Origin: Sedimentisphaerales bacterium
Lineage (GTDB): Bacteria; Planctomycetota; Phycisphaerae; Sedimentisphaerales; Anaerobacaceae
Reading direction: 5' to 3'
NCBI GenBank assembly: GCA_963708075.1
Contig: OY970194.1
Span: forward strand, 5,664,001-5,728,000
DNA length: 64,000 bases
Shown here: piece after piece, positions 1 to 64,000 of the stretch
Numbering within the stretch: position 1 is the first letter of the stretch
Layout of the letters: the number at the start of each line of letters is the position of its first letter
Translations under genes and position numbers: made by a program
The notes under the pieces: generated by a model
Database searches by the model: none
What the model was told of the DNA's origin: nothing
What the model saw: the letters and a program-made list of their open reading frames with translations, nothing else

Positions 1-2
1 CC

Positions 3-218
3 GCGAATCCCAGCGACGGCGAAGCCCTCTGCGAGCAACTGCTCCGCGACCTGCAGACCCCCGGCACCCCGCCCGCCGACATCGCCCAGCGAGTGGCCGC
101 CCTGCGCAAAATTCGCGCCCAGGCCCAGGGACAGCTCGCGCAGGCCCGCAAGGACCTCCGCAGCCTGATCACCCCCGCGCAGGAACCCGCCCTCGTCGCG
201 ATGGGCTATCTGGACTAA
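3..218 (+). CDS. 3' end of a hypothetical helical protein (truncated by window start)
   Basis: Open frame from position 3 ending ...KDLRSLITPAQEPALVAMGYLD* at TAA 216-218; GC3-rich codons. Confidence 0.7.
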   Translation, partial: ANPSDGEALCEQLLRDLQTPGTPPADIAQRVAALRKIRAQAQGQLAQARKDLRSLITPAQEPALVAMGYLD

Positions 219-264
219 GATTTGGGAGTTCACCGGATTTTTCTTGCCGGGGACGCGCTCGCGT

Positions 265-290
265 GTTACGATTTCCCGCGATTAGCGTCT
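265..290 (+). promoter_or_regulatory. Putative ECF-type promoter GTTAC-N16-CGTCT
   Basis: Same motif and spacing at 8571-8596 upstream of the paralogous gene. Confidence 0.55.
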
Positions 291-458
291 CCATCATTAT
301 CGATGCGGAATGCTGGAGATTGCTCTCTCCAGAAGAGCGGCTGCGACGAGAAGTTATACGGCGGATGGCGGTGCAAGGCGGGATCGTCAAAACAGCAGTT
401 GTGACGCTGTTTGGGTCTTTTTCATTATCATAACGATCATTTTTCAGGAGGGACGACA

Positions 459-2697
459 ATGCAAGGCGGGATTCTCAGCAAATGGTTCGTGGTCATCGTT
501 TGCGCATGCGCGGCGGCGGCAGTCGGCGCACCGGCGACCGTCATCTATGTGGACGCCGGGGCCACCGGGACCCAGACCGGGTCCTCCTGGGCGGACGCAT
601 GCAATCACCTTCAGGATGCTCTGACCTTGGCGGCGGCTGCGGAAAAGCCCGTTGAAATCCGGGTCGCTCAGGGCGTCTACAAGCCGGACCAGGGGGCCGG
701 CATCACACCCGGCGACCGGGCAGCCACCTTCAAGCTGCTCAACGGCGTCAGCATCAAAGGCGGGTACGCCGGCGTGGCGGCATCCGATCCCAACGCCCGG
801 GATATCAAGCTCTATGAGACGCTCCTCAGCGGCGATGTGGTCGGCGATGACGGCTCTAAAGACCCGGCCAGACACAACAACAGCCTGCGCGTTATCACCG
901 GCAGTGGGACTGACAAGACAGCGGTGCTGGACGGCCTCACCGTCACGGCTGGTTTCTCTGCGTTCGATCCGGCTGGGGCGTCAGGTGACCGCGGGGCGGG
1001 CCTGATGGTCAATGCCGGCAGCCCCACAGTCCTCAATTGCCGGTTCATCGGCAATCACGCCTCGGGGCCCGGGGGAGCAGTGACGGCTCGCAACGGGAGC
1101 AATCCCATTTTGACCGGCTGCGAGTTCCTCAACAATCAGGGAGCCGGCTTCTACTGCCGGGAGAACAGCAATCCCGTCCTGACCCATTGCCGATTTGAAG
1201 GCAATATCTTTAGGGACATGGAGAGCCAGAACAGCAGTCCTGTCATTACCGGTTGTCAGTTCCTCAGCACCGGGGTCAACGCCATCCAAGCCGTGGACTG
1301 CAATTTTGTCCTGATGGATTGCGTGTTCACGGGCAGCGACGGCAGAATGCCCACACAGGGGATCGACTTCATGGGTGGCCGGGCCACGCTGACGGGCTGC
1401 ACATTCACGGGTTTCACAGACGGGGCCATGGACGCTCCCGACGATCTGACCCTCGTGCGCTGCACGTTCAGAGACAACTCAGGATTCCTGGCCGGCGCCG
1501 TGCGGGGCTCTTTCAATCGTCACATTACGGCATTGGAATGCGTCTTTGCCGGGAATCACGGTTCGATAGCCGGGGCGATCTCGGGCGGAGATATGGAGCT
1601 TCACGATTGTGAATTCACAGGCAACTCAGGATCCGGGGTAGGCGCCGTAGAGGCCGGCCCTGAGGCGTTCATCGCTACCGGCTGCGTGTTCTCCGGGAAT
1701 TCCGCCAACACGTATGGAGTGGGTGCAATCTCCGGCCACGCAGAGATCTTCAAGCTGTCTAACTGCACCTTCGTCGGCAATCGCGGCAGATACACCAGTC
1801 TCGATGGCAGGTTCTCCGGGATGTTGCCAATTCAGATCACGCAGTGCATCATCCGCGACGGACCGGAACCGTTCGGATCACGTCCCCCCGCGGGCACGCC
1901 GACGCGGATCGACGCCACCTTCAGCAATATTCAGGGCGGCTACCCGGGCGAGGGCAATATCGATGTGGACCCGTGCTTTGTCGATCCGGGTTACTGGGCC
2001 AGTCCGAGCGATCCGACCAAAGAGGTCGGGCCGGATGATCCTTGTGCCGTCTGGGTCGCGGGCGATTACCATTTGAAATCGCAGGGGGGCCATTGGGATC
2101 GGGCGACAGAGAACCTGGGTGCGCGATGAGGTCACCAGCGGGTGCATCGATGCGGGCGATCCAAACGGCCTGCTGGGTGTCGAGCCATTCCCGAACGGGG
2201 GATTTGTCAACCTTGGCGCCTATGGCGGCACCGCGGAAGCCAGCAAGTCATACTTCGGCGAGCCGATCTGCGAGGACCAGTTAGCCGGCGACATCAACGG
2301 CGATTGCAGGGTCGATCACGCGGATATAGACATTCTGTTGATGCATTGGCTCATGAAAGGAAACGGGCTCGCCAATCTCCCGCCGACCATCACCCTCCTC
2401 TGTCCCAAAGATGGCGACGAATTCACGTATCCGGCGCCCATCCTCGTTCAAGCCACGGCATCCGATCCTGACGGGGCCGTGCTGCGGGTCAAGTACACGT
2501 TCGAATACCGCACGGCGAATACCCGGAGCACGAGCGGCACGACGATCACTGACCCGACAAACAACTGGGCCAAGGAATGGTCATGGTCGAACCTTCGCCA
2601 CGACGGGACTTATACGGTCTGGGCGGAGGTCATGGACAATGAGGGCGCCAAGACAGCCACGCCCAAGGTCAAGGTGACGTTGCATCCGCAGAAGTAA
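459..2697 (+). CDS. Secreted right-handed beta-helix repeat protein with DYHLKSQ module, dockerin-like GDINGDC motif and C-terminal Ig-like domain; +1 frameshift near 2112
   Basis: RBS AGGAGG before ATG 459; signal peptide; VIYVDA start and CxFxGN repeats; ORFs 411-2129 and 2119-2697 join to match intact paralogue 8761-11013 (gagAacctgg vs gagacctgg). Confidence 0.8.
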
Positions 2698-2792
2698 TCG
2701 CGGAGGGAAACAGACTGCCAAGGCATGAAGGGGCGGGGAGCGGCATTGTCTCCCTGCTCTCCTGGTCATAGGCTTGCGCCGTAGAGTGCCTG

Positions 2793-3632
2793 TCAATCCC
2801 AGGCCAGTGCGACGAGGAAGGAGATCAGGCCGATGATGAAGAAGGCCAGGAAGTAGCCGAAGTGCTCCGTGGTCAGGGTGACGCCCGCCCCGGTGATCGT
2901 GGCGGCGAAGGTCACGGCCGGCGGCGTACCTGCCAGGCCGACGAACGCGGCGACCGGGCCCGTGTGCAGCGAGGCGGCGGTGATGGTTCCCGCCGCCGGG
3001 ACACTTTCGGCGGGGGCGGTGAGCAGGCCGAACAGGCCTAGTGCCGTCAGCAGCAGTCCCTTGGCGAATCCCCGCTTGGTCAAGTGCCGGCTCAGCGACC
3101 GCTTGGCCCGGAAGAACAGCACCCGCGCCCGCAGCTCCTTGCAGCCCATCTGGTCGGCGATCTCGGCGTACGACATCTGCTCGTAGCAGCGAAGCAGCAG
3201 GACGTTGCGATACGTCAGCTTCAGTTGCCCGATCGCCATGACAATCGTCTCGGACAGCTCCTCGCGTATCGCGTGGTTCAGGCCGTCGTTGTGGTCGTCG
3301 GTCAAGTAGTCCGACAGCCGCTGCCGGCTCAGTGCTGAGAATTCGATAGCCTGTTCCCGGGCGAGGTCGCGATAGTAGTGCTGGACGGTGCCCAACGCCG
3401 TGCGGAACAGCCAGCACCAGAACCGCTCCGGCTGCTCCAGCTCTTTCATGTTCTCGACCATCTTCAGTAGCGTCTCCTGCAGAAGGTCCTGCGCCAGGTC
3501 GTGGTTGAGGGTGAGCCGGTAGATGTACGAATAGAGTCTCTGCCTGGCCACCGCCGCGAGGTAGTTGGCCGCCCCCTGGTCCCCATGCTGCGCCTGGCGG
3601 ACCCACTGTGTAAAACCGGCTTCAGTTCCCAT
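2793..3632 (-). CDS. ECF sigma factor with hydrophobic C-terminal extension (membrane-anchored)
   Basis: Region 2 DLAQDLLQETLL and FWCWLFRTA; region 4 MSYAEIADQMG...LFFRAKRSL; tail FGYFLAFFIIGLISFLVALAWD. Confidence 0.9.
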   Translation of the reverse strand: MGTEAGFTQWVRQAQHGDQGAANYLAAVARQRLYSYIYRLTLNHDLAQDLLQETLLKMVENMKELEQPERFWCWLFRTALGTVQHYYRDLAREQAIEFSALSRQRLSDYLTDDHNDGLNHAIREELSETIVMAIGQLKLTYRNVLLLRCYEQMSYAEIADQMGCKELRARVLFFRAKRSLSRHLTKRGFAKGLLLTALGLFGLLTAPAESVPAAGTITAASLHTGPVAAFVGLAGTPPAVTFAATITGAGVTLTTEHFGYFLAFFIIGLISFLVALAWD

Positions 3633-3647
3633 GTGTCTGACCCGTAT

Positions 3648-3673
3648 AGTCCAGGATCTCCCGCCCGCGTTAC
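3648..3673 (-). promoter_or_regulatory. Putative autoregulatory ECF promoter GTAAC-N16-GGACT
   Basis: Reverse strand gtaac gcgggcgggagatcct ggact, ending 15 nt before the sigma ATG; two more copies at 3765 and 6069. Confidence 0.65.
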
Positions 3674-3764
3674 ACGAAAAATTGACGGACCTGGTGAAAA
3701 ATATATCCGTTCGGCCGACCAACGACGAGTACCTTCCATTTTGAAATAAGTCCCTGAAAAGAGT

Positions 3765-3790
3765 GTAACATCGCCCGCCCTCGCTGGACT
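3765..3790 (+). promoter_or_regulatory. Putative ECF promoter GTAAC-N16-GGACT
   Basis: gtaac atcgcccgccctcgct ggact upstream of the GLUG gene. Confidence 0.65.
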
Positions 3791-3856
3791 GAACGTCGCA
3801 GATGAGCAAACCTCGAATCGCACGGGATGCCACTTGGCTGAACACGAGGAGTAACC

Positions 3857-6050
3857 ATGAGCACGAATACAGATCGCTTTTACGAAATCATCGTTGTTCT
3901 CTCCGTACTTGGGTCGGGCCTGGCCGCCCACGCTTACGAATTCGCCGGGGGCACGGGCGAGCCGAATGACCCGTACAGAATCGCCACGGCTGAGCAGCTC
4001 ATCTCCATCAGTTCCGACCCGAATCTGCTCGACAAGCACTTTGTCCTGCTCAACGACATCGACCTGGACCCGAACCTGTCCGGCCGGCGTGTTTTCACAG
4101 TCGCCGTGATTGCACCCGGCTTGACCAACCGTGAACACGATTTCCAGGGGGGCGCCTTCATGGGCAGCTTCGATGGCGACGGCCACACAATCCGGAATCT
4201 CAAGATTGATGCTGGCTCCGATCCTGACGCTGGCGATTGCGTGGGTCTGTTTGGCAAAGTGGGCAGACAGGCCGTGGTGAAGAACCTTGGAATCGAGAAC
4301 CGAAAGTGACGGGATAAATGGAGTCTATCGTGGTGCTTTGGCCGGATGGAATGACGGCCGCATTGTGGATTGCTATGCAAAGGGATTCATGGTCGCCGGC
4401 TTCGAAAGCGTCGGTGGGTTGGTGGGATACAACGGTGGCGAGATCATCCGCAGCCGCGCTGATTTCGGACGGATTGCGGGTCATGAGGAAGTGGGTGGCC
4501 TGGTGGGCCACAACAATGGCGGCGGCAGAATAATCGGGTGTTCTGCGGCGGCCTCCGATATCCCGGTCATTAGTGGTTACAGCGGTGGATTGGCCGGGAT
4601 CAATGAAGGCAACATCACCCGCAGTTGCGCGACGGGGAACATATCCGTCCAAAGCCGCACAGGATTTGCAGGGGGGCTGGTGGGAAGGACAGACCCTTCC
4701 AGCAGGATCTCCAACAGCTACGCCACCGTCAACGTCTCCTCGCGGACAAGAGCTTCCCGCCTCGGTGGTCTCATTGGGTTTATGAGCGGCGGCGATATCA
4801 GCAACTGTCTTGCAGCAGGCGGTATTTCCGGCAGTGCCATGAGCGATTCACTTGGGGGCCTGGTGGGGTCGGTCGGGGATGGGAGCATCAGAAACTGCTA
4901 TGCCGTCGGCCAGGTCCGCGCCGGCACGAACAGCACCAGGATCGGCGGCTTGATCGGAGATGGCGGCGACGACAAGGTCAAGGCATCGTTCTGGGACACC
5001 GAGGCGAGCGGATTATCCGAGAGCGCCGGTGGCACGGGGCTGACCACCGTCCAGATGCAGGACCTGCAGACGTTCGTGGGGTGCGGATGGGACTTTGTGG
5101 GTGAGCGGGCGAACGGCACGGCCGACGTGTGGCGGATGCCACAAGGGGGCGGTTATCCAGCGCTGACGCTTCCATCCGATGCATACGACCCGCCCGGACT
5201 CGCCGGCAGCGGTACACCCGATGATCCGTACAGAATTGGCACGCCGGAGGATCTGGGCGCGGTCTGGCGAGATCCGTTCGCCTGCTACCAACTGACGGCG
5301 GATGTCGATCTGGGGGATGTCACCTGGAGCGCCGCTCCGATGGACTACTTCAATGGCGAGTTTCACGGCGCTGGGTTTGTCATTTCCCACCTGAGCATCC
5401 GCGGCCGAGGCTGCCTGGGCCTGTTCGCCTCGCTGGGGCCGCAGGCCATCGTGACGGACCTGGGCATCGAGGACGCCAACATCACAGGTGAAGATGATGC
5501 CGAGCATCTTGGCATTCTGGCCGGGTACAACAAAGGGAATATCAGCAGGTGTTATGTCACCGGCCGTGTCTCGGCGGGCATGAGAACCTGGAGTGTTGGC
5601 GGCCTGGTTGGGGTCAATGGCGATTATCTTCAAACGTGGATGGAGAGCACATACCCTCTCAGCGAGGGCAGAATCGCCGACTGCTATGCTATCGCGACTG
5701 TCTCTGCCGGCCCCGATAGTGGTCCCATAGGCGGCCTTGTCGGGGACAGCCAACGGGGCACGCTGACCCACTGCTATGCGGCCGGCCCGGTCTCGGGCGG
5801 AAACAGAAATTGGAGCGTGGGTAACCTTGCGGGAGAAGAGACCGAGAACAGCACAGTTGTCGATTGTTATTTCCTGACTTCTCCCGAGGCCAACGGACCC
5901 CCTTACAACGGGATCGGTGTGCCCTTGACCGACGGACAGATGAAACAGCAAGCCAGCTTCACCGGCTGGGACTTTGGAACCATCTGGATGATCTGTGAAG
6001 GCAAGGACTACCCCCGGCTGTGGTGGGAACTGGTGCAGTGTGGGCCGTGA
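3857..6050 (+). CDS. Secreted GLUG-motif repeat protein with two GxGTxxDPYxI modules; +1 frameshift near 4300
   Basis: RBS GAGGAG; signal peptide ending AHA; repeated VGGLVG motifs; FAGGTGEPNDPYRIAT and GSGTPDDPYRIGT; ORFs 3857-4309 and 4287-6050 are consecutive parts. Confidence 0.8.
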
Positions 6051-6068
6051 TTTTTTTTCCGAAATCGC

Positions 6069-6094
6069 GTAACGCGGGCGGCGGGTCTTGGACT
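6069..6094 (+). promoter_or_regulatory. Putative ECF promoter GTAAC-N16-GGACT
   Basis: gtaac gcgggcggcgggtctt ggact; spacer resembles the copy at 3648-3673. Confidence 0.65.
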
Positions 6095-6318
6095 AAACGA
6101 GAGAACGACGCCGGGACGGCTGTCCGCGGCTGTGGAATTGGGTGAAAACCTGTGCCCAGTAGCATTTGGCTGGCCGGACAGGTCATGCGGGCAGTATGGG
6201 CCGCCGTGGAGGGGCGGCCCAGCTTCCTCCTTGCGGACTGTCTGTACGGTAGGGGAGCATGCACCAACACGACTGATGGCTATCCAGCAGGCGAGTTGGG
6301 CGATGAAAGGAGAGGAAC

Positions 6319-8518
6319 ATGAACAGGACCGGATACGGCAGATTGGCGGGATTTGCATTGGGTATCGTCCTCAGCTTGTGTTTCGCGTGCGAGGGGCGAA
6401 TCCTCTACGTCGATGGCACGGGCCCCGGGGCGAACGACGGCTCATCCTGGGCGAACGCCTGCAAGCATCTTCAGGACGCGCTGACGAGGGCGAAGGCGGC
6501 GGATAAGCCCATGGAAATCCGCGTCGCCCAAGGCATCTACAAGCCGGACCAGGGGACCGGCATTACCCCCGGCGACCAAACGGCCAGCTTCCAACTGCTT
6601 AACGGCGTCACCCTCAAGGGCGGCTACGCCGGTGCCGCCGCACCCGACCCCAACACCCGCGACATCGAGCTCTACGAAACCATCCTCAGCGGCGACCTCA
6701 AAGCAGATGACAGTGCAGACCTCCGCCGCAGCCAGGACAATAGCTGTCGGGTTGTTGCCGCTTCGGCAACAGACGAAACGGCTGTGATCGACGGCTTCAC
6801 CATTACCGCCGGCGGGGCGGGATGGGGCAAGTGCGGCGATGAATATGGTGGTGAGGCCGGGATTGTGATCGATGCCGGCAGCCCTGTGATTCGGGCCTGT
6901 CATTTCACCGCGACCCATGCAGGTGGTGTGTCCGCGCGCTGCAAGTAAGCCTTTCTTGGTCGGATGCATCTTTGATGGCCATAGCGTGCGGACTCTGGAC
7001 AGCAGCCCCGTTGTGGCTGACTGCATCTTCATCAACGGCACAATGACCAATGACAAGGGCAGCATGTCGTTGACCAACTGCACGTTTGATCAGGCGCGCA
7101 TCAGCAGCCTCAACAGTGGCAGCCTCGCCCTGACCAACTGCATTTTCAGAAATAGCCAGCATTCCGCGATCGAGATACGGAACGTCGACTCCATTTTCAC
7201 GGGCTGCCTCTTCGAACAAAACGGTCGGCCTGGCTGGCTGGACCGCGTCATTGAGTCTTATGGCGGCGTTATGACTCTGGAGGACTGTCGGTTCGTTGAG
7301 AACAGCGGACTCTGCCTCGATGGCACCGAGGGCACCAAACTCAACCTGACCCGCTGCTCATTCACTGCGAACACGGCGATGGGCACCACGGCCATCTGGG
7401 CATCGGGAAGCCTGGTCCTTCATGATTGCGAGTTCATCGGCAATTCATCTCAGATTGGTGCAGGGGCCATCCATGCTAGTGGTGATCAACTGAAGGCCAC
7501 AGGCTGCCTCTTCGCCGGCAACTCCACCGAGATGAAGATATTTGCGTCTGGCGCGGTCATGTGTAATACAGTGGTGACACAACTGTCGCATTGCACCTTC
7601 ATCGGCAACCGCGGCCAACCCAGTGCGATAAAATGCACAGGCGGTCGCGCAGAGCTTTCGTACTGCATCATCTGGAATGGTCCCGATCCCTTTAGCAAGG
7701 ACCCTTTGGACCAGCCCCGGGTCGACGTCACATACAGCGATATTCAGGGCGGTTATCCGGGTGAGGGCAATATCGATGTGGACCCGTGCTTTGTCGATGC
7801 AGGATACTGGGCGGAACCGAATGATCCGAATATAGAAGTCGGCCCGGACGATCCGAACGCGGTCTGGGTGAATGGCGACTATCATTTGAAGTCCCAGGCG
7901 GGTCGCTGGGACCGGAGTGCCGGGGCCTGGGTATGCGATGAGGTCACCAGCGCGTGCATCGACGCGGGGGACCCTGCCACACCCATCGGCTTGGAGCCTT
8001 TCCCGAACGGCGGCATTGTGAATCTGGGCGCGTACGGCGGCACGAGCGAGGCCAGCAAGTCGTACTTCGGCGAGCTCGTGTGCGAGACCCGGATCGCCGG
8101 CGATATCAATGGCGACTGCAAGGTCGATCAGACGGACATGGACATTCTGCTACTGCATTGGCTGACGGATGCGGCGGATCTGGTCAACATGCCGCCAACG
8201 GTCACACTCACATTACCCGAAGATGGCGAGGTATTCGATTATCCAGCGTGGGTGGCCCTTCGTGCCGATGCCGCTGATAGCGATGGATCGGTGATCAGTG
8301 TGAAGTTCATCATGGACTACAGTAACAACGGCAACCATGTCCGGGCAACTTCCACAGATACCGACCCATCGGACGGCTGGCGCTACGACTGGCAATGGTG
8401 GGGCACCACGGGAGTGCCATTCCAAGGCTCTTACACCATCTGGGCCGAGGCAATGGATAACGACGGTGGCATGGCCGTCTCGCCCAAGATCACGATCACT
8501 CTCCGTGTGACGAATTAA
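6319..8518 (+). CDS. Second beta-helix/DYHLKSQ/dockerin-like/Ig-like paralogue; frameshift near 6935
   Basis: ORFs 6319-6948 and 6917-8518 together match the paralogues; restoring one GC unit in gcgcgc gives VSARAASKPF. Confidence 0.8.
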
Positions 8519-8570
8519 CCTTTGGAACCGGGGTTTCCGGAGAATTTTCTCGTCTGAAGGCCCCTTGAGT

Positions 8571-8596
8571 GTTACGATTTCGTATGATTCGCGTCT
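8571..8596 (+). promoter_or_regulatory. Putative ECF-type promoter GTTAC-N16-CGTCT
   Basis: Conserved with 265-290. Confidence 0.55.
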
Positions 8597-8760
8597 ACAT
8601 AAGCACGAATGCGGAACCTTGAGATTGCTTCTTGCGAGAGATGAGCCGCAGCGGACGTATTGCACGGCGGGCTCAGGCTTCAACCAAAGCGGTTGAACAG
8701 CGGCTGTAACGCTGTCTGAGTTTTCAGTCGTTACGAACGGTTTCTCCAGGAGGTACGACA

Positions 8761-11013
8761 ATGCGGAGCCGAATTTTCAGCCAATCACTCATGGTCGTTC
8801 TTTTTGCATGCGCGGCGGTAGCGACCGCGGAGCCAGTGCGAGTAATCTACGTAGACGCCGCGGCGGGAGGCGCAAAGACCGGCGTTTCCTGGGCGGCTGC
8901 GTACAATTGCCTTCAGGATGCCCTTGCGGCGGCGAAAGGACCAACCAGACCCGTCGAAATCCATGTCGCGCAGGGCCTCTACAAGCCGGACCAGGGGGCC
9001 GGCATCACCCCCGGCGACCGGGCAGCTACCTTCAAACTGCTCAACGGCGTCACTCTCAAAGGCGGCTACGCCGGAATAGTCGGCCCCGACCCGGATGCAC
9101 GCGATGTCAATCGCCATGAGACAATCCTCAGCGGCGATCTGGCCGGCAACGATGGTACCGCCAAGGTCACCAGGGATCCCGGTGCTCCTGACTTCCCCAT
9201 GAACGAGAATACCTGCAACGTCGTCACAGGCAGTGGCACGGATAACACGGCTGTGATCGACGGTCTCACGATTACCGCCGGTTCCATGACGTCTCTGCGC
9301 CCATCTGGAAGCCAGCCCCTTGTCGGCGGGGCAGGCATGCTGATCGAGGCTGGAAGCCCGACAGTCCTCAATTGCTGCTTTGTGGACAATTACGCGGCGT
9401 CAAAAGAGGCCCTGCTGGCCCGCAACGGGAGCAATCCGATCGTGACCAATTGCACATTCCTCAACAATCAGGGGACCGGCATGAGCAACGCATTCAACAG
9501 CAACGCTATCCTGACCAATTGCCGATTTGAGGGCAACGCCTGGATGGCGATGGACAACTCGTTTAGTAGTCCTGTCATCATCGGCTGTCAGTTCCTCGGC
9601 AACGGAAATGGCGCTATCCGTGTCTCGGATGGCAATTCCATCCTGACTGATTGCGTGTTTGCAGGCAATGACGGGAAGACGTTCGATCAGGGTATTAGTT
9701 TCTCCAGTGGCCGGGCCACGCTGACGGGCTGCACATTCACGGGTTTCAACGGCGCCGCCGTGGAAGCCCCGTACGATCTGACCCTCGTGCGCTGCACATT
9801 CAAAAACAACTCAGGATTTGCGGGCCGTGCCGTGCGCGGCACTTCCAGTAGCCGCATTATCGCATTCGAATGCTCCTTTGTCAGGAATGAAGGTTCCGGA
9901 GCGATCTCGGGCGGAGACTTGGAACTTCACGATTGTGAGTTCATCGGCAACTCGGGGCATCAAGCAGGTGCCATCGAGGGCGGCTCCGAAAGGCTCATCG
10001 CAACCAACTGCGTATTCTCGGGCAACTCCGGCAGGTCTGGAGCTGGCGCAATCTCCATCCACGGAAGGGTCGTCAGACTGTCCAACTGCACCTTCGCCGG
10101 TAATCGCGGCCCATGCAACTCTCTCGATTGGCTGGCCCCTGGGACTTTGCCAGCCCAGCTCACACAGTGCATTGTCCAGGACGGGCCGAGATCATTCCAC
10201 ACGCGTTCTGGGGACATAACTCAGATCAGCGTCACCTACAGCAATGTCCAGGGTGGTTATTCTGGCGAGGGCAATATCGACGTGGACCCATGCTTTGTCG
10301 ATCCGGGTTACTGGGCCGACCCCAACGATCCGACGAAGGAGATCGGGCCGGAAGACCCGCGTGCAGTGTGGGTCGCGGGCGATTACCACTTGAAATCACA
10401 GGGCGGTCACTGGGATCGGGCCACGGAGACCTGGATGCGTGACGAAGTCACCAGCTCCTGCATTGACGCGGGTAATCCGAACGATCCGTTGGGTGCCGAG
10501 CCATTCCCCAATGGAGGATTCGTGAATCTCGGCGCCTATGGCGGCACGCCCGAAGCCAGCAAGTCCTACTTTGGCGAGCCGGTCTGCGAGGTCGAGTTAG
10601 CGGGCGATATCAATGGCGACTGCAGGGTCGATCACGCGGATATAGACATTCTGATGATGCACTGGCTCATGGAAGGGACGGAACTCATCAACGTCCCACC
10701 GACAGTCACCCTCATCAGCCCAGAGGACGGCGCCGAATTGACCTACCCGACGCCCATTTCCTGTCAATGCGTAGCAGCCGACCCCGATGGAACCGTGGTG
10801 TGGGTCAGGTACACGCTCGAGTACCGCACGCAGAACAGGCTGGCGATGCGCAGCACCACGGTCACTGATCCGGCAAACAATTGGAATCGCGAATGGGCGT
10901 GGTCCGATGTATACGAAGGTGAAGCCTGGACGATCTGGGCGGAGGCGATGGACAACGAGGGCGCCAAGACGGTCTCGCCCAAGATCACCGTGACGCTGCA
11001 TCCGGCGAAGTAG
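8761..11013 (+). CDS. Third (intact) beta-helix/DYHLKSQ/dockerin-like/Ig-like paralogue
   Basis: 750 aa ORF, RBS AGGAGG, signal peptide, similar throughout to 459-2697. Confidence 0.9.
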   Translation: MRSRIFSQSLMVVLFACAAVATAEPVRVIYVDAAAGGAKTGVSWAAAYNCLQDALAAAKGPTRPVEIHVAQGLYKPDQGAGITPGDRAATFKLLNGVTLKGGYAGIVGPDPDARDVNRHETILSGDLAGNDGTAKVTRDPGAPDFPMNENTCNVVTGSGTDNTAVIDGLTITAGSMTSLRPSGSQPLVGGAGMLIEAGSPTVLNCCFVDNYAASKEALLARNGSNPIVTNCTFLNNQGTGMSNAFNSNAILTNCRFEGNAWMAMDNSFSSPVIIGCQFLGNGNGAIRVSDGNSILTDCVFAGNDGKTFDQGISFSSGRATLTGCTFTGFNGAAVEAPYDLTLVRCTFKNNSGFAGRAVRGTSSSRIIAFECSFVRNEGSGAISGGDLELHDCEFIGNSGHQAGAIEGGSERLIATNCVFSGNSGRSGAGAISIHGRVVRLSNCTFAGNRGPCNSLDWLAPGTLPAQLTQCIVQDGPRSFHTRSGDITQISVTYSNVQGGYSGEGNIDVDPCFVDPGYWADPNDPTKEIGPEDPRAVWVAGDYHLKSQGGHWDRATETWMRDEVTSSCIDAGNPNDPLGAEPFPNGGFVNLGAYGGTPEASKSYFGEPVCEVELAGDINGDCRVDHADIDILMMHWLMEGTELINVPPTVTLISPEDGAELTYPTPISCQCVAADPDGTVVWVRYTLEYRTQNRLAMRSTTVTDPANNWNREWAWSDVYEGEAWTIWAEAMDNEGAKTVSPKITVTLHPAK

Positions 11014-11101
11014 GCACGGTTCTGACCGCGGAATCGGATCAAAGAGGGTTGTTTTCGACAGTAGCGTGGACCTAATGACGGCATCTTTAGGAGAGACGAC
11101 C

Positions 11102-12130
11102 ATGTGTGGCGATCTGTTCAGGAAATGGCTTGTGCTGGTTGTTTGCGTGTGCGGTGTGGCAGCGGCGGGGGAGCCGAACGAGCTAGTGGCGGAGGCAAAC
11201 GAGCCCTGGATTGCGGCCGAACATCTGGCGCCGGGCTGGGAGTCCATGACGCTGGCGACGCGGCTCTTCAACCACGAGATCCCCATAGACAGGCCGATGC
11301 CGCCCAGGCGATCCCTGTCGTTCGGAGGCTGGATGTATGTGATCGATCCCAACGGGTTAATCGGCCTATCGGAGGTAGTGAAGAGTGCGAAGGTGTTCGA
11401 TGAGGTCGGCTACCGGATTCAGGTGGAGTACACTCCGCAGGCGACGACCCGCTACGGGCCCCCGCTGCAGGGACCCTCCTATCAGCCGCTGGAATACCAA
11501 ACAAAAGTGGATGCGGACACCAAGCTGCGGATTGCCAGCCCTGAGCCCTTCAATTTCACAATCGACATGTCGATGGGGTACAATGCCGCATTTCCACTGG
11601 CTCTCAGCCGACTTGAATGGTCGATGTCCGCACTGCGCAGCGACCATATAGGGGCAATCGACATCCCGTTTGCCCCCACCGGGAACTGGACCGAATTGGT
11701 GCCGGGATTGGAGGTCCTCGTGGAGCAGGCGACCGTAGAGGAAGGGAAGTACCGCTATCGGATGAAAACCAGGTACGACCCGAATAGAATCTCATATCTG
11801 GACGTCAGAGACAGTCCTCCCTGTTACACAGGACATGGGCCTGATGTGCCGTACTCATGGCCGTGGCACGCCTATCCGGAGATGATCGTCACCGCCATCG
11901 ACATGCTGGATGCCGAAGGCAACTCTGTCACGACCCAGAGCACAGAATACCGTATAAGCGGCGGCACCACCTTCAAGGACTCCGGCGGCCAGAGAATTGT
12001 CACCCAGCAATACACCGGCACATGTTCCGAATGCGCCAAGGCTGCGTTCATCCGGCACGTTATTGCGTTCAAGCCCTACAATCAGGACTTGCAATTCGTC
12101 CTGGAGAACGTGCCCGTCCCAACCTTCTAG
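11102..12130 (+). CDS. Secreted hypothetical protein
   Basis: RBS AGGAGA before ATG 11102; signal peptide MCGDLFRKWLVLVVCVCGVAAA. Confidence 0.8.
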   Translation: MCGDLFRKWLVLVVCVCGVAAAGEPNELVAEANEPWIAAEHLAPGWESMTLATRLFNHEIPIDRPMPPRRSLSFGGWMYVIDPNGLIGLSEVVKSAKVFDEVGYRIQVEYTPQATTRYGPPLQGPSYQPLEYQTKVDADTKLRIASPEPFNFTIDMSMGYNAAFPLALSRLEWSMSALRSDHIGAIDIPFAPTGNWTELVPGLEVLVEQATVEEGKYRYRMKTRYDPNRISYLDVRDSPPCYTGHGPDVPYSWPWHAYPEMIVTAIDMLDAEGNSVTTQSTEYRISGGTTFKDSGGQRIVTQQYTGTCSECAKAAFIRHVIAFKPYNQDLQFVLENVPVPTF

Positions 12131-12251
12131 CCGTGACGAAGCAGGAGTTGCTGAACATCTGTGGCTGATGGAGAGTCTGGGCCGGCCCGGCTGTTAGTGG
12201 TGGCTGGCATTGTCAAGCGCGTAGCGCTCTGTAATGGCGGCCTGCAATCGC

Positions 12252-15200
12252 TCAACCGCCCCCGGCGCTGCTGAGATCGATGGGATTCGCGTTGAAATCG
12301 TACAGGATGATCCGCGATTGATTGGCCCCGACGTTGTCCTTGTCCAGAATCATGTGGATAAATCGGATTCCTTTATTCTGCAATTGGCTGACGATGACGG
12401 CGGAGATCCCCGGCTCGAGCCTCGGCTCGAAGAGGAAGTGCTCGGCGACATTGTGATGCTCAGGCCGGAACGTCTGGGAGTAATAGCCTTTCAACACGAT
12501 CGGTTCCGTCGTGAGGCCCTCGATGACGGTTCGATCCCATCGCTTCAATGGGCCCGTATTGCCGCCGGCCTGTTCCCACATGGTGAATCCTCGGGGCAGC
12601 GGAGGATAGTAGAAGTACGATTTGACGGAAACGCCGTGATCCACGAGAGACCGCTCCTGGGGCATGTCGGCGCTGCTGGCGGGCGAGCAGGCCCACAGGT
12701 ACACCTCGTTGCCTGTCACAGGGCGCATGCCCGCTGGATGCCAGGACACAACCGGAGCGCCATAGTCCACATTCAGCGGCAGGAACCGGTACGGGACGCG
12801 GTACCCGGAGCAGCCAAGATCCGACGGCGCGAAGATCGGCCGCAGGAATGGCGGAATGGCCGTCGGCACGTCGGGCGTCCAAAGATGGTAAGTTCGGGGG
12901 TTCACCAGATCGGGCAACTGCCAGCTATCGATGGTGTCGTCGTCGATGAGGCTGTGGTTGCCGGACGGCAGGAGGGCCATCTTCCCCGAGATCGTGCGAA
13001 TCCGATCTTCATCGAGGTACTCGATCTGCACGTCGGTGTAGAGACTCTCGCCCAGAGCGTTGGCGTCCAGAACCGTATTGCGGGTCTGGATCGTCCAGCG
13101 GGACTTGAGGCGATGATCGGCGAACACATCGACTGTATCCTTTAACTCGACCTCGCCGGTGTAGACTTCGAATTCGGTAGGTTGGTTGACCAGGCAGGGG
13201 GTCTGCATGCGGTCGGAGGAGGGGACCTGGCGGACCTGCTTGATGACCAGTCCGCCGGCAGGCAGCACGCGCCCGCCGGGAGCGACCTTCTTGTATTCGA
13301 GGTCCAGGATGTATGGGAACTTGCCGGTCCTTCGTTCGAACTCACTGCTGACCTTCAACAGCAGGGCGGTGAGGTCCTTGTAGTCGCTCGATCCCTGGAT
13401 GGATTTGCCCCGCAGCGTACCGGTCAGGACGATATCGCCCAGCCGGACGAGACTGGATGCCCGTTTAAGCTCAGGCCACGTGCTGCTGCCGGACGGGAGG
13501 ATCATCACGGTGACTTCCTCCGGGATCGAGCCATCCTCGGGGTTGGTCACGGAGACCGTCCCCAACTGGGTGACCAGCGTGATGTACGTGTTGGCCTGCA
13601 TTCCATCCCGTTCCACGGTGGCCACGCCGTTGGCCAACTCGATCTCGTCGGGGAAGGAATGGTGAACCACGACAGCCATGCCGACATTCGTCTCGTCCAG
13701 ACCGTGACGCAGGCGCTCCAAATACGCATTGTCGTTATAGAAGCCGGCGAAGACCTGCCGAATCGCCTGGAAGACATCTCGCTCGGACCCGCGGTTCGGA
13801 TCGCAGGCGCACGGGCCGTCGTCGTCGAGGTCAATCGCGTCGTCCAGACAGCCGCTGTAACTGTCGTAGAGACCCGCCCCGATGAAGTCCACGCTGTCCT
13901 CGACGTTGGTCGAGCTGCGGAACCGCAGGGGAACGTTGGGATCGAAACCGTACTTTGGATCGGTCAGCACGTCGATCGTCGCCGCTCGCAGTGCCGCGGT
14001 AAACGCGGTGACGCCGGAATTTGTGAACAGGTTGCGAATCGAGGCCACGTCCCGCGACAGCGTCAGCATGTCCGCGGGCGGGTACGCCGTGTACTTCGAC
14101 AATCGCCGGGCGATCTCCTGTCGCAGCGTCGGACCCGTAACCTCAGGGCGGACCTGCCACCGGGTCGGCTCGTTTGCATCATCGGTCAGGTATATGCCGT
14201 TGAGAACGATGGTTTGATCCGAGGCGTTGTACAGCTCGATCCAGTCCGCGTATTCGCCGCTCTCGCAGGGGTCTTCGATGGTCCGTTTGTTGTTCGCCAT
14301 GAGTTCGTTGATGACCAGGCCGCCCGTGTGCTCGCTCGGGGCGGCTGAGTTCGGCAGGCCGGGGGTGGGACGGTCAAACGCCTGCCATACGTCGCCGCCA
14401 TCGACCGAGCGGCCGTAAGAGACATCCTTCGTCTGACGTCCGAAGTGAATCGAATCCAGCAGGGTGGCTCCATCGACATCGAACAGGCTGATGGTTTCAC
14501 CGTCAGCGTTCAATCGAAAACTCGTATGCGTGGGGCCCTGCTGCTCGTCATCATCGGCCCAGAACAGCATGTGTTCCCGCGGCATCAGGGTGATGGCGGA
14601 GGCGGGCGTGAGCGGCTGGTCGAGAAACGCGTTCCACAGGTCGAACGTCAGTGTGATCGCCCGGGGAGAGTTGTCGGGCACTGCGGCCCGCAATAGGCTG
14701 AAGTTGGCCGCCTTGCCGCCAACGTACTGAATATCCGTGGCTTGCAGTCCCTCTACAGAGACGCCGAACGTCCCCAGCGACGCCATCGGGGAGATGTCCA
14801 GAGGCGCAGCCTGCTTGAGTTGCAGAATCTCTGCGGCGGCCGCGTCATCCAGAATGCCCTCGGTATCCATGATCCGCACGTCTACGCCGAACTCGTCCTC
14901 GTAGGCGCAGAAGACGATTCGGTGTCCGATCAACTGCTGGATGTGCTCGGCATCGGCCGCCAGGGCCAGGTAGACAAAGGGCACCATATACGTCTTGGCG
15001 AGGATGGCCACGTGCGAGTTGGGTGTGGAAGGAGCCAGGGAAATGATGCCCGCGACGAAGGGCACCTCGGCCGGCACCCCATCGGTGAGCAGGATGTCCC
15101 CGGGTTTGAGGACGCCGCTGTGGTAGGCACTGGCAATACTGCCCCCGGGGACGTAGTTGAGCCTGCCGAAGGCCCATCCGGGGGAATAGCAGGCATTGCC

Positions 15201-15848
15201 GCTGGCCCACCGTGCCGTGGACCCCAGCGGGACACCCTGGGATTCGAACCAGTCGCGATTGGCGGAAGCGGCCGCCTGCTGCTCATACGTCGGAAAGTAA
15301 AACACTTGCACATCAGCCGGGGCGCCGACATGGGCTTTGACGAGCTGGAACAGGTCGCGGATTTGTTCCCGCGTGAACGGGTCCTGGCGCACGAATTGAA
15401 TGCCGTATTCACGGAACTGGGGCTCTGTCGGCCAGGCAACCGCCGGGGGCAGGATGACGGTGCCCAGGATGGCCTTTTGGTTCTTCTCGAACAGGGTGGC
15501 CGCGTTGAACTGCGGAGCCGTCATCCCGCGGAAGGGGTCGAGCACTTCCGTGGCGAAGCTGTAGTGGAACACGTACTTGCTGCTGTCCTGGAAGTAGACC
15601 ACGTTGGGATCATACGGCGCCAGGAGAATTGTGAACTTGATCCACTTGACCTTGCCGTCCACGAAACGGCTGTTGCAGAACGTGTCGTATGGGTAGGCGA
15701 TCTGGTTCTTCCAGTAAGGCGACGGACTGATAGTCGGGGGCTCGGCGTGAGCTGCTTGCAGCGTCGCGGCCAGCAGGATAAGGATCGCCCACGCTCGCGA
15801 GCTATTGTCTCGATGTTTACGATCGATGGATCGAAAATGGTCAATCAT
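12252..15848 (-). CDS. Secreted PEP/pyruvate-binding (PPDK_N-like) dikinase-family protein with inserted lamin-tail domain
   Basis: Hydrophobic N-terminus ending AHA; PNSHVAILAK phospho-His-like motif; VGGKAANF; FRSSTNVED...GAGLYDS; IKQVR; LTD motifs INELMANN, DWIELYN, DVSYGR, PTPG. Confidence 0.8.
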   Translation of the reverse strand: MIDHFRSIDRKHRDNSSRAWAILILLAATLQAAHAEPPTISPSPYWKNQIAYPYDTFCNSRFVDGKVKWIKFTILLAPYDPNVVYFQDSSKYVFHYSFATEVLDPFRGMTAPQFNAATLFEKNQKAILGTVILPPAVAWPTEPQFREYGIQFVRQDPFTREQIRDLFQLVKAHVGAPADVQVFYFPTYEQQAAASANRDWFESQGVPLGSTARWASGNACYSPGWAFGRLNYVPGGSIASAYHSGVLKPGDILLTDGVPAEVPFVAGIISLAPSTPNSHVAILAKTYMVPFVYLALAADAEHIQQLIGHRIVFCAYEDEFGVDVRIMDTEGILDDAAAAEILQLKQAAPLDISPMASLGTFGVSVEGLQATDIQYVGGKAANFSLLRAAVPDNSPRAITLTFDLWNAFLDQPLTPASAITLMPREHMLFWADDDEQQGPTHTSFRLNADGETISLFDVDGATLLDSIHFGRQTKDVSYGRSVDGGDVWQAFDRPTPGLPNSAAPSEHTGGLVINELMANNKRTIEDPCESGEYADWIELYNASDQTIVLNGIYLTDDANEPTRWQVRPEVTGPTLRQEIARRLSKYTAYPPADMLTLSRDVASIRNLFTNSGVTAFTAALRAATIDVLTDPKYGFDPNVPLRFRSSTNVEDSVDFIGAGLYDSYSGCLDDAIDLDDDGPCACDPNRGSERDVFQAIRQVFAGFYNDNAYLERLRHGLDETNVGMAVVVHHSFPDEIELANGVATVERDGMQANTYITLVTQLGTVSVTNPEDGSIPEEVTVMILPSGSSTWPELKRASSLVRLGDIVLTGTLRGKSIQGSSDYKDLTALLLKVSSEFERRTGKFPYILDLEYKKVAPGGRVLPAGGLVIKQVRQVPSSDRMQTPCLVNQPTEFEVYTGEVELKDTVDVFADHRLKSRWTIQTRNTVLDANALGESLYTDVQIEYLDEDRIRTISGKMALLPSGNHSLIDDDTIDSWQLPDLVNPRTYHLWTPDVPTAIPPFLRPIFAPSDLGCSGYRVPYRFLPLNVDYGAPVVSWHPAGMRPVTGNEVYLWACSPASSADMPQERSLVDHGVSVKSYFYYPPLPRGFTMWEQAGGNTGPLKRWDRTVIEGLTTEPIVLKGYYSQTFRPEHHNVAEHFLFEPRLEPGISAVIVSQLQNKGIRFIHMILDKDNVGANQSRIILYDFNANPIDLSSAGGG

Positions 15849-15854
15849 AAATAG

Positions 15855-17672
15855 TCAAGGTGAGTGGCTCAGACTCGCCTCGGCGGTGCCACCGTACGCG
15901 CCCATATTGACGATCCCGCCATTGGGAGCGGGCTCGTACCCGATCGGACTGGCCGGATCGCCGGCGTCGATGGCGGGACTGGTCACTTCATCTCGCCGCC
16001 ACGATCCCGCAGCCGGATCCCAGCGGCCGGCCTGGGACTTCAGGTGGTAATCTCCGTTCATCCAGACGGCGCCAGGATTCTCCATCGTGACCACCATGTT
16101 TGGGTCGGCTGGATCCGCCCAATAGCCCGGGCGGGCCAGCAGCGGATCGCTGCGCGTATCACCGAGGGCCGGCCACGATCCGCGAACGTTGCAGTACCGA
16201 ATGGAAGGATCGCTTGTGCCGCGAGCCCTGATCTCGGACGGGTAATTGTCCCAGAGAATTGAATCCACCACGTTGACGTCGCTGTCAACGAGGGCCAGAC
16301 CTGCGCCGTTCTGGCCGGCATAGTTGTCCGCGACCGTGCAGTTGGTCATCACGGCCCGGCTCTGCTCGAAGTACACGGCGGCTCCATTAGGGTCGGTGCA
16401 GAGGTTGCCGACGATCAGGCAGTGGCTCAACTTGGGACTGGCTCCGGAGCAGTAGATCCCACCGGCCAAGCTGCCTCGCCCTCTGGTGATGACGAATCCG
16501 GACAGGCTGCAGTTCCAGCCGGCGCCTGGGTAAATCGCGACGACCGGATCGCCGCCCGTGCCTTCGATGGTGGCGCAGGGACCCGCGTTGGGTCGGCAAG
16601 GATCGATTGCCGTGACGTGGATCATCTTGCCCATCTTGATGTTCCCGCGATAGAGGCCCGGGGCCACGAAGATGGTCACGCCGTCGCGCGCGACTTCGAT
16701 GGCATCCTGGATCCTCGATATCGGGTGCTCCGGGCTGCCGTCCTGATTGGGATCGGATGCGGCATCGTCGTCCACATAGAGCGTGTCCCGCAGGCTCAGG
16801 AAATGCGCCTGGATGTCACAGTCCCAGTCCATAAAGACATTAGTGGGATTGTCGGTGAAGAGGGAGGCACCGGTCCAGCGGTTGAACACGAAGCCCGGAT
16901 CGGCTACGGCGTTGAGGTGGACGTGCGTGTGGTACGGGTACGGGAACTCCCCCTCTCCCGGCTCGACCACGGACCCGCCGAACGTGGAGGACAGCGTCAG
17001 CATTCGTTCGCCGTAATCGAGCTCGATTGTCATTGCCGGATTGTTCGCCCGGATCTGGGGCAGGTACACGTCATAGGCCTCATCGTTCAAAGGGCAGTCC
17101 CGAAGATCGACGTACCGCAGCGTCGTCAGGTTGGCCAGAGGTGAGATGTCGCTGACTGGCGTCCTCAAGAGCGACAATACCGCCAGGCGGGGCATGCTGG
17201 CCAGTGGGGAGAGGTCGCTGACCGGATTCTCACGCAGGGCCAGGAACCACACGTTGACCAGGTTGGACAGGGCCGAGATGTCGCTGATCTTGTTGTGGTG
17301 AAGGTCCAACTGGGTCAGGTTGGTCAGGCCGCTCAGGGGCGAGATATCGCTGATAAAATTGTCGTTCAGGAACAGCGTGTCCAGATTGCTCAACCCCCCG
17401 AGGGGAGTCACATCGCTGAGGTCGTTGGCTCGCAAGCGAAGGGTCTGAAGATTTGAGGCGTACTCCAAGCCTGTCAAGTCGGGCATCTTGACTGATAGCG
17501 CCGTAAGGTTGATCAGATCCAGCATGTCTGTCGGCGTGGGATCGGAAACCTGCAGATGGTTTTCAATGGCTGCCCTGAGATTCGGATCGGGGATATCGAC
17601 CGGCAGCTCGGCCCATGAAGGGCCAGAGACCAATGGCAACAACAACACCAACATGGATAGTGCGCTTCTCAC
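15855..17672 (-). CDS. Secreted internalin-like LRR protein with beta-helix region and DYHLKSQ C-terminal module
   Basis: IPDPNLRAAI cap; LxLxxNxISDISPLxxL repeats; DGSPEHP...IQDAI; DYHLKSQAGRWD...GAYGGT; GTG start with GGAGG. Confidence 0.85.
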   Translation of the reverse strand: MRSALSMLVLLLPLVSGPSWAELPVDIPDPNLRAAIENHLQVSDPTPTDMLDLINLTALSVKMPDLTGLEYASNLQTLRLRANDLSDVTPLGGLSNLDTLFLNDNFISDISPLSGLTNLTQLDLHHNKISDISALSNLVNVWFLALRENPVSDLSPLASMPRLAVLSLLRTPVSDISPLANLTTLRYVDLRDCPLNDEAYDVYLPQIRANNPAMTIELDYGERMLTLSSTFGGSVVEPGEGEFPYPYHTHVHLNAVADPGFVFNRWTGASLFTDNPTNVFMDWDCDIQAHFLSLRDTLYVDDDAASDPNQDGSPEHPISRIQDAIEVARDGVTIFVAPGLYRGNIKMGKMIHVTAIDPCRPNAGPCATIEGTGGDPVVAIYPGAGWNCSLSGFVITRGRGSLAGGIYCSGASPKLSHCLIVGNLCTDPNGAAVYFEQSRAVMTNCTVADNYAGQNGAGLALVDSDVNVVDSILWDNYPSEIRARGTSDPSIRYCNVRGSWPALGDTRSDPLLARPGYWADPADPNMVVTMENPGAVWMNGDYHLKSQAGRWDPAAGSWRRDEVTSPAIDAGDPASPIGYEPAPNGGIVNMGAYGGTAEASLSHSP

Positions 17673-18011
17673 CTCGTCCTCCTGCCGCAAAGCAAATCAC
17701 CTAGTATCCAAGCCCTGAGGGTTATCTCTCAACATAGTATAGCATCCGCACCCGGATATTTTCAAGACAAATCGCCGCAGTCTCCAGGTACACAGGACGG
17801 CATGGACCGCTGGCCCTTCGCACCGAGCGTGCCCTGGGCCGGCCTTGCGCTTGGGACGCCATCTGCATGTAAGTTATGATTGGGCCTATGGTTACATGCT
17901 GCTCGATGCATCAGGCGGGAGGAACGGGCCGTAGGGGGTGTACGAGCAACTCCGTCCACAAGCCAGCGGGGCGGCAAAAAAATTCTTGGAATTCCTGTAA
18001 CATTTTGTTGT

Positions 18012-18055
18012 TTGCTTCGACATATGTAGTAGAATTGCTTCTACGATTGTAGAAG
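18012..18055 (+). promoter_or_regulatory. Tandem BlaI/MecI/CopY-type operators
   Basis: Two units 23 bp apart: ttgcttcgacatatgtagtag and ttgcttctacgattgtagaag; cores resemble TACA-NN-TGTA; second has TTCTAC/GTAGAA dyad. Confidence 0.75.
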
Positions 18056-18065
18056 GGATAGTGAA

Positions 18066-18440
18066 ATGAAGCTGACAGAAGCAGAATGGCAGATCATGAA
18101 TGCGTTGTGGCAGAAGCACCCGGCTACGGCGCGGGAGATCATGGAGCGGCTGGATCGCCGGGTCAAATGGGCCTATACCACAATAAAGACTATGTTGACC
18201 CGACTGGTAGAGAAAGACGCCGTCAGCGAGGTCAAGCAGGGCAATACGAGCGTGTATGAGCCCCTGGTCTCGCAGCAAAAGGCCCGGCTCAGCGCCTTCC
18301 GGTCATTGCTGGATCAGGCCTTTGACGGGGCCGTCGGGCCGCTGGTGCATTTCCTGACGGAGGAAAAGCAGCTCACGGCCAAGGAGAAAAAGGAACTCAG
18401 GAAGATTCTGGAAAGCGAAGTGGAAGATAAGGGAGAGTAG
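18066..18440 (+). CDS. BlaI/MecI/CopY family repressor
   Basis: LTEAEWQIMNALW, WAYTTIKTMLTRLVEK, FDG...LVHF. Confidence 0.95.
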   Translation: MKLTEAEWQIMNALWQKHPATAREIMERLDRRVKWAYTTIKTMLTRLVEKDAVSEVKQGNTSVYEPLVSQQKARLSAFRSLLDQAFDGAVGPLVHFLTEEKQLTAKEKKELRKILESEVEDKGE

Positions 18441-18442
18441 TC

Positions 18443-21358
18443 ATGGTGGAGCAACTGAATCAGATCGCCCGCCTGTGGTGGGATTGGTCGGTGGCCATGT
18501 TCTGGCAGGCCGGCCTGCTGATCATCCTCATTGGATGCGTCGATCTGCTCATTCGCCGGTGGGCATGGCCGCAGTTGCGATATGCGCTGTGGTCGCTCAT
18601 TCTGGTCAAGTTGCTCCTGCCGCCCACCCTGTCTCTGCCGAGCGGCATCGTTCCGGAGCTTCGGCCGGTGGTCAGTCAGGCGTTTCGCCTGGTGAACAAC
18701 GACAAACCGGCGGCCGCAGAGAGCAATGCGGCGATTTCGGATTTCGGATTGCAGATTGCGGATTTGACTCGTGATTCTGATGTGCAATACGAAATCGTGA
18801 ATCTGCAATCGGCAGGCGCGGGGATTTCAGATGACAGATCTGAAATCTCAGATTCAGGATTCGCCGCTATTCCGCAATCCGCATTCCGCACTCCGCAATT
18901 CGCATGGCAAGTCTATGCCATGCTTACCTGGCTTGCAGGCACCTCGATTCTGGGAATATGGCTGTTTCTCAGGTTGCATTCGCTTTGTAGTCGCCATGGG
19001 TATCAGGCGGCAGCCGCTTCACTGCCGCAATCCTTCTACAATCAGATGGCTGACTGCGCGAATCGCCTGGGGCTGCGGCGTGTTCCCCGGGTCGTGGTGA
19101 CAAAGCGGCTCGCCAGTCCCGCCGTGTTCGGGGCCGTTCGCCCCGTGCTGCTCATGCCGAAAGGCTACTTGAGCAAGCTCTCGCGACGGGACACCGAGCA
19201 CATGCTCCTGCACGAGTTGGCGCACGTCAAGCGGGGCGATCTGGTCATGCACAGCCTCTACATGCTGTTACAGATCGCCTATTGGTACAACCCGCTGCTG
19301 TGGCTCGTGCGCCGGCAGATGCACCATCTGCGCGAGCTGTCCTGCGATGCCACGGTCGCCAACCTGCTTCGGGAGCGGACGACGGCGTATCGTCAGACGC
19401 TCCTGGAGACGGCCCGGCGACTGCTGAGCACCTCGGTCGAGCCGGGCCTCGGCCTGCTCGGCCTGTTTGAAGATTCGAACCGTTTACTAGTCCGTTTGAA
19501 TTGGCTGACAAAGCCAACCTGGAGGTATAGAACCATGAAACGTGTTACCGTTATCGCCATCGCCGCCCTGATGGTCGCCTGCGTGCTCCCCATGGCGCAG
19601 GGACAGGAGTCGGCTTCGAATGAAATCAGACACCCCGTACAGAATGAAACCATCTCTGTGAGCATAGAAGAGCGCCGCCCGGAGACCCCGGACCCACAGT
19701 CCCGGGAACTCATCGCCCTCCAGAAGCATCTTGACCAGATGATGGTCCAGCAGAAGGAGTTGCAGAATCAACTCCGGGCCCTGGCCGAGAGGCGCCGCGA
19801 AATGTCGCCAAGCCGGGAGGCAGGCCAAGAGTACGACGATCAGGAGCTCGCTGCCCTGCAAGAGCATCTCCATGAGATGACGATCCAGCAGCGGGAACTG
19901 CAGAATCAGCTCCGGGCGCTGGCCCGCGAACGCCGGCCGCTGGCTGAAGGACGCCGTGAAGGACAGCGGGAGCCGGCTGAGGGACGTGGCGGTGGCGCGC
20001 CCCGGCGGGAGCGAGTGGAAGAGGACATCACCGTGACAATCCCGCCGCGGGATGGGCCCGCCGAGGTGGAGGTCCGGCGCGGTGGTGGACGGCCGGGTAG
20101 CCGCGAGGCTCCCGAGGTCCGAGACGAAGCCAGACGCGAGCGAGAAAGGGCTTTGACCGAGGCCTCAAGAGCTCTGGATGAGGTGAAACGGGCCGCCGGG
20201 GAGACTCGCGCCCGGGTGCAACGGAAGTATGCAGACCGGATGGAGGCCTGGGGCTCGGAGATGAAGCAGTGGCAACAGAGCGAGCAGATGCAGCAATGGC
20301 GCCGGGAAATGGAGAATTGGCAAAAGCAGATGCAGGAATGGGCCCACAATCTGGTGCACCGGCAGGGGGACGCGGAAGTCCCTTCACCGGACGCTGCCAG
20401 GCCGGCCCCGGCGCCCCCGATGCCGCCGATGCCTCAAATGCCGAAGATGCCCGCTCCCGTGCCCAGTCCGGCTCCCTTGGAAAAGGATTTGGATCTAGAG
20501 ATGGACATGGGCGACTTGGACATTGCGGTGCAGGTGCCCGAGATCGAGTTGCCTCCCATCGAGGTGCCCCGGATCGAGCCGCCGGTGCCGCCGGTCCCAC
20601 CGGAGATCCCGGCGGAGGCAGAGGGTCTGGAGGAGGCGGTGCATCACGGCGGATTTGGCCCCATTCCGGGGGACAGGTTCCTCGAAGTGGTGAATCACGT
20701 GGGTTCGATCACGGTTCGCAGCGGCGACGCGCCTGAGTATGTGATCCGCGCGACGATCAAAGGAAGAGCGGAAACCCAAGAGCGGGCACGCGAGATCGCG
20801 GAGCGGCTGGCGATCGAGGATACAGGGCCGCAGGATGATGGCGTGGAACGCATTCTCGTGAGCAAGCCTGAGGGCCTGAGGGACCGAGAAAGCTGCGTCG
20901 TCACGATAGAGGTGACCGCCCCTCGCAACGCACGGCTCAAGCTGCGCCAGGAAGTCGGCGACATCCGCCTGGTCGGTCTGCGTGGCTCCGTGGAGGCATT
21001 TGACCGGGTGGGCTCCATCCGGGCCACCGACGTTGCCGGGAAAGTCGCCCTGAACGTCGAGGTCGGCGGCATCGATTTCGCCGCCCCCAGGGACTTGTCA
21101 GCCAAGGTGAAGGCTAAGGCCGAGCTGGGCGGCATTCAGAGCAATCTGCCACTGGAATTTGCGAAAACCGACGGCCTCGCCATGGGCCATAGCGCCTCCG
21201 GCACAATCGGGCAGGGCGATGATAACATCTCTCTGAACACGAAGATGGGCTCGATCCACATCCGCTCGCAAGCCTCCGAGTTGGTGGGGACCGAAGGGCG
21301 CCGGCGCGAGCCTCGACCTGAGCCCAGGCCTGAACCGGAGGGCGAGGAGGTGTTTTGA
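18443..21358 (+). CDS. BlaR1-like M56 peptidase sensor with coiled-coil, Pro-rich and DUF4097-like C-terminal region
   Basis: LRYALW, SPAVFG, LLHELAHVKRGD, WYNPLLW, ELSCD; no penicillin-binding domain; C-terminal GSI/GDI beta repeats. Confidence 0.9.
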   Translation: MVEQLNQIARLWWDWSVAMFWQAGLLIILIGCVDLLIRRWAWPQLRYALWSLILVKLLLPPTLSLPSGIVPELRPVVSQAFRLVNNDKPAAAESNAAISDFGLQIADLTRDSDVQYEIVNLQSAGAGISDDRSEISDSGFAAIPQSAFRTPQFAWQVYAMLTWLAGTSILGIWLFLRLHSLCSRHGYQAAAASLPQSFYNQMADCANRLGLRRVPRVVVTKRLASPAVFGAVRPVLLMPKGYLSKLSRRDTEHMLLHELAHVKRGDLVMHSLYMLLQIAYWYNPLLWLVRRQMHHLRELSCDATVANLLRERTTAYRQTLLETARRLLSTSVEPGLGLLGLFEDSNRLLVRLNWLTKPTWRYRTMKRVTVIAIAALMVACVLPMAQGQESASNEIRHPVQNETISVSIEERRPETPDPQSRELIALQKHLDQMMVQQKELQNQLRALAERRREMSPSREAGQEYDDQELAALQEHLHEMTIQQRELQNQLRALARERRPLAEGRREGQREPAEGRGGGAPRRERVEEDITVTIPPRDGPAEVEVRRGGGRPGSREAPEVRDEARRERERALTEASRALDEVKRAAGETRARVQRKYADRMEAWGSEMKQWQQSEQMQQWRREMENWQKQMQEWAHNLVHRQGDAEVPSPDAARPAPAPPMPPMPQMPKMPAPVPSPAPLEKDLDLEMDMGDLDIAVQVPEIELPPIEVPRIEPPVPPVPPEIPAEAEGLEEAVHHGGFGPIPGDRFLEVVNHVGSITVRSGDAPEYVIRATIKGRAETQERAREIAERLAIEDTGPQDDGVERILVSKPEGLRDRESCVVTIEVTAPRNARLKLRQEVGDIRLVGLRGSVEAFDRVGSIRATDVAGKVALNVEVGGIDFAAPRDLSAKVKAKAELGGIQSNLPLEFAKTDGLAMGHSASGTIGQGDDNISLNTKMGSIHIRSQASELVGTEGRRREPRPEPRPEPEGEEVF
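18733..18904. repeat. Degenerate 7-bp periodic repeats in direct and inverted orientation inside the BlaR1 CDS
   Basis: GATTTCG GATTTCG GATTGCA GATTGCG ... CGAAATC, TGCAATC ... CAATCCG CATTCCG CACTCCG. Confidence 0.75.
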
Positions 21359-21412
21359 TAGATGATCCGCTCGCCGACTGGGCGGGCTTCCATATGAGGC
21401 AAATTGCAGGAG

Positions 21413-21440
21413 AAGGCCGGGACAGTTACCCGGCCTTTTC
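21413..21440. terminator. Probable intrinsic terminator between convergent genes
   Basis: AAGGCCGGG-acagtta-CCCGGCCTT followed by TT. Confidence 0.6.
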
Positions 21441-21478
21441 CATTGTGTCTCACAGACTGGCGGTCTCCAGGTGTCCCG

Positions 21479-22540
21479 TCAGCGCTTGTCGAAGTAGTGT
21501 AAATCCCACTGGTCGAGCCAGGGGATTGTGACAGTGTTGTCAGGGCCGATCGTGAGGGGCAGCCAGATGTAGCGGGAATCGGAGAGTCTTCGCGGCATCC
21601 AGCGGTCGGCCATGAAGATGAAACGGCCCGGCTTGCCTGATATCGGCAGCACGCACGTGCTCTGTGAACGGAAGGTGAGTTCCGCCTCGGGACCGGCGCA
21701 TGGATTGCCTTTCGATTCCCATGGACCGAGGATGTTGTCGGCCACAGCGTACTCGGCGGCGTTGGGGTTCCAGCCCGTGCAGCCCGACGTGACCATGTAA
21801 TAGCGGCTCCCGTATTTGAATGGGGCGGGGGCCTCCCGCATTCTGCGGACGAGGATTCGCGCCCAGGTCTTGTCCTGCACCATGGGAGTCTCGGGGCCTG
21901 TGTAGTCGTCATTCAGCCGCACGACGTACATGGTCCAGTTACCCTCAGAGGCGTAGAACGCGTAGGCCTTGCCGTCGTCGTCCACGAACAGGTTCATGTC
22001 GCGGTAAGTTCCGCCGAATTCCTTCTGGCGGTCGGGGTCGTCGTCCTTGGCGCCGAAGTCGAATTGGACGGGTCGCGCGTGATGCAGGAAGGTGAACGGT
22101 CCGGCCGGCTGATCGCTTACGGCGACGCCCGCCTGTGCAAAATGGTATCCTCGCTGCTCCAGATGCATCCACATGACGTACTTGCCGGTCTTGGCGTTAA
22201 AAATGACCTTGGGCCGCTCAAAGAAGGAGGTGTCGCGGATGTCCGCCGGGAGCGCATCATGCGAGAATACGACGCCTTCATGCTTCCAGGTGTACAAGTC
22301 TGTGGAACTGTAACAGGAGACGCCAGTCTGGCGGTTCGTGCGGTCCTCGCCATACCAGTAATAGGTATTGCCTCGAACGAGGACGCCGCCTCCGTGAGCT
22401 TGGATCGACTTGCCATTGGTGTCGAGCCAGACTTCCCCCGGGACAAACTGCCTGTTCTTGCTCTCCTGCTGTACAGATTCCTGAGCCCACAGAGAGTGGC
22501 AGATCGCAGCCACAAACGCCAGAGAGATGATCCGTTTCAC
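21479..22540 (-). CDS. Glycoside hydrolase family 43 (exo-beta-1,3-galactanase-like subfamily)
   Basis: Signal peptide; IQAHGG, YYWYGE, ERPKV, RDMNLFVDDDG, REAPA, SGCTGW, SQST, MADRW. Confidence 0.85.
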   Translation of the reverse strand: MKRIISLAFVAAICHSLWAQESVQQESKNRQFVPGEVWLDTNGKSIQAHGGGVLVRGNTYYWYGEDRTNRQTGVSCYSSTDLYTWKHEGVVFSHDALPADIRDTSFFERPKVIFNAKTGKYVMWMHLEQRGYHFAQAGVAVSDQPAGPFTFLHHARPVQFDFGAKDDDPDRQKEFGGTYRDMNLFVDDDGKAYAFYASEGNWTMYVVRLNDDYTGPETPMVQDKTWARILVRRMREAPAPFKYGSRYYMVTSGCTGWNPNAAEYAVADNILGPWESKGNPCAGPEAELTFRSQSTCVLPISGKPGRFIFMADRWMPRRLSDSRYIWLPLTIGPDNTVTIPWLDQWDLHYFDKR

Positions 22541-22706
22541 GTCCTTACCCTTCCAATGACTACGATTCTGACATACAAGATCGTGAGCGATTCTACCCAT
22601 CCTGATGGGCGGACTTACACACAAAAAAAGCGGATTGGTATACGAAAGCGCATGCCCGCGTTGTTATATATGCGGCAATCGATTGTTTTGTGAGAGCGGC
22701 CGTTCG

Positions 22707-23252
22707 ATGCTGGAAGACACAGTACTTGTGCTGAGATTCAATCGCGGTGATCTACGCGTCCTTCACCGCATCTACGATAAGTATAAGGACGATCTGGTGA
22801 CCCTGGCGGCGGCGCTGTTGATGGACATAAGCTCGGCCCAGGACGTTGTGCACGATGTGTTCATCTCGTTCCTCGATTCCGCCGGGCGGTTCAGGCTGAC
22901 AGGCAGCTTGAGGGGTTACCTGGCGACCTGCGTCGCGAATCGGGCCCGCAACCTGAACAAGGCCGCCCGACGGCATCATGGGTCCGCATTGGAGGATGTC
23001 GCGGACCCGGCCTGTGATTCTCCGCCGCCGGAACAGAGGGCGATCTTTGGCGAGGAGTTGAGCCGCTTGAGCCGGGCTTTGCTGCAACTGCCGTACGAGC
23101 AGCGCGAGGTCCTGCTCCTACGCTCGCATAGCGGCATGCGGTTCGCCGCGATTGCCAAAGCTCAGGGCGTTTCGATCAACACCGTGCAGGGCCGCTATCG
23201 GTATGCCATGGACAAATTGCGATCCCTGCTCAATCCCGAGGCGAACGAATGA
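22707..23252 (+). CDS. ECF sigma factor
   Basis: AQDVVHDVF, LRGYLATCVAN, LPYEQREV, TVQGRYRYAMDKLR. Confidence 0.92.
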   Translation: MLEDTVLVLRFNRGDLRVLHRIYDKYKDDLVTLAAALLMDISSAQDVVHDVFISFLDSAGRFRLTGSLRGYLATCVANRARNLNKAARRHHGSALEDVADPACDSPPPEQRAIFGEELSRLSRALLQLPYEQREVLLLRSHSGMRFAAIAKAQGVSINTVQGRYRYAMDKLRSLLNPEANE

Positions 23253-24094
23253 GATCAGCACACGACATTGACAATCGCATCAGGCAGCTACACCTGAGGG
23301 CCAGCGATGCTCTCGATGCCCGTGTTCATGCCGGCATCGACAGGGCACTGGCCGACAAAGAGAAAAACACGCATCCTGTGATAGGGAGAACGATTATGGC
23401 TCATCCAATCATGAAGTTGGCGGCAGTGGCGGCGGTGGTCATTGCCGGGCTGTTCGGCCTGAATATCATCAGTATGCCGCACGGCGGCGTGGCCTGGGCG
23501 GCGATACCCGGCCACATCGGCGAGATCGACACCCTCATGTTCCGTCTGACCATCGGCGTCGGCGGAGACGATACGGCCAAGACTATACCTACAGGCCAAT
23601 GGACCTTCTACCTGTCAGAGCGCCACGGCTTTCGCATGGACATCGGCGCCGGCGAGGGGGCTGTCGCCTCGTGGTACGTCGCCCCCGGATCAGACACGCT
23701 GGTCACCGTGATTCCCGGCGAGAAGAAGTGGTCGAAGCGCCTGCTCTCGCCGGAGGAGCGAGCCAAAGCGCTCGAGGAATACGAAGACCCGGCAGACTAC
23801 ATCAATCGTTTTCTGGCTCATGGGTACACAGAGCTTGGCCGGTCGGTGATCGACGGCATTGAAGTCGAGGGAATCGAGGTGACTGACCCGCCCACGGATG
23901 GCGAGAAGCTCCAGAACGCCGTAGGCAGATTGTGGGTGGATGTCAGAACGGAACTGCCCATCCGAATCGAAATTGAAGGTATGGCCGGCGGTCAGGCGGT
24001 TCAACGGCTCATGGAATTCAAGTGGGCAGAGGCCGTGGACCCCGCCGCCTTCGAGCCCAATATCCCCAGCGATTACACGCCGTTGGGCGAGTGA
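23249..24094 (+). CDS. Putative anti-sigma factor: single TM helix plus LolA-like periplasmic domain
   Basis: ATGA overlap with sigma; TM KLAAVAAVVIAGLFGL; LWVDVRTELPIRIE; FEPNIPSDY. Confidence 0.75.
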   Translation: MRSAHDIDNRIRQLHLRASDALDARVHAGIDRALADKEKNTHPVIGRTIMAHPIMKLAAVAAVVIAGLFGLNIISMPHGGVAWAAIPGHIGEIDTLMFRLTIGVGGDDTAKTIPTGQWTFYLSERHGFRMDIGAGEGAVASWYVAPGSDTLVTVIPGEKKWSKRLLSPEERAKALEEYEDPADYINRFLAHGYTELGRSVIDGIEVEGIEVTDPPTDGEKLQNAVGRLWVDVRTELPIRIEIEGMAGGQAVQRLMEFKWAEAVDPAAFEPNIPSDYTPLGE

Positions 24095-24124
24095 GCTATT
24101 GCTCAAAGCACAGATGTTTGAACT

Positions 24125-24221
24125 CCGGGTGGCAGCGGCAAGCGGAGCGCAGTGGAGCTTGCCGATGGTGTTACGCATCTCAGGAGCCATCGGCAAGCTC
24201 GCGCTTGCCGCTGCCACCCGG
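24125..24221. repeat. REP/MITE-like nested palindrome, copy 1
   Basis: CCGGGTGGCAGCGGCAAGCG...CGCTTGCCGCTGCCACCCGG with inner stem GAGCTTGCCGATGG/CCATCGGCAAGCTC; related copy at 52125. Confidence 0.8.
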
Positions 24222-24366
24222 CACAGTGCCCTAAAATCTGCCCAGACACCGCCCACTCGTCAGGCACTATATTCATCGAAGAGATCCTCTCCGTAAGGTA
24301 AAATCACCTCAACCAACGTCATACTGGTGACAATCGGTTGTCAAGCAATGCTTGGGCGGATCGCGG

Positions 24367-24912
24367 ATGCTCGAAGACAGAAGACTCCTGTGGCGGCTGA
24401 AGCGCGGCGACAAGGACGCGCTGCGGCTGATCTATGAACAGCACGAGGGCGGTCTGTTGACTCTGGCTGCCAACCTCCTGCACGATCCTGCGACCGCGGA
24501 GGACGTGGTTCAGGATGTGTTTATCGCCCTGGTGCGTTCTGTGCCCCGGCTGCAGCTTCGCCGCACGCTCCGGGCCTATCTGGCCACCGCGGTGGCCAAC
24601 CGCGTGCGGGATTGCTATCGCAAGAGGTCCCGGGAACGGCTGGTCCCCATCGAGGACGCCGGCCGGGTCGCCGCGGGCTCCGACGGGCCGGTGCAGATGG
24701 TAATCGACGACGAGCAGATGCGAAAGCTCAGATCGGCCCTGGAGGAACTGCCCTACGAGCAGCGCGAGGTCATCATGCTCCGCATGCACGCGGACATGAA
24801 GTTCAGAGAGATCGCAGAACACCAGAATGTGACAGTCAAGACCGCTCTGAGCCGGTACCAGTACGGATTGAACAAACTCCGTTCGATTCTGAACGGCGAG
24901 GTGTCAAAATGA
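24367..24912 (+). CDS. ECF sigma factor (paralogue of 22707)
   Basis: MLED start, AEDVVQDVF, LRAYLATAVAN, LPYEQREV, SRYQYGLNKLR. Confidence 0.92.
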   Translation: MLEDRRLLWRLKRGDKDALRLIYEQHEGGLLTLAANLLHDPATAEDVVQDVFIALVRSVPRLQLRRTLRAYLATAVANRVRDCYRKRSRERLVPIEDAGRVAAGSDGPVQMVIDDEQMRKLRSALEELPYEQREVIMLRMHADMKFREIAEHQNVTVKTALSRYQYGLNKLRSILNGEVSK

Positions 24913-26492
24913 CCGTGAACGATCCTTTGGAAAACATGCTTCGGAAGTTGCGTTACCAGGCCGCCGCCGAGCGACGGCAGGAAACGCTTTCGAACATCTC
25001 CGATGTGATGGATGAGTTTCAGGAACAAGTCCCGACGGCAGGTCGGCCGCAGATATGGAGACTGACCGTGAACACCCGAGTCGGAAGGCTGGCCCTGGCG
25101 GCGGCTGTGATTCTGACCGTGCTGGGCGGCGTCACCTTCTGGCCTGGGGGCAGCGACACCAGCGGCAAATGGTGGCTTGGCTCACGCGCGGCGTGGGGCC
25201 AGGAACTGCTCAATTCCCTGGAGAAGATCGATGCCGTGATCTACCGCCAGCGGGTTGGCCGCGTCAGCGATTTCGGCTTGCCGGAGATGAGCCGTGGCTG
25301 GGAGCGGCGCTACAACGCAAAGGATCGGTACCGTCGGGACCGCTACGACGACGGGGTGAACATCATGAACACCCAATGGGTTTTCCCCGATGGAAACGAT
25401 CTGCGGATGGTCGAAGTCTCGTACGAGTACGAGTGCTACTTCGAACGGAAGAACGAGGCCTACGGCTTTATCGAGGATTTCACCGAGAGGATGCGATCCT
25501 ACGTCCGGCTTCTCGACAAGGCAGATCGCATTCTCGACACGCAAGTATTCAACGGCCGGGAATGCATCGGCTTTGAGATCAGCACCGCCAAGTATGGCAA
25601 TAATCCACAGGGCCCATTCGACCGCATCTGGTTCGATGTGGAAACGAGGCTCCCCGCGAGGATCGAGAGGCACCGCCCGGATTCCGGCTTCGACGCGCAC
25701 GTGGATTTCGGCTTCGATGCGGCGGAGACGATGATCATTATTCACGATCAATTCCAGTATCTCGCGAAGGTGCCTATGGATCTGTTCATACCGGCAATTC
25801 CCGCCGGCTATGTCAACGCCTTTCCGGACGATATCCGCACGGCAAGAGACAAAGAGAAGAAGGGCGAGATGATCGTTGCCCAGGTGCCCGAGGGCCTCCA
25901 AGAGCGGATCGTCGCCGCCTTGACAGCCGTGGACACCGGGGCCTATACCGAAGGGGACGCGCGTATCTGTTTCACGAAGAACGCCTGGCGTAACGATCGT
26001 CCTTATGGGGGCGAGACTCAGTATACCCTGTGGTATGTTCTGAAAGGGGCATTGCCTGAGGGACCGTTCGAGCTCACCGACGGCCTCGGCGTGACAGAAA
26101 CCCTGGTGGATTTCACAGAGAAGACGTATCGGATCACCGATCACACGGGGCAGCAGCCGCCCCGTCATCCCATGACTCATATCTTCTTCCGCGCGGGCCT
26201 CATCGACAGGGCGGATCGATTCTACGAGTCTGCGGAGATCGATGGCATCAAATGCTTCGGCTTCGACGTCAGCGCCAAGAAGTACGGCAACAACCCGGAT
26301 GGCGCATTCCATCGTGTCTGGTTCGATGCGGCGACGCATCTGCCCGTGCGGATGGAGACTCATTGGCCGGACGGCGACGGCACCGGCGTGAGCACCACTG
26401 TCCAGGAGCACTTTGACTGGGACCCCGAGCTGCCTGAGGGTTTCTTCACTGCCCAGGTTCCGGCGGGATTCACCTTAGACGCAAAGGAGTAA
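24909..26492 (+). CDS. Putative anti-sigma factor with two tandem LolA-like domains
   Basis: ATGA overlap; TM RLALAAAVILTVLGGV; duplicated KYGNNPxGxFxRxWFDxxTxLPxRxE. Confidence 0.75.
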   Translation: MTVNDPLENMLRKLRYQAAAERRQETLSNISDVMDEFQEQVPTAGRPQIWRLTVNTRVGRLALAAAVILTVLGGVTFWPGGSDTSGKWWLGSRAAWGQELLNSLEKIDAVIYRQRVGRVSDFGLPEMSRGWERRYNAKDRYRRDRYDDGVNIMNTQWVFPDGNDLRMVEVSYEYECYFERKNEAYGFIEDFTERMRSYVRLLDKADRILDTQVFNGRECIGFEISTAKYGNNPQGPFDRIWFDVETRLPARIERHRPDSGFDAHVDFGFDAAETMIIIHDQFQYLAKVPMDLFIPAIPAGYVNAFPDDIRTARDKEKKGEMIVAQVPEGLQERIVAALTAVDTGAYTEGDARICFTKNAWRNDRPYGGETQYTLWYVLKGALPEGPFELTDGLGVTETLVDFTEKTYRITDHTGQQPPRHPMTHIFFRAGLIDRADRFYESAEIDGIKCFGFDVSAKKYGNNPDGAFHRVWFDAATHLPVRMETHWPDGDGTGVSTTVQEHFDWDPELPEGFFTAQVPAGFTLDAKE

Positions 26493-26496
26493 TCTC

Positions 26497-28396
26497 ATGT
26501 ACCGCTACTTGACGAGCATTCTCATCATCACGTGTGGATTGTGCTGTGGCAGCCCTGTAAGCGGGGCGGCCTCGAATGCGGGTCCCCAGCCGGCCTGTGT
26601 CGATTCCGACTCGGATGGGTTGGAGGATTCCTTCGAGGCGAAGCTGGGGACTGATCCCGCACGCCCCGACTCCGACGGCGATGGATTCTGCGACTACGAC
26701 GAACACTGCAAGTACCGGACGGACCCGACGCAGAAGGACACCGACGGCGACGGCACGCCGGACGCGGATTGGGGAGAACGCAGGGAGTATGCCTACACCA
26801 TACGGGCTATCTGCGAGATCAGGCCGCCGAACACCGTGGAGGGGATGAATGACCTTTATCAGGATGTCCGTCCGGCAGGCAGACAGGCCCGGCTGGAGGA
26901 CGGCACCGTCGTGGAAATCCTGCTCTTTCCCTTCTCCTCGCCGTACGTGTTTGCACAGCCCTATCCCCGTACCGCGATTCCTGAATCTCTGCAGAAGTAC
27001 GTCGAGCGCGACCTGAGCATGAACTTCTCGGATGAGATGCAGAAGGAAATCAAGGAAAAGATCGTGCGCGGTGCGACGACAGATGTCGAGGCCACCGAGA
27101 AGATTCTTGCCTGGATGGCCGGCGGAGACCAGCCTGGCGAACCGTCTTCCTGAGTTTGCCTTTTTCAACGTGGTGGACAACAAGATCGTCTGGCGGCAAT
27201 CGTTGGGCAGTCCGCAGCAGGATGAGCAGCTTTTACAGACGAATTTCTTCGGGGACTCGATGTTCAAAAGCCGCCTGCACGGGACCTGCAGCTCGACGGC
27301 TACCTTGCGGGCGACCATGCTGCGCGCCGCCGGCATCCCGACGCGCCTGATTCAGAACCTGCCCCTGATCAACCGGTACGAGAGAGATCCCGAACCTCTC
27401 TTGGAGGCGCTCCGCATGAGGGTCATGGCGGGAGGGTACGACTGGGGACAGGGTGGCGGGGGCGCCAACCACGTCTACAACGAGGTATTTCTGAACAATC
27501 GGTGGATTCGCGTGGACAACGTGATCAACCCCGGGCCATTCGTGGGCGATAAGCTGTTTGTCAGGGTCTACTCGCTGGCAAGCTGGAATGACCGCGCCGA
27601 CTGGCGTACGCCGAGACCACAGGAAGAGGGCTGGAATGAGAATCGCGACCTCAGGACACTCGAAGTCTCAGACGCGTACCCGAAATACCCATCCTCTGCC
27701 GCGCTCGCCATCGACATGGCGGTGGAGGATGCGAGTCTTAGCGTAAAGGCGAACGCCGACGGGAGCTTCACCGCGACGATCCGCATCCGCAACAAGGGGG
27801 CCGCGCCGAGCACCGAGTTCGGAGTCCACTTCTTCGCGGGCGATCCTCAGAAGGGGGGAAGACTCTTGGCCACCCACAGTTCCGGACCGATCATGCCGGG
27901 AGGGACCTGGGGTGAGTATAACCCTGAACTTCGCCTGAAGCCCGACGAGGATACGATTGTCGTGATCATCGACCCGGAGGACAGAGTCAAGGAATTAGAC
28001 GAGTCGAACAACAAAGCGTCACACAGGATCGAGGGACGCCTGCCCAAGGAGTCTTCCGCTGCTCAGAAAGCTGGGCCCGCTCGCCAACGCCATTTCGTGA
28101 CCATCGTCCTCGGCGAGGACAAGATGACGTTCCAGGGGCAGGAGGTGACTTGGGAGCAGTTGCCCGCGCTGCTCGAACAGGTGCCGGATCGTCCGCAGAC
28201 TGTTTTGCAGCTCGCCGTGACGTCACGAGACATTGAAAACCGTCAGGACTGGAAGGACACGATCGACCGTTTGGGCACCTTACATTCCAAGTACGGCTTC
28301 GAATACGATAGCTTGATTGGTGTGCATCCCCTGGGCACGAAAGGTGGGCCATCGCAGCTCTTGTCCTCCGAGGGATCTGCTGAGGCGCAACCATAA
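26497..28396 (+). CDS. Secreted transglutaminase-like protein with DxDGDG Ca-binding repeats, CARDB-like domain and ExbD-like tail; +1 frameshift near 27122
   Basis: DSDSDGL, DSDGDGF, DTDGDG; GTCSSTA...RAAGIPTR, NHVYNEV, WIRVD triad; VIIDPEDRVKELDESNN; ORFs 26497-27153 and 27032-28396. Confidence 0.75.
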
Positions 28397-28457
28397 CTCC
28401 GGGCTGGGTCTTTTCCGTTGCCGTTCCAAGCCCGAGCCGCTACCTTGTCCCGACAGC

Positions 28458-28967
28458 ATGGACATCAGGGACAAGAACATCGTGTTGATCGGTATGCCGG
28501 GCGTGGGCAAGAGCACCGTGGGTGTGCTGCTGGCCAAGGCCCTCGGCCGGTACTTTCTCGATACCGACGTCTTCATCCAGGCAATTCAGGGCCGGTTCCT
28601 GCAGGAGATCATCGACAGCGATGGCCTGGCCGCCTTTTGCAGGATCGAAGAGGATTATGTCCTTTGCACCGACCTGACGAACGCCGTCATCGCCACCGGC
28701 GGCAGCGTCGTCTATAGTGAGAAGGCGATGCAGCACCTGTCCGCCCACGGCGTCATCGTCCATCTCGACCTGCCCGTAGACAAAATCGAGCAGCGCATCC
28801 GCAACCTCCCCACCCGTGGCGTGGTCATGGAGAAGGGCCAGACCATCCGCTCCCTCTACGACCAGCGCCAGCCCCTCTACCGCCACTACGCCCAAGTCAC
28901 CATCGACTGCACCGGCAGGAATCACGAGCAGATCGTCTCGGAGATCATCGGAAAGCTCGCTGATTAG
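28458..28967 (+). CDS. aroK: Shikimate kinase
   Basis: NIVLIGMPGVGKST, FLDTD, VIATGGS, RQPLY. Confidence 0.9.
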   Translation: MDIRDKNIVLIGMPGVGKSTVGVLLAKALGRYFLDTDVFIQAIQGRFLQEIIDSDGLAAFCRIEEDYVLCTDLTNAVIATGGSVVYSEKAMQHLSAHGVIVHLDLPVDKIEQRIRNLPTRGVVMEKGQTIRSLYDQRQPLYRHYAQVTIDCTGRNHEQIVSEIIGKLAD

Positions 28968-29002
28968 AATCCCCGCCTTCTTCTGACGGCACCGGATTTT
29001 TC

Positions 29003-29030
29003 GCGCCTACTTTTTCCGCTGAAGCCCGAC
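29003..29030 (+). promoter_or_regulatory. Putative ECF promoter GCGCC-N20-GAC
   Basis: Same motif and spacing upstream of paralogous sigmas at 42062 and 43848. Confidence 0.55.
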
Positions 29031-29052
29031 AATAGAGTGACGACAGGACAAT

Positions 29053-29608
29053 ATGGCCTCAGTCAGGAGAACAGACAATCGAATCGGAACTGAGACTGGT
29101 ACAGGCCGCTCAGGTGGGCGATCTCGACAGCTTCGGTAAGCTGTGTGAGCGGTATTATGCCCCGCTGGTCGCGATCGCGTACGGCGTGCTCAGGGACCAT
29201 CAACTGGCGGAGGACGCCGCCCAGGAAGCGTTTGCCAGGGCCCTCGTCAGCCTGGGCAGATTGAAAGAGCCTGGCAAATTCGCTCCCTGGCTGGCGCAAA
29301 TCTGCCGAAACGCTGCCGCCGACATAGCACGGGCACGAAAGCCACAGGGCAATCCGGAAGACTTTGCGCAGGCGCCGTGCCGCGGCACAGATGAATTCGC
29401 GAGTCAAGTCGTCAGGCAGGCCATTGACCGGCTGCCGGCGTCCCTGAGGGAGGTCGTCGTCCTGCGCTATCACAATAATTGTTCGTACGAGCAAATTTCC
29501 GCCGTGCTGGGCCTGTCGAAGATGGCCATCAACGGTCGGCTCACACGGGCCAAACGAAAACTTGCCAGGTACTTGCGCCGACAAGGCGTGCTGGAGGATA
29601 TGCCATGA
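29053..29608 (+). CDS. ECF sigma factor; start uncertain (ATG 29053 with probable +1 indel near 29080, or GTG 29114)
   Basis: GDLDSFGKLCERYY, LAEDAAQEAF, FAPWLAQICRN, INGRLTRAKRKL; sigma-like ELRLVQAAQ continues upstream of 29114 with no in-frame ATG. Confidence 0.85.
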
Positions 29609-30945
29609 ATACCGAGAAGCATGATGACAAGATCGATCAACTCATTCGCACCGCCATCGGCGGGGACTCTGCGCCCTTCGATTTCCAGCGGTGGAAGCAG
29701 GAGCACCAGTGTGAGGTCACTACGTTCCACTCTGAGGTACAGCACCTGGAACCACAGACGACTGTCTTGCCGGAAAGGAGGCGAACGATGATACGTACGC
29801 TCAAACTCGCGGCCGCCGCAGCGATCTTCGTCGGCGTGTGCCTGGGATTGCCCCGTCTCGGCCATAAGCAGGAGAGCAACACGGCGTTCGCGCAAATTCT
29901 TGAGCAGATTGAGCAAGCCAAGGCCATGACCTGGCGGCTCACCTTTTATAACCACGTCACCAGCAAGGACGGTCAGCGAATATGGGTGGAGACGGAGACG
30001 CGGGAGATGGCGTACAAGGCCCCCGGTCTGTATCGAGAGGTCCTGCATCCGACCGGTCACGGGCAGATCGAACACACGTGCATCACGGATGCCGCGAATC
30101 TCAAGAGCTTGAGTCTGGTCCCGGCGGACAAGAGGGCCTCCATCCGTGAGTTGGCGGTGACAACCCAGGATCCGCGCGGACCATTTACATCGGCCAGGGA
30201 GCACATGAACAACTCCGACCTTGAATGGGTGGGAAAGAAAACGACCGCCAATGGAGAGGTGAACGTCTTTCGAAGAGCATTCAAGCAGCCCGACGGCCGG
30301 GACTGGAGTTATGATTTCTGGGTCGATGCGAAAACGAAGCGACTCGTCGCCGTCCAAATACCCGGAGCGGATATCTATGATCCCGAAGCGGACCCCGCAC
30401 GCAGGAACCCCATCGAGAAGGAATGGTCCACGATGACGCCCGCGTGCTGCCTGCAGTACGATATCGATTTCGATGCGGAGCTGGATGATTCACTGTTCAG
30501 TCTGGAACCGCCCCCGGGTTACACCATCCGGACCGAGCAGCGTGCCCAGGTGACGGAGAAGGAGATGGTGGATTACCTCGGCATCATGGCCGAGTACAAC
30601 GACAAGACGTTTCCTGATCGGCCCTACTCGATTGACAGCGACCGGCTGAATGAGATCTACGACAAGGCAAAAGAGGACCGAACTGCGGCCGAGCAGAAGC
30701 TCCTGGAAACGGTGGACCACTACAAGATGGCGAGTCTGAACATGATGCCCACCGGTCATTTCATCGAGGATCACACGGTGAAGGGGAGTTTCCGGTACCT
30801 GGGCAAAGGCGTCAAGCTCGGCGACAAGGACCGCATCGTCTGCTGGTACAAGCTCAAGGACGCCGTCACTTACCGCGTCGTCTACGGCGATCTGAGCATC
30901 AAGGACGTGCCCGCGGAAGACCTGCCGTTGCCTGTAGAACCATAG
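29605..30945 (+). CDS. Putative anti-sigma factor: TM helix, LolA-like domain and extra C-terminal domain
   Basis: ATGA overlap; KLAAAAAIFVGVCLG; AFAQILEQI; FWVDAKTKRLV; LDDSLFSLEPPPGY; YRVVYGDLS. Confidence 0.75.
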   Translation: MNTEKHDDKIDQLIRTAIGGDSAPFDFQRWKQEHQCEVTTFHSEVQHLEPQTTVLPERRRTMIRTLKLAAAAAIFVGVCLGLPRLGHKQESNTAFAQILEQIEQAKAMTWRLTFYNHVTSKDGQRIWVETETREMAYKAPGLYREVLHPTGHGQIEHTCITDAANLKSLSLVPADKRASIRELAVTTQDPRGPFTSAREHMNNSDLEWVGKKTTANGEVNVFRRAFKQPDGRDWSYDFWVDAKTKRLVAVQIPGADIYDPEADPARRNPIEKEWSTMTPACCLQYDIDFDAELDDSLFSLEPPPGYTIRTEQRAQVTEKEMVDYLGIMAEYNDKTFPDRPYSIDSDRLNEIYDKAKEDRTAAEQKLLETVDHYKMASLNMMPTGHFIEDHTVKGSFRYLGKGVKLGDKDRIVCWYKLKDAVTYRVVYGDLSIKDVPAEDLPLPVEP

Positions 30946-30978
30946 CTCTCCCGGCACATAAACCACTGCATCTTACAG

Positions 30979-31016
30979 CGCCAGGCTCTGCACGAACGAG
31001 CCTGGCGTCTTCTTTT
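30979..31016 (+). terminator. Intrinsic terminator
   Basis: CGCCAGGCTC...GAGCCTGGCG followed by TCTTCTTTT. Confidence 0.7.
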
Positions 31017-31087
31017 CACGGAAGCTGTTCCATGCTATAAGGTGGCAAGTGTCACGATACGAGCAGTGATTCGATACGGAGCAGCCG

Positions 31088-32251
31088 ATGGGAGAAACAC
31101 GACGCCTGTATTTTCTCGATAATCTGCGGATCGGGCTGACCATCCTGGTGATCGCTCATCATGTGGGCCAGGCGTATGGGCCAACCGGCGGTGCATGGCC
31201 GATCCAGGAGTCAGCGCGGGCGGCGGTGCTCGGGCCATTTTTCACCGTGAACCGGTCCTTCTTCATGAGCCTGTTCTTTCTGATCTCCGGCTACCTCATG
31301 GTGATGTCCTACGACCGCGGCCGACCCGGGACCTTCCTCAGGGGCCGGCTCCTGCGGTTGGGCGTGCCGCTGGTGGTCTTCTTCACCCTGGTCATCCCAC
31401 TTCAGCAATATCTGTGTCACTGCTACGTCGGCGACCTCAAAGGCGTAGGCTTCCGGCAGTACTACACGTGGCACTACTTCGGGGCGGGGGAACCGCCCGC
31501 AGGCTGGCAGGGTCCACCTCGGCCCGAGATGAACTTCGGCCACCTGTGGTACGTCGAACACCTGCTGGTCTTCAGCCTGTGCTACGCCGGGCTGCGCCTG
31601 GTGTGGAGACGCCCGGTGGAGCAGAATTCGGTAACCGCCAGGCCGCTGGGGCATCTGGCCATCGTTCTCTTTGCGTTACTGCTGGCTGTGGCTTCGGCAA
31701 CAGTCCGGATCTGGTATCCCATCGATAAGTGGATTGGGTTCCTCGGCTTCATTCAGGTGGCCTTTGCCGACGTTCCCCGCGATTTGAGCTTCTTCATCCT
31801 GGGTGCTGTTGCTTATCGCCGAGGATGGTTCCTTGGCCTTCCAAACAGACTGGGCACGGTCTGGTTGCTGATCGGCGTGACCCTTGCGATTCTGTGGTAT
31901 GCCTTCTCCCTGGGAGGACTGTGGCCGGTCTTTCACATCACTCGTGAAGCCATGGGATTCATCTACCCCGTCTGGGAGGCGCTGTTGTGCTGCGGAATAT
32001 GCATCGGCTCACTCGTCTTGTTTCGCGAGCGGCTCAATCATCAGGGCTGGCTGGGCAAGACGCTGGCCGAGAACCAGTACGCCGCGTATCTGTTCCATGT
32101 GCCCGTGGTGGTCTTCGTGCAATACCTGGTGGCTGGTTTCACCTTGCTGCCGTTCGCCAAGTTCGCCCTGGTAACGGCGGTAAGCGTGCCGCTGACGTTC
32201 CTGCTCAGCGCCGCTGTCAGAGCCCCCGTACTCGTCAGGAGAATCCTATAG
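31088..32251 (+). CDS. Acyltransferase family 3 (OpgC/MdoC-like membrane protein)
   Basis: [40 protein letters not shown]; many TM segments. Confidence 0.9.
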
Positions 32252-32440
32252 CTTCCAGGCCTTGGCAAACGCCTTGAAGCTGCGGTCATAGGTCTTTTCG
32301 ACGTCATCCGGGAAGCAACACGCCGGCAACTGCTGGGACGAGAGATGATAGCTCAGGCACTGGCAGCAGATGCCCTTGCGGTCGCAGCCGGGATAGGAGC
32401 AATTGCAGTCTTTTGAGTTCTTAGCCTTCTGACATTCCAT
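32246..32440 (-). CDS. Small Cys-rich protein (DUF6485-like)
   Basis: [21 protein letters not shown]...LPACCF...TYDRS; RBS GAGGAG. Confidence 0.8.
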
Positions 32441-32689
32441 AGGGTACTGATCTCCTCTTGGATCTCATTTTCTTCAGTGAATTGCTCATTGCGGTCGTCA
32501 GTGTACCGAGAGCCCCCGGCAATTGCAAACGATGACGAGAGCATGCGAAAACCGCAGGCGTTGGTGAACGTACCTTGTGGTGGAGCTATGTGCGGCCGGG
32601 CGCGACGGGAGATGAGCAAATCCCCGATGCGGGCACAGAAAGCCGGCATACCCGGCCGGCACGGAACCATCAGATTGAGGAGATGAGCG

Positions 32690-33061
32690 ATGCAAGCGAA
32701 ACTCAGCACCATGTTCGTGGCCGGCCTTTTCATGGCCGTCTGTACCACCGTAATGCTCTTGCCTGCGGGCTGCCAGCCGTCCAATCAGGTCGCCTCAAAG
32801 CCGGCGGAGCCCGCTGTTTGCCCCGTTTGCGGGCGGGAGACGCGGACTCAGCCGCTCACCGGACTGAAGTACACGACTTGCATATGCCCAACGTGCAAGC
32901 AGGTCTCGACCTTGGACCAAGCCACTGCTGATGCCATAGAGCGCGCCTTCGGGTACGAGCCCGGTTTCCTGGCCACCGTCTGCGAGGGGTGCGGGGCAGT
33001 CATGCAGGAATGTGCGGTCTGTCGGGAGGCTGCGCAGGATAGGGCGGCACGAGGCTCTTGA
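32690..33061 (+). CDS. Putative lipoprotein with four CxxC motifs
   Basis: RBS GAGGAG; LPAGC lipobox; CPVC, CPTC, CEGC, CAVC. Confidence 0.7.
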   Translation: MQAKLSTMFVAGLFMAVCTTVMLLPAGCQPSNQVASKPAEPAVCPVCGRETRTQPLTGLKYTTCICPTCKQVSTLDQATADAIERAFGYEPGFLATVCEGCGAVMQECAVCREAAQDRAARGS

Positions 33062-33168
33062 CTTCGTCCTCCTGGCACGGTATTGCATGGGCGCGGTCCG
33101 GGCAGGCTGTGTGTTCGATCAGACCCGGCGCCGCTCGAAGGAATCTGAATTGGGAAAGGATGCCGCTC

Positions 33169-33933
33169 ATGCAATACAGGCTCATCGTGCCCATGCTGCT
33201 TCTGGTACTGGCTCTCATGGGTTGTCAATCCGCGCAGGTCGCTCCAAAGGCAGAGAGCATCCGCGTCTCCGACGATGTTACGCTACAGCCCATCGCCCCG
33301 GGTGTATGGGTCCACACGACGTATTTTGACGTTCCTGATTATGGGCGGGTCGGGGCTAACGGGCTCGTGGTCGTCAGCGATAAGGAGGCCGTGCTGATCG
33401 ACCTGCCATGGACCGATGAGCAGACGGCGGCGCTGTTCGACTGGATCGCGGAGAATTCAGGCGCAACCGTCAAGGTCGTCGTCCCGACTCACTTCCATCG
33501 GGACTGCATGGGCGGCCTGGCAGAGGCGCACCGCCGCGGGGCGACCTCCTACGGCCTGGACAAGACCATCGCGTTTGCCCGGGAAGACCATCTGCCGGTC
33601 CCAAAGTGTCCATTCAAATTGCGAACGGCGATCCACTGCGGCAAGGAGATTGTCCTTCTGGCGTACCTCGGCGCCGGCCACACCACCGACAACATCGTGG
33701 CCTGGCTGCCCAGACAGCGGGTGCTGTTCGGCGGCTGTCTCGTCAAGTCTCTGGATGAACAGTCGCTGGGCAATACGAGCGATGGCGACCTGACGGCCTA
33801 CCCGATCACGCTGAGAAAGATGCAGACCGCCTACCGTAGTTCCAAGATTGTCGTTCCGGGCCATGGCGACTGGGGTGGACCCGAGCTGATCGATCACACA
33901 CTGAAGCTTTGCAGCAAGAAGAGCCCTCAGTGA
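33169..33933 (+). CDS. Subclass B1 metallo-beta-lactamase, lipoprotein
   Basis: LALMGC lipobox; ANGLVV, THFHRDCMGG, GAGHTTDN, FGGCLVK, LGN, VPGHG. Confidence 0.88.
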   Translation: MQYRLIVPMLLLVLALMGCQSAQVAPKAESIRVSDDVTLQPIAPGVWVHTTYFDVPDYGRVGANGLVVVSDKEAVLIDLPWTDEQTAALFDWIAENSGATVKVVVPTHFHRDCMGGLAEAHRRGATSYGLDKTIAFAREDHLPVPKCPFKLRTAIHCGKEIVLLAYLGAGHTTDNIVAWLPRQRVLFGGCLVKSLDEQSLGNTSDGDLTAYPITLRKMQTAYRSSKIVVPGHGDWGGPELIDHTLKLCSKKSPQ

Positions 33934-33968
33934 CGCACGAGGTCGCCGGCCGCACTCAGGAGCCACAC

Positions 33969-34376
33969 ATGAAGCCTCCGGACATGGAATACAAGACGAC
34001 GGTCGAAGATGAGCACTGGCGCAATGAGGAATTCCAGTGGGCCCGCATTTTGGCTCAAGGTAATGCCGCCCGGGGCATGGTCCTGCTGTACCTGCAGAAG
34101 GCCTGTACCGCCTTTCACGAATTTGAGCCCGCCTGCAAAGCCGGCGCCCTGCGGGAGGACCGGCTCAGTTTCTTTCGTCAGCGCCTGGCGAACCGGCTCC
34201 GGCAACTCCTGACAACGATGTGTAACAACAGCCTCGATACGCTCCCCGGTGCGGCGGAACTGGCCGAGATCCTCTGCGAGGTCGAATCTGCCAAAAGCAT
34301 GCAGGCCCTTTCCGAGTTGACCGAGCGGCTCCACACGGTCGGCCACATCCTGCTCGACTCACTCGAACGAGCGTGA
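33969..34376 (+). CDS. Hypothetical helical protein
   Basis: RBS AGGAG before ATG 33969; host-like codon usage. Confidence 0.7.
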   Translation: MKPPDMEYKTTVEDEHWRNEEFQWARILAQGNAARGMVLLYLQKACTAFHEFEPACKAGALREDRLSFFRQRLANRLRQLLTTMCNNSLDTLPGAAELAEILCEVESAKSMQALSELTERLHTVGHILLDSLERA

Positions 34377-34477
34377 GTGTTTTGATCTCGTCAAATACCT
34401 GTTGACCTTCTGCTCGAAATCCCGATAATGCCGGCTTTCGCCCGCGATGCGGGATGGCAGATCGGATGAAGAAAGGG

Positions 34478-35167
34478 ATGATTGCACGTCGGATGAGTAG
34501 CACATCGCACAGGCCGCTGACTCTGTTTTTTGATCTGGATGGCACGCTCAGCGATCCCAGCGAGGGGATCACGAGGTCGGTACAGCATGCGCTGGAGTGC
34601 CTCGGCCGGCCCTATCCGCCCAAGTCGGAGCTGACGCGATACATCGGGCCGCCCCTGCGATGGACGTTCCCCAAGCTGCTCGACACCGACGACAAGGAGC
34701 TTGTGGAGACCGCCGTCGATTATTATCGCGAGCGGTATGAGGACGTGGGGCTCTTCGAAAACGAAGTCTATCCGGGAATCCCGGAGCTGCTGTGCCGGCT
34801 GCGGGATGATGGCTATCCGCTGTACGTCGTCACCGCCAAGCCGAAGGTATACGCGGATCGAATCATCCGCCACTTCGGGCTCGACCGCTGTTTCATCGAG
34901 GTCTACGGCCCCGAGCTCGACGGCCGGTTCGACGAGAAGCGTGAGCTTGTCGGGTTCATCCTGCACCAGCGATCCCTCGATCCGAGGCGCACCGTGATGA
35001 TCGGCGACCGGGCCAGCGACATCGAGTCGGGCAGGGCCTACGGCACGTGCGCCATCGGTGTGACCTACGGCTTCGGCACGCTCGAAGAGATCACCGCTGC
35101 CAAGCCCGACCACATCTGCCACAACCCCAATGAGATCTATCCCGCTGTGCAGCGGATTCCTGGCTGA
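34478..35167 (+). CDS. HAD family hydrolase (phosphoglycolate phosphatase/5'-nucleotidase-like); start may be 34493
   Basis: FDLDGTLSDP, IGPPL, VVTAK, MIGDR, GVTYGFG. Confidence 0.9.
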   Translation: MIARRMSSTSHRPLTLFFDLDGTLSDPSEGITRSVQHALECLGRPYPPKSELTRYIGPPLRWTFPKLLDTDDKELVETAVDYYRERYEDVGLFENEVYPGIPELLCRLRDDGYPLYVVTAKPKVYADRIIRHFGLDRCFIEVYGPELDGRFDEKRELVGFILHQRSLDPRRTVMIGDRASDIESGRAYGTCAIGVTYGFGTLEEITAAKPDHICHNPNEIYPAVQRIPG

Positions 35168-35177
35168 CAGGCGGCTC

Positions 35178-36638
35178 TCATCGCCCGGACCGAGACGCTG
35201 CACCGAAACGGATATCCTTTGTGTGCTCGCCGATCTTCACACGGCTGGAATCCTGCACGAGCTTCTCGCCGAGGATCGAGACATTCTCGAAAGTCACGTC
35301 TCGCACGTTGTGCTCGGCATCCGCGCCTTCGATCTGGATGAGGTACTCGCCGGGCTTGCCCTCCAGCGTCACGTTGCGGAACTGCACGTCCTGGATGAAG
35401 CCGGGGACCTTCTTGCGCATGTACTGGTTTACCACGGGGCGCAGGCGAATGAGCTCTCGCTGGCCCTCGCCGTAAATGCGGATGTCTTCAATGGTGACGT
35501 CCTCCAGATGCATATCCTCGCCAGGCTCCAGCAGGAACGCGGTCATGGTGAAGTGGATGATGTCCAGATTCCGCAGCGTCACGCTGCGCATGTACTCAGC
35601 ACGGCTCTCGTGCCCGAGCAGGAAGATGCGCGCCCGGTCGCACCAGAGCGTCGAATTCTCGACTGTGATCGACTCGACGTTGCTGTTCGTCCCGCTGAAA
35701 TCGAGCCCCTTAAGGGCGACACAATCGTCGTCGCTGCGGATGAAACAATCCGTGATCAATACATTCTGGGAATTGCACGGATTGATGCCATCGTCATTCT
35801 GGACGCGGGAGTTGCACAGTTTCACGTTGCGGATCGTCACATTCCGGCTGCCATTCGGCACGATGGTCCAGTGGGATGATCCGCGAAGCGTGATGCCGTT
35901 CACCTCGACATCGCTGCTGTTGCGAATCGCGATCAGGTTGCCGATGGGGCCCTTGCGCCATTCCCAATCGGAGCCGTCAAGAATGCCTCGCCCACAGATG
36001 CGGATATTCGAGCCTTCCGCGAGCACCTCCGCCTTCACGACAGCGCCGCCGGCCAAGTACAGGGTTTGGCCGCTCTTCAGCGTGATCTTCTCCGGCTTGT
36101 GCACGCCGGGACCGAAGTAGACGACATTCGGATCGCCTTCCTTCGGTGCATTCGTCTCCTGGGGATTGGCGAAGAGCAGCAGGGGACCTTTCTTTCCGTC
36201 CGGCTCGACGCTGACTTTGCGCGGCTGGTCCATCGCCAACGTCAGGGTATGCTCGTCCTCTACGGTCATGCGCACTCCGGCTGATTGTGGTCGGATCACC
36301 GTGCTGCGAAGCGATCGCGGCGAAGTGATCCGCACTGTAACCGGCCCCGACATATCGAAACTCGCGAACGAGTACGGACCGCCATAATCATATTCTTTGC
36401 CCGCAAAGGGCGGATCGAGGACCCGAGCCATATACACGTCCACCCTCTGGCCTGCCGCCTCCACCTTGTAGTCGGTTGAGAGGGCTTCCCCGGCAGGGGC
36501 GGGATAGGTGACGACTTTACCCGCGTTCTCCGCGGCCCAGCCATGACTTGACACTACGATTACCCCAACCACGACTCGAAGCGCCGCCAGTCTGGCGGCA
36601 TCAGTTACCTTTGTTATGCTGTTCAAGACCGTCATCAT
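35178..36638 (-). CDS. Secreted glycoside hydrolase family 28-like beta-helix protein
   Basis: YFGPGVH, GRGILDG, NDDGIN, SDDDCVALK. Confidence 0.8.
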   Translation of the reverse strand: MMTVLNSITKVTDAARLAALRVVVGVIVVSSHGWAAENAGKVVTYPAPAGEALSTDYKVEAAGQRVDVYMARVLDPPFAGKEYDYGGPYSFASFDMSGPVTVRITSPRSLRSTVIRPQSAGVRMTVEDEHTLTLAMDQPRKVSVEPDGKKGPLLLFANPQETNAPKEGDPNVVYFGPGVHKPEKITLKSGQTLYLAGGAVVKAEVLAEGSNIRICGRGILDGSDWEWRKGPIGNLIAIRNSSDVEVNGITLRGSSHWTIVPNGSRNVTIRNVKLCNSRVQNDDGINPCNSQNVLITDCFIRSDDDCVALKGLDFSGTNSNVESITVENSTLWCDRARIFLLGHESRAEYMRSVTLRNLDIIHFTMTAFLLEPGEDMHLEDVTIEDIRIYGEGQRELIRLRPVVNQYMRKKVPGFIQDVQFRNVTLEGKPGEYLIQIEGADAEHNVRDVTFENVSILGEKLVQDSSRVKIGEHTKDIRFGAASRSGR

Positions 36639-36827
36639 GGTGCCTCCTGTTCTTATCCGGAACTTCGTGCGTTTCTTCTATCGGACACCATACCACGATT
36701 TCCCGGAATCTCCAGCTTTAATGGGAAATCAGACAATACTTGCGTTGCATGACCGATTTGATACTATGGTGTCGCCCGTGACAGGCACGGCTCAAGAGAT
36801 AGAAAACGCTTTTTCTGGAGGGCAGAA

Positions 36828-37145
36828 ATGGCAATGGTGAGTCACAGAAGATCTTTCATCAGTCTGGTGGTTCTATTGGTGGGCATATCCCTCTGCGGCG
36901 GCTGCACCGACTTGAAATATCATGAGATTTTCGGGGCCGGGCTTCTCGGCGCCGGGGTCGGAGCCATCGTCGGACACCAATCCGACGAGTGCGGCGCGGG
37001 CGCTGCCGTTGGAGCGGCAGTCTTCGCCACCGGCGATCTGCTGTGCCAGATCGACCACCTCAACGAACAGAAAAAAGTGGAAAAGACCGCGGAGGAGGTC
37101 GCCAGGGGAGACTCTCTGCTCGATCACATCCAGTGGGACCAATAG
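36828..37145 (+). CDS. Small glycine-zipper lipoprotein
   Basis: RBS GGAGG; LCGGC lipobox; GAGLLGAGVGAIVG...GAGAAVGAA. Confidence 0.75.
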   Translation: MAMVSHRRSFISLVVLLVGISLCGGCTDLKYHEIFGAGLLGAGVGAIVGHQSDECGAGAAVGAAVFATGDLLCQIDHLNEQKKVEKTAEEVARGDSLLDHIQWDQ

Positions 37146-37175
37146 TGGCAACCGAAGTGCATCAGCTCGTGTACA

Positions 37176-37811
37176 TCAGTGCGGGTGACCAGCAGGTTCG
37201 GCGGACTTTTCGCTCTCCACGTTATGGCCGGCTTGGCCGACGGCGTCGGCGTGAAGTCGCTCGACGTAGTGCGTAAACTCCACGTATGCGCTGATGAACT
37301 CACGTCCTGCGGCGACATTCTCGTCGGCGTGTTTCTTGTTTTCCATTGTTTCGACGAAGCGGCGATGGATGCCATCGCTGACAAGCTTCACAATCTCCTG
37401 CGTCAGCCCTTCCACGGATCCGGTTTCGAGGGCCTTGTCCGATGCAGCAATGACCGGCTCGACCTGTCCGGCGGGTTTCAGGCCTGTGTACGGCGCGCCT
37501 TCGCCCGCGCGATGCAATCGTACCAGCGTCTCAAAGAAGTACCTGTCCGCCAGGTCCTTCGCCTCCGGGCTCAACCCCCTGACCGCCAGGGTCTTCTTGA
37601 ACGCCTCGCGAATTTCCGTCTCATGCTCTGCCTTGACCCACTTGAGGACAGGCGTCACGTCGCCCTTGCCCAGGGCCGCCTGCGCCGTCTTTACCACCGG
37701 CCCATCCATCGTGTCACAGTGCCCATATGCTCGGTCTTCCGGCCCCAGCCATCCCATGCCGGCCAGGAAGACTACAGCAGACACAATTCTCGTTGTTCGC
37801 TTTGCCGTCAT
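37176..37811 (-). CDS. DUF6448-like exported protein
   Basis: RBS AAAGGAG; signal then HCDTMDGPVV; FFETLVRLHRAGEGAPYTGLKP. Confidence 0.8.
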   Translation of the reverse strand: MTAKRTTRIVSAVVFLAGMGWLGPEDRAYGHCDTMDGPVVKTAQAALGKGDVTPVLKWVKAEHETEIREAFKKTLAVRGLSPEAKDLADRYFFETLVRLHRAGEGAPYTGLKPAGQVEPVIAASDKALETGSVEGLTQEIVKLVSDGIHRRFVETMENKKHADENVAAGREFISAYVEFTHYVERLHADAVGQAGHNVESEKSAEPAGHPH

Positions 37812-38231
37812 GCCACAACTCCTTTGACATAGGGACTTGATGTATCCAGGACGCACAGATCGCCCCGTGCAATACAGCATACGATACGATCCATTCCATG
37901 CGGAGTTCCCGGTTCGCAAAATTTCTTCGATGTGCTTCCCCACGAGGGGAAGGACCCGCCCTGAGGATTCTCTCCTTTTCTCTTGACACACCTTCCACGG
38001 GCGCCGATAATTCCACGTACACCAGTGAGCGAAGACATCTTGTGCGATTGTGCGTTTCATTTGTGCTCTTTCAGTCGTTGGAGAATCCGAGCCGGCGAGG
38101 ATCCCACGGGCGTTTTCTCACCTGACACACGTGTGCCACGGTGCACCCGTGGGGCATCGAGCGGCGCGAGGCCGAATCTCCGACTGATACAGATGGACAG
38201 GCCTGCGTACTACTTTTGAAAGGGGAGAACC

Positions 38232-38495
38232 ATGAGTAAGAAGAGAGTCACGTTGCCGCAGACATCCGGGTCGGTATTCCAGGTCGCAGAGCATTTTCCG
38301 CTGGAGCGCATGGGAGATCCGGCGCCCTGGTTCCGGATCGAGGAGTTGATGAGGGACTTGACCCGAGCCCAAATCACGCAGATCAATCAAAAACAGATGG
38401 AGGCGTACTCACAGATCGTGCAGCTTCAAAGCCAGATCATGGACATCAGAGCGAGAGCCATCAGAGAGATCACCGAGATTCAAAGAGGAAGGTAG
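38232..38495 (+). CDS. Small protein with GDPAPW motif and Gln/Ile-rich helical tail; candidate radical SAM substrate
   Basis: RBS GGGGAG; 87 aa; lies directly upstream of, and co-oriented with, the B12 radical SAM gene. Confidence 0.75.
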   Translation: MSKKRVTLPQTSGSVFQVAEHFPLERMGDPAPWFRIEELMRDLTRAQITQINQKQMEAYSQIVQLQSQIMDIRARAIREITEIQRGR

Positions 38496-38715
38496 CCGGG
38501 GGCAGGACGAGTGCGAACACCCAACCGATTCAGACGAACGCAGGCCTGTCCGTCTGCATCGCCCCGGGATGTGCCTCGACAAGAGTCAGCTACTTGTGGG
38601 GAGAAGAACGCCATGTCGGACCGCTCCGTGGTCGTCGGCTACGCGGTGTCTCGGCGATGGCCGCGGCCGCCAAGCCGGGCCGTTGCATGCGAAGCTTCAG
38701 ATCGAAGGAGAGGTT

Positions 38716-40278
38716 ATGCGTGACCCGCGAGCGGCCATTGTGGCGTTTCTGGAGCAGGACAACCTCGGAGTCGGATATCTCGCGTCTATGCTGCTGCAGA
38801 ACCACATCGATGTCGGTATCGTGGACTTCTGTCTCGGCAGGCAATCCATCCTGGAGTATATCCTGCGCACCAAGCCATCCATCGTGGGATTCTCCATCAT
38901 ATTCCAGTACCACATTCATGACTTCAGAGATCTGATGGCGTACCTGAGGACCCACGGTGTCCGTTGTCATTTCACCGCCGGGGGACACTATCCGAGCCTC
39001 AGATATGCCGACCTCCTGGAGCTGATCCCCGACCTGGATTCGGTCGTGCTCTTCGAGGGTGAACGTACGTTCCTGGAGCTGGTCCGCTCCAGCCGCCTGA
39101 AAGGGAAGTGGAAGTCCCTGGAGGGGATCGCCTACCGGCAACGCGGGCGCGCCGTCGCCAATCCGCTGCGTCCGTTGGAAAGCGACCTGGACCGGTTCCC
39201 GCCGCCGGTTCGTCAACCTCTGAAAGAATGCGCGTTCGGCAGGAAATATGCGACCATTCTGGCCGGGCGGGGCTGCTACCACAATTGTGCGTTTTGCAGC
39301 GTTCGCCGGTTTTACTCCGGACCTCCCGGGCCGGTGAAACGAGTCAGACGGCCCGAGATGGTGGTGGCCGAAATGGAACTGATGCATCGTGACCTCGGTT
39401 GCTCCATATTCCTGTTTCAGGACGATGACTTTCCCGTGGCCGGGCGCGCGGGAAAGCAATGGGTGGCGGAATTCTGCAACCTGCTGGTGCAGAAGGACCT
39501 TCACAGAACGGTCATGTGGAAAATCAGTTGCCGGTCTGACGAGGTTCAGGGCGACCTTTTCCGCAGGATGAAAGAAGCCGGCTTATTCTTCGTCTATATG
39601 GGCATTGAAGATGGGACAGAGGAGGGCCTTGCCCTCATGAACAAACGCGTCAGTGCCGACACACACTGCCGGGCGGTGGAGACCCTCAAGAAGCTCGGCA
39701 TGGAGTATGATTTCGGTTTCATGCTCTTTCATCCTGACAGTACGTTCCGGTCTGTCTCGCAGAACCTCGGTTTTCTCAAACGCATTTGCGGCGACGGCTC
39801 CTCGCCCATCACGTTCGGCAAAATGCTGCCGTATGCGGAGACACAAATCGAGTACAGACTCAAGAACGAGGGAAGGCTGAAAGGTCCACCGGGTTTTGAG
39901 GACTACGATTTCGCGCATCCTTCCCTGGATTCCCTGTATCGTCTCATGTCAGAGTGCTTCCGCGAATGGGTCGGCCGGCCCGATGGGCTGCTCAATCTCG
40001 CCAGGTGGGCGCGCTATTCGCTGGGCACGTATCACAAGTACTATCGGAGGACCCGCAAGTCGGCGGCCCTGGAGCGGGCCATGAGAGGGTGTATCGCTCA
40101 GAGTAACCGGTACTTCATCAAGACCGCCAGGGAACTTGTGGCCCTGTTCGAGTCAGCGCGCAATGGCGCCGATGCGGCCGTCTTCGCGTCCATCAGGGAT
40201 ACCGTCACGGACAACCATGCCGAGTTCAAGCAGCGATTGATCCGGGTGATGGATGACATCCGAGCCCTCGCGGAGTAG
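38716..40278 (+). CDS. Cobalamin-binding radical SAM protein (class B methyltransferase-like)
   Basis: NLGVGYLAS, TAGGHYPS, FEGE; GRGCYHNCAFC; FQDDDF; MGIE; GFMLFHP; RBS AAGGAGAGG. Confidence 0.92.
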   Translation: MRDPRAAIVAFLEQDNLGVGYLASMLLQNHIDVGIVDFCLGRQSILEYILRTKPSIVGFSIIFQYHIHDFRDLMAYLRTHGVRCHFTAGGHYPSLRYADLLELIPDLDSVVLFEGERTFLELVRSSRLKGKWKSLEGIAYRQRGRAVANPLRPLESDLDRFPPPVRQPLKECAFGRKYATILAGRGCYHNCAFCSVRRFYSGPPGPVKRVRRPEMVVAEMELMHRDLGCSIFLFQDDDFPVAGRAGKQWVAEFCNLLVQKDLHRTVMWKISCRSDEVQGDLFRRMKEAGLFFVYMGIEDGTEEGLALMNKRVSADTHCRAVETLKKLGMEYDFGFMLFHPDSTFRSVSQNLGFLKRICGDGSSPITFGKMLPYAETQIEYRLKNEGRLKGPPGFEDYDFAHPSLDSLYRLMSECFREWVGRPDGLLNLARWARYSLGTYHKYYRRTRKSAALERAMRGCIAQSNRYFIKTARELVALFESARNGADAAVFASIRDTVTDNHAEFKQRLIRVMDDIRALAE

Positions 40279-40317
40279 AGGAAGCATCTCCGTCTCTTGC
40301 GCGAGCACAGGGTGCCT

Positions 40318-41304
40318 CTATCCAAAGTGCAGTTCGACGACGTCTTTATCGTGGAGGACGTGGGTGAGGTGGACGCTTTGGCCGGGGTAGACGTCGGTGC
40401 CCCAGATGCGGGCGGATTTGAGCTTTTCGGCCAATTCCCGGTGGATCACGGTGGCCATATCCTGGACGGTAGCCCCGGTAGGCAGCGTGAAAGGGGCCTC
40501 CATGTCCGCCGGCTTGCCGGGCGGCTTGGCGTACACGCGAATGATGTTCAACATGCGGAACAGCAGCTCAGCGAACTTGTCAAGGCCCTCGGCGGTCTGC
40601 GTGGAGACCTGGAGAAACTCCATCGGCTTGTCGAACGAGTTCCTGGCCAGCTCGAACGCCCCGGCCGGTGCGATGTCCGCCTTCGTGCAGATGCACACCG
40701 CCTTTCTGCCCAGTGCATTGCCCTGGCCATCCACGGCGGGGGTCTTCTCATCCAGCAACAGGTTGCGGGATTCGAGAAAGTCCATCAGCACCAGGGCCTG
40801 CTCCTCGATATCCTGCGACAGGTCGATCACCACGGCGATGATATCGCCGTTGCGGTAGGTGCCCACCTGGCCGGGCGCAACGAAGTCGGCGGTGATTGGC
40901 GGCATGTCCACGAGCTGAATCTGCACGTCCTCATACTTCACCATCCCCGGCACAGGGGCGTGGGTGGCGAATGGGAAATCGGCAACGACGACCTTGGCAT
41001 TCGTCAACGTGGCCAGCAGACTGCTCTTGCCTGTATTGGGCAGGCCCAGCAGGACGACCTGTCCGGCCCCGGTTCGCGGCACATGGAATACATCCGCGTG
41101 CTTACCGCCCTTTTTCTGCTGGGTGGCGGCCTCCCTGAGGCTGCTAAGCTTGCGGCGAAGATCCGCCCTCAGGCCGTCAGTGCCCTTGTGCTTGGGCATT
41201 ACCGACAGCATCTGCTCCAGCGCGAGGATCTTCTCCTCGTTGGTCTGGGCACTGCGGAACCATTCCTCCGCCTTCTTGTAGTCTGGTGGTAAGTTTGCAG
41301 GCAC
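40318..41304 (-). CDS. DRG-like OBG-family GTPase with TGS domain
   Basis: MPANLPP, PKHKGT, GLPNTGKSS, FPFAT, DMPP, TKAD, IRVYAK, HVLHDKDVVELH. Confidence 0.9.
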   Translation of the reverse strand: MPANLPPDYKKAEEWFRSAQTNEEKILALEQMLSVMPKHKGTDGLRADLRRKLSSLREAATQQKKGGKHADVFHVPRTGAGQVVLLGLPNTGKSSLLATLTNAKVVVADFPFATHAPVPGMVKYEDVQIQLVDMPPITADFVAPGQVGTYRNGDIIAVVIDLSQDIEEQALVLMDFLESRNLLLDEKTPAVDGQGNALGRKAVCICTKADIAPAGAFELARNSFDKPMEFLQVSTQTAEGLDKFAELLFRMLNIIRVYAKPPGKPADMEAPFTLPTGATVQDMATVIHRELAEKLKSARIWGTDVYPGQSVHLTHVLHDKDVVELHFG

Positions 41305-41617
41305 CGGTCAATCACACCCTGGTTTACGGTTCAAAGAACGCCGTGGACCTCGCAAGATCACGTTGGATAAACATGAGCTTCTCTTCTATATAGCGACAGC
41401 CAACAGGATCGTCAAGGATCGCAATCCAATCGGGCGGCGCCCATCCGCATTGAGGCAAGACTTCAGGGCCCCGCGCCCTGCGGGCTTTTATAAGCCTTTT
41501 GTTCCACGCAATCAGGAGAAAGCTACCGTTCGGACTTGGCATGTTCTCCGTATCTGTGTGCGTTAGAGGTGTCAGTTTCTATCTTGAGAAGGACATTAGA
41601 AGCGAAAGGAGCGAACC

Positions 41618-41872
41618 ATGAGAAACATCGATCTGAATACCGCTTCAAAAGAGGACCTGCTGGAGGTTTCAGGCATTGATCCGTCTCTCGCTGATAGAAT
41701 CATTCAATTCCGCGATGAGCGTGGCGGGATCGACAGTGTGGATGAATTGAGAGAGGTCGGCGGCATCAGTGAGTCAACGCTCGAGGAGCTCCGAGCCGCG
41801 GCCGGCGAGAGTGAAAGCGCGGATGTTGAGAGTGAAGGTATCGAAGAAAGCGAAGAAGAGGAAGAGTGGTAA
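41618..41872 (+). CDS. ComEA-type helix-hairpin-helix protein with acidic tail
   Basis: IDLNTASKEDLLEVSGI...LADRIIQFR...ELREVGGI; RBS AAAGGAG. Confidence 0.85.
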   Translation: MRNIDLNTASKEDLLEVSGIDPSLADRIIQFRDERGGIDSVDELREVGGISESTLEELRAAAGESESADVESEGIEESEEEEEW

Positions 41873-42061
41873 TCACAGGGCATGAAAGGGGCGCGCTGCA
41901 GCGCGCCCTGGCATTTCCAGGCACATCATTCCAGACAATTCAAGCTCTACACCCCCAGTCCCGAAAAGGACAGGGGTGGCTTTCAAACCTGCTCACATAG
42001 CTTCAGAAGCTCGACGTTATCCCTGATTTGCACTGCTTTTGTTCATTCATCCAGCGATTTT

Positions 42062-42089
42062 GCGCCGGTTTTTCCCTGCAGATGAGGAC
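42062..42089 (+). promoter_or_regulatory. Putative ECF promoter GCGCC-N20-GAC
   Basis: gcgcc ggtttttccctgcagatgag gac. Confidence 0.55.
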
Positions 42090-42135
42090 ATAATAGTGAA
42101 AAACAGAGCAGCTCTGTAGTACTTGACGAGTGAGC

Positions 42136-42667
42136 ATGACAAACGCTGAGGACCCCATCCTTGTCCGGCGAGCCCTGCAGGCCGATCCGGAGAGCTTCGG
42201 GCAGCTATGCAAGCGGTATTACCCCTTGCTGGTGGCTGTGGCGGATTCAATCCTGCTGGATCATCATCTGGCGGAGGACGCCGCTCAGGAAGCCCTCGCG
42301 GACGCCTGCCGGCAGCTCCCGCGGCTCAAGGAGCCAGAGCGTCTTCGGGCCCTGGGTGGCCGCGATCTGCCGAAACGTTGCGAAAGATATGCTCCGGGAC
42401 CGGCGGAGGCAGCGAGTCCCCGTTGCCGACTGCGAACCGCAGGAGATAGACTGCCGGCAGGATGGGCAAGATGAAGCTCTGGCCGAAGCGTTACGCCATC
42501 TGCCGCAACCGTTGCGAGAGGTGGTCTACCTGCGCTTCTACAACGGGCTGAGCTATCAGCAAATCGCCGGGGTCCTCGGCGCATCACAGGAATCCATTGA
42601 TGGCCGGCTCCGCCGGGCCAAGAAGAAGATCGCGGCGTTCATGAAGGCAAAGGGCTTTGAGCCCTGA
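42136..42667 (+). CDS. ECF sigma factor; +1 frameshift near 42340
   Basis: ESFGQLCKRYY, LAEDAAQEAL in the first frame; FGPWVAAICRN, IDGRLRRAKKK in the next frame. Confidence 0.85.
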
Positions 42668-42674
42668 GGTGTGA

Positions 42675-43760
42675 TTGTCTATGGTTCGAAGAGACGACAT
42701 CGACCGGCTGGACGAACTGCTGGCAAAGCACTTGCGGCGCGAGCCCGCTGCGTTTGATTTCGAGCGGTGGGCACACAGGTTTCCCACGGACGCAAAGCTC
42801 GTGCAATCCGGTTTCCCTCAGTCGGTCTCAAGGCGAAGAACTCAACTGGTGCAGATTGGGAGGTGTATTATGACAAGTCGATATACGAGACTCGCCGGCG
42901 TGGCGGCGGTGGTTCTGGTGACGCTTTCGTTCCTGTTCCCCGGCGGCAACGGAATCGTGCCGGAGAGCGTCGCGTGGGCCGATGTCCAGAAGGCCATGGA
43001 ACAAGTGCACACCATCCGCGTCACCGGCACGCGGAACTGCTTCTTCGGGGACGACGAGACGCCGACGTACAAACTGGGCCTGGAGAAGCTGTTCTCCTTC
43101 TCACGCGGGTACGTTGACAGGACCTTCACGGAGGACGGACAGTTGATCATCGAATTCACCTACGATCTCCCAACCGGGACGATGACGGTCCTGTTTCCCA
43201 CCCAGAAGAAGTACTACCGGATGCAGGCGCCGCAGGCGTTCCGCGAAGAGACAAGCCGGGTGACATTTGAGGAGTTCGGCCGACGGCTGTTTCTCTCCGG
43301 TGACTATCGCGTGGTCGGTCCCAACGACGTGCAGGGGATCCGGGCCATCGGCTTCGAGGTCTCCGATCTCTTCAGTCGTCTCAGCACAGGACTGGGGGCC
43401 GGTGGCAAACTGATGAATTTTTTCCTCTCTTTCGGCCAGTCGAGCGCGCGGATGTGGGTGAACCCGGAGACCCGGCTGCCCATCCAGTTGGAGGCCGAGG
43501 GCAAGATCAACCCCTGCTTAGTGACCGGCTATCGCGAGATGACGCTTCGCGAGATCGACGACCGGTGGGACTTTGGCGTGGAGCTCGACGGCGTCCAGTT
43601 CCTTCCCGCCATCCCCGAAGACTATGAGGCGTTGGCTGTGCCGGTGGCCTTGAAGGTCCAGGCCGGTCTATACGCCGGGGCGGGCGCGGTCGGGCCGGTC
43701 TGCCTGGCCGTAAGACGCTCGCGCCGTCGCACGCGCACAGTGCCTGTGACAGCAACCTGA
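42675..43760 (+). CDS. Putative anti-sigma factor with LolA-like domain and C-terminal hydrophobic/Arg-rich tail
   Basis: FDFERW; TM RLAGVAAVVLVTLSFL; VAWADV; MWVNPETRLPIQLE; FLPAIPEDY; tail VCLAVRRSRRR. Confidence 0.75.
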   Translation: MSMVRRDDIDRLDELLAKHLRREPAAFDFERWAHRFPTDAKLVQSGFPQSVSRRRTQLVQIGRCIMTSRYTRLAGVAAVVLVTLSFLFPGGNGIVPESVAWADVQKAMEQVHTIRVTGTRNCFFGDDETPTYKLGLEKLFSFSRGYVDRTFTEDGQLIIEFTYDLPTGTMTVLFPTQKKYYRMQAPQAFREETSRVTFEEFGRRLFLSGDYRVVGPNDVQGIRAIGFEVSDLFSRLSTGLGAGGKLMNFFLSFGQSSARMWVNPETRLPIQLEAEGKINPCLVTGYREMTLREIDDRWDFGVELDGVQFLPAIPEDYEALAVPVALKVQAGLYAGAGAVGPVCLAVRRSRRRTRTVPVTAT

Positions 43761-43798
43761 TTTTCCGTACGCATGATCCTAATTCAGGGTATCCTTGT

Positions 43799-43836
43799 GA
43801 AAGCCTGGCGGTGAACTGCCGGGCTTTCTCGTTTTT
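43799..43836 (+). terminator. Intrinsic terminator
   Basis: GAAAGCCTGGCGG-tgaa-CTGCCGGGCTTTC followed by TCGTTTTT. Confidence 0.65.
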
Positions 43837-43847
43837 GCAGGATTCCT

Positions 43848-43875
43848 GCGCCCGGATTTCGTGGGCGGGAGAGAC
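43848..43875 (+). promoter_or_regulatory. Putative ECF promoter GCGCC-N20-GAC
   Basis: gcgcc cggatttcgtgggcgggaga gac, 14 nt before GTG 43890. Confidence 0.55.
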
Positions 43876-43889
43876 TTACTTGTAGAAAT

Positions 43890-44435
43890 GTGACAGAGAA
43901 TACGGATGCCATCCTGGTCGCGGCGGCCTTGCGGGGCGATGCCGAGAGCTTCAGCCGGCTGTGTGAGCAGTACTATCCGGCCTTGGTGGCGATTGCGTAC
44001 TCCCGGTTGGCCGACCGGGGCTTGGCTGAGGATGCGGCTCAGGAGGCGCTTCTGGCCGCCTATCGCGACATCGGGAACCTGAAGAAGGCAGGACATTTTG
44101 CCGGATGGCTGGCGGTGATCTGCCGGAACATTGCCATCGACATGGCCAGGGCGCGAGCCCGGGAAAAGCATGCTGGAACTGAGGATTGCAGTCCCGTTTT
44201 GAGTCCCTCCTGCAATGAGGACGATACCATTGGCATCGTGCGAGAGATTATCCTGCGGCTGGAGCCGGATATGAGGGACATCATTTACCTCAGGTACTAC
44301 AACCAAATGGGCTATGGCCAGATCGCGCAGATGCTCGGCATCACCGAAGAAGCGGTCAATGGCAAACTCAGGCGGGCCAGAGACACGATCCGCCGGGAAC
44401 TGCAACGACGGGCATCGATGGAGACGGAACCATGA
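43890..44435 (+). CDS. ECF sigma factor
   Basis: GDAESFSRLCEQYY, LAEDAAQEA, FAGWLAVICRN, VNGKLRRAR. Confidence 0.92.
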   Translation: MTENTDAILVAAALRGDAESFSRLCEQYYPALVAIAYSRLADRGLAEDAAQEALLAAYRDIGNLKKAGHFAGWLAVICRNIAIDMARARAREKHAGTEDCSPVLSPSCNEDDTIGIVREIILRLEPDMRDIIYLRYYNQMGYGQIAQMLGITEEAVNGKLRRARDTIRRELQRRASMETEP

Positions 44436-45487
44436 AACACAGGAATGATGAGGACCGGCTCGACGAAATCATCGCCCGGGCCGTCGATCTCGGCAAGGTC
44501 GAATTCGATCGAAAAGCGTGGCTGGACAGGCTGGCCGCACAAGGGCCAAGCCTCGACAGCCGCCAAATGCACCACACGAAATCTGAACCCCACAAGAAGA
44601 TATGGAGAACCGTTATGGAAAGCAGAGTTACGAAATACTCCGTGGCTGCGACGATTCTTGTCGCCGCGTCACTTGTCTTGTTCGATCCGTTGGGTCTGTT
44701 TGGCGGCCGGCACGGCGTCGTTCTGGCCGAAGTGGTCGAGAGAATGAATGACGTCAAGACGATGATACTCAAGGAAAAGAGAGTGTACTACGAGATAGGC
44801 AAAGACGAGCCTTTGCTGAGCACAAATGTGGTCAAGTACCTGTCCTTCGATCGCGGCATCGTCGACGAGCAATACGGCGAAGATGGACGCCTTCAGGGCC
44901 GGGCCTACATCCTGAAGGACCCGCCGCAGATCACCATTGTGCTTGTCGAAGACAAGAAGTACGTGAAGCTGCCGCTGACGGATTCCGCGGCCCGCCTGGT
45001 GGAGCGCCTGACGCCCAAGGCCATCGTGGAGTACTTCAAAGCGGGGGACTGCAAGGACTTGGGCACGGCGACGATCGACGGGCATGAGGCGACGGGGTTT
45101 GAGACGAGAGATACGGGACTCTTTCCCATCTCCGGCCAGTACCGGTTCCTGTTCCCGATCAAAGACATCAGGTGGCAGTTCTGGATCAGTGAGGACCTGC
45201 CGTTTCCCGTGACGGCCGACCTGGAGGTCACGACCGGCCGAGGTCTTTTCACGGTCTTCAAAGAGCTCCGGATCACTTGTCACGACTACGACATGGAGTA
45301 TGACCCGAATATTCCTTCGACGGTGTTCGATCCGAACATCCCCGCCGACTACACGCCGCTGAACCTGGAATCCACCGTGAAAGAGAGCGCCGCCTGGCTG
45401 GGCGTCGGGGGCCTGCCGGTCGTCGGAATCGTGGTTCGCCACCGTCGGAGGCGCACGCATCGTCGCGGGGTCCGTATGGCGACCTGA
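44432..45487 (+). CDS. Putative anti-sigma factor with LolA-like domain and C-terminal hydrophobic/Arg-rich tail
   Basis: ATGA overlap; TM KYSVAATILVAASLVLF; FDPNIPADY; tail LGVGGLPVVGIVVRHRRRR. Confidence 0.75.
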   Translation: MKHRNDEDRLDEIIARAVDLGKVEFDRKAWLDRLAAQGPSLDSRQMHHTKSEPHKKIWRTVMESRVTKYSVAATILVAASLVLFDPLGLFGGRHGVVLAEVVERMNDVKTMILKEKRVYYEIGKDEPLLSTNVVKYLSFDRGIVDEQYGEDGRLQGRAYILKDPPQITIVLVEDKKYVKLPLTDSAARLVERLTPKAIVEYFKAGDCKDLGTATIDGHEATGFETRDTGLFPISGQYRFLFPIKDIRWQFWISEDLPFPVTADLEVTTGRGLFTVFKELRITCHDYDMEYDPNIPSTVFDPNIPADYTPLNLESTVKESAAWLGVGGLPVVGIVVRHRRRRTHRRGVRMAT

Positions 45488-45519
45488 GATCAGGTCCTTT
45501 CCTACGGCTGTTATCGAAC

Positions 45520-45551
45520 AAGCCCTGCCCCGATGGCAGGGCTTTTCTTTT
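45520..45551 (+). terminator. Intrinsic terminator
   Basis: AAGCCCTGCC-ccgat-GGCAGGGCTT-TTCTTTT. Confidence 0.8.
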
Positions 45552-45815
45552 GGCCTGAGGCGAGTGATTCTTCGTATCTATAAGACAGGGTGGCCGGTAC
45601 AATCCTGCCTCCTGCCGGCGAGCCGGGCGATATCAGGGGAAAACTGTGATGGGGGAGTTTGCCTTTGGCGGCCGGCGCTGTACAATGGCGTGATACAGGT
45701 CGGCTGATGGCGATAAGACCTGAAACCGATTCTGGGGGTGTAGTTGAGAGACTGAATTCCATTCTGCGGAAGTTCAGTGCGAGAACGAAGCGATTTCACG
45801 TCATGGGGATGACGT

Positions 45816-47078
45816 ATGGATAGAGTGAGCACGGAAGTATCAGACCAGACGCAGGAATCGCATCCGAGTGAGCCGCCCGAGATGATGCGGGCGGAGCTCA
45901 ACGCGATTCTGGACCACGCCGGCACGGCTGTGGCCGTGTACCAGGCGGTGGACGACGGCAACGACTTCATCTTCGTGGATTTCAACCGGGCCGCCGAGGA
46001 AATCGAGCAAGTCAAGAGGGAGGAAGTGCTTGGCAAGAGCGTGCTGGAGGTGTTTCCCAGCGTGCGGGAGTTCGGGCTTTTTGAGGCGTTTCAACGGGTC
46101 TGGCGGACGGGCGAGCCGGTCGAGCATCCCATCTCCGTGTACAAGGACTGGCGCATCACCGGCTGGCGTCGCAACTATATCTGCAAGCTCCCCAACGGGC
46201 AAATCATGGCCATCTATGAAGACGTCGGCCGAACCAAACAGAGCGAACTGGCTACACGCATGAGCGAGCAGTGCTTCCGTGCCATTGCCGATTACACTTA
46301 CGATTGGGAAATCTGGGTCGGCCCCGCCGGCCGCGTTCTGTGGACGAATCCGGCGGCCACACGCATCTCGGGCTTTTCCATCAAGGAGATCATCACGATG
46401 CCCGATTACCCCGGGCCGCTGGTCTATGAAGCGGACCGCGAGAAGATCATTCGGGCGTTTCGCACCGCCGTCGGCGGCAGCACGGGCAACGAGCAGTTCC
46501 GGCTCAAGCACAAGGAAGGCCGGGTCCTCTGGGCTGAGATCTCCTGGCAGCCCATCTACGATGAGAAAGGCAATTCCCTCGGACACCGCGAGAGCATCCG
46601 CGATGTGACCGCTCGCAAGCTGGCCGAGCAGGCGGTGCAGTTGGCCGAGCGGGAGAAGGAGGCCATCCTCGACAACATGGCCGAGCATATCATCCACCTC
46701 GACGCGGATTCGTCGATCCTCTGGGCGAACCGGGCGGCTTGTGAGTCCGCAGGTCTTACGCGGGAGCAGGTCATCGGGCGGTTCTGCTACGAGATGCCTG
46801 TCGAGTGGCATGAACTCTGGGGCACCTGCCCGGCCGCCCAGGCCATGGAGACGGGCAATCGCATCGAGGTCGAGAAATCCGCGCCCGACGGCCGGACCTG
46901 GTTTGTCCAGGCGGCGCCTGTGCGAGATCGCAAGGGCGGCATCATCGGCGGCGTCGAAATCGCCCTGGATGTCACCAAGTACAAGCGCACCGAAATCGCC
47001 CTGCAGGAACTGCGGCGCGAACGCCATGAACTGGAAGCCCAAGCCGCGGTAGAAGACCCCGCCGAACACGAAGTCTGA
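45816..47078 (+). CDS. PAS-domain protein (three PAS/PAC, no output domain)
   Basis: DFNRAAE, WTNPAA, WANRAA; IRDVTARKLAE, LDVTKYKRTE; no HisKA or GGDEF motifs. Confidence 0.88.
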   Translation: MDRVSTEVSDQTQESHPSEPPEMMRAELNAILDHAGTAVAVYQAVDDGNDFIFVDFNRAAEEIEQVKREEVLGKSVLEVFPSVREFGLFEAFQRVWRTGEPVEHPISVYKDWRITGWRRNYICKLPNGQIMAIYEDVGRTKQSELATRMSEQCFRAIADYTYDWEIWVGPAGRVLWTNPAATRISGFSIKEIITMPDYPGPLVYEADREKIIRAFRTAVGGSTGNEQFRLKHKEGRVLWAEISWQPIYDEKGNSLGHRESIRDVTARKLAEQAVQLAEREKEAILDNMAEHIIHLDADSSILWANRAACESAGLTREQVIGRFCYEMPVEWHELWGTCPAAQAMETGNRIEVEKSAPDGRTWFVQAAPVRDRKGGIIGGVEIALDVTKYKRTEIALQELRRERHELEAQAAVEDPAEHEV

Positions 47079-47132
47079 GCAGGTAGTCGGACTTCCCCGC
47101 CGTCTGCCGGTCAGAACGGCGAGGTTGAGCGA

Positions 47133-48947
47133 CTATGGAATATAGTTAAGCCATTCCTCGGCGAAGAAGGGAAGGCTCGGCCATCCCACTGCTCCTGACC
47201 CTTTCATATCTGCGCCCTCCCACCATTTGTTGATCCGTCCGAAGTCCGAGTCGCGTGTCAGAGAGGCGAGTTTAGAAGGGTTAACGAGGCCACCGGCATC
47301 CAGAATGGACTGGGCCGCGCGAGAGAGGGAAACCAAATCGCATGTCCCGATGCAGCCGTCTCCATCGATGTCGGCCAGGGCACGATAGTTGGCATCCTGC
47401 CGGCACGAGCCCAGCGCCTCGGCGACGGCTTTGATATCCTCCACGTCGCAGTCTCCATCCCAGTCCATGTCGCAGAGCCGGACTGGTAAGTGACCCATGA
47501 TCGTCGTCTGTCCCGGATTCAGAGGCATCGACGGAGACAGGGCCGTGAGCTGGTCGATGAGTGGTTGTCCGATTTGGTCTCCAAGAGCCAGGCCTGTGAT
47601 AAGGGGTGTCACGCTGAGGATTCCGGCGGACGTGGGGAGACACTCTTTCTTCAGTTGTGTCAGGTCGCACCAACATGTTGAGGCTTCAACGGGAGCTGTG
47701 CACCCCGGTGGATACTCGTGAAGGAACTGGATCACCGAGAACCGATTCGTCAGCACGTCATATCTTTCCAGCCAATGGTCGAGATACCTTGGGACGCCGT
47801 GGTCCTGGCCGAAGTCCCAGTTGTGCCACGTCGTCAGACAGAAGCGGTCGGGTTTGCCGTTATTATTATCGTCGGGGGCGTAGTACTCTGCATAGTTGCA
47901 TCCCTCTCCGAAGACCGCCTCACTGATCGGGTACCCCACCGGGTCGCCTGTCGGATAGTATCGCAATTCGTAGTGCGGGAATGGTTCGGCGACCCACCAA
48001 ACTTCCATCTGTTCACCCGAATCGGCTTCGATGGTTTCCCCCAGCTTGCCGGGCGGGCACGCAGAAGGACAGTCACACGAGGGGAAGTCGATGGGGTGCC
48101 ACGACCCATTGAGGCAGGGCGCCACAAGGTAGGCATTGGGATCGCACCGCGGAATGGTCGTGAATGGATCATAGTAAGCCCCCAAGTAGAGAGACATCTG
48201 GATAGGAGGGCCCATGTAGCTGCTGTACTCTTCGGACTCACTCGTCTTGCCGTTTGCGTCTGCGTCGATACCCACGGACAGCGTAACAGTATCACCGAAT
48301 TTGGCATCCACCACCGTGATCTCAAGGGGATTGGGACGGTTCACACGTAGCCTGGGTGGGCAGGCGGAGTAGTTAAGCTCGTATGCGAACGCATTCTTGC
48401 CGATAGTCAATGTCACCGTGAATGTGACCTCGGAACTCGCGTTCGCGCACTCCTCCAAACCCTCGGGAAGGGGTACGATCTTGTACGGGAGGGCAAACAA
48501 GACAGTGATCCGCTGGCCCCGCAGTAGTGGGTGAAAGGGAGTGAGCTCCCAGTGGAGCGTCCAAGTCCCGTCCACAGTGCATGAGAAACTGCCCTCCTGA
48601 TCATGGAGCTGCTCGGCACGACCCTGCAGAGCGACCCCCCACCTGAACAATTCCCCCCCAGAGAAGCATGGCATGCACAGATCAGTCCCGAGGGTAGCCT
48701 TGGCGGAATTGAGATAGTGGCCGTTAGCCTGCACTTCTCTTGCCACCAAGCCCGTCTCAATAGATGCCCACTCTTCCGCCTTCTCATCCGTCTTCGAAGC
48801 TTCAGAGACCTTTGCGGTTATCTTGCCTGAAGATGTGGAATTGCCGTAGTCAAACTCGAGTGGCACCCATATCACCAGTTGTGCCCTCAGAGAACCGGAC
48901 CAGACAAGCAACAACCCACAAATCAGCACTTGCAGCGATGTCTTCAT
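47133..48947 (-). CDS. Secreted Cys-rich hypothetical protein with C-terminal dockerin-like repeats
   Basis: RBS AGGAGG; signal MKTSLQVLICGLLLVWSGSLRA; DMDWDGDCDVED, ADIDGDGCIGTCD, ...FAEEWL. Confidence 0.75.
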   Translation of the reverse strand: MKTSLQVLICGLLLVWSGSLRAQLVIWVPLEFDYGNSTSSGKITAKVSEASKTDEKAEEWASIETGLVAREVQANGHYLNSAKATLGTDLCMPCFSGGELFRWGVALQGRAEQLHDQEGSFSCTVDGTWTLHWELTPFHPLLRGQRITVLFALPYKIVPLPEGLEECANASSEVTFTVTLTIGKNAFAYELNYSACPPRLRVNRPNPLEITVVDAKFGDTVTLSVGIDADANGKTSESEEYSSYMGPPIQMSLYLGAYYDPFTTIPRCDPNAYLVAPCLNGSWHPIDFPSCDCPSACPPGKLGETIEADSGEQMEVWWVAEPFPHYELRYYPTGDPVGYPISEAVFGEGCNYAEYYAPDDNNNGKPDRFCLTTWHNWDFGQDHGVPRYLDHWLERYDVLTNRFSVIQFLHEYPPGCTAPVEASTCWCDLTQLKKECLPTSAGILSVTPLITGLALGDQIGQPLIDQLTALSPSMPLNPGQTTIMGHLPVRLCDMDWDGDCDVEDIKAVAEALGSCRQDANYRALADIDGDGCIGTCDLVSLSRAAQSILDAGGLVNPSKLASLTRDSDFGRINKWWEGADMKGSGAVGWPSLPFFAEEWLNYIP

Positions 48948-49153
48948 GCCGATGCCTCCTTCGGTTCCCCGGCGTTCTATGTCCTTCGTGATGAAAGTCT
49001 GGTCTGCTCGTGAATCCCTGCCGTGTAAAACAAGATTACTGTAACAGCCACGGCGTGTTGTTGTCAACGGCTTTTCGCATTGTGTCAGAGGTTGAGCGCT
49101 GCGGTAGGTAGAGAACCATTGCGGCGCAGGGCCCGGCCGATATACTCGCGGGG

Positions 49154-50101
49154 ATGTTGAACAGCTTGTTGGCTTTTTACACGCGGTGGTTTGCCCTGTG
49201 GGTGGTGCTTGGGGGTCTTGCGGCGTATTTCTGGCCGGGGCCGTTGGCCTCCCTGGATCGCCGCTCGGTGAACGCTGTGTTTGCCTTGACGATGTTCGGC
49301 ATCGGCGCCGTCCTGCAGGCGGAGGATTTCCGGCGAATCATCCAGCGTCCGGCTATCGTTCTGATCGGCACCATCACGCAGTACAGCCTGATGCCTTTGA
49401 CGGCCTACGCTATCGCTACTGCCTTTAACCTCGATCCGCAGATCACCGTCGGCCTGATTCTGACGGCCTCTGCCCCCGGCGCTATGTCGAGCAGCGTCGT
49501 CAGCTACATTGCCAAGGCGGATCTTGCCTATTCGGTCTCTCTCACGACCGTCTCGACCCTGATCGCTCCACTGGCGACTCCCGGCCTGACGTACCTCCTT
49601 GCGAGATCGGTACTTGAAGTGCCGGTCCTCGACATGCTGATTGAGGTGGTATTGCTGGTGATCGTGCCGCTATTGGTCGGGTTCGCGGTACGGCACTTCT
49701 TCGCCACGAAGGTGGAGAAGATCTCCGCAGTTTTCCCGGCGATTTCGGTGACGTTCATCGTGCTGGTCTGTTCTCGCACGATTGCCGCCAACAGGGACAG
49801 CCTGCTGGGCGTGACCGGGATGCTTCTGGCGATCGGTGTGCTCATGAACGTCATCGGGCTGGTCGGCGGTTATCTGATCGCATGGGTCTCTCGCATGAAT
49901 GTGGCGCAGAGACGGTCCCTGGCAATTGAAGGCGGCATGCAGAACGCCGGCCTCGGGGCGGTCCTGGCATCGGAGCATTTCAGCGACAGGGCCGCCATGC
50001 CCGCCGCGATCTTTGTATTCATCTGCATCATCACGGCCTCCCTCCTGGCCGCCTGGTGGCAGCGACACCTCCCCCAGCCGGCACTGGCAGCGGAAAATTA
50101 A
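49154..50101 (+). CDS. Bile acid:sodium symporter (BASS) family transporter
   Basis: MFGIG, QYSLMP, APGAMSS, IEGGMQNAGL. Confidence 0.92.
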   Translation: MLNSLLAFYTRWFALWVVLGGLAAYFWPGPLASLDRRSVNAVFALTMFGIGAVLQAEDFRRIIQRPAIVLIGTITQYSLMPLTAYAIATAFNLDPQITVGLILTASAPGAMSSSVVSYIAKADLAYSVSLTTVSTLIAPLATPGLTYLLARSVLEVPVLDMLIEVVLLVIVPLLVGFAVRHFFATKVEKISAVFPAISVTFIVLVCSRTIAANRDSLLGVTGMLLAIGVLMNVIGLVGGYLIAWVSRMNVAQRRSLAIEGGMQNAGLGAVLASEHFSDRAAMPAAIFVFICIITASLLAAWWQRHLPQPALAAEN

Positions 50102-50251
50102 ATAACAGTTATTAGCGAACAGCTCTTGCATTTTGCCGATAAAACCGCTATTCTGCGGGATTCTATAAGTTCCGGCGGCAAAATCCCTGCACGGCAGCCA
50201 TCGGTTTGGTTGCACCTGCATTTCGCCGGGTGTTGTGAGGAGTCACTGGAT

Positions 50252-51250
50252 ATGGCACCGAATGTAGCAGTTGTGGGAGTGACCGGCGCGGTCGGTCAGG
50301 AATTCTTATCCATTCTCGAAGAACGGAAGTTCCCGTTCAAGACGCTGCGAGTGCTGGCGAGCAGCCGGTCTGCGGGAAAGAAGGTCCCCTTCAAGGGCAA
50401 GGAATATACGATCGAGGAGCTGGCGCAGGACAGCTTCAAGGGCATCGATATCGCTCTGTTCAGCGCTGGCGCATCGCGGAGCCGCGAGTTCGCATCGGCG
50501 GCGGTGAAGGCCGGGGCGGTCGTCGTGGATAATTCCTCGGCGTTCCGCATGGACCCCCAGGTCCCGCTCGTCATCCCCGAGATCAACCCGCAGAAGATCA
50601 AGGAGCACAAGGGGATCATCGCCAACCCCAACTGCTCCACGATCATCGGCATCGTGCCGATCTGGCCGCTGCACAAGATCAATCCGGTCAAGAGGATGGT
50701 CGTGAGCACGTACCAGGCGGCCAGCGGGGCCGGTATGTCCGCGATGCTGGAGCTCGAAAGCCAGAGCCGCGAGATCCTCGCCGGAAAGCCGCCGACCAAG
50801 AATGTGTTCCCGCACCAGATCGCGTTCAACTGCTTCAGTCACAACTCCGCGCTGGGCCCCAACGGGTACAACGAGGAAGAGACGAAGCTGGTGAAAGAGA
50901 CTCGCAAGATTTTCGATTGCCCGGAGATCGCGATCACGGCGACCTGCGTTCGTATCGCCGTGATGCGGGCGCATTGCGAGAGCATCAACCTCGAATTCAC
51001 GAACCCGATTACGCCGGACCAGGTCCGCGAGATCCTCAAGAAGGCGCCGGGCGTCACGGTCCTCGACGACCGTGAGCACAACCGCTTCCCGATGCCGATC
51101 GACGCCACCGGCAAGGACGACGTCTTCGTCGGGCGAATTCGCCAGGACGAGTCTCTGCCGAACAATCGCGGAATCAACCTCTGGGTCTCCGGCGACCAGT
51201 TGCGCAAGGGCGCCGCCCTGAACGCGATCCAGATCGCCGAGCTGTTGTAG
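50252..51250 (+). CDS. asd: Aspartate-semialdehyde dehydrogenase
   Basis: VVGVTGAVG, DNSSAFRM, IANPNCST, STYQAASGAG, DQLRKGAALNA. Confidence 0.97.
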   Translation: MAPNVAVVGVTGAVGQEFLSILEERKFPFKTLRVLASSRSAGKKVPFKGKEYTIEELAQDSFKGIDIALFSAGASRSREFASAAVKAGAVVVDNSSAFRMDPQVPLVIPEINPQKIKEHKGIIANPNCSTIIGIVPIWPLHKINPVKRMVVSTYQAASGAGMSAMLELESQSREILAGKPPTKNVFPHQIAFNCFSHNSALGPNGYNEEETKLVKETRKIFDCPEIAITATCVRIAVMRAHCESINLEFTNPITPDQVREILKKAPGVTVLDDREHNRFPMPIDATGKDDVFVGRIRQDESLPNNRGINLWVSGDQLRKGAALNAIQIAELL

Positions 51251-51350
51251 GCGGGCCGCGTGCGACGCAAATCCTTGCGTCATAGGTTTGTACTTTGGAG
51301 CCGCTCAGCGTATCATCCTGAGCGGCTCTGTTATTTGCAGGTTTCGTGGA

Positions 51351-52103
51351 ATGGCTCTTCGCAATGTCAAACTGACGATCGCGTACGACGGCAGCGATTA
51401 TCACGGCTGGCAAATCCAGCCGGACTGTCGGACCGTCCAGGAGGTGCTGAGGGATGCGCTGCGCAGCCTGCTGGGTCCGAGGGCCAGAATCTGCGGAGCC
51501 AGCCGCACCGATGCGGGCGTCAGTGCCCTCGGCCAGGTCGGCCTGATCCAGATCGATTCGCCCATCCCCACAGAGAACCTGGCCAAGGCAATCACCGACC
51601 GGCTGCCCGAGGACATGGCCATTGTCAAAGCGGAAGAGGTCCCGATGGGCTTCGACGTTATCGGGGACGTCACGAGCAAACAGTACCGCTACACGATCTT
51701 CTCCGGCCCCGTTCGCCCAGTGTTGCACATCAGGCATTGCTGGTATGTGCCCGCCGAGCTTGATGTGCCGGCGATGAATGAAGCCGCCGGGCTGCTGGTG
51801 GGTAGGAAGGATTTCAAATCGTTTGCCGCTGCCGCCGATCACAGGGAGGATTCTGTTCGTACAGTCTTCCGTTGCGATGTGACGGCCCAGCCGGCGGATG
51901 ATGGACGCTGGATATACGTCCACGCCGAGGGCGACGGCTTCCTCTATAACATGGTCCGCAACATCGTCGGCACGCTCGTGGAAGTCGGCGTCGGCCGCTG
52001 GAAGCCCGACAAGATTCCGGAAATCCTGGAAGCCCGGGACCGTCGAGCCGCCGGTCCCATCGCTCCCCCCAACGGCCTGTGCCTGATGTGGATCAAATAC
52101 TGA
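51351..52103 (+). CDS. truA: tRNA pseudouridine(38-40) synthase
   Basis: AYDGSDYHGWQ, ASRTDAGV, GFLYNMVRNIVG, APPNGL. Confidence 0.96.
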   Translation: MALRNVKLTIAYDGSDYHGWQIQPDCRTVQEVLRDALRSLLGPRARICGASRTDAGVSALGQVGLIQIDSPIPTENLAKAITDRLPEDMAIVKAEEVPMGFDVIGDVTSKQYRYTIFSGPVRPVLHIRHCWYVPAELDVPAMNEAAGLLVGRKDFKSFAAAADHREDSVRTVFRCDVTAQPADDGRWIYVHAEGDGFLYNMVRNIVGTLVEVGVGRWKPDKIPEILEARDRRAAGPIAPPNGLCLMWIKY

Positions 52104-52124
52104 TGCCGACCGGTCGGGCACGCA

Positions 52125-52219
52125 TCCGGGTGGCAGCGTCAAGCGCAGCTTGGCGATGGTCTTCCTGGGGTGCGGTGCAGCCATTGCCAAGACCTTCGGT
52201 CTTGACGCTGCCACCCGGA
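52125..52219. repeat. REP/MITE-like nested palindrome, copy 2
   Basis: TCCGGGTGGCAGCGTCAAG...CTTGACGCTGCCACCCGGA with inner stem CTTGGCGATGG/CCATTGCCAAG. Confidence 0.8.
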
Positions 52220-52254
52220 GCCCAATGATCTGTGGTTGAAGGAGAATAGTACAC

Positions 52255-53508
52255 GTGCTGGTTGAACGGGATCATATTGGCATCTTCGGCAAGATGAACT
52301 GCGGCAAGAGCAGCATTATGAATCTGCTGACGCAGCAGGAGACGTCCATTGTCGATCCGACGCCGGGGACGACGGCGGATACGAAGATCGCCCTGCAGGA
52401 AATCCACGGCATGGGACCGGTCAAGCTGTTCGATACCGCCGGACTCGATGAAGGCAGCGGCCTGGGACAGAAGAAGCGGGCGAAGGTTCTTGCTGATCTG
52501 AAGGAGTGCGACCTTGTCCTGCTGGTCATCGACCCGGACACGCAGGACTTCGCAGCAGAGAGTGAGATCCTTGCAAACGCCCGCGAGCTGGATAAGCAAA
52601 TCCTGGTGATCTATAACCTGTTCACGCCGTCGAGCGGGCAGCGAATTTCGCTTGTCGAGCAGCGCATCCCGCTGCTGCGATTTCATAAGAAGATCAGCCT
52701 TGCCGCCGTCGATGCAAGCTATCGCCAGCCGCTGCTCGATTTCATACTCGCCAATCTCGTCTCGAAGAACTTCAAGATGGAGTTGCTGCCGTTCGTGCAG
52801 CCGGACGAGTTTTACGTGCTGAATATTCCGATGGACGCAGAGACTCCGCCGGGCAGATACCTGCGGCCGCAGGCGATGGCGGAGGAGTACATCTGCCGCC
52901 GGTGGGCGTATCCCGTCTCATACAGGATGGACCTGGGCAAGGCCCGTAGCGGCGACTCGGGCGAGCGCCGACGATTCGATATCTTCCTGGCTCAGTTCGG
53001 CCGGCGGCCCAAGGCGATCATTACCGATTCGCAGGCGATGGACCTGATGTACACGTGGACGCCGGAGGACATGATGCTGACCACGTTCTCCATCATGATG
53101 ATCAACTATGGCAGCCGCGGCCGGCTCGCCGCCTTTGCCGAGGGGATCAGGGCCCTCGATACGCTCAAGGCCGGCGACAAAGTTCTGATCACGGAGGCGT
53201 GCAACCATTCGCGGATCGCCGAAGATATCGGCACGGTGCAGATTCCGAACTACATTCAGCGTCGCTGGCCCGGCGTGGCCATCGAGCACAACTTCGGCCG
53301 CGAATTCCAGGAGAATGATCGGCTTGCCTCCTACAAGCTCGTCATCCACTGCGGCGGCTGCATGATCAGCCCCCAGAAGCTGCTCGCCCGCCTCCGCGAT
53401 CTCGACTCCACCGGCGTGCCCTACACCAACTATGGCATCTTCCTCGCTGCCATACAGGGCCCAGAAGCCCTTCGCCGGGTCCTGCGACCCTGGGGCATTG
53501 GAGATTGA
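52255..53508 (+). CDS. hydF: [FeFe]-hydrogenase maturation GTPase HydF-like protein
   Basis: HIGIFGKMNCGKSS, PGTT, DTAG, ITDSQA, LTTFSI, EACNH, IHCGGCM, TNYG. Confidence 0.85.
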   Translation: MLVERDHIGIFGKMNCGKSSIMNLLTQQETSIVDPTPGTTADTKIALQEIHGMGPVKLFDTAGLDEGSGLGQKKRAKVLADLKECDLVLLVIDPDTQDFAAESEILANARELDKQILVIYNLFTPSSGQRISLVEQRIPLLRFHKKISLAAVDASYRQPLLDFILANLVSKNFKMELLPFVQPDEFYVLNIPMDAETPPGRYLRPQAMAEEYICRRWAYPVSYRMDLGKARSGDSGERRRFDIFLAQFGRRPKAIITDSQAMDLMYTWTPEDMMLTTFSIMMINYGSRGRLAAFAEGIRALDTLKAGDKVLITEACNHSRIAEDIGTVQIPNYIQRRWPGVAIEHNFGREFQENDRLASYKLVIHCGGCMISPQKLLARLRDLDSTGVPYTNYGIFLAAIQGPEALRRVLRPWGIGD

Positions 53509-53591
53509 CGATTTACGATTTACGATTTACGATTTGTGCCAAGGCCCTGGGTCTGATAGGTCCTATGGGTCCCATTTGTCCTATAGGTCCA
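53503..53591. repeat. Intergenic short tandem repeats: 7-mers (GATTTAC) followed by 9-mers (ATAGGTCCT-like)
   Basis: GATTGAC, GATTTAC x3, GATTT; then ATAGGTCCT ATGGGTCCC ATTTGTCCT ATAGGTCCA. Confidence 0.85.
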
Positions 53592-53597
53592 TAATCC

Positions 53598-54770
53598 ATG
53601 AAAATCGTCCACATCATAACGCGACTGATCCTGGGCGGGGCCCAGGAAAATACACTGATCACATGCAAGCTCCTGGCCGAGCGCGGTCATGAGGTCACGC
53701 TGATCACCGGCCCGGCCATCGGTCCTGAGGGCCAGCTTTTCGATCAGACCAAGGGCCAGAAGTACCAGACCGTCGTGGTTGACGAGATGTGCCGCGCCAT
53801 CAATCCCGCGAAGGACTACGTCTGCTACGGCCGGCTCAAGGAATTGTTGCGCGAGCTCAAGCCGGACATCGTACACACGCACAGCGCCAAGGCCGGCATT
53901 CTCGGCCGATATGCCGCCTGGTCGCTCAAAGGCCAGTGGGCGCCGGATCGCCCGGGCGTCGTGCATACCCTGCATGGGCTGTCCTTCCATCCCTATCAGG
54001 GGCCCTGGGTCAATCGCCTCTACATCGCCGTTGAGAAGGCCGCCGGCAAGCGAACCGACTACTTCATCAGCGTCGCTGACGCGATGACGGAGCAGAACAA
54101 GGCCGAAGGCATCGGTGTGGACAAACCCTACGTCACCGCGTATTCCGCCATCGACGAGGAGCTGTTCCTCGCCCCCATTCCGGAGGAGAAGCGAAAGGGA
54201 TTTCGTCACAAGCACGGCATCCCTGAGGACGCCATCGTCCTGGTGACGATCGCGCGCCTGTTCGAGCTCAAGGGCCACGAGTACGTCATCGAGTCGGCCC
54301 GGCGGCTCTCCAAGCGTTTCGGCAACGTGATCTGGCTGTTCGTCGGCGACGGCAATCGAGCGGATGACTACAAGGAGCAGATCCGCAATCTCGGGCTGAC
54401 GGAGCGCTTTCGCTTCACGGGCCTGATGCCGCCCGACCAGATTCCGCTGGCGATCCAGTCTTCCGACATCCTCGTGCACTGTTCGCTTCGCGAGGGCCTG
54501 GCCCGCACGCTGCCGCAGGCGATGCTCTGCGGCCGGCCCGCCATCTCCTTCGACGTCGACGGCGCCTGCGAGGTGGTCAACGACAACACCGGCAGACTCG
54601 TCGAGCCGAAGGATGTCAACCAGCTCATCGATGCCTGCGCCGAGTTGATCCAGGACAAAGCCCTGCGTGAGAAGCTCGGCCACACCGCCCGCGAATCCGT
54701 CAAAACCAAATTCGCCCCCGACACCATGGTCGATGCCATCGAGGAAGTCTATAGGAAGCTGCTCGCCTGA
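53598..54770 (+). CDS. Glycosyltransferase family 4
   Basis: HIITRLILGGAQ, HTHSAKAG, ARLFELKGH, SLREGLARTLPQAM. Confidence 0.93.
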   Translation: MKIVHIITRLILGGAQENTLITCKLLAERGHEVTLITGPAIGPEGQLFDQTKGQKYQTVVVDEMCRAINPAKDYVCYGRLKELLRELKPDIVHTHSAKAGILGRYAAWSLKGQWAPDRPGVVHTLHGLSFHPYQGPWVNRLYIAVEKAAGKRTDYFISVADAMTEQNKAEGIGVDKPYVTAYSAIDEELFLAPIPEEKRKGFRHKHGIPEDAIVLVTIARLFELKGHEYVIESARRLSKRFGNVIWLFVGDGNRADDYKEQIRNLGLTERFRFTGLMPPDQIPLAIQSSDILVHCSLREGLARTLPQAMLCGRPAISFDVDGACEVVNDNTGRLVEPKDVNQLIDACAELIQDKALREKLGHTARESVKTKFAPDTMVDAIEEVYRKLLA

Positions 54771-54782
54771 TTACTCGGCGGC

Positions 54783-55913
54783 CTATTCGATCACGTGAAT
54801 GTTCTTCTTCCGGCACATGTCCTTGAGGACTTTGGGCCAGACTGTTGCGCTGACTTCGCCGAGATGGGCCTTCTTGAGAATCGACATGAAGGTGCGAGAC
54901 TGGCCGATGCCGCCGCCGATGCTCAGCGGAATGTGGTCGTTGAGGATCGCCTGGTGATAGGGGAGCTTCAGGAAATCCAATTGCTTGCAGATCTCCAGTT
55001 GCTTCTTGAGGGAGTCGGCGGTGACACGGATACCCATGGAGGTGAGCTCGTGCCGGCGCTTTGTCACCGGGTTCCAGACGAGAATGTCGCCATTGAGCCC
55101 GTGCAGCATTTGGCCGTCATTGCGGGTTGTCTCCGTGACCCAATCGTCGTAGTCGGCGGCACGCATCTCGTGAGGATAGCCGTCGCGGAGCACCCAGCCG
55201 ATGCCGATAATGAATACGGCCGGGAATTCCTGGACGATCTTCGTCTCCCGCTGCTTGCGGGGCAGGTCGGGGTACTTGTCGAGGATCTCTTCCGCGTGCA
55301 GGAATGTGAGCTCCTCCGGCAGGTCCGGGTATTTGTCTGTCTTCAACTGCGGGAAGAGCTGCTGGACGTGCGTTTCCGCGCCCTTGATCACCTTCCAGAT
55401 CTTTCGCACGACCTCTTTGAGGAACGTGAGATTGCGCTGGTCCTTCGTGATGGCCAGCTCCCAGTCCCACTGGTCCACGTAGGCGCTGTGGTCGTGGTCG
55501 AGAAAGTAGTCCTTGCGGACGGCCCGCATGTCCGTGAGCAGGCCCTCGCCGGGTTGCATGCCGAACTGCCTCAGGGCCATGCGTTTCCACTTTGTGGCGG
55601 CCTGGACGACCTCGGCGTCGACGGGATTCTTGCCGCGGTCGTTGGTGATGTGGAACCGGACGGGCGTCCGCGAGCCGTCGCGGTCGAGGTAGTCATTGAC
55701 GCCGCTGCTGATGTCCACGATCAGCGGGACGGTGACACGAATGAGATTCAGCGCCTTGCACAGGTTCTGTTCGATGTAGTCCTTGACGGCGTAGGTGGCA
55801 ATCTGCGTCTCCCTGGGCGACAGGAGCGAGCGGTAGTCGTGAGGGAGGATGTTTTCGAGTTCGGCGTAGTCGCCGATTCCAGGACCCGCCAAGTCAGCTT
55901 TCTTGTCCAGCAT
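54783..55913 (-). CDS. asnA: Aspartate--ammonia ligase
   Basis: VVQAATKWKR, HSAYVDQWDWE, RAADYDDW, LNGDILVW, SMGIRV, SIGGGIGQSR. Confidence 0.95.
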   Translation of the reverse strand: MLDKKADLAGPGIGDYAELENILPHDYRSLLSPRETQIATYAVKDYIEQNLCKALNLIRVTVPLIVDISSGVNDYLDRDGSRTPVRFHITNDRGKNPVDAEVVQAATKWKRMALRQFGMQPGEGLLTDMRAVRKDYFLDHDHSAYVDQWDWELAITKDQRNLTFLKEVVRKIWKVIKGAETHVQQLFPQLKTDKYPDLPEELTFLHAEEILDKYPDLPRKQRETKIVQEFPAVFIIGIGWVLRDGYPHEMRAADYDDWVTETTRNDGQMLHGLNGDILVWNPVTKRRHELTSMGIRVTADSLKKQLEICKQLDFLKLPYHQAILNDHIPLSIGGGIGQSRTFMSILKKAHLGEVSATVWPKVLKDMCRKKNIHVIE

Positions 55914-56044
55914 TGGGCATCTCCTAAGACCTGTGACAGATTTCTGCAACGCGGCACACTCAGGGAAATCGTATCGCACGGGCGCACGATGTCAAGAATA
56001 GAATGGGGTTTGTCACGCGGTTCCGGACAGTCGCAGCCGACAGT

Positions 56045-57310
56045 CTATGCGAATTCCACCGGATAGGCCGAGGGATTCCGGACGGCTTTTACCGCGTCGG
56101 GCAGATGGGCCAGTTCGTTCGCGAGTCGCTGCTCGATCACAGGCGTCGGCTCGGCGGATTCGAAGGGTCTCAGCAGGTCGTCGGCGTTTGCTCGAAAAGG
56201 GAAGACGACATCTTTTTCGTAGACTCTGTCGCCGATTCGCGTGACGGTCTTGCGGCCGGGGAGGGTGGCTTTGTCGGGCGAAGTCTTGTGCAGTGGCCTG
56301 TCGCCATACTGGGCGATCTTGTACACGATGCCGATAGCGGGGGCGTGCTGGGAGACGGTGAAGCGCGTTCCGACCCCGAAGCCGTCGATCTCAGCGCCGG
56401 CGGCCAGCAGGTCGGCGATCCGGAATTCGTCGAGGTCGCCGCTGGCGAAGATCTTCAGGGACTCCAATCCCTCCTTTTTGAAGCGCTCTCGGGCGAATTT
56501 GCTCAGGTCGAGCAAGTCCCCGCTGTCAAGCCGGATACCGCGTATCTTGATGCCTCTGCCGGCGAAGTCCCTGGCCACGCGGGCGGCGGTCATGATTCCT
56601 TCGTGGCTGTCGTAGGTATCGACTAACAGGATGGTCCTTTCGCCGTAGATCCCGGCGAAGTCGCGGAAGGCCTGTTCCTCGGATTCGTGCGCCTCGATGA
56701 ACGAGTGTGCCATCGTGCCGGACGGAGGCATCGAGAGGAGCCTGGCGGCAAAGAGGTTGCTCGTGGCGGAGAATCCTGCGATCTGGCCGCCGCGGGCGGC
56801 CCGAATTGCAGAGATCGGGCCCTGGCAGCGACGTAACCCGAAATCGATCACGGGCAGACCCCTGGCGGCAAGCATGAGCCTGGCGCCCAATGCCGCCTCG
56901 ATGATGGAGAAGCCCAGGATGTTCAGGATGTAGGTTTCAAGCAGTTGCGCGTGAAGGATGGGACCGCTCACCTCCATGATCGGCTCGTTCGCGAAGAAGA
57001 CCGTGCCCTCCGGCAGAGCCCGGACGTTCACATCCAGCTCGAGAGCCGAGAGGTATTCCAGGAAGTCGCTTGCGAATATCTCCGTGGAGCGCAGGTAGTC
57101 GATGTCCTCGGCGCCGAAGCGGAACTCTCGCAGATAGCTCTCCACCTCCGGCAGGCCGGCCATGACGAAGAATCCCCAATGCTCGGGAAGGTGCCGGACG
57201 AAGACCTCGAAGTACGCGGTCTCATTCATGGCCTTGCGGAAGTAGGCCTGCGCCATTGTCAACTCGTAGAGGTCTGTAAACAGCGCGGGCGTCGTTTTGA
57301 TCAGCCACAT
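56045..57310 (-). CDS. pncB: Nicotinate phosphoribosyltransferase
   Basis: LFTDLYELTM, DFGLRR, GTMAHS, LVDTY, IRLDSGD, FGVGT, TLPGRK. Confidence 0.95.
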   Translation of the reverse strand: MWLIKTTPALFTDLYELTMAQAYFRKAMNETAYFEVFVRHLPEHWGFFVMAGLPEVESYLREFRFGAEDIDYLRSTEIFASDFLEYLSALELDVNVRALPEGTVFFANEPIMEVSGPILHAQLLETYILNILGFSIIEAALGARLMLAARGLPVIDFGLRRCQGPISAIRAARGGQIAGFSATSNLFAARLLSMPPSGTMAHSFIEAHESEEQAFRDFAGIYGERTILLVDTYDSHEGIMTAARVARDFAGRGIKIRGIRLDSGDLLDLSKFARERFKKEGLESLKIFASGDLDEFRIADLLAAGAEIDGFGVGTRFTVSQHAPAIGIVYKIAQYGDRPLHKTSPDKATLPGRKTVTRIGDRVYEKDVVFPFRANADDLLRPFESAEPTPVIEQRLANELAHLPDAVKAVRNPSAYPVEFA

Positions 57311-57945
57311 GGCACCATCTCTCGCAACTGACTCGATTCGACGACGTCCACTCCCAGGCTCTGCAGGTCGTCGAGCACCTGTTCGTCCGGCCTGATGCCC
57401 ATGCCTTTCGTGGCGTCTCTTACCACCAATAGTTCGACGCCGGGCCATCGCGCCAGCTTTCTCAAAGTGTCTTCGACGCAGACATCGAGCGCGACCCCAA
57501 ACACAATGACCCGTCCCGGGTTGGCCGCCTCAAGGAGCCGGATCGTGTTTGGGCTGGAAAAGGCGCTGATTGCCTCCTTGCGGATCACAACGTGAAACTG
57601 ATCCGGCTGCACCAACTCCTCCAACTCGCCGGGATTTCTCGGCTCCAGACCGACGTAGTCGATGGGCAACGTGCCCAGATAGCCCACCCTTGCCGCTCCA
57701 GGCGTGCCGGCCATGCAGTGCGGCGGAAATGTCTTCTCGAAATCAGGAGTTTCGGAGATTTCCGGATTGGTCATGCTGTGCCAGTCCTGTGAGGCGATGA
57801 TGGAGCAGCCGTGGTCGAGCGCCATCGCGCGAACGTCGCTGACCGCGGGGATGATCTGGTCGGCCCCTTCCATGTAGAGCTTGCCGTCCGGCATCATGAA
57901 GTCATACTGCGTGTCGGCATCCCAGAATATTGTCCTCTTTTCCAT
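57301..57945 (-). CDS. pncA: Nicotinamidase/isochorismatase family
   Basis: DADTQYDF, DWH, FPPHCM, GVALDVCV; overlaps pncB start. Confidence 0.85.
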   Translation of the reverse strand: MEKRTIFWDADTQYDFMMPDGKLYMEGADQIIPAVSDVRAMALDHGCSIIASQDWHSMTNPEISETPDFEKTFPPHCMAGTPGAARVGYLGTLPIDYVGLEPRNPGELEELVQPDQFHVVIRKEAISAFSSPNTIRLLEAANPGRVIVFGVALDVCVEDTLRKLARWPGVELLVVRDATKGMGIRPDEQVLDDLQSLGVDVVESSQLREMVPCG

Positions 57946-57989
57946 GGTCTGTTACCCCTTAGAGATCGTGAGACCACTCACTCGCAATG

Positions 57990-58052
57990 GAGCGTAGAAG
58001 CGTGGAGGCATTAGTGCGTTGATGCGTTTTACAATCCCACGCTTCTACGCTC
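57990..58052. repeat. Perfect 16-bp inverted repeat (REP-like)
   Basis: GAGCGTAGAAGCGTGG...CCACGCTTCTACGCTC with 31-nt loop; partial third copy CTACGCTC at 58061. Confidence 0.75.
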
Positions 58053-58186
58053 AGAGATTCCTACGCTCGCCAGGAGGATGGGTTTTCATTTACCCGGCCC
58101 ATTTCACCTCCAGGCCAAAGATGCTACAATCCCACAGCAATGCGAAGTCTCGTTTCGTTACTCAGCGTGTGCAGGAAAGGTCAATC

Positions 58187-58327
58187 GTGAAGAGTTACAG
58201 GAAAGAGCTGTGGTTCGATATCCAGCAGAGACGGGAATTCGTCAATATCACGCCGCAGGTGCAGCAGTGCCTGCAGGAAAGCGGGATCAAGGAGGGCTTT
58301 GTGCTGTGCAATCACAAGCAGATTTAG
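58187..58327 (+). pseudogene. yjbQ: 5' fragment of a yjbQ-family gene, interrupted after codon 42
   Basis: RBS AGGAAAGG, GTG start; KSYRKELWF...FVNITPQV...[11 protein letters not shown], then diverges and stops where the family continues AMHITAS. Confidence 0.8.
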
Positions 58328-59978
58328 TTACTGCACTGACAAGCTCCTTCTGCTTCGGCAGGGGCCAGCCAGCACCGTGCTCGTAGTCTTCTGCCATAGC
58401 GGATTTCAGCTTTTCGCCCCACCGGATCAGACCAGATTCCTCAATCAGGTGGCCATGTATGCTGAACGTCCAGTTTCCTTCCCCATCCCACCGGATATAG
58501 ACGCCCATCCGCTCGCCGTCGGCCATCTTGCCGCTGAACACGGTCTCGACCAATGCCCGCCGCTCCTCATAGGTCATTTTGCTGAGGGGCTTGTGTGCGG
58601 CCAGCCGCTTCCCGGTGCTTATCCGGGCCATGAGGCGTTGGAACTCGGTGGCAACCTTCTTGGATGCCGCCTCGACCCGTTGCGGGCTCGGCAGGGTGCC
58701 GAGATAGTCTGTTAGGGTGATTTGCTCCTCGTGCAGCCGTTGTTCGCGGTCCTTCGTTTCTAACAGAAGCTTGTCAGCCATAGCCTCATCCAAGGTGCCC
58801 TTGAGAACGCGACGGCCAAGCGCCTCCTTGCCTTCCTCGATCTTCTTCAACTCAGCGTCGATGCGGTTAAGTTTCTGTCTGTAGGCTTTGACCTTTTCAA
58901 CATCGCCGGATGCCGCCGAGATCGCACGTTGGATGGCGAGCGGATTGCCGAAGGTCCCGAACAGATGGAGTATCACCAGTTCCTCAACCTCGTCTGCCGG
59001 AATCCACGTCTTGTTAGGCTGGTCGCATGCCTTTACACGTCTTGTATGGGCGTGCCGATAGTATCGCTGTTCATGCTTGCGGTGGTTGGTCTGGCCGAAC
59101 ATGGCATACCCACAGTGCTCGCAGAAGATCATCCGCGACAACAAATAGGTGTGCTTGCTATGGCCATGTGTATAAGTCTTGTTGGCTTGTGTCTTTTGCC
59201 TGATCGCCTGTATGGTTGCCTCTGGAAGCAGGCGGGGGATTTGCGTCACTACGACTTCAGGCGGCCTGTTTACCGGTCGGAAGGTCTGGACCCATCCATC
59301 GCCACACCGCTGAGTCAGCGTCTTCCACAAGCTGGCGTTGTTCACCCCCAGTTCATCCGCCAATGCCTGCATCGACTCGCCAGCAAGGTACCGCTTTGCT
59401 ATGCCCGCGATGATCGCCTGCTTGTCGTTGTCAATTCCCCATTGCTCCGTTTCCTTGTTCCACGTCCGCCCCCAAGGCCGCTTGCCGCACGCGGAGCATC
59501 CACGCTTCGCTCTCTTGATGCGAGAGGCAAGCGACCTCTGTTTTTGGCTGCGAGCCTGAAATGCCCCAAACACCGTGCCCATGTCGATAAACAGCCGGTG
59601 TTCAGGGCAGTTTAGATCGTATTCCGTGGCACCGATGAAGAACTTGATGCCATGCTCAACAAACAGGTCCAGACCTTGATGTGATTTGGCGTTGTCTCGG
59701 CTCCATCGGTCACCCTTGTCTACGATGACGGCATCGAACCGCCCTCTGCCTGCGTCAGCCAAGAGCCGGTCAATCTCCTTCTTTTCATAGCCTGCGGTCG
59801 CGTGCTCCTGCCCGCCATACCATTCGATGATCTGTCCGCCAAGCAATTCAACGGCTCCTTCGATCTGCTCCTTCTGGACATGTAGGCTCTCGCCCTTCTT
59901 GTCCTGCCCCTCGGTAGATACTCGCCGCAACGCACCGAATCTGCATGGTGCTGCTGCCTGCCCCTGCTGCTTGGCCAT
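58287..59978 (-). CDS. Large serine recombinase (integrase)
   Basis: RRVST catalytic Ser, [21 protein letters not shown] zinc ribbon, coiled coil; RBS GAAAGG. Confidence 0.92.
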
Positions 59979-60383
59979 ACGCCTGACCTTTCTGCTTGAC
60001 CGTTCAAGAGTAGGGGGCGGCATGATTGCCGGTCAAGCGGAGCAATCCGGCTCAGGGGATCAATCCCAAGCCGCTTGCCGCCCCAACCTAATTGCACTAT
60101 CTTGCTCACTGCTGTGGGACCCACACGCAGTTTTGTAGATATATTGGTTTCCTGTCGCCTGGGTGCAGAAGACAGTGACATTTCCCGCTTCTTAATGGCT
60201 CCTGAGTTGAAAGACCATGCATGACCATGTACTCAACTTTCCCCCTACTCTCTGGATGGCATTAAAGGCGGATTCTCGTATCCGTTCTCGCCAAAAGATT
60301 CCCTGAAAAACTCTGACAAAAATGTGCGGTGCCTTGCTGCTCCGCCCCGACCTTCCTGCAATCTGCGATTTCGGTTCTTGTTT

Positions 60384-61054
60384 TCACCCCTGCCCTCCAT
60401 CGCCTGCACTATCCTCGTCGTCGTACAGTCCAGCCAGCGCCCCTGCATGTCCTCGAAGGCGACATCGGCGTACATATTGGCTGTCGTCACTGGACTGGCA
60501 TGGCCCAACTGTTTCTGTACGAGCCGGAGGTTGCCGCACTTCCTGAGCAAATGCGTAGCCAGCGTGTGCCTCGCGCTGTGGATTGACAGGTCGTCCCGTA
60601 GGCCCGCAAGAGCAACAGCCCTCTTCCATGCCTGCTGTGCGCCTCGGTTTGTCAGCGGCCCCCTCTGGCCTACGAACAAAGGCCCATCTGCATCCGTCAG
60701 TCCCTTGTGGTTCGCCTTGTCCATACCCTTGAGCCTATCAGCACGCCATTGCAGATAGGCCCGCAAATGCTGCACGCACTGTTTGCCGTCGATAGCCACT
60801 GTCTCCACGTCCCTCGCCCTCTTCTTTAAGCGGACGACCCTCAAGGCCCCCATCCGCAAATCAACGTCCTGCACTTTCAGGGCGACGAGTTCGCTGACCC
60901 GTAGGCCCGTTGACATCGCCAAGTCCACGACCGCCCACGCCAACACGCCGTTGACGCGACCATATCGGAGGTCGGTTATGGCTCTGGCCTCTGTCATCGT
61001 TCGCAGCTTTCTGACTTCGTCCTTACCCATGTACTTGGCTCTATCAACACTCAT
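60384..61054 (-). CDS. Small tyrosine recombinase (catalytic domain only); probable 1-nt deletion near 60450
   Basis: TGLRVSEL, RLKK, HSARH, QLGHA, MYAD; adding one G to the GGGG run gives ...MQGALAGLYDDEDSAGDGGQG*; as written the ORF runs on to 60245. Confidence 0.85.
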
Positions 61055-61141
61055 CTGTGTTCTCCTGTGCGCTAAACTCAGTACCCTACATAGTATACAC
61101 GGTATATTATACGGCTATGTTTGTTCTGTAGCAATAGAAAG

Positions 61142-61169
61142 TCGGCACAATATAGTAATTATGTGCTGA
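61142..61169. other. dif-like 11-6-11 candidate recombination site
   Basis: TCGGCACAATA tagtaa TTATGTGCTGA; arms match at 8/11 as inverted repeats; about 90 bp upstream of the tyrosine recombinase. Confidence 0.4.
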
Positions 61170-61875
61170 GATTTTTATAACCCCCCGAAAACAAGGGACT
61201 CACGTAAGCAAAAGCTATGACCCTTATGTTTTACACGCGTAGAGCGGTGCTATCGCTGGCGTGACCACAGTCTAACCCTGTGGCAAGTCCGGCTCGAGCA
61301 CCACGCGTAGCTCTGGCAGTGCAGAGGCGTCATCGTCACGCACTGGCTTTCACATACCCATTATTATCGTGACGGTTTTAGGCCTATTTTGCGGCTCCGA
61401 CCATTTTTCGGACAACAAACAAGGGGGTCGTGACATATGCCTGATGTAAGTTCCAATGGGGGCTGAACTTATGGTTGGCTGCCACGCGAAATATTTTTAG
61501 GATGTGCTGCGCGGGGGGGGGTGGACGAGTGGAGAGGCTACCCGGCTTTATGACGGCCCTCTACGCTTTGCGTTCCAGCCCAAGCGTCCTTGCCGGGCCC
61601 GTCATGCTGAAATCTGCCGCCCCTGTCCCCCCACAGGTTCTCAAAAAAATTCAGACGCAAATTTCTGGCGACCCTCTACACCGCCCCTCTCGTTTTGAAT
61701 CTGCAATTCGACCCCTCCCGGTAGGGGTCCAGAGGCCCGGAGATGCTTCTGAGCTTGTGGATAACGTGAGGCGAGATTGTTCTCGGTGGCAGGAGGGTAG
61801 AGGTGCTGCGGACGGGTACGTGCTTAGCGGGGAAACTACCTGGTCAGGTGGGCCTCTGTTGTGGCTACGATCAGA

Positions 61876-62574
61876 TTAGAGCTTCTTTTGATCTTCCTGC
61901 TCGCGAATCGAATGCTCCAAGGTTTCCATATCATCTCGTTTATACTCCATCCGGTGCGTTACTTTGAAGTTATCGCCGTGCAACAGGTGTGTGATCGTAA
62001 CTTGCCCTGCTCTCCATTGCGAATGAACCATTAAGTGGCCAGCCTCGACCGCCCTACCCCACTTATCGGGGCGATCTTTGAAAAGATCCTCCTTCCACAC
62101 TTTTTCAGTTGTGGCGGGTTTACCGTACTTCTTGGACAACAGGGCATCTATCTGATCGAAGTCCTCGAAAAAAAGGTTACTACTTACATGCTCCTCTGCA
62201 AACTGGTACTGACCGCGAACAAAGCGTCCTCCGACCAGCTTGAAAACACAATGAGCCTTCAGGCTACCCACTGTGTCTGCAAAGGCGACTAAGGCCTCCC
62301 CGTCAAAAAGAGGCTTTTCTTTGATCTGCCGTCTGACTTCGTCCGCTGTTGCTCCCCAGGGGACGCCACGGAAAAGGACCTCGTTGGGGTCCTTCGTTCT
62401 TTTGTATTCCCATGAACCATCTTTATAGAGCATGACACGTTGGCCGGATAAGGTAATCGCTTCTTCTGCCAATTCTTTGCGTGGTTGTGAGCCCATACCT
62501 CCTGCCACACAAACCATCACGCATACAAGCATCGCCATATGCCTCATCGTCATTCTCCTCTCTTCCACGTTCAT
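61876..62574 (-). CDS. Exported hypothetical protein with FRGxPWG domain (alternative start 62553)
   Basis: Hydrophobic N-terminus; AITLSGQRVMLYKDGSWEY; FRGVPWG. Confidence 0.75.
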   Translation of the reverse strand: MNVEERRMTMRHMAMLVCVMVCVAGGMGSQPRKELAEEAITLSGQRVMLYKDGSWEYKRTKDPNEVLFRGVPWGATADEVRRQIKEKPLFDGEALVAFADTVGSLKAHCVFKLVGGRFVRGQYQFAEEHVSSNLFFEDFDQIDALLSKKYGKPATTEKVWKEDLFKDRPDKWGRAVEAGHLMVHSQWRAGQVTITHLLHGDNFKVTHRMEYKRDDMETLEHSIREQEDQKKL

Positions 62575-62639
62575 GTCTTTCTCCCTTCCAATCATAGCCG
62601 TCTCGTACCACTGCCGGTCCTTCCTATTGCCTCTTGCAC

Positions 62640-63332
62640 TCAGAAGTCCTTATCTGCTGCTTTCGCCCTTTCTGCATCAGCACTTTTCTTCTCGTTGTAC
62701 ATTGGTATGTAGCTCATCAATAGGAGGCCTACTTCACTGATCTCTTTGTATGTCAAAACCATCAAAACGTCTTCGGGACCACTAGCTAAACGCCTAGGTC
62801 CACCCCAGGCCCAATCCTCGATAAACGCATTTCGTTGAACCCCCGTGCCATAACGAGCAAACAAAGCATCCTTCAAATACCCATAATTCGATGATCCTTC
62901 TAATTCAACCCAGATGCCGCACAGACGACCCTGATAACAGACATAGGACAAGCTCATTAGTTGGGCATCGCCAATAGATAGCTTATCATTCATACGTGCA
63001 TAGAATTGGTTCCTGGCGTCTTCGGTGGTCAAGACCATATCCTTCATGTCTGCGATATTTGTTCCCCACGGCAACCCTCTAAATCCAGCCCATTTGTCCA
63101 GTTCGGGTTGAGGCGGGGTTGGCGGAGCCTGCTCCGGAGGTGTCGTGACTATGGTCGGCGTTTCTTCTTTCTGTGAGACGGTTGAGGAAACAGATACTTG
63201 GTTATCCTCTTGCTGTTCCTGTTTCTCGGCAGCCGGAGCAGACTCAGGGCGACTCGCGACTGGTGCTGTCGGTTTGTCACTACAGCCAACAAGCACTAAC
63301 GCCATCATCGTGGACAGTAGTGCCATTCTCAT
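62640..63332 (-). CDS. Lipoprotein with FRGxPWG domain
   Basis: LVLVGC lipobox, Pro/Gln linker, FRGLPWG; RBS GGGAGAAGG. Confidence 0.8.
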   Translation of the reverse strand: MRMALLSTMMALVLVGCSDKPTAPVASRPESAPAAEKQEQQEDNQVSVSSTVSQKEETPTIVTTPPEQAPPTPPQPELDKWAGFRGLPWGTNIADMKDMVLTTEDARNQFYARMNDKLSIGDAQLMSLSYVCYQGRLCGIWVELEGSSNYGYLKDALFARYGTGVQRNAFIEDWAWGGPRRLASGPEDVLMVLTYKEISEVGLLLMSYIPMYNEKKSADAERAKAADKDF

Positions 63333-63780
63333 GTCCTTCTCCCTTCTCATTAGCGGTCATGCCGAAATCTTTGGGTACGGGCCTCTTCACGGTTTCTCCT
63401 GCCTCCTAACGTCCAGCCTGCCAACACACAGTATCAGTATAGCAAATGACGTCTCCGGACACAAGCCCATCCAGCAGTATGTCGCTCATTGGGTTTTGTC
63501 TGCTCTTTGTCGCGCGCGACAAGGCCGCTGTCCCACGCGACAATCGATCTTCTGCCGGGGACCCTACTGCCACAGGGGTCCACCCGCGTCTCGGCGGGTT
63601 TCGGGGCATCTCATCCAATTGTCCGATGTCTGACAAACTCAATAGCGATGTTGCGGGAAGAAAATGTTCTGTTCTCGCGAGTTCCTGCTCGGACCTCCCG
63701 GCGGCACACCGTTAGAGTCGCTGTCAGTAGCCGATTGCAGTTCGGCACGTACGATGAAACCTCTTTCAAGGAGTAAAGCA

Positions 63781-64000
63781 ATGGCAGCGAAGAAGAACAC
63801 GACGGCGGGCACCGGGAAGCAGAAGGCAGCCGCGAAGCTGGATGCGTTTGGCAGCCGGGTGGGCAGTAAGGCGGCGAAGGTAAATGCGATGCTGGGCAAG
63901 GAGCCTGTCACGATGAAGCAAATCAGGGAGAAGGTGGGTCATAACTATTACAATCACCTCGGCGACCTCATCAAGGCGGGGAAGGTCAAGAAGACCGACG
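63781..64000 (+). CDS. Small basic protein, possible winged-helix DNA binder (truncated by window end)
   Basis: RBS AAGGAG; MAAKKNTTAGTGKQKAAAKLDAFGSRVGSKAAKVNAML...TMKQIREKVG...HLGDLIKAGKV. Confidence 0.7.
   Translation, partial: MAAKKNTTAGTGKQKAAAKLDAFGSRVGSKAAKVNAMLGKEPVTMKQIREKVGHNYYNHLGDLIKAGKVKKTD

Follow-up and report, generated by a model that had tools for sequence, protein, structure and literature searches.

Few signalling devices are as common in bacteria as ECF sigma/anti-sigma pairs, which have been modelled with one sensor per gene. In one such system, RseB binds and shields RseA. Bacterial sensors can also be produced in a second, truncated form, since in-frame internal starts yield working truncated proteins such as ArcB-C of E. 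coli (as described in 10.1101/520783), and a review also names ClpB, IF2, SafA and sigma S as cases of internal initiation (PMC13515050). Our literature search found no description of a second internal start in ECF anti-sigma genes. Here we analysed a stretch of 64,000 nt from a Sedimentisphaerales bacterium (the window), in which five ECF anti-sigma genes each carry a candidate internal start.

Candidate internal starts in the window

Direct reading of the window revealed five in-frame sites, all of the form NGG-AGR-N6-ATG/GTG (Table 1). An earlier sequence-only reading had given them exactly, as GGG AGA ACG ATT ATG (start at 23396), TGG AGA CTG ACC GTG (25068), AGG AGG CGA ACG ATG (29788), GGG AGG TGT ATT ATG (42870) and TGG AGA ACC GTT ATG (44615). 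Its spacing was also correct, the first G of GGAG being at -11 from the start codon with a 7-nt spacer in all five, and each site stands 7 residues ahead of a hydrophobic run of 15-18 residues, in accordance with the proposed placement just before the transmembrane segment. The predicted removal of 50-65 aa was close, as the internal start corresponds to residue 50, 54, 62, 64 and 62 in genes 1-5, respectively.

Table 1. Coordinates, within the window, of the five sigma/anti-sigma gene pairs and their internal sites
Feature	Position	Strand	Remark
ECF sigma gene 1	22707..23252	+	Pfam Sigma70_r2, r4_2 and ECF; 181-aa record P0125 100% identical
Anti-sigma gene 1, 281 aa	23249..24094	+	ATG overlaps sigma stop (ATGA)
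Gene 1 internal GGAG (23385-23388), 7-nt spacer, ATG (23396-23398)	23385..23398	+	start = residue 50
Gene 1 hydrophobic segment LAAVAAVVIAGLFGL	23417..23461	+	membrane helix of long form; h-region of putative short form
Gene 1 AWA motif	23492..23500	+	ends 35 residues past internal Met
ECF sigma gene 2	24352..24912	+	Pfam
Anti-sigma gene 2, 527 aa	24909..26492	+	two similar C-terminal repeats
Gene 2 internal GGAG, 7-nt spacer, GTG	25057..25070	+	start = residue 54
ECF sigma gene 3	29114..29608	+	Pfam
Anti-sigma gene 3, 446 aa	29605..30945	+	
Gene 3 internal GGAGG, spacer, ATG	29777..29790	+	start = residue 62
Gene 3 AFA motif	29884-29892	+	ends 35 residues past internal Met
ECF sigma gene 4	42161..42667	+	Pfam; region 4 only
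Anti-sigma gene 4, 359 aa from ATG at 42681	42681..43760	+	TTG at 42675
Gene 4 internal GGAGG, spacer, ATG	42859..42872	+	start = residue 64
ECF sigma gene 5	43890..44435	+	Pfam
Anti-sigma gene 5, 351 aa	44432..45487	+	ATG overlaps sigma stop
Gene 5 internal GGAGA, spacer, ATG	44604..44617	+	start = residue 62

Every site lies in an ORF that begins at, or next to, an ECF sigma stop codon. Pfam Sigma70_r2 and/or r4_2 scored above cut-off in 5/5 of the upstream partners, and, relative to where the sigma stop ends, the anti-sigma ATG has offset -4 in 4/5 genes and +13 in the remaining one. For sigma gene 1 the form on record is 181 aa, and the first ATG of the ORF is at 22605.

The five sites are far beyond chance expectation. 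As the sequence-only reading had noticed, CGN codons dominate in this genome: AGA and AGG together make up only 14.2% of the Arg codons in 2270 long ORFs, so that five AGR codons in a row are improbable (p about 6e-5 at this background). In-frame GGAG-N7-ATG was found only 55 times in the 1.24 million codons of long ORFs. Furthermore, a count independent of any peptide motif was made with the 46 source-genome ORFs that follow a sigma gene and encode an early membrane helix. An in-frame GGAG with ATG/GTG within 16 codons ahead of the helix was present in 22/46, compared to 1/119 equal-sized control windows from the same ORFs.

Codon choice and spread among homologues

The homologue set contained 198 distinct sites; in 196 of them, from 48 Phycisphaerae genome labels, the upstream frame was open. 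GGAG and a start codon were found at the same spacing in 165/196 sites, a share that is inflated because the profile used to gather the homologues includes the W/G/R-R-x-x-M columns; among weaker profile hits (under 40 bits) the site was present in only 25/44. The codon-choice tests are unaffected by this inflation. The family model also caught two ordinary gene starts with signal peptides. One homologue's named source is Anaerobaca lacustris, and one source labels homologues 'outer membrane lipoprotein-sorting protein'.

Over the 198 sites the codon ahead of Arg was TGG in 94, AGG in 57, GGG in 25 and CGG in 5, and the residues at this position were exactly those that NGG can encode (W, R and G). 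Where Gly was present it was encoded by GGG in 25/28 cases, and the three exceptions were all in rows without GGAG. The Arg codon was AGA at 145 sites, AGG at 21 and CGN at 12, that is AGR in 166/178 and not CGN at background frequency. Ser replaced Arg at 14 sites, with AGY in 14/14 and no TCN codon. Within the same ORFs, the control values were 27% AGR for other Arg codons, 17-19% GGG for Gly and about 40% AGY for Ser. The Met position was occupied by ATG at 170 and GTG at 5 of the 198 sites, and not by non-start codons. Neither of the two homologue patterns that the sequence-only reading had named as refuting it was therefore observed. Codon choice in these aligned sequences thus shows selection at the nucleotide level, and against the same-ORF controls the counts uphold the earlier claim that the nucleotides and not the peptide are selected. 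When the set was reduced to one representative per 35%-identity cluster (52 clusters), GGAG with ATG/GTG was kept in 42 and AGR encoded 42/49 Arg (p=1e-17, a value still overstated because all statistics rest on related sequences, which clustering reduces and does not remove).

Conservation of the site is class-wide. In the genus of the source organism it was found at 116/129 sites and in 13/13 genomes, in other genera of the family or order at 32/39 sites and in 15/16 genomes, and in other orders of the class at 17/28 sites and in 11/19 genome labels.

Start-site character and competing explanations

The 16S rRNA tail of the source organism ends ...CACCUCCUUUCU. Ahead of the first ATG of 2262 long ORFs, the first G of GGAG peaked at -11 (132 ORFs), followed by -12 (108) and -10 (81), indicating that the internal sites use the modal Shine-Dalgarno spacing of the source genome. 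GGAGA and GGAGG were about equally frequent at real starts (47 vs 52 at -11), whereas the internal sites favour AGA over AGG by 145 to 21, despite the better pairing of GGAGG with the 16S tail; this preference is unexplained by a plain Shine-Dalgarno model. With a start-site model trained on the first ATGs of the source genome, its 20 internal ATG sites reached a median of 10.1 bits, equal to the 92nd percentile of first ATGs, a score that just 0.14% of random internal in-frame ATGs attained. For the same genes, the long-form starts scored lower (median 7.7 bits). The internal site therefore scores like a strong real start. The mean folding energy of 40-nt windows was -3.9 kcal/mol at the site vs -6.5 to -12.7 in windows at least 24 nt away (n=162), and the site was less folded than its synonymous resamples in 101/113 cases (-4.8 vs -8.3). 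No comparable shift against synonymous resampling was observed in the windows at -60, +90 and +150.

For membrane-protein genes of E. coli, Shine-Dalgarno-like elements near their beginning have been proposed to pause elongation during targeting (PMC4359368), and the GGAG element examined here directly precedes a helix. It may be asked whether GGAG is a programmed elongation pause, aiding targeting, folding of the head or sigma binding, with no second protein being made. We consider this unlikely. A pause needs no start codon, yet GGAG and ATG/GTG were kept or lost together: among the 196 sites, 165 had both, 3 only GGAG, 9 only the start codon and 19 neither (Fisher p=8e-17, overstated likewise by relatedness). 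Nor does it need exact initiation spacing, RNA structure weaker than the peptide demands, or the 7-residue basic n-region ahead of the hydrophobic run. Targeting could not yet act on the helix, because the helix is unsynthesised when the ribosome reaches GGAG. Later profiling work has also questioned Shine-Dalgarno-driven pauses.

It is rather improbable that the conserved nucleotides have some other role in RNA or DNA, either as the binding site of a GGA-recognising RNA-binding protein or as a homology block for the exchange of sensor domains among paralogues. The block does lie at the junction of differing head types (short, HxxxCxxC) and very different periplasmic domains. However, apart from GGAGR and the ATG, only a few third positions, biased to A/T, were under synonymous constraint, which is too little identity for recombination, and third positions in the flanking helix showed ordinary codon bias. 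Both versions also leave the start codon, the spacing and the signal-peptide-like layout unexplained.

Some database records begin at the internal Met (homologues of 233-235 aa started precisely there, 3/3 fetched), and the internal site outscores the upstream start, as would be expected if the internal ATG were the true gene start and the upstream stretch untranslated. Such a mis-annotation is very unlikely, since the upstream frame is open in 196/198 sites, starts at the sigma stop and is preceded by a Shine-Dalgarno sequence of its own. In the 27 source-genome copies, an ATG at offset -4 from the sigma stop was found in 10, and a further 16 had a start elsewhere between -26 and +15; GGAG, GAGG, AGGA or AAGG was present 8-15 nt upstream of the long-form start in 21/26. 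The head is also conserved: in 36 homologues, M1, A18 and L22 were invariant and R25, V26, H27, I30 and L34 were conserved in at least 90%. When residues 1-49 were modelled on the sigma factor of gene pair 1, the complex scored 0.76 vs 0.01 for the best control, contacts agreed between runs to at least 93%, and partner pLDDT was at least 75. The mark applied to such models was reached by 116/157 solved complexes and 2/215 mismatched pairs, and the pass may arise from likeness to sigma/anti-sigma complexes already solved. The model supports, rather than shows, binding of gene 1 residues 1-49 to the cognate sigma factor. The zinc-type HxxxCxxC motif of class I anti-sigma domains was absent from the translations of all five window proteins; the motif is not required of all anti-sigma classes. 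Four source-genome paralogues have an HxxxCxxC head in the upstream stretch, which again argues for its translation, and three of them carry the same internal site. Because gene callers split between the two starts, databases hold truncated as well as full-length versions of the same family.

A purely peptide-level role of [WGR]-R-x-x-M at the membrane interface would suit the abundance of Trp and Arg at such interfaces and the invariant R47 and M50 of the protein alignment, but W, G and R have only NGG codons in common, and this reading is refuted by the codons used (GGG 25/28 Gly, AGR 166/178 Arg, AGY 14/14 Ser).

Proposed two-start model and known systems

From the codon, spacing and folding evidence, the NGG-AGR-N6-ATG/GTG block is likely to be a functional internal initiation site, and it probably makes a second, shorter protein that lacks the sigma-binding head. 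Each such ECF anti-sigma gene would thus hold two translation starts. The first, overlapping or abutting the sigma stop and having its own Shine-Dalgarno sequence, would give the full-length protein, predicted to consist of a cytoplasmic sigma-binding head of 49-63 residues, a single membrane helix and a sensor domain in the periplasm. The second would be the in-frame GGAGR with, 7 nt further on, ATG or rarely GTG; the stretch around it, just ahead of the helix, is rich in A/T and folds weakly, and ribosomes loading there would produce the protein without its head. We infer initiation at this site in cells, and the importance of the short product, from sequence; a search for RNA runs containing this DNA found none. 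The yield may be low, because the internal site may be blocked by ribosomes already translating from the first start.

The putative short form would begin with Met and about six polar residues including Lys/Arg, followed by 15-18 hydrophobic residues and often by small-x-Ala about 35 residues in, an N-terminus resembling a Sec signal anchor or signal peptide. In the source-genome copies the hydrophobic run was 13-30 residues long (15-18 in most) and started 4-8 residues past the internal start, beginning at residue 7 in 21/26. The AWA/AFA-type motifs that had been noticed after the helix were seen again in the homologues, where [AVS]-x-A ended 28-40 residues past Met in 118/162 sites compared to 19 and 23 in control windows; in gene 1, A82 and W83 were invariant among the 36 homologues and A84 was conserved in at least 90%. 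Small-x-Ala lies 34-37 residues past Met, by our own reading roughly 10-14 beyond the h-region and later than in four secreted-looking N-termini of the source genome (22-28 residues). Release of a soluble protein is doubtful because this position is late for a signal-peptidase site, and the free periplasmic effector, decoy or ligand carrier of the sequence-only reading remains a proposal. The motif could equally be structural, or the place where the full-length protein is cleaved at site 1.

The periplasmic part varies widely in length (104-553 residues past the internal Met). The LolA-like domain proposed from sequence was borne out for gene 1 as a predicted fold. Its structure model had a pLDDT of 73 overall, with 73-94 in most 10-residue blocks past residue 80 and 60 in one block, and residues of about 80-281 adopted a LolA/LprG/RseB-like fold (Foldseek E=7e-10 to LolA 2w7q). 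LprG and RseB (2p4b, 2v42, 2v43) were also among the structural matches, with modest TM-scores of 0.3-0.6. At the sequence level, no Pfam or NCBIfam family matched any of the five anti-sigmas at cut-off; gene 2 gave a weak Pfam match to DUF1571 (26.5 bits, below the cut-off of 27).

Under the two-start model the LolA/RseB-like domain would be made separately, either membrane-anchored or released. More speculatively, the short form may compete with the full-length sensor for signal, ligand or site-1 protease, or may pair with the periplasmic domain of the full-length protein as RseB does with RseA; either role would set the threshold of the sigma response. In its fullest form, the model would have a large share of the ECF anti-sigma genes across Phycisphaerae making two products, the sensor and a head-less copy whose helix serves as signal peptide and which, once released at small-x-Ala, tunes the full-length sensor as a free LolA/RseB-like carrier of ligand or as a shield. 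ECF signalling would then gain a layer of control at translation. We put this forward only tentatively and think it doubtful as a whole. If the second start is real, many ECF anti-sigma genes would also make a sensor-only protein, which would alter how thresholds, stoichiometry and proteolytic activation are modelled. The system is also an unusually clean study case, the amino acids W, G and R (and R or S) being visibly dictated by the ribosome-binding site.

Compared with known systems, these genes resemble cases of the ArcB-C type in having a Shine-Dalgarno-like sequence and an in-frame start at a domain boundary, conserved among relatives, and, for the predicted short form, in the N-terminal truncation of a signalling protein. 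They differ from known internal starts in that the host gene encodes an ECF anti-sigma factor and that the site occurs class-wide, dozens of divergent paralogues in a single genome carrying it. Loss of the head is predicted to leave what was an internal helix at the N-terminus as a signal sequence, which, if true, is the reverse of the 5'-proximal E. coli cases described in 10.1101/520783 and PMC13515050, where the internal start removes one. As in RseA-RseB of the E. coli sigma-E system, an ECF anti-sigma factor would work with a periplasmic LolA-fold protein; unlike there, anti-sigma factor and LolA-like domain form one polypeptide, and only the internal start would yield the domain as a protein of its own. 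Small-x-Ala shortly past the single helix of an ECF anti-sigma factor recalls RsiV and RsiP, whose site 1 is cut by signal peptidase according to PMC4183432 and PMC8844934, and should the motif be where the long form is cut at site 1, it does not speak for a secreted short form. The five anti-sigmas had no Pfam or NCBIfam match linking them to RsiV. Finally, the proposed arrangement is similar to eukaryotic dual targeting as described for the mitochondrial FEN1 isoform, in which initiation at a downstream AUG uncovers a cryptic targeting signal at the N-terminus (PMC3652857), except that FEN1 depends on leaky scanning, whereas the anti-sigma genes would depend on Shine-Dalgarno-driven internal loading.

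The anti-sigma genes of the window and their internal sites

The window lies in a genome of 7.5 Mb with 60% G+C, assembled as a single contig. Five ECF sigma genes were identified in the window by Pfam, each with a same-strand downstream ORF of 281-527 aa whose ATG overlapped the sigma stop codon in four of the five cases and lay 13 nt past it in the other. All five downstream anti-sigma ORFs had the same layout: an N-terminal part of 49-63 residues (the head, predicted to bind sigma), one hydrophobic segment and a larger C-terminal part. No Pfam or NCBIfam family reached its cut-off for any of the five proteins. When the DNA was read again, the internal sites listed in the sequence-only reading matched letter for letter: each gene carried in-frame NGG AGR NNN NNN ATG/GTG, in which seven bases separate GGAG from the start codon, and the hydrophobic run began seven residues after the internal start in all five.

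Two other features of these genes were recorded. The first ATG of sigma gene 1 gives 215 aa, but the length in this genome's record and in nearly all relatives is 181 aa; the downstream start is probably the true one (Table). Two repeats that resemble each other, …RIWFDVETRLPARIE… and …RVWFDAATHLPVRME…, lie in the C-terminal part of anti-sigma gene 2; the latter gives a weak DUF1571 match slightly below cut-off.

Table. Locations of the genes, ORFs and paralogous copies discussed (G000, genome of the window; C1, its contig)
Feature	Location	Strand
Sigma gene 1, ORF from first ATG	window 22605-23252	
Sigma gene 1, probable true start	window 22707	
Anti-sigma gene 1	window 23249-24094	+
Anti-sigma gene 2	window 24909-26492	+
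Anti-sigma gene 3	window 29605-30945	+
Anti-sigma gene 4	window 42681-43760	+
Anti-sigma gene 4, terminal hydrophobic stretch and tail	window 43662-43757	+
Anti-sigma gene 5	window 44432-45487	+
Anti-sigma gene 5, terminal hydrophobic stretch and tail	window 45389-45484	+
C-terminal module sharing	G000:C1 ~2639395-2643086	+
C-terminal module sharing	R_1272854_1274396, R_1274457_1276929, R_2727376_2728285	reverse-complement coordinates
636-residue ORF	G000:C1 ~6229955-6231865	+
Copy seemingly continuing in another frame	R_62849 (156 aa)/R_63171_64179	
Copy seemingly continuing in another frame	F_6363554_6365048/F_6364896_6365481	

Distribution and codon choice

Twenty-one copies from the same genome were aligned, and the resulting profile was used to search other genomes. 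Matches were obtained in 18 of 21 genomes (this one and 20 relatives), 37 of 201 genomes of the class and 13 of 301 of the phylum. Codons were read at the aligned columns of the retrieved DNA, which gave 198 distinct sites under 50 genome labels. GGAG plus a start was present at 116/129 sites in the own genus (at least one site in 13/13 genomes), 32/39 in other genera of the family or order (15/16 genomes) and 17/28 in other orders of the class (11/19 genome labels), shares that are upper estimates because the search profile includes the motif columns. Among weaker profile hits (<40 bits), 25 of 44 had the site. Beyond the class the family was rare, six of the 13 matched phylum genomes lying within it, and the internal site was mostly absent. 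Only one of seven loci from other classes (L162) carried it at the aligned position; it was displaced by one codon in L164, and L167 resembled an ordinary gene start. The remaining four comprised L163, without the aligned columns, and three loci without the site.

The codon before the Arg position was TGG at 94 of the 198 sites, AGG at 57, GGG at 25 and CGG at 5 (181 NGG); the Arg position held AGA 145 times, AGG 21, AGT 9, AGC 5, CGN 12 and other codons 6, and the start position ATG 170 and GTG 5, counts that relatedness of the sequences inflates. When recounted with one representative per cluster, GGAG plus ATG/GTG was retained in 104 of 131 clusters at 50% identity and 42 of 52 at 35%. NGG codons are the sole property common to the Trp, Gly and Arg found before the Arg position. 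Where Ser replaced Arg, the codon was AGY in 14 of 14 cases and never TCN. Elsewhere in the same ORFs, 27% of Arg codons were AGR, 17-19% of Gly codons GGG and about 40% of Ser codons AGY; in 2270 long ORFs of the genome, AGA and AGG made up 5.1% and 9.1% of Arg codons and GGG 18.3% of Gly codons. Against the same-ORF controls, the AGR, AGY and NGG choices upheld the earlier claim that selection acts on the nucleotides.

The Ile codon preceding the motif was ATA in about half of the cases, compared with 9% elsewhere in the genus. These preferences, ATA for Ile and AGA over AGG (145 to 21), fall at positions -13 and -7 counted from the internal ATG. A plain Shine-Dalgarno pairing model fails to account for either preference; both may reflect the need for an A-rich, unfolded site.

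In-frame GGAG-N7-ATG occurred 55 times in 1.24 million codons of long ORFs, and several of these occurrences resembled true starts of over-extended ORFs. A profile built from the five window sigma genes found 78 sigma-type ORFs in the genome, and 46 ORFs with an early membrane helix followed such an ORF. In a count that did not use the peptide motif, in-frame GGAG plus ATG/GTG lay within the 16 codons before the helix in 22 of these 46, versus 1 of 119 control windows from the same ORFs.

Start-site character and alternative readings

The 16S rRNA ends in ...CACCUCCUUUCU. In long ORFs, GGAG ahead of the first ATG most often had its first G at -11, just as at the internal sites. At the 196 sites with an open upstream frame, GGAG and start occurred together in 165, GGAG only in 3, start only in 9 and neither in 19, and several seeming exceptions, for example window gene 3, were one-codon alignment shifts. 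Third codon positions were A/T-rich between -15 and +20 of the internal start. Mean folding energy in 40-nt windows was -3.9 kcal/mol at the site versus -6.5 to -12.7 at distances of at least 24 nt. Of 113 genus sequences, 101 had a site less structured than its synonymous resamples with genome codon usage (-4.8 vs -8.3), and no such shift was found at three control offsets. A start-site matrix, trained on the genome of the window, gave the internal sites 10.1 bits (92nd percentile among first ATGs) and the long-form starts in these genes 7.7 bits; a score as high as that of the internal sites was reached by only 0.14% of random internal ATGs. A search of RNA data sets for window 22600-26500 gave no hit.

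Two loci with stops inside, L071 and L075, were considered as natural split versions of the gene and rejected, being ordinary unrelated gene starts with signal peptides, the former of a long periplasmic-looking protein and the latter of a short ORF. In both, GGGAGA or CGGAGA precedes an ATG that opens a signal-peptide sequence; that the family profile caught them shows how closely the internal block resembles a start.

Judged from these comparisons, ribosomes probably initiate at the internal site, which is the simplest account because of the conserved Shine-Dalgarno sequence, the coupled start, the right spacing and the unfolded A/T-rich setting. A Shine-Dalgarno-driven elongation pause, a mechanism proposed in PMC4359368, would involve the same GGAG and is unlikely. 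A pause at rare codons (AGA being the rarest Arg codon) was rejected because the preferred TGG, GGG, AGG and AGC/AGT share GGAG rather than rarity, AGC being the commonest Ser codon. Some other role of the nucleic acid, including an exchange junction, ranks just below the Shine-Dalgarno pause and is likewise unlikely.

Mis-annotation, with the gene truly starting at the internal ATG and the stretch before it untranslated, is very improbable. Gene callers agree in part with the internal start: database homologues P0024, P0073 and P0097 of anti-sigma gene 1 (233-235 aa) have the internal Met as their first residue and most relatives are called at 270-284 aa, so the databases hold both versions of the family. 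The frame upstream of the site was open in 196 of 198 cases, most copies had their own Shine-Dalgarno sequence for the long-form start, and head residues were conserved among homologues. A pure peptide motif, which comes last, is ruled out by codon choice.

When the head of gene pair 1 was modelled against sigma regions 2 and 4, it scored 0.76 (best control 0.01), the mark used being one that 116 of 157 solved complexes attained, as did 2 of 215 mismatched pairs; the runs had at least 93% of contacts in common, with partner pLDDT of at least 75. The model supports, without demonstrating, binding of the sigma factor by this head, and the pass may stem from a resemblance to sigma/anti-sigma complexes already solved. 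In four paralogues of the genome a zinc-type HxxxCxxC head precedes a junction of this kind, and three of the four carry the GGAG + ATG site. The site therefore goes with the junction rather than with any one type of head. Two anti-sigma copies seemingly continue in another frame (Table), which a frameshift, misassembly or decay of the copy could explain.

The predicted short form and known systems

Loading of a ribosome at the internal Shine-Dalgarno sequence would by definition yield the head-less form. Its predicted N-terminus, Met, about six polar residues with Lys/Arg and a hydrophobic run of mostly 15-18 residues, resembles a Sec signal peptide. A small-x-Ala motif ([AVS]-x-A) ended 28-40 residues past the internal Met in 118 of 162 sequences versus 19 and 23 in control windows; it lay roughly 10-14 residues beyond the hydrophobic run, later than in four secreted-looking N-termini of this genome. 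The motif could instead be structural, or could mark where the long form is cut at site 1, by analogy with RsiV, which is cut by signal peptidase (PMC4183432).

The C-terminal domain of gene 1, with mostly good model confidence after residue 80, matched LolA, LprG and RseB structures (Foldseek E down to 7e-10, TM-scores 0.3-0.6). Any single role of the short form (ligand or site-1-protease decoy, RseB-like partner of the long form, or released carrier) is far less probable than initiation itself. Anti-sigma genes 4 and 5 end in a second hydrophobic stretch and an Arg-rich tail (…VRRSRRRTRT… and …VRHRRRRTHRR…), and gene 1 ends right before where such a tail would come. In genes 4 and 5 the periplasmic domain may thus have a tether at each end, so that a cleaved short form would remain membrane-bound.

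Free-standing copies of the short form were sought in the same genome. The strong matches were confined to a C-terminal module of some 180-200 residues (61.6-64.2% identity) and, as the whole short form was not covered, give no support for one. They reflect two anti-sigma copies without internal GGAG whose last 180-200 residues are shared with the directly downstream gene and, for one copy, also with an unlinked third gene; two of the three partner genes start with a lipoprotein-like signal. Separately, a 636-residue ORF matched the sigma profile (E=4.8e-35) and shared 31% identity with an anti-sigma paralogue over the latter's periplasmic part; this ORF may encode a fusion of sigma factor and sensor.

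Full-text searches of the literature gave no description of an internal start in an anti-sigma gene, the supplements of 10.1101/520783, which might list one, aside. The accessible parts of the ECF classification paper PMC7826278 and the proteoform review PMC13515050 held none for anti-sigma genes, and isoforms in those parts of the former concerned sigma R only. Comparative support for an internal start in these genes is strong, and its occurrence there would be new among the literature searched, internal in-frame starts themselves being already known. According to 10.1101/520783, such starts give truncated sensors, e.g. ArcB-C, and some in E. coli remove a signal sequence, whereas in the anti-sigma genes described here the start would create one.
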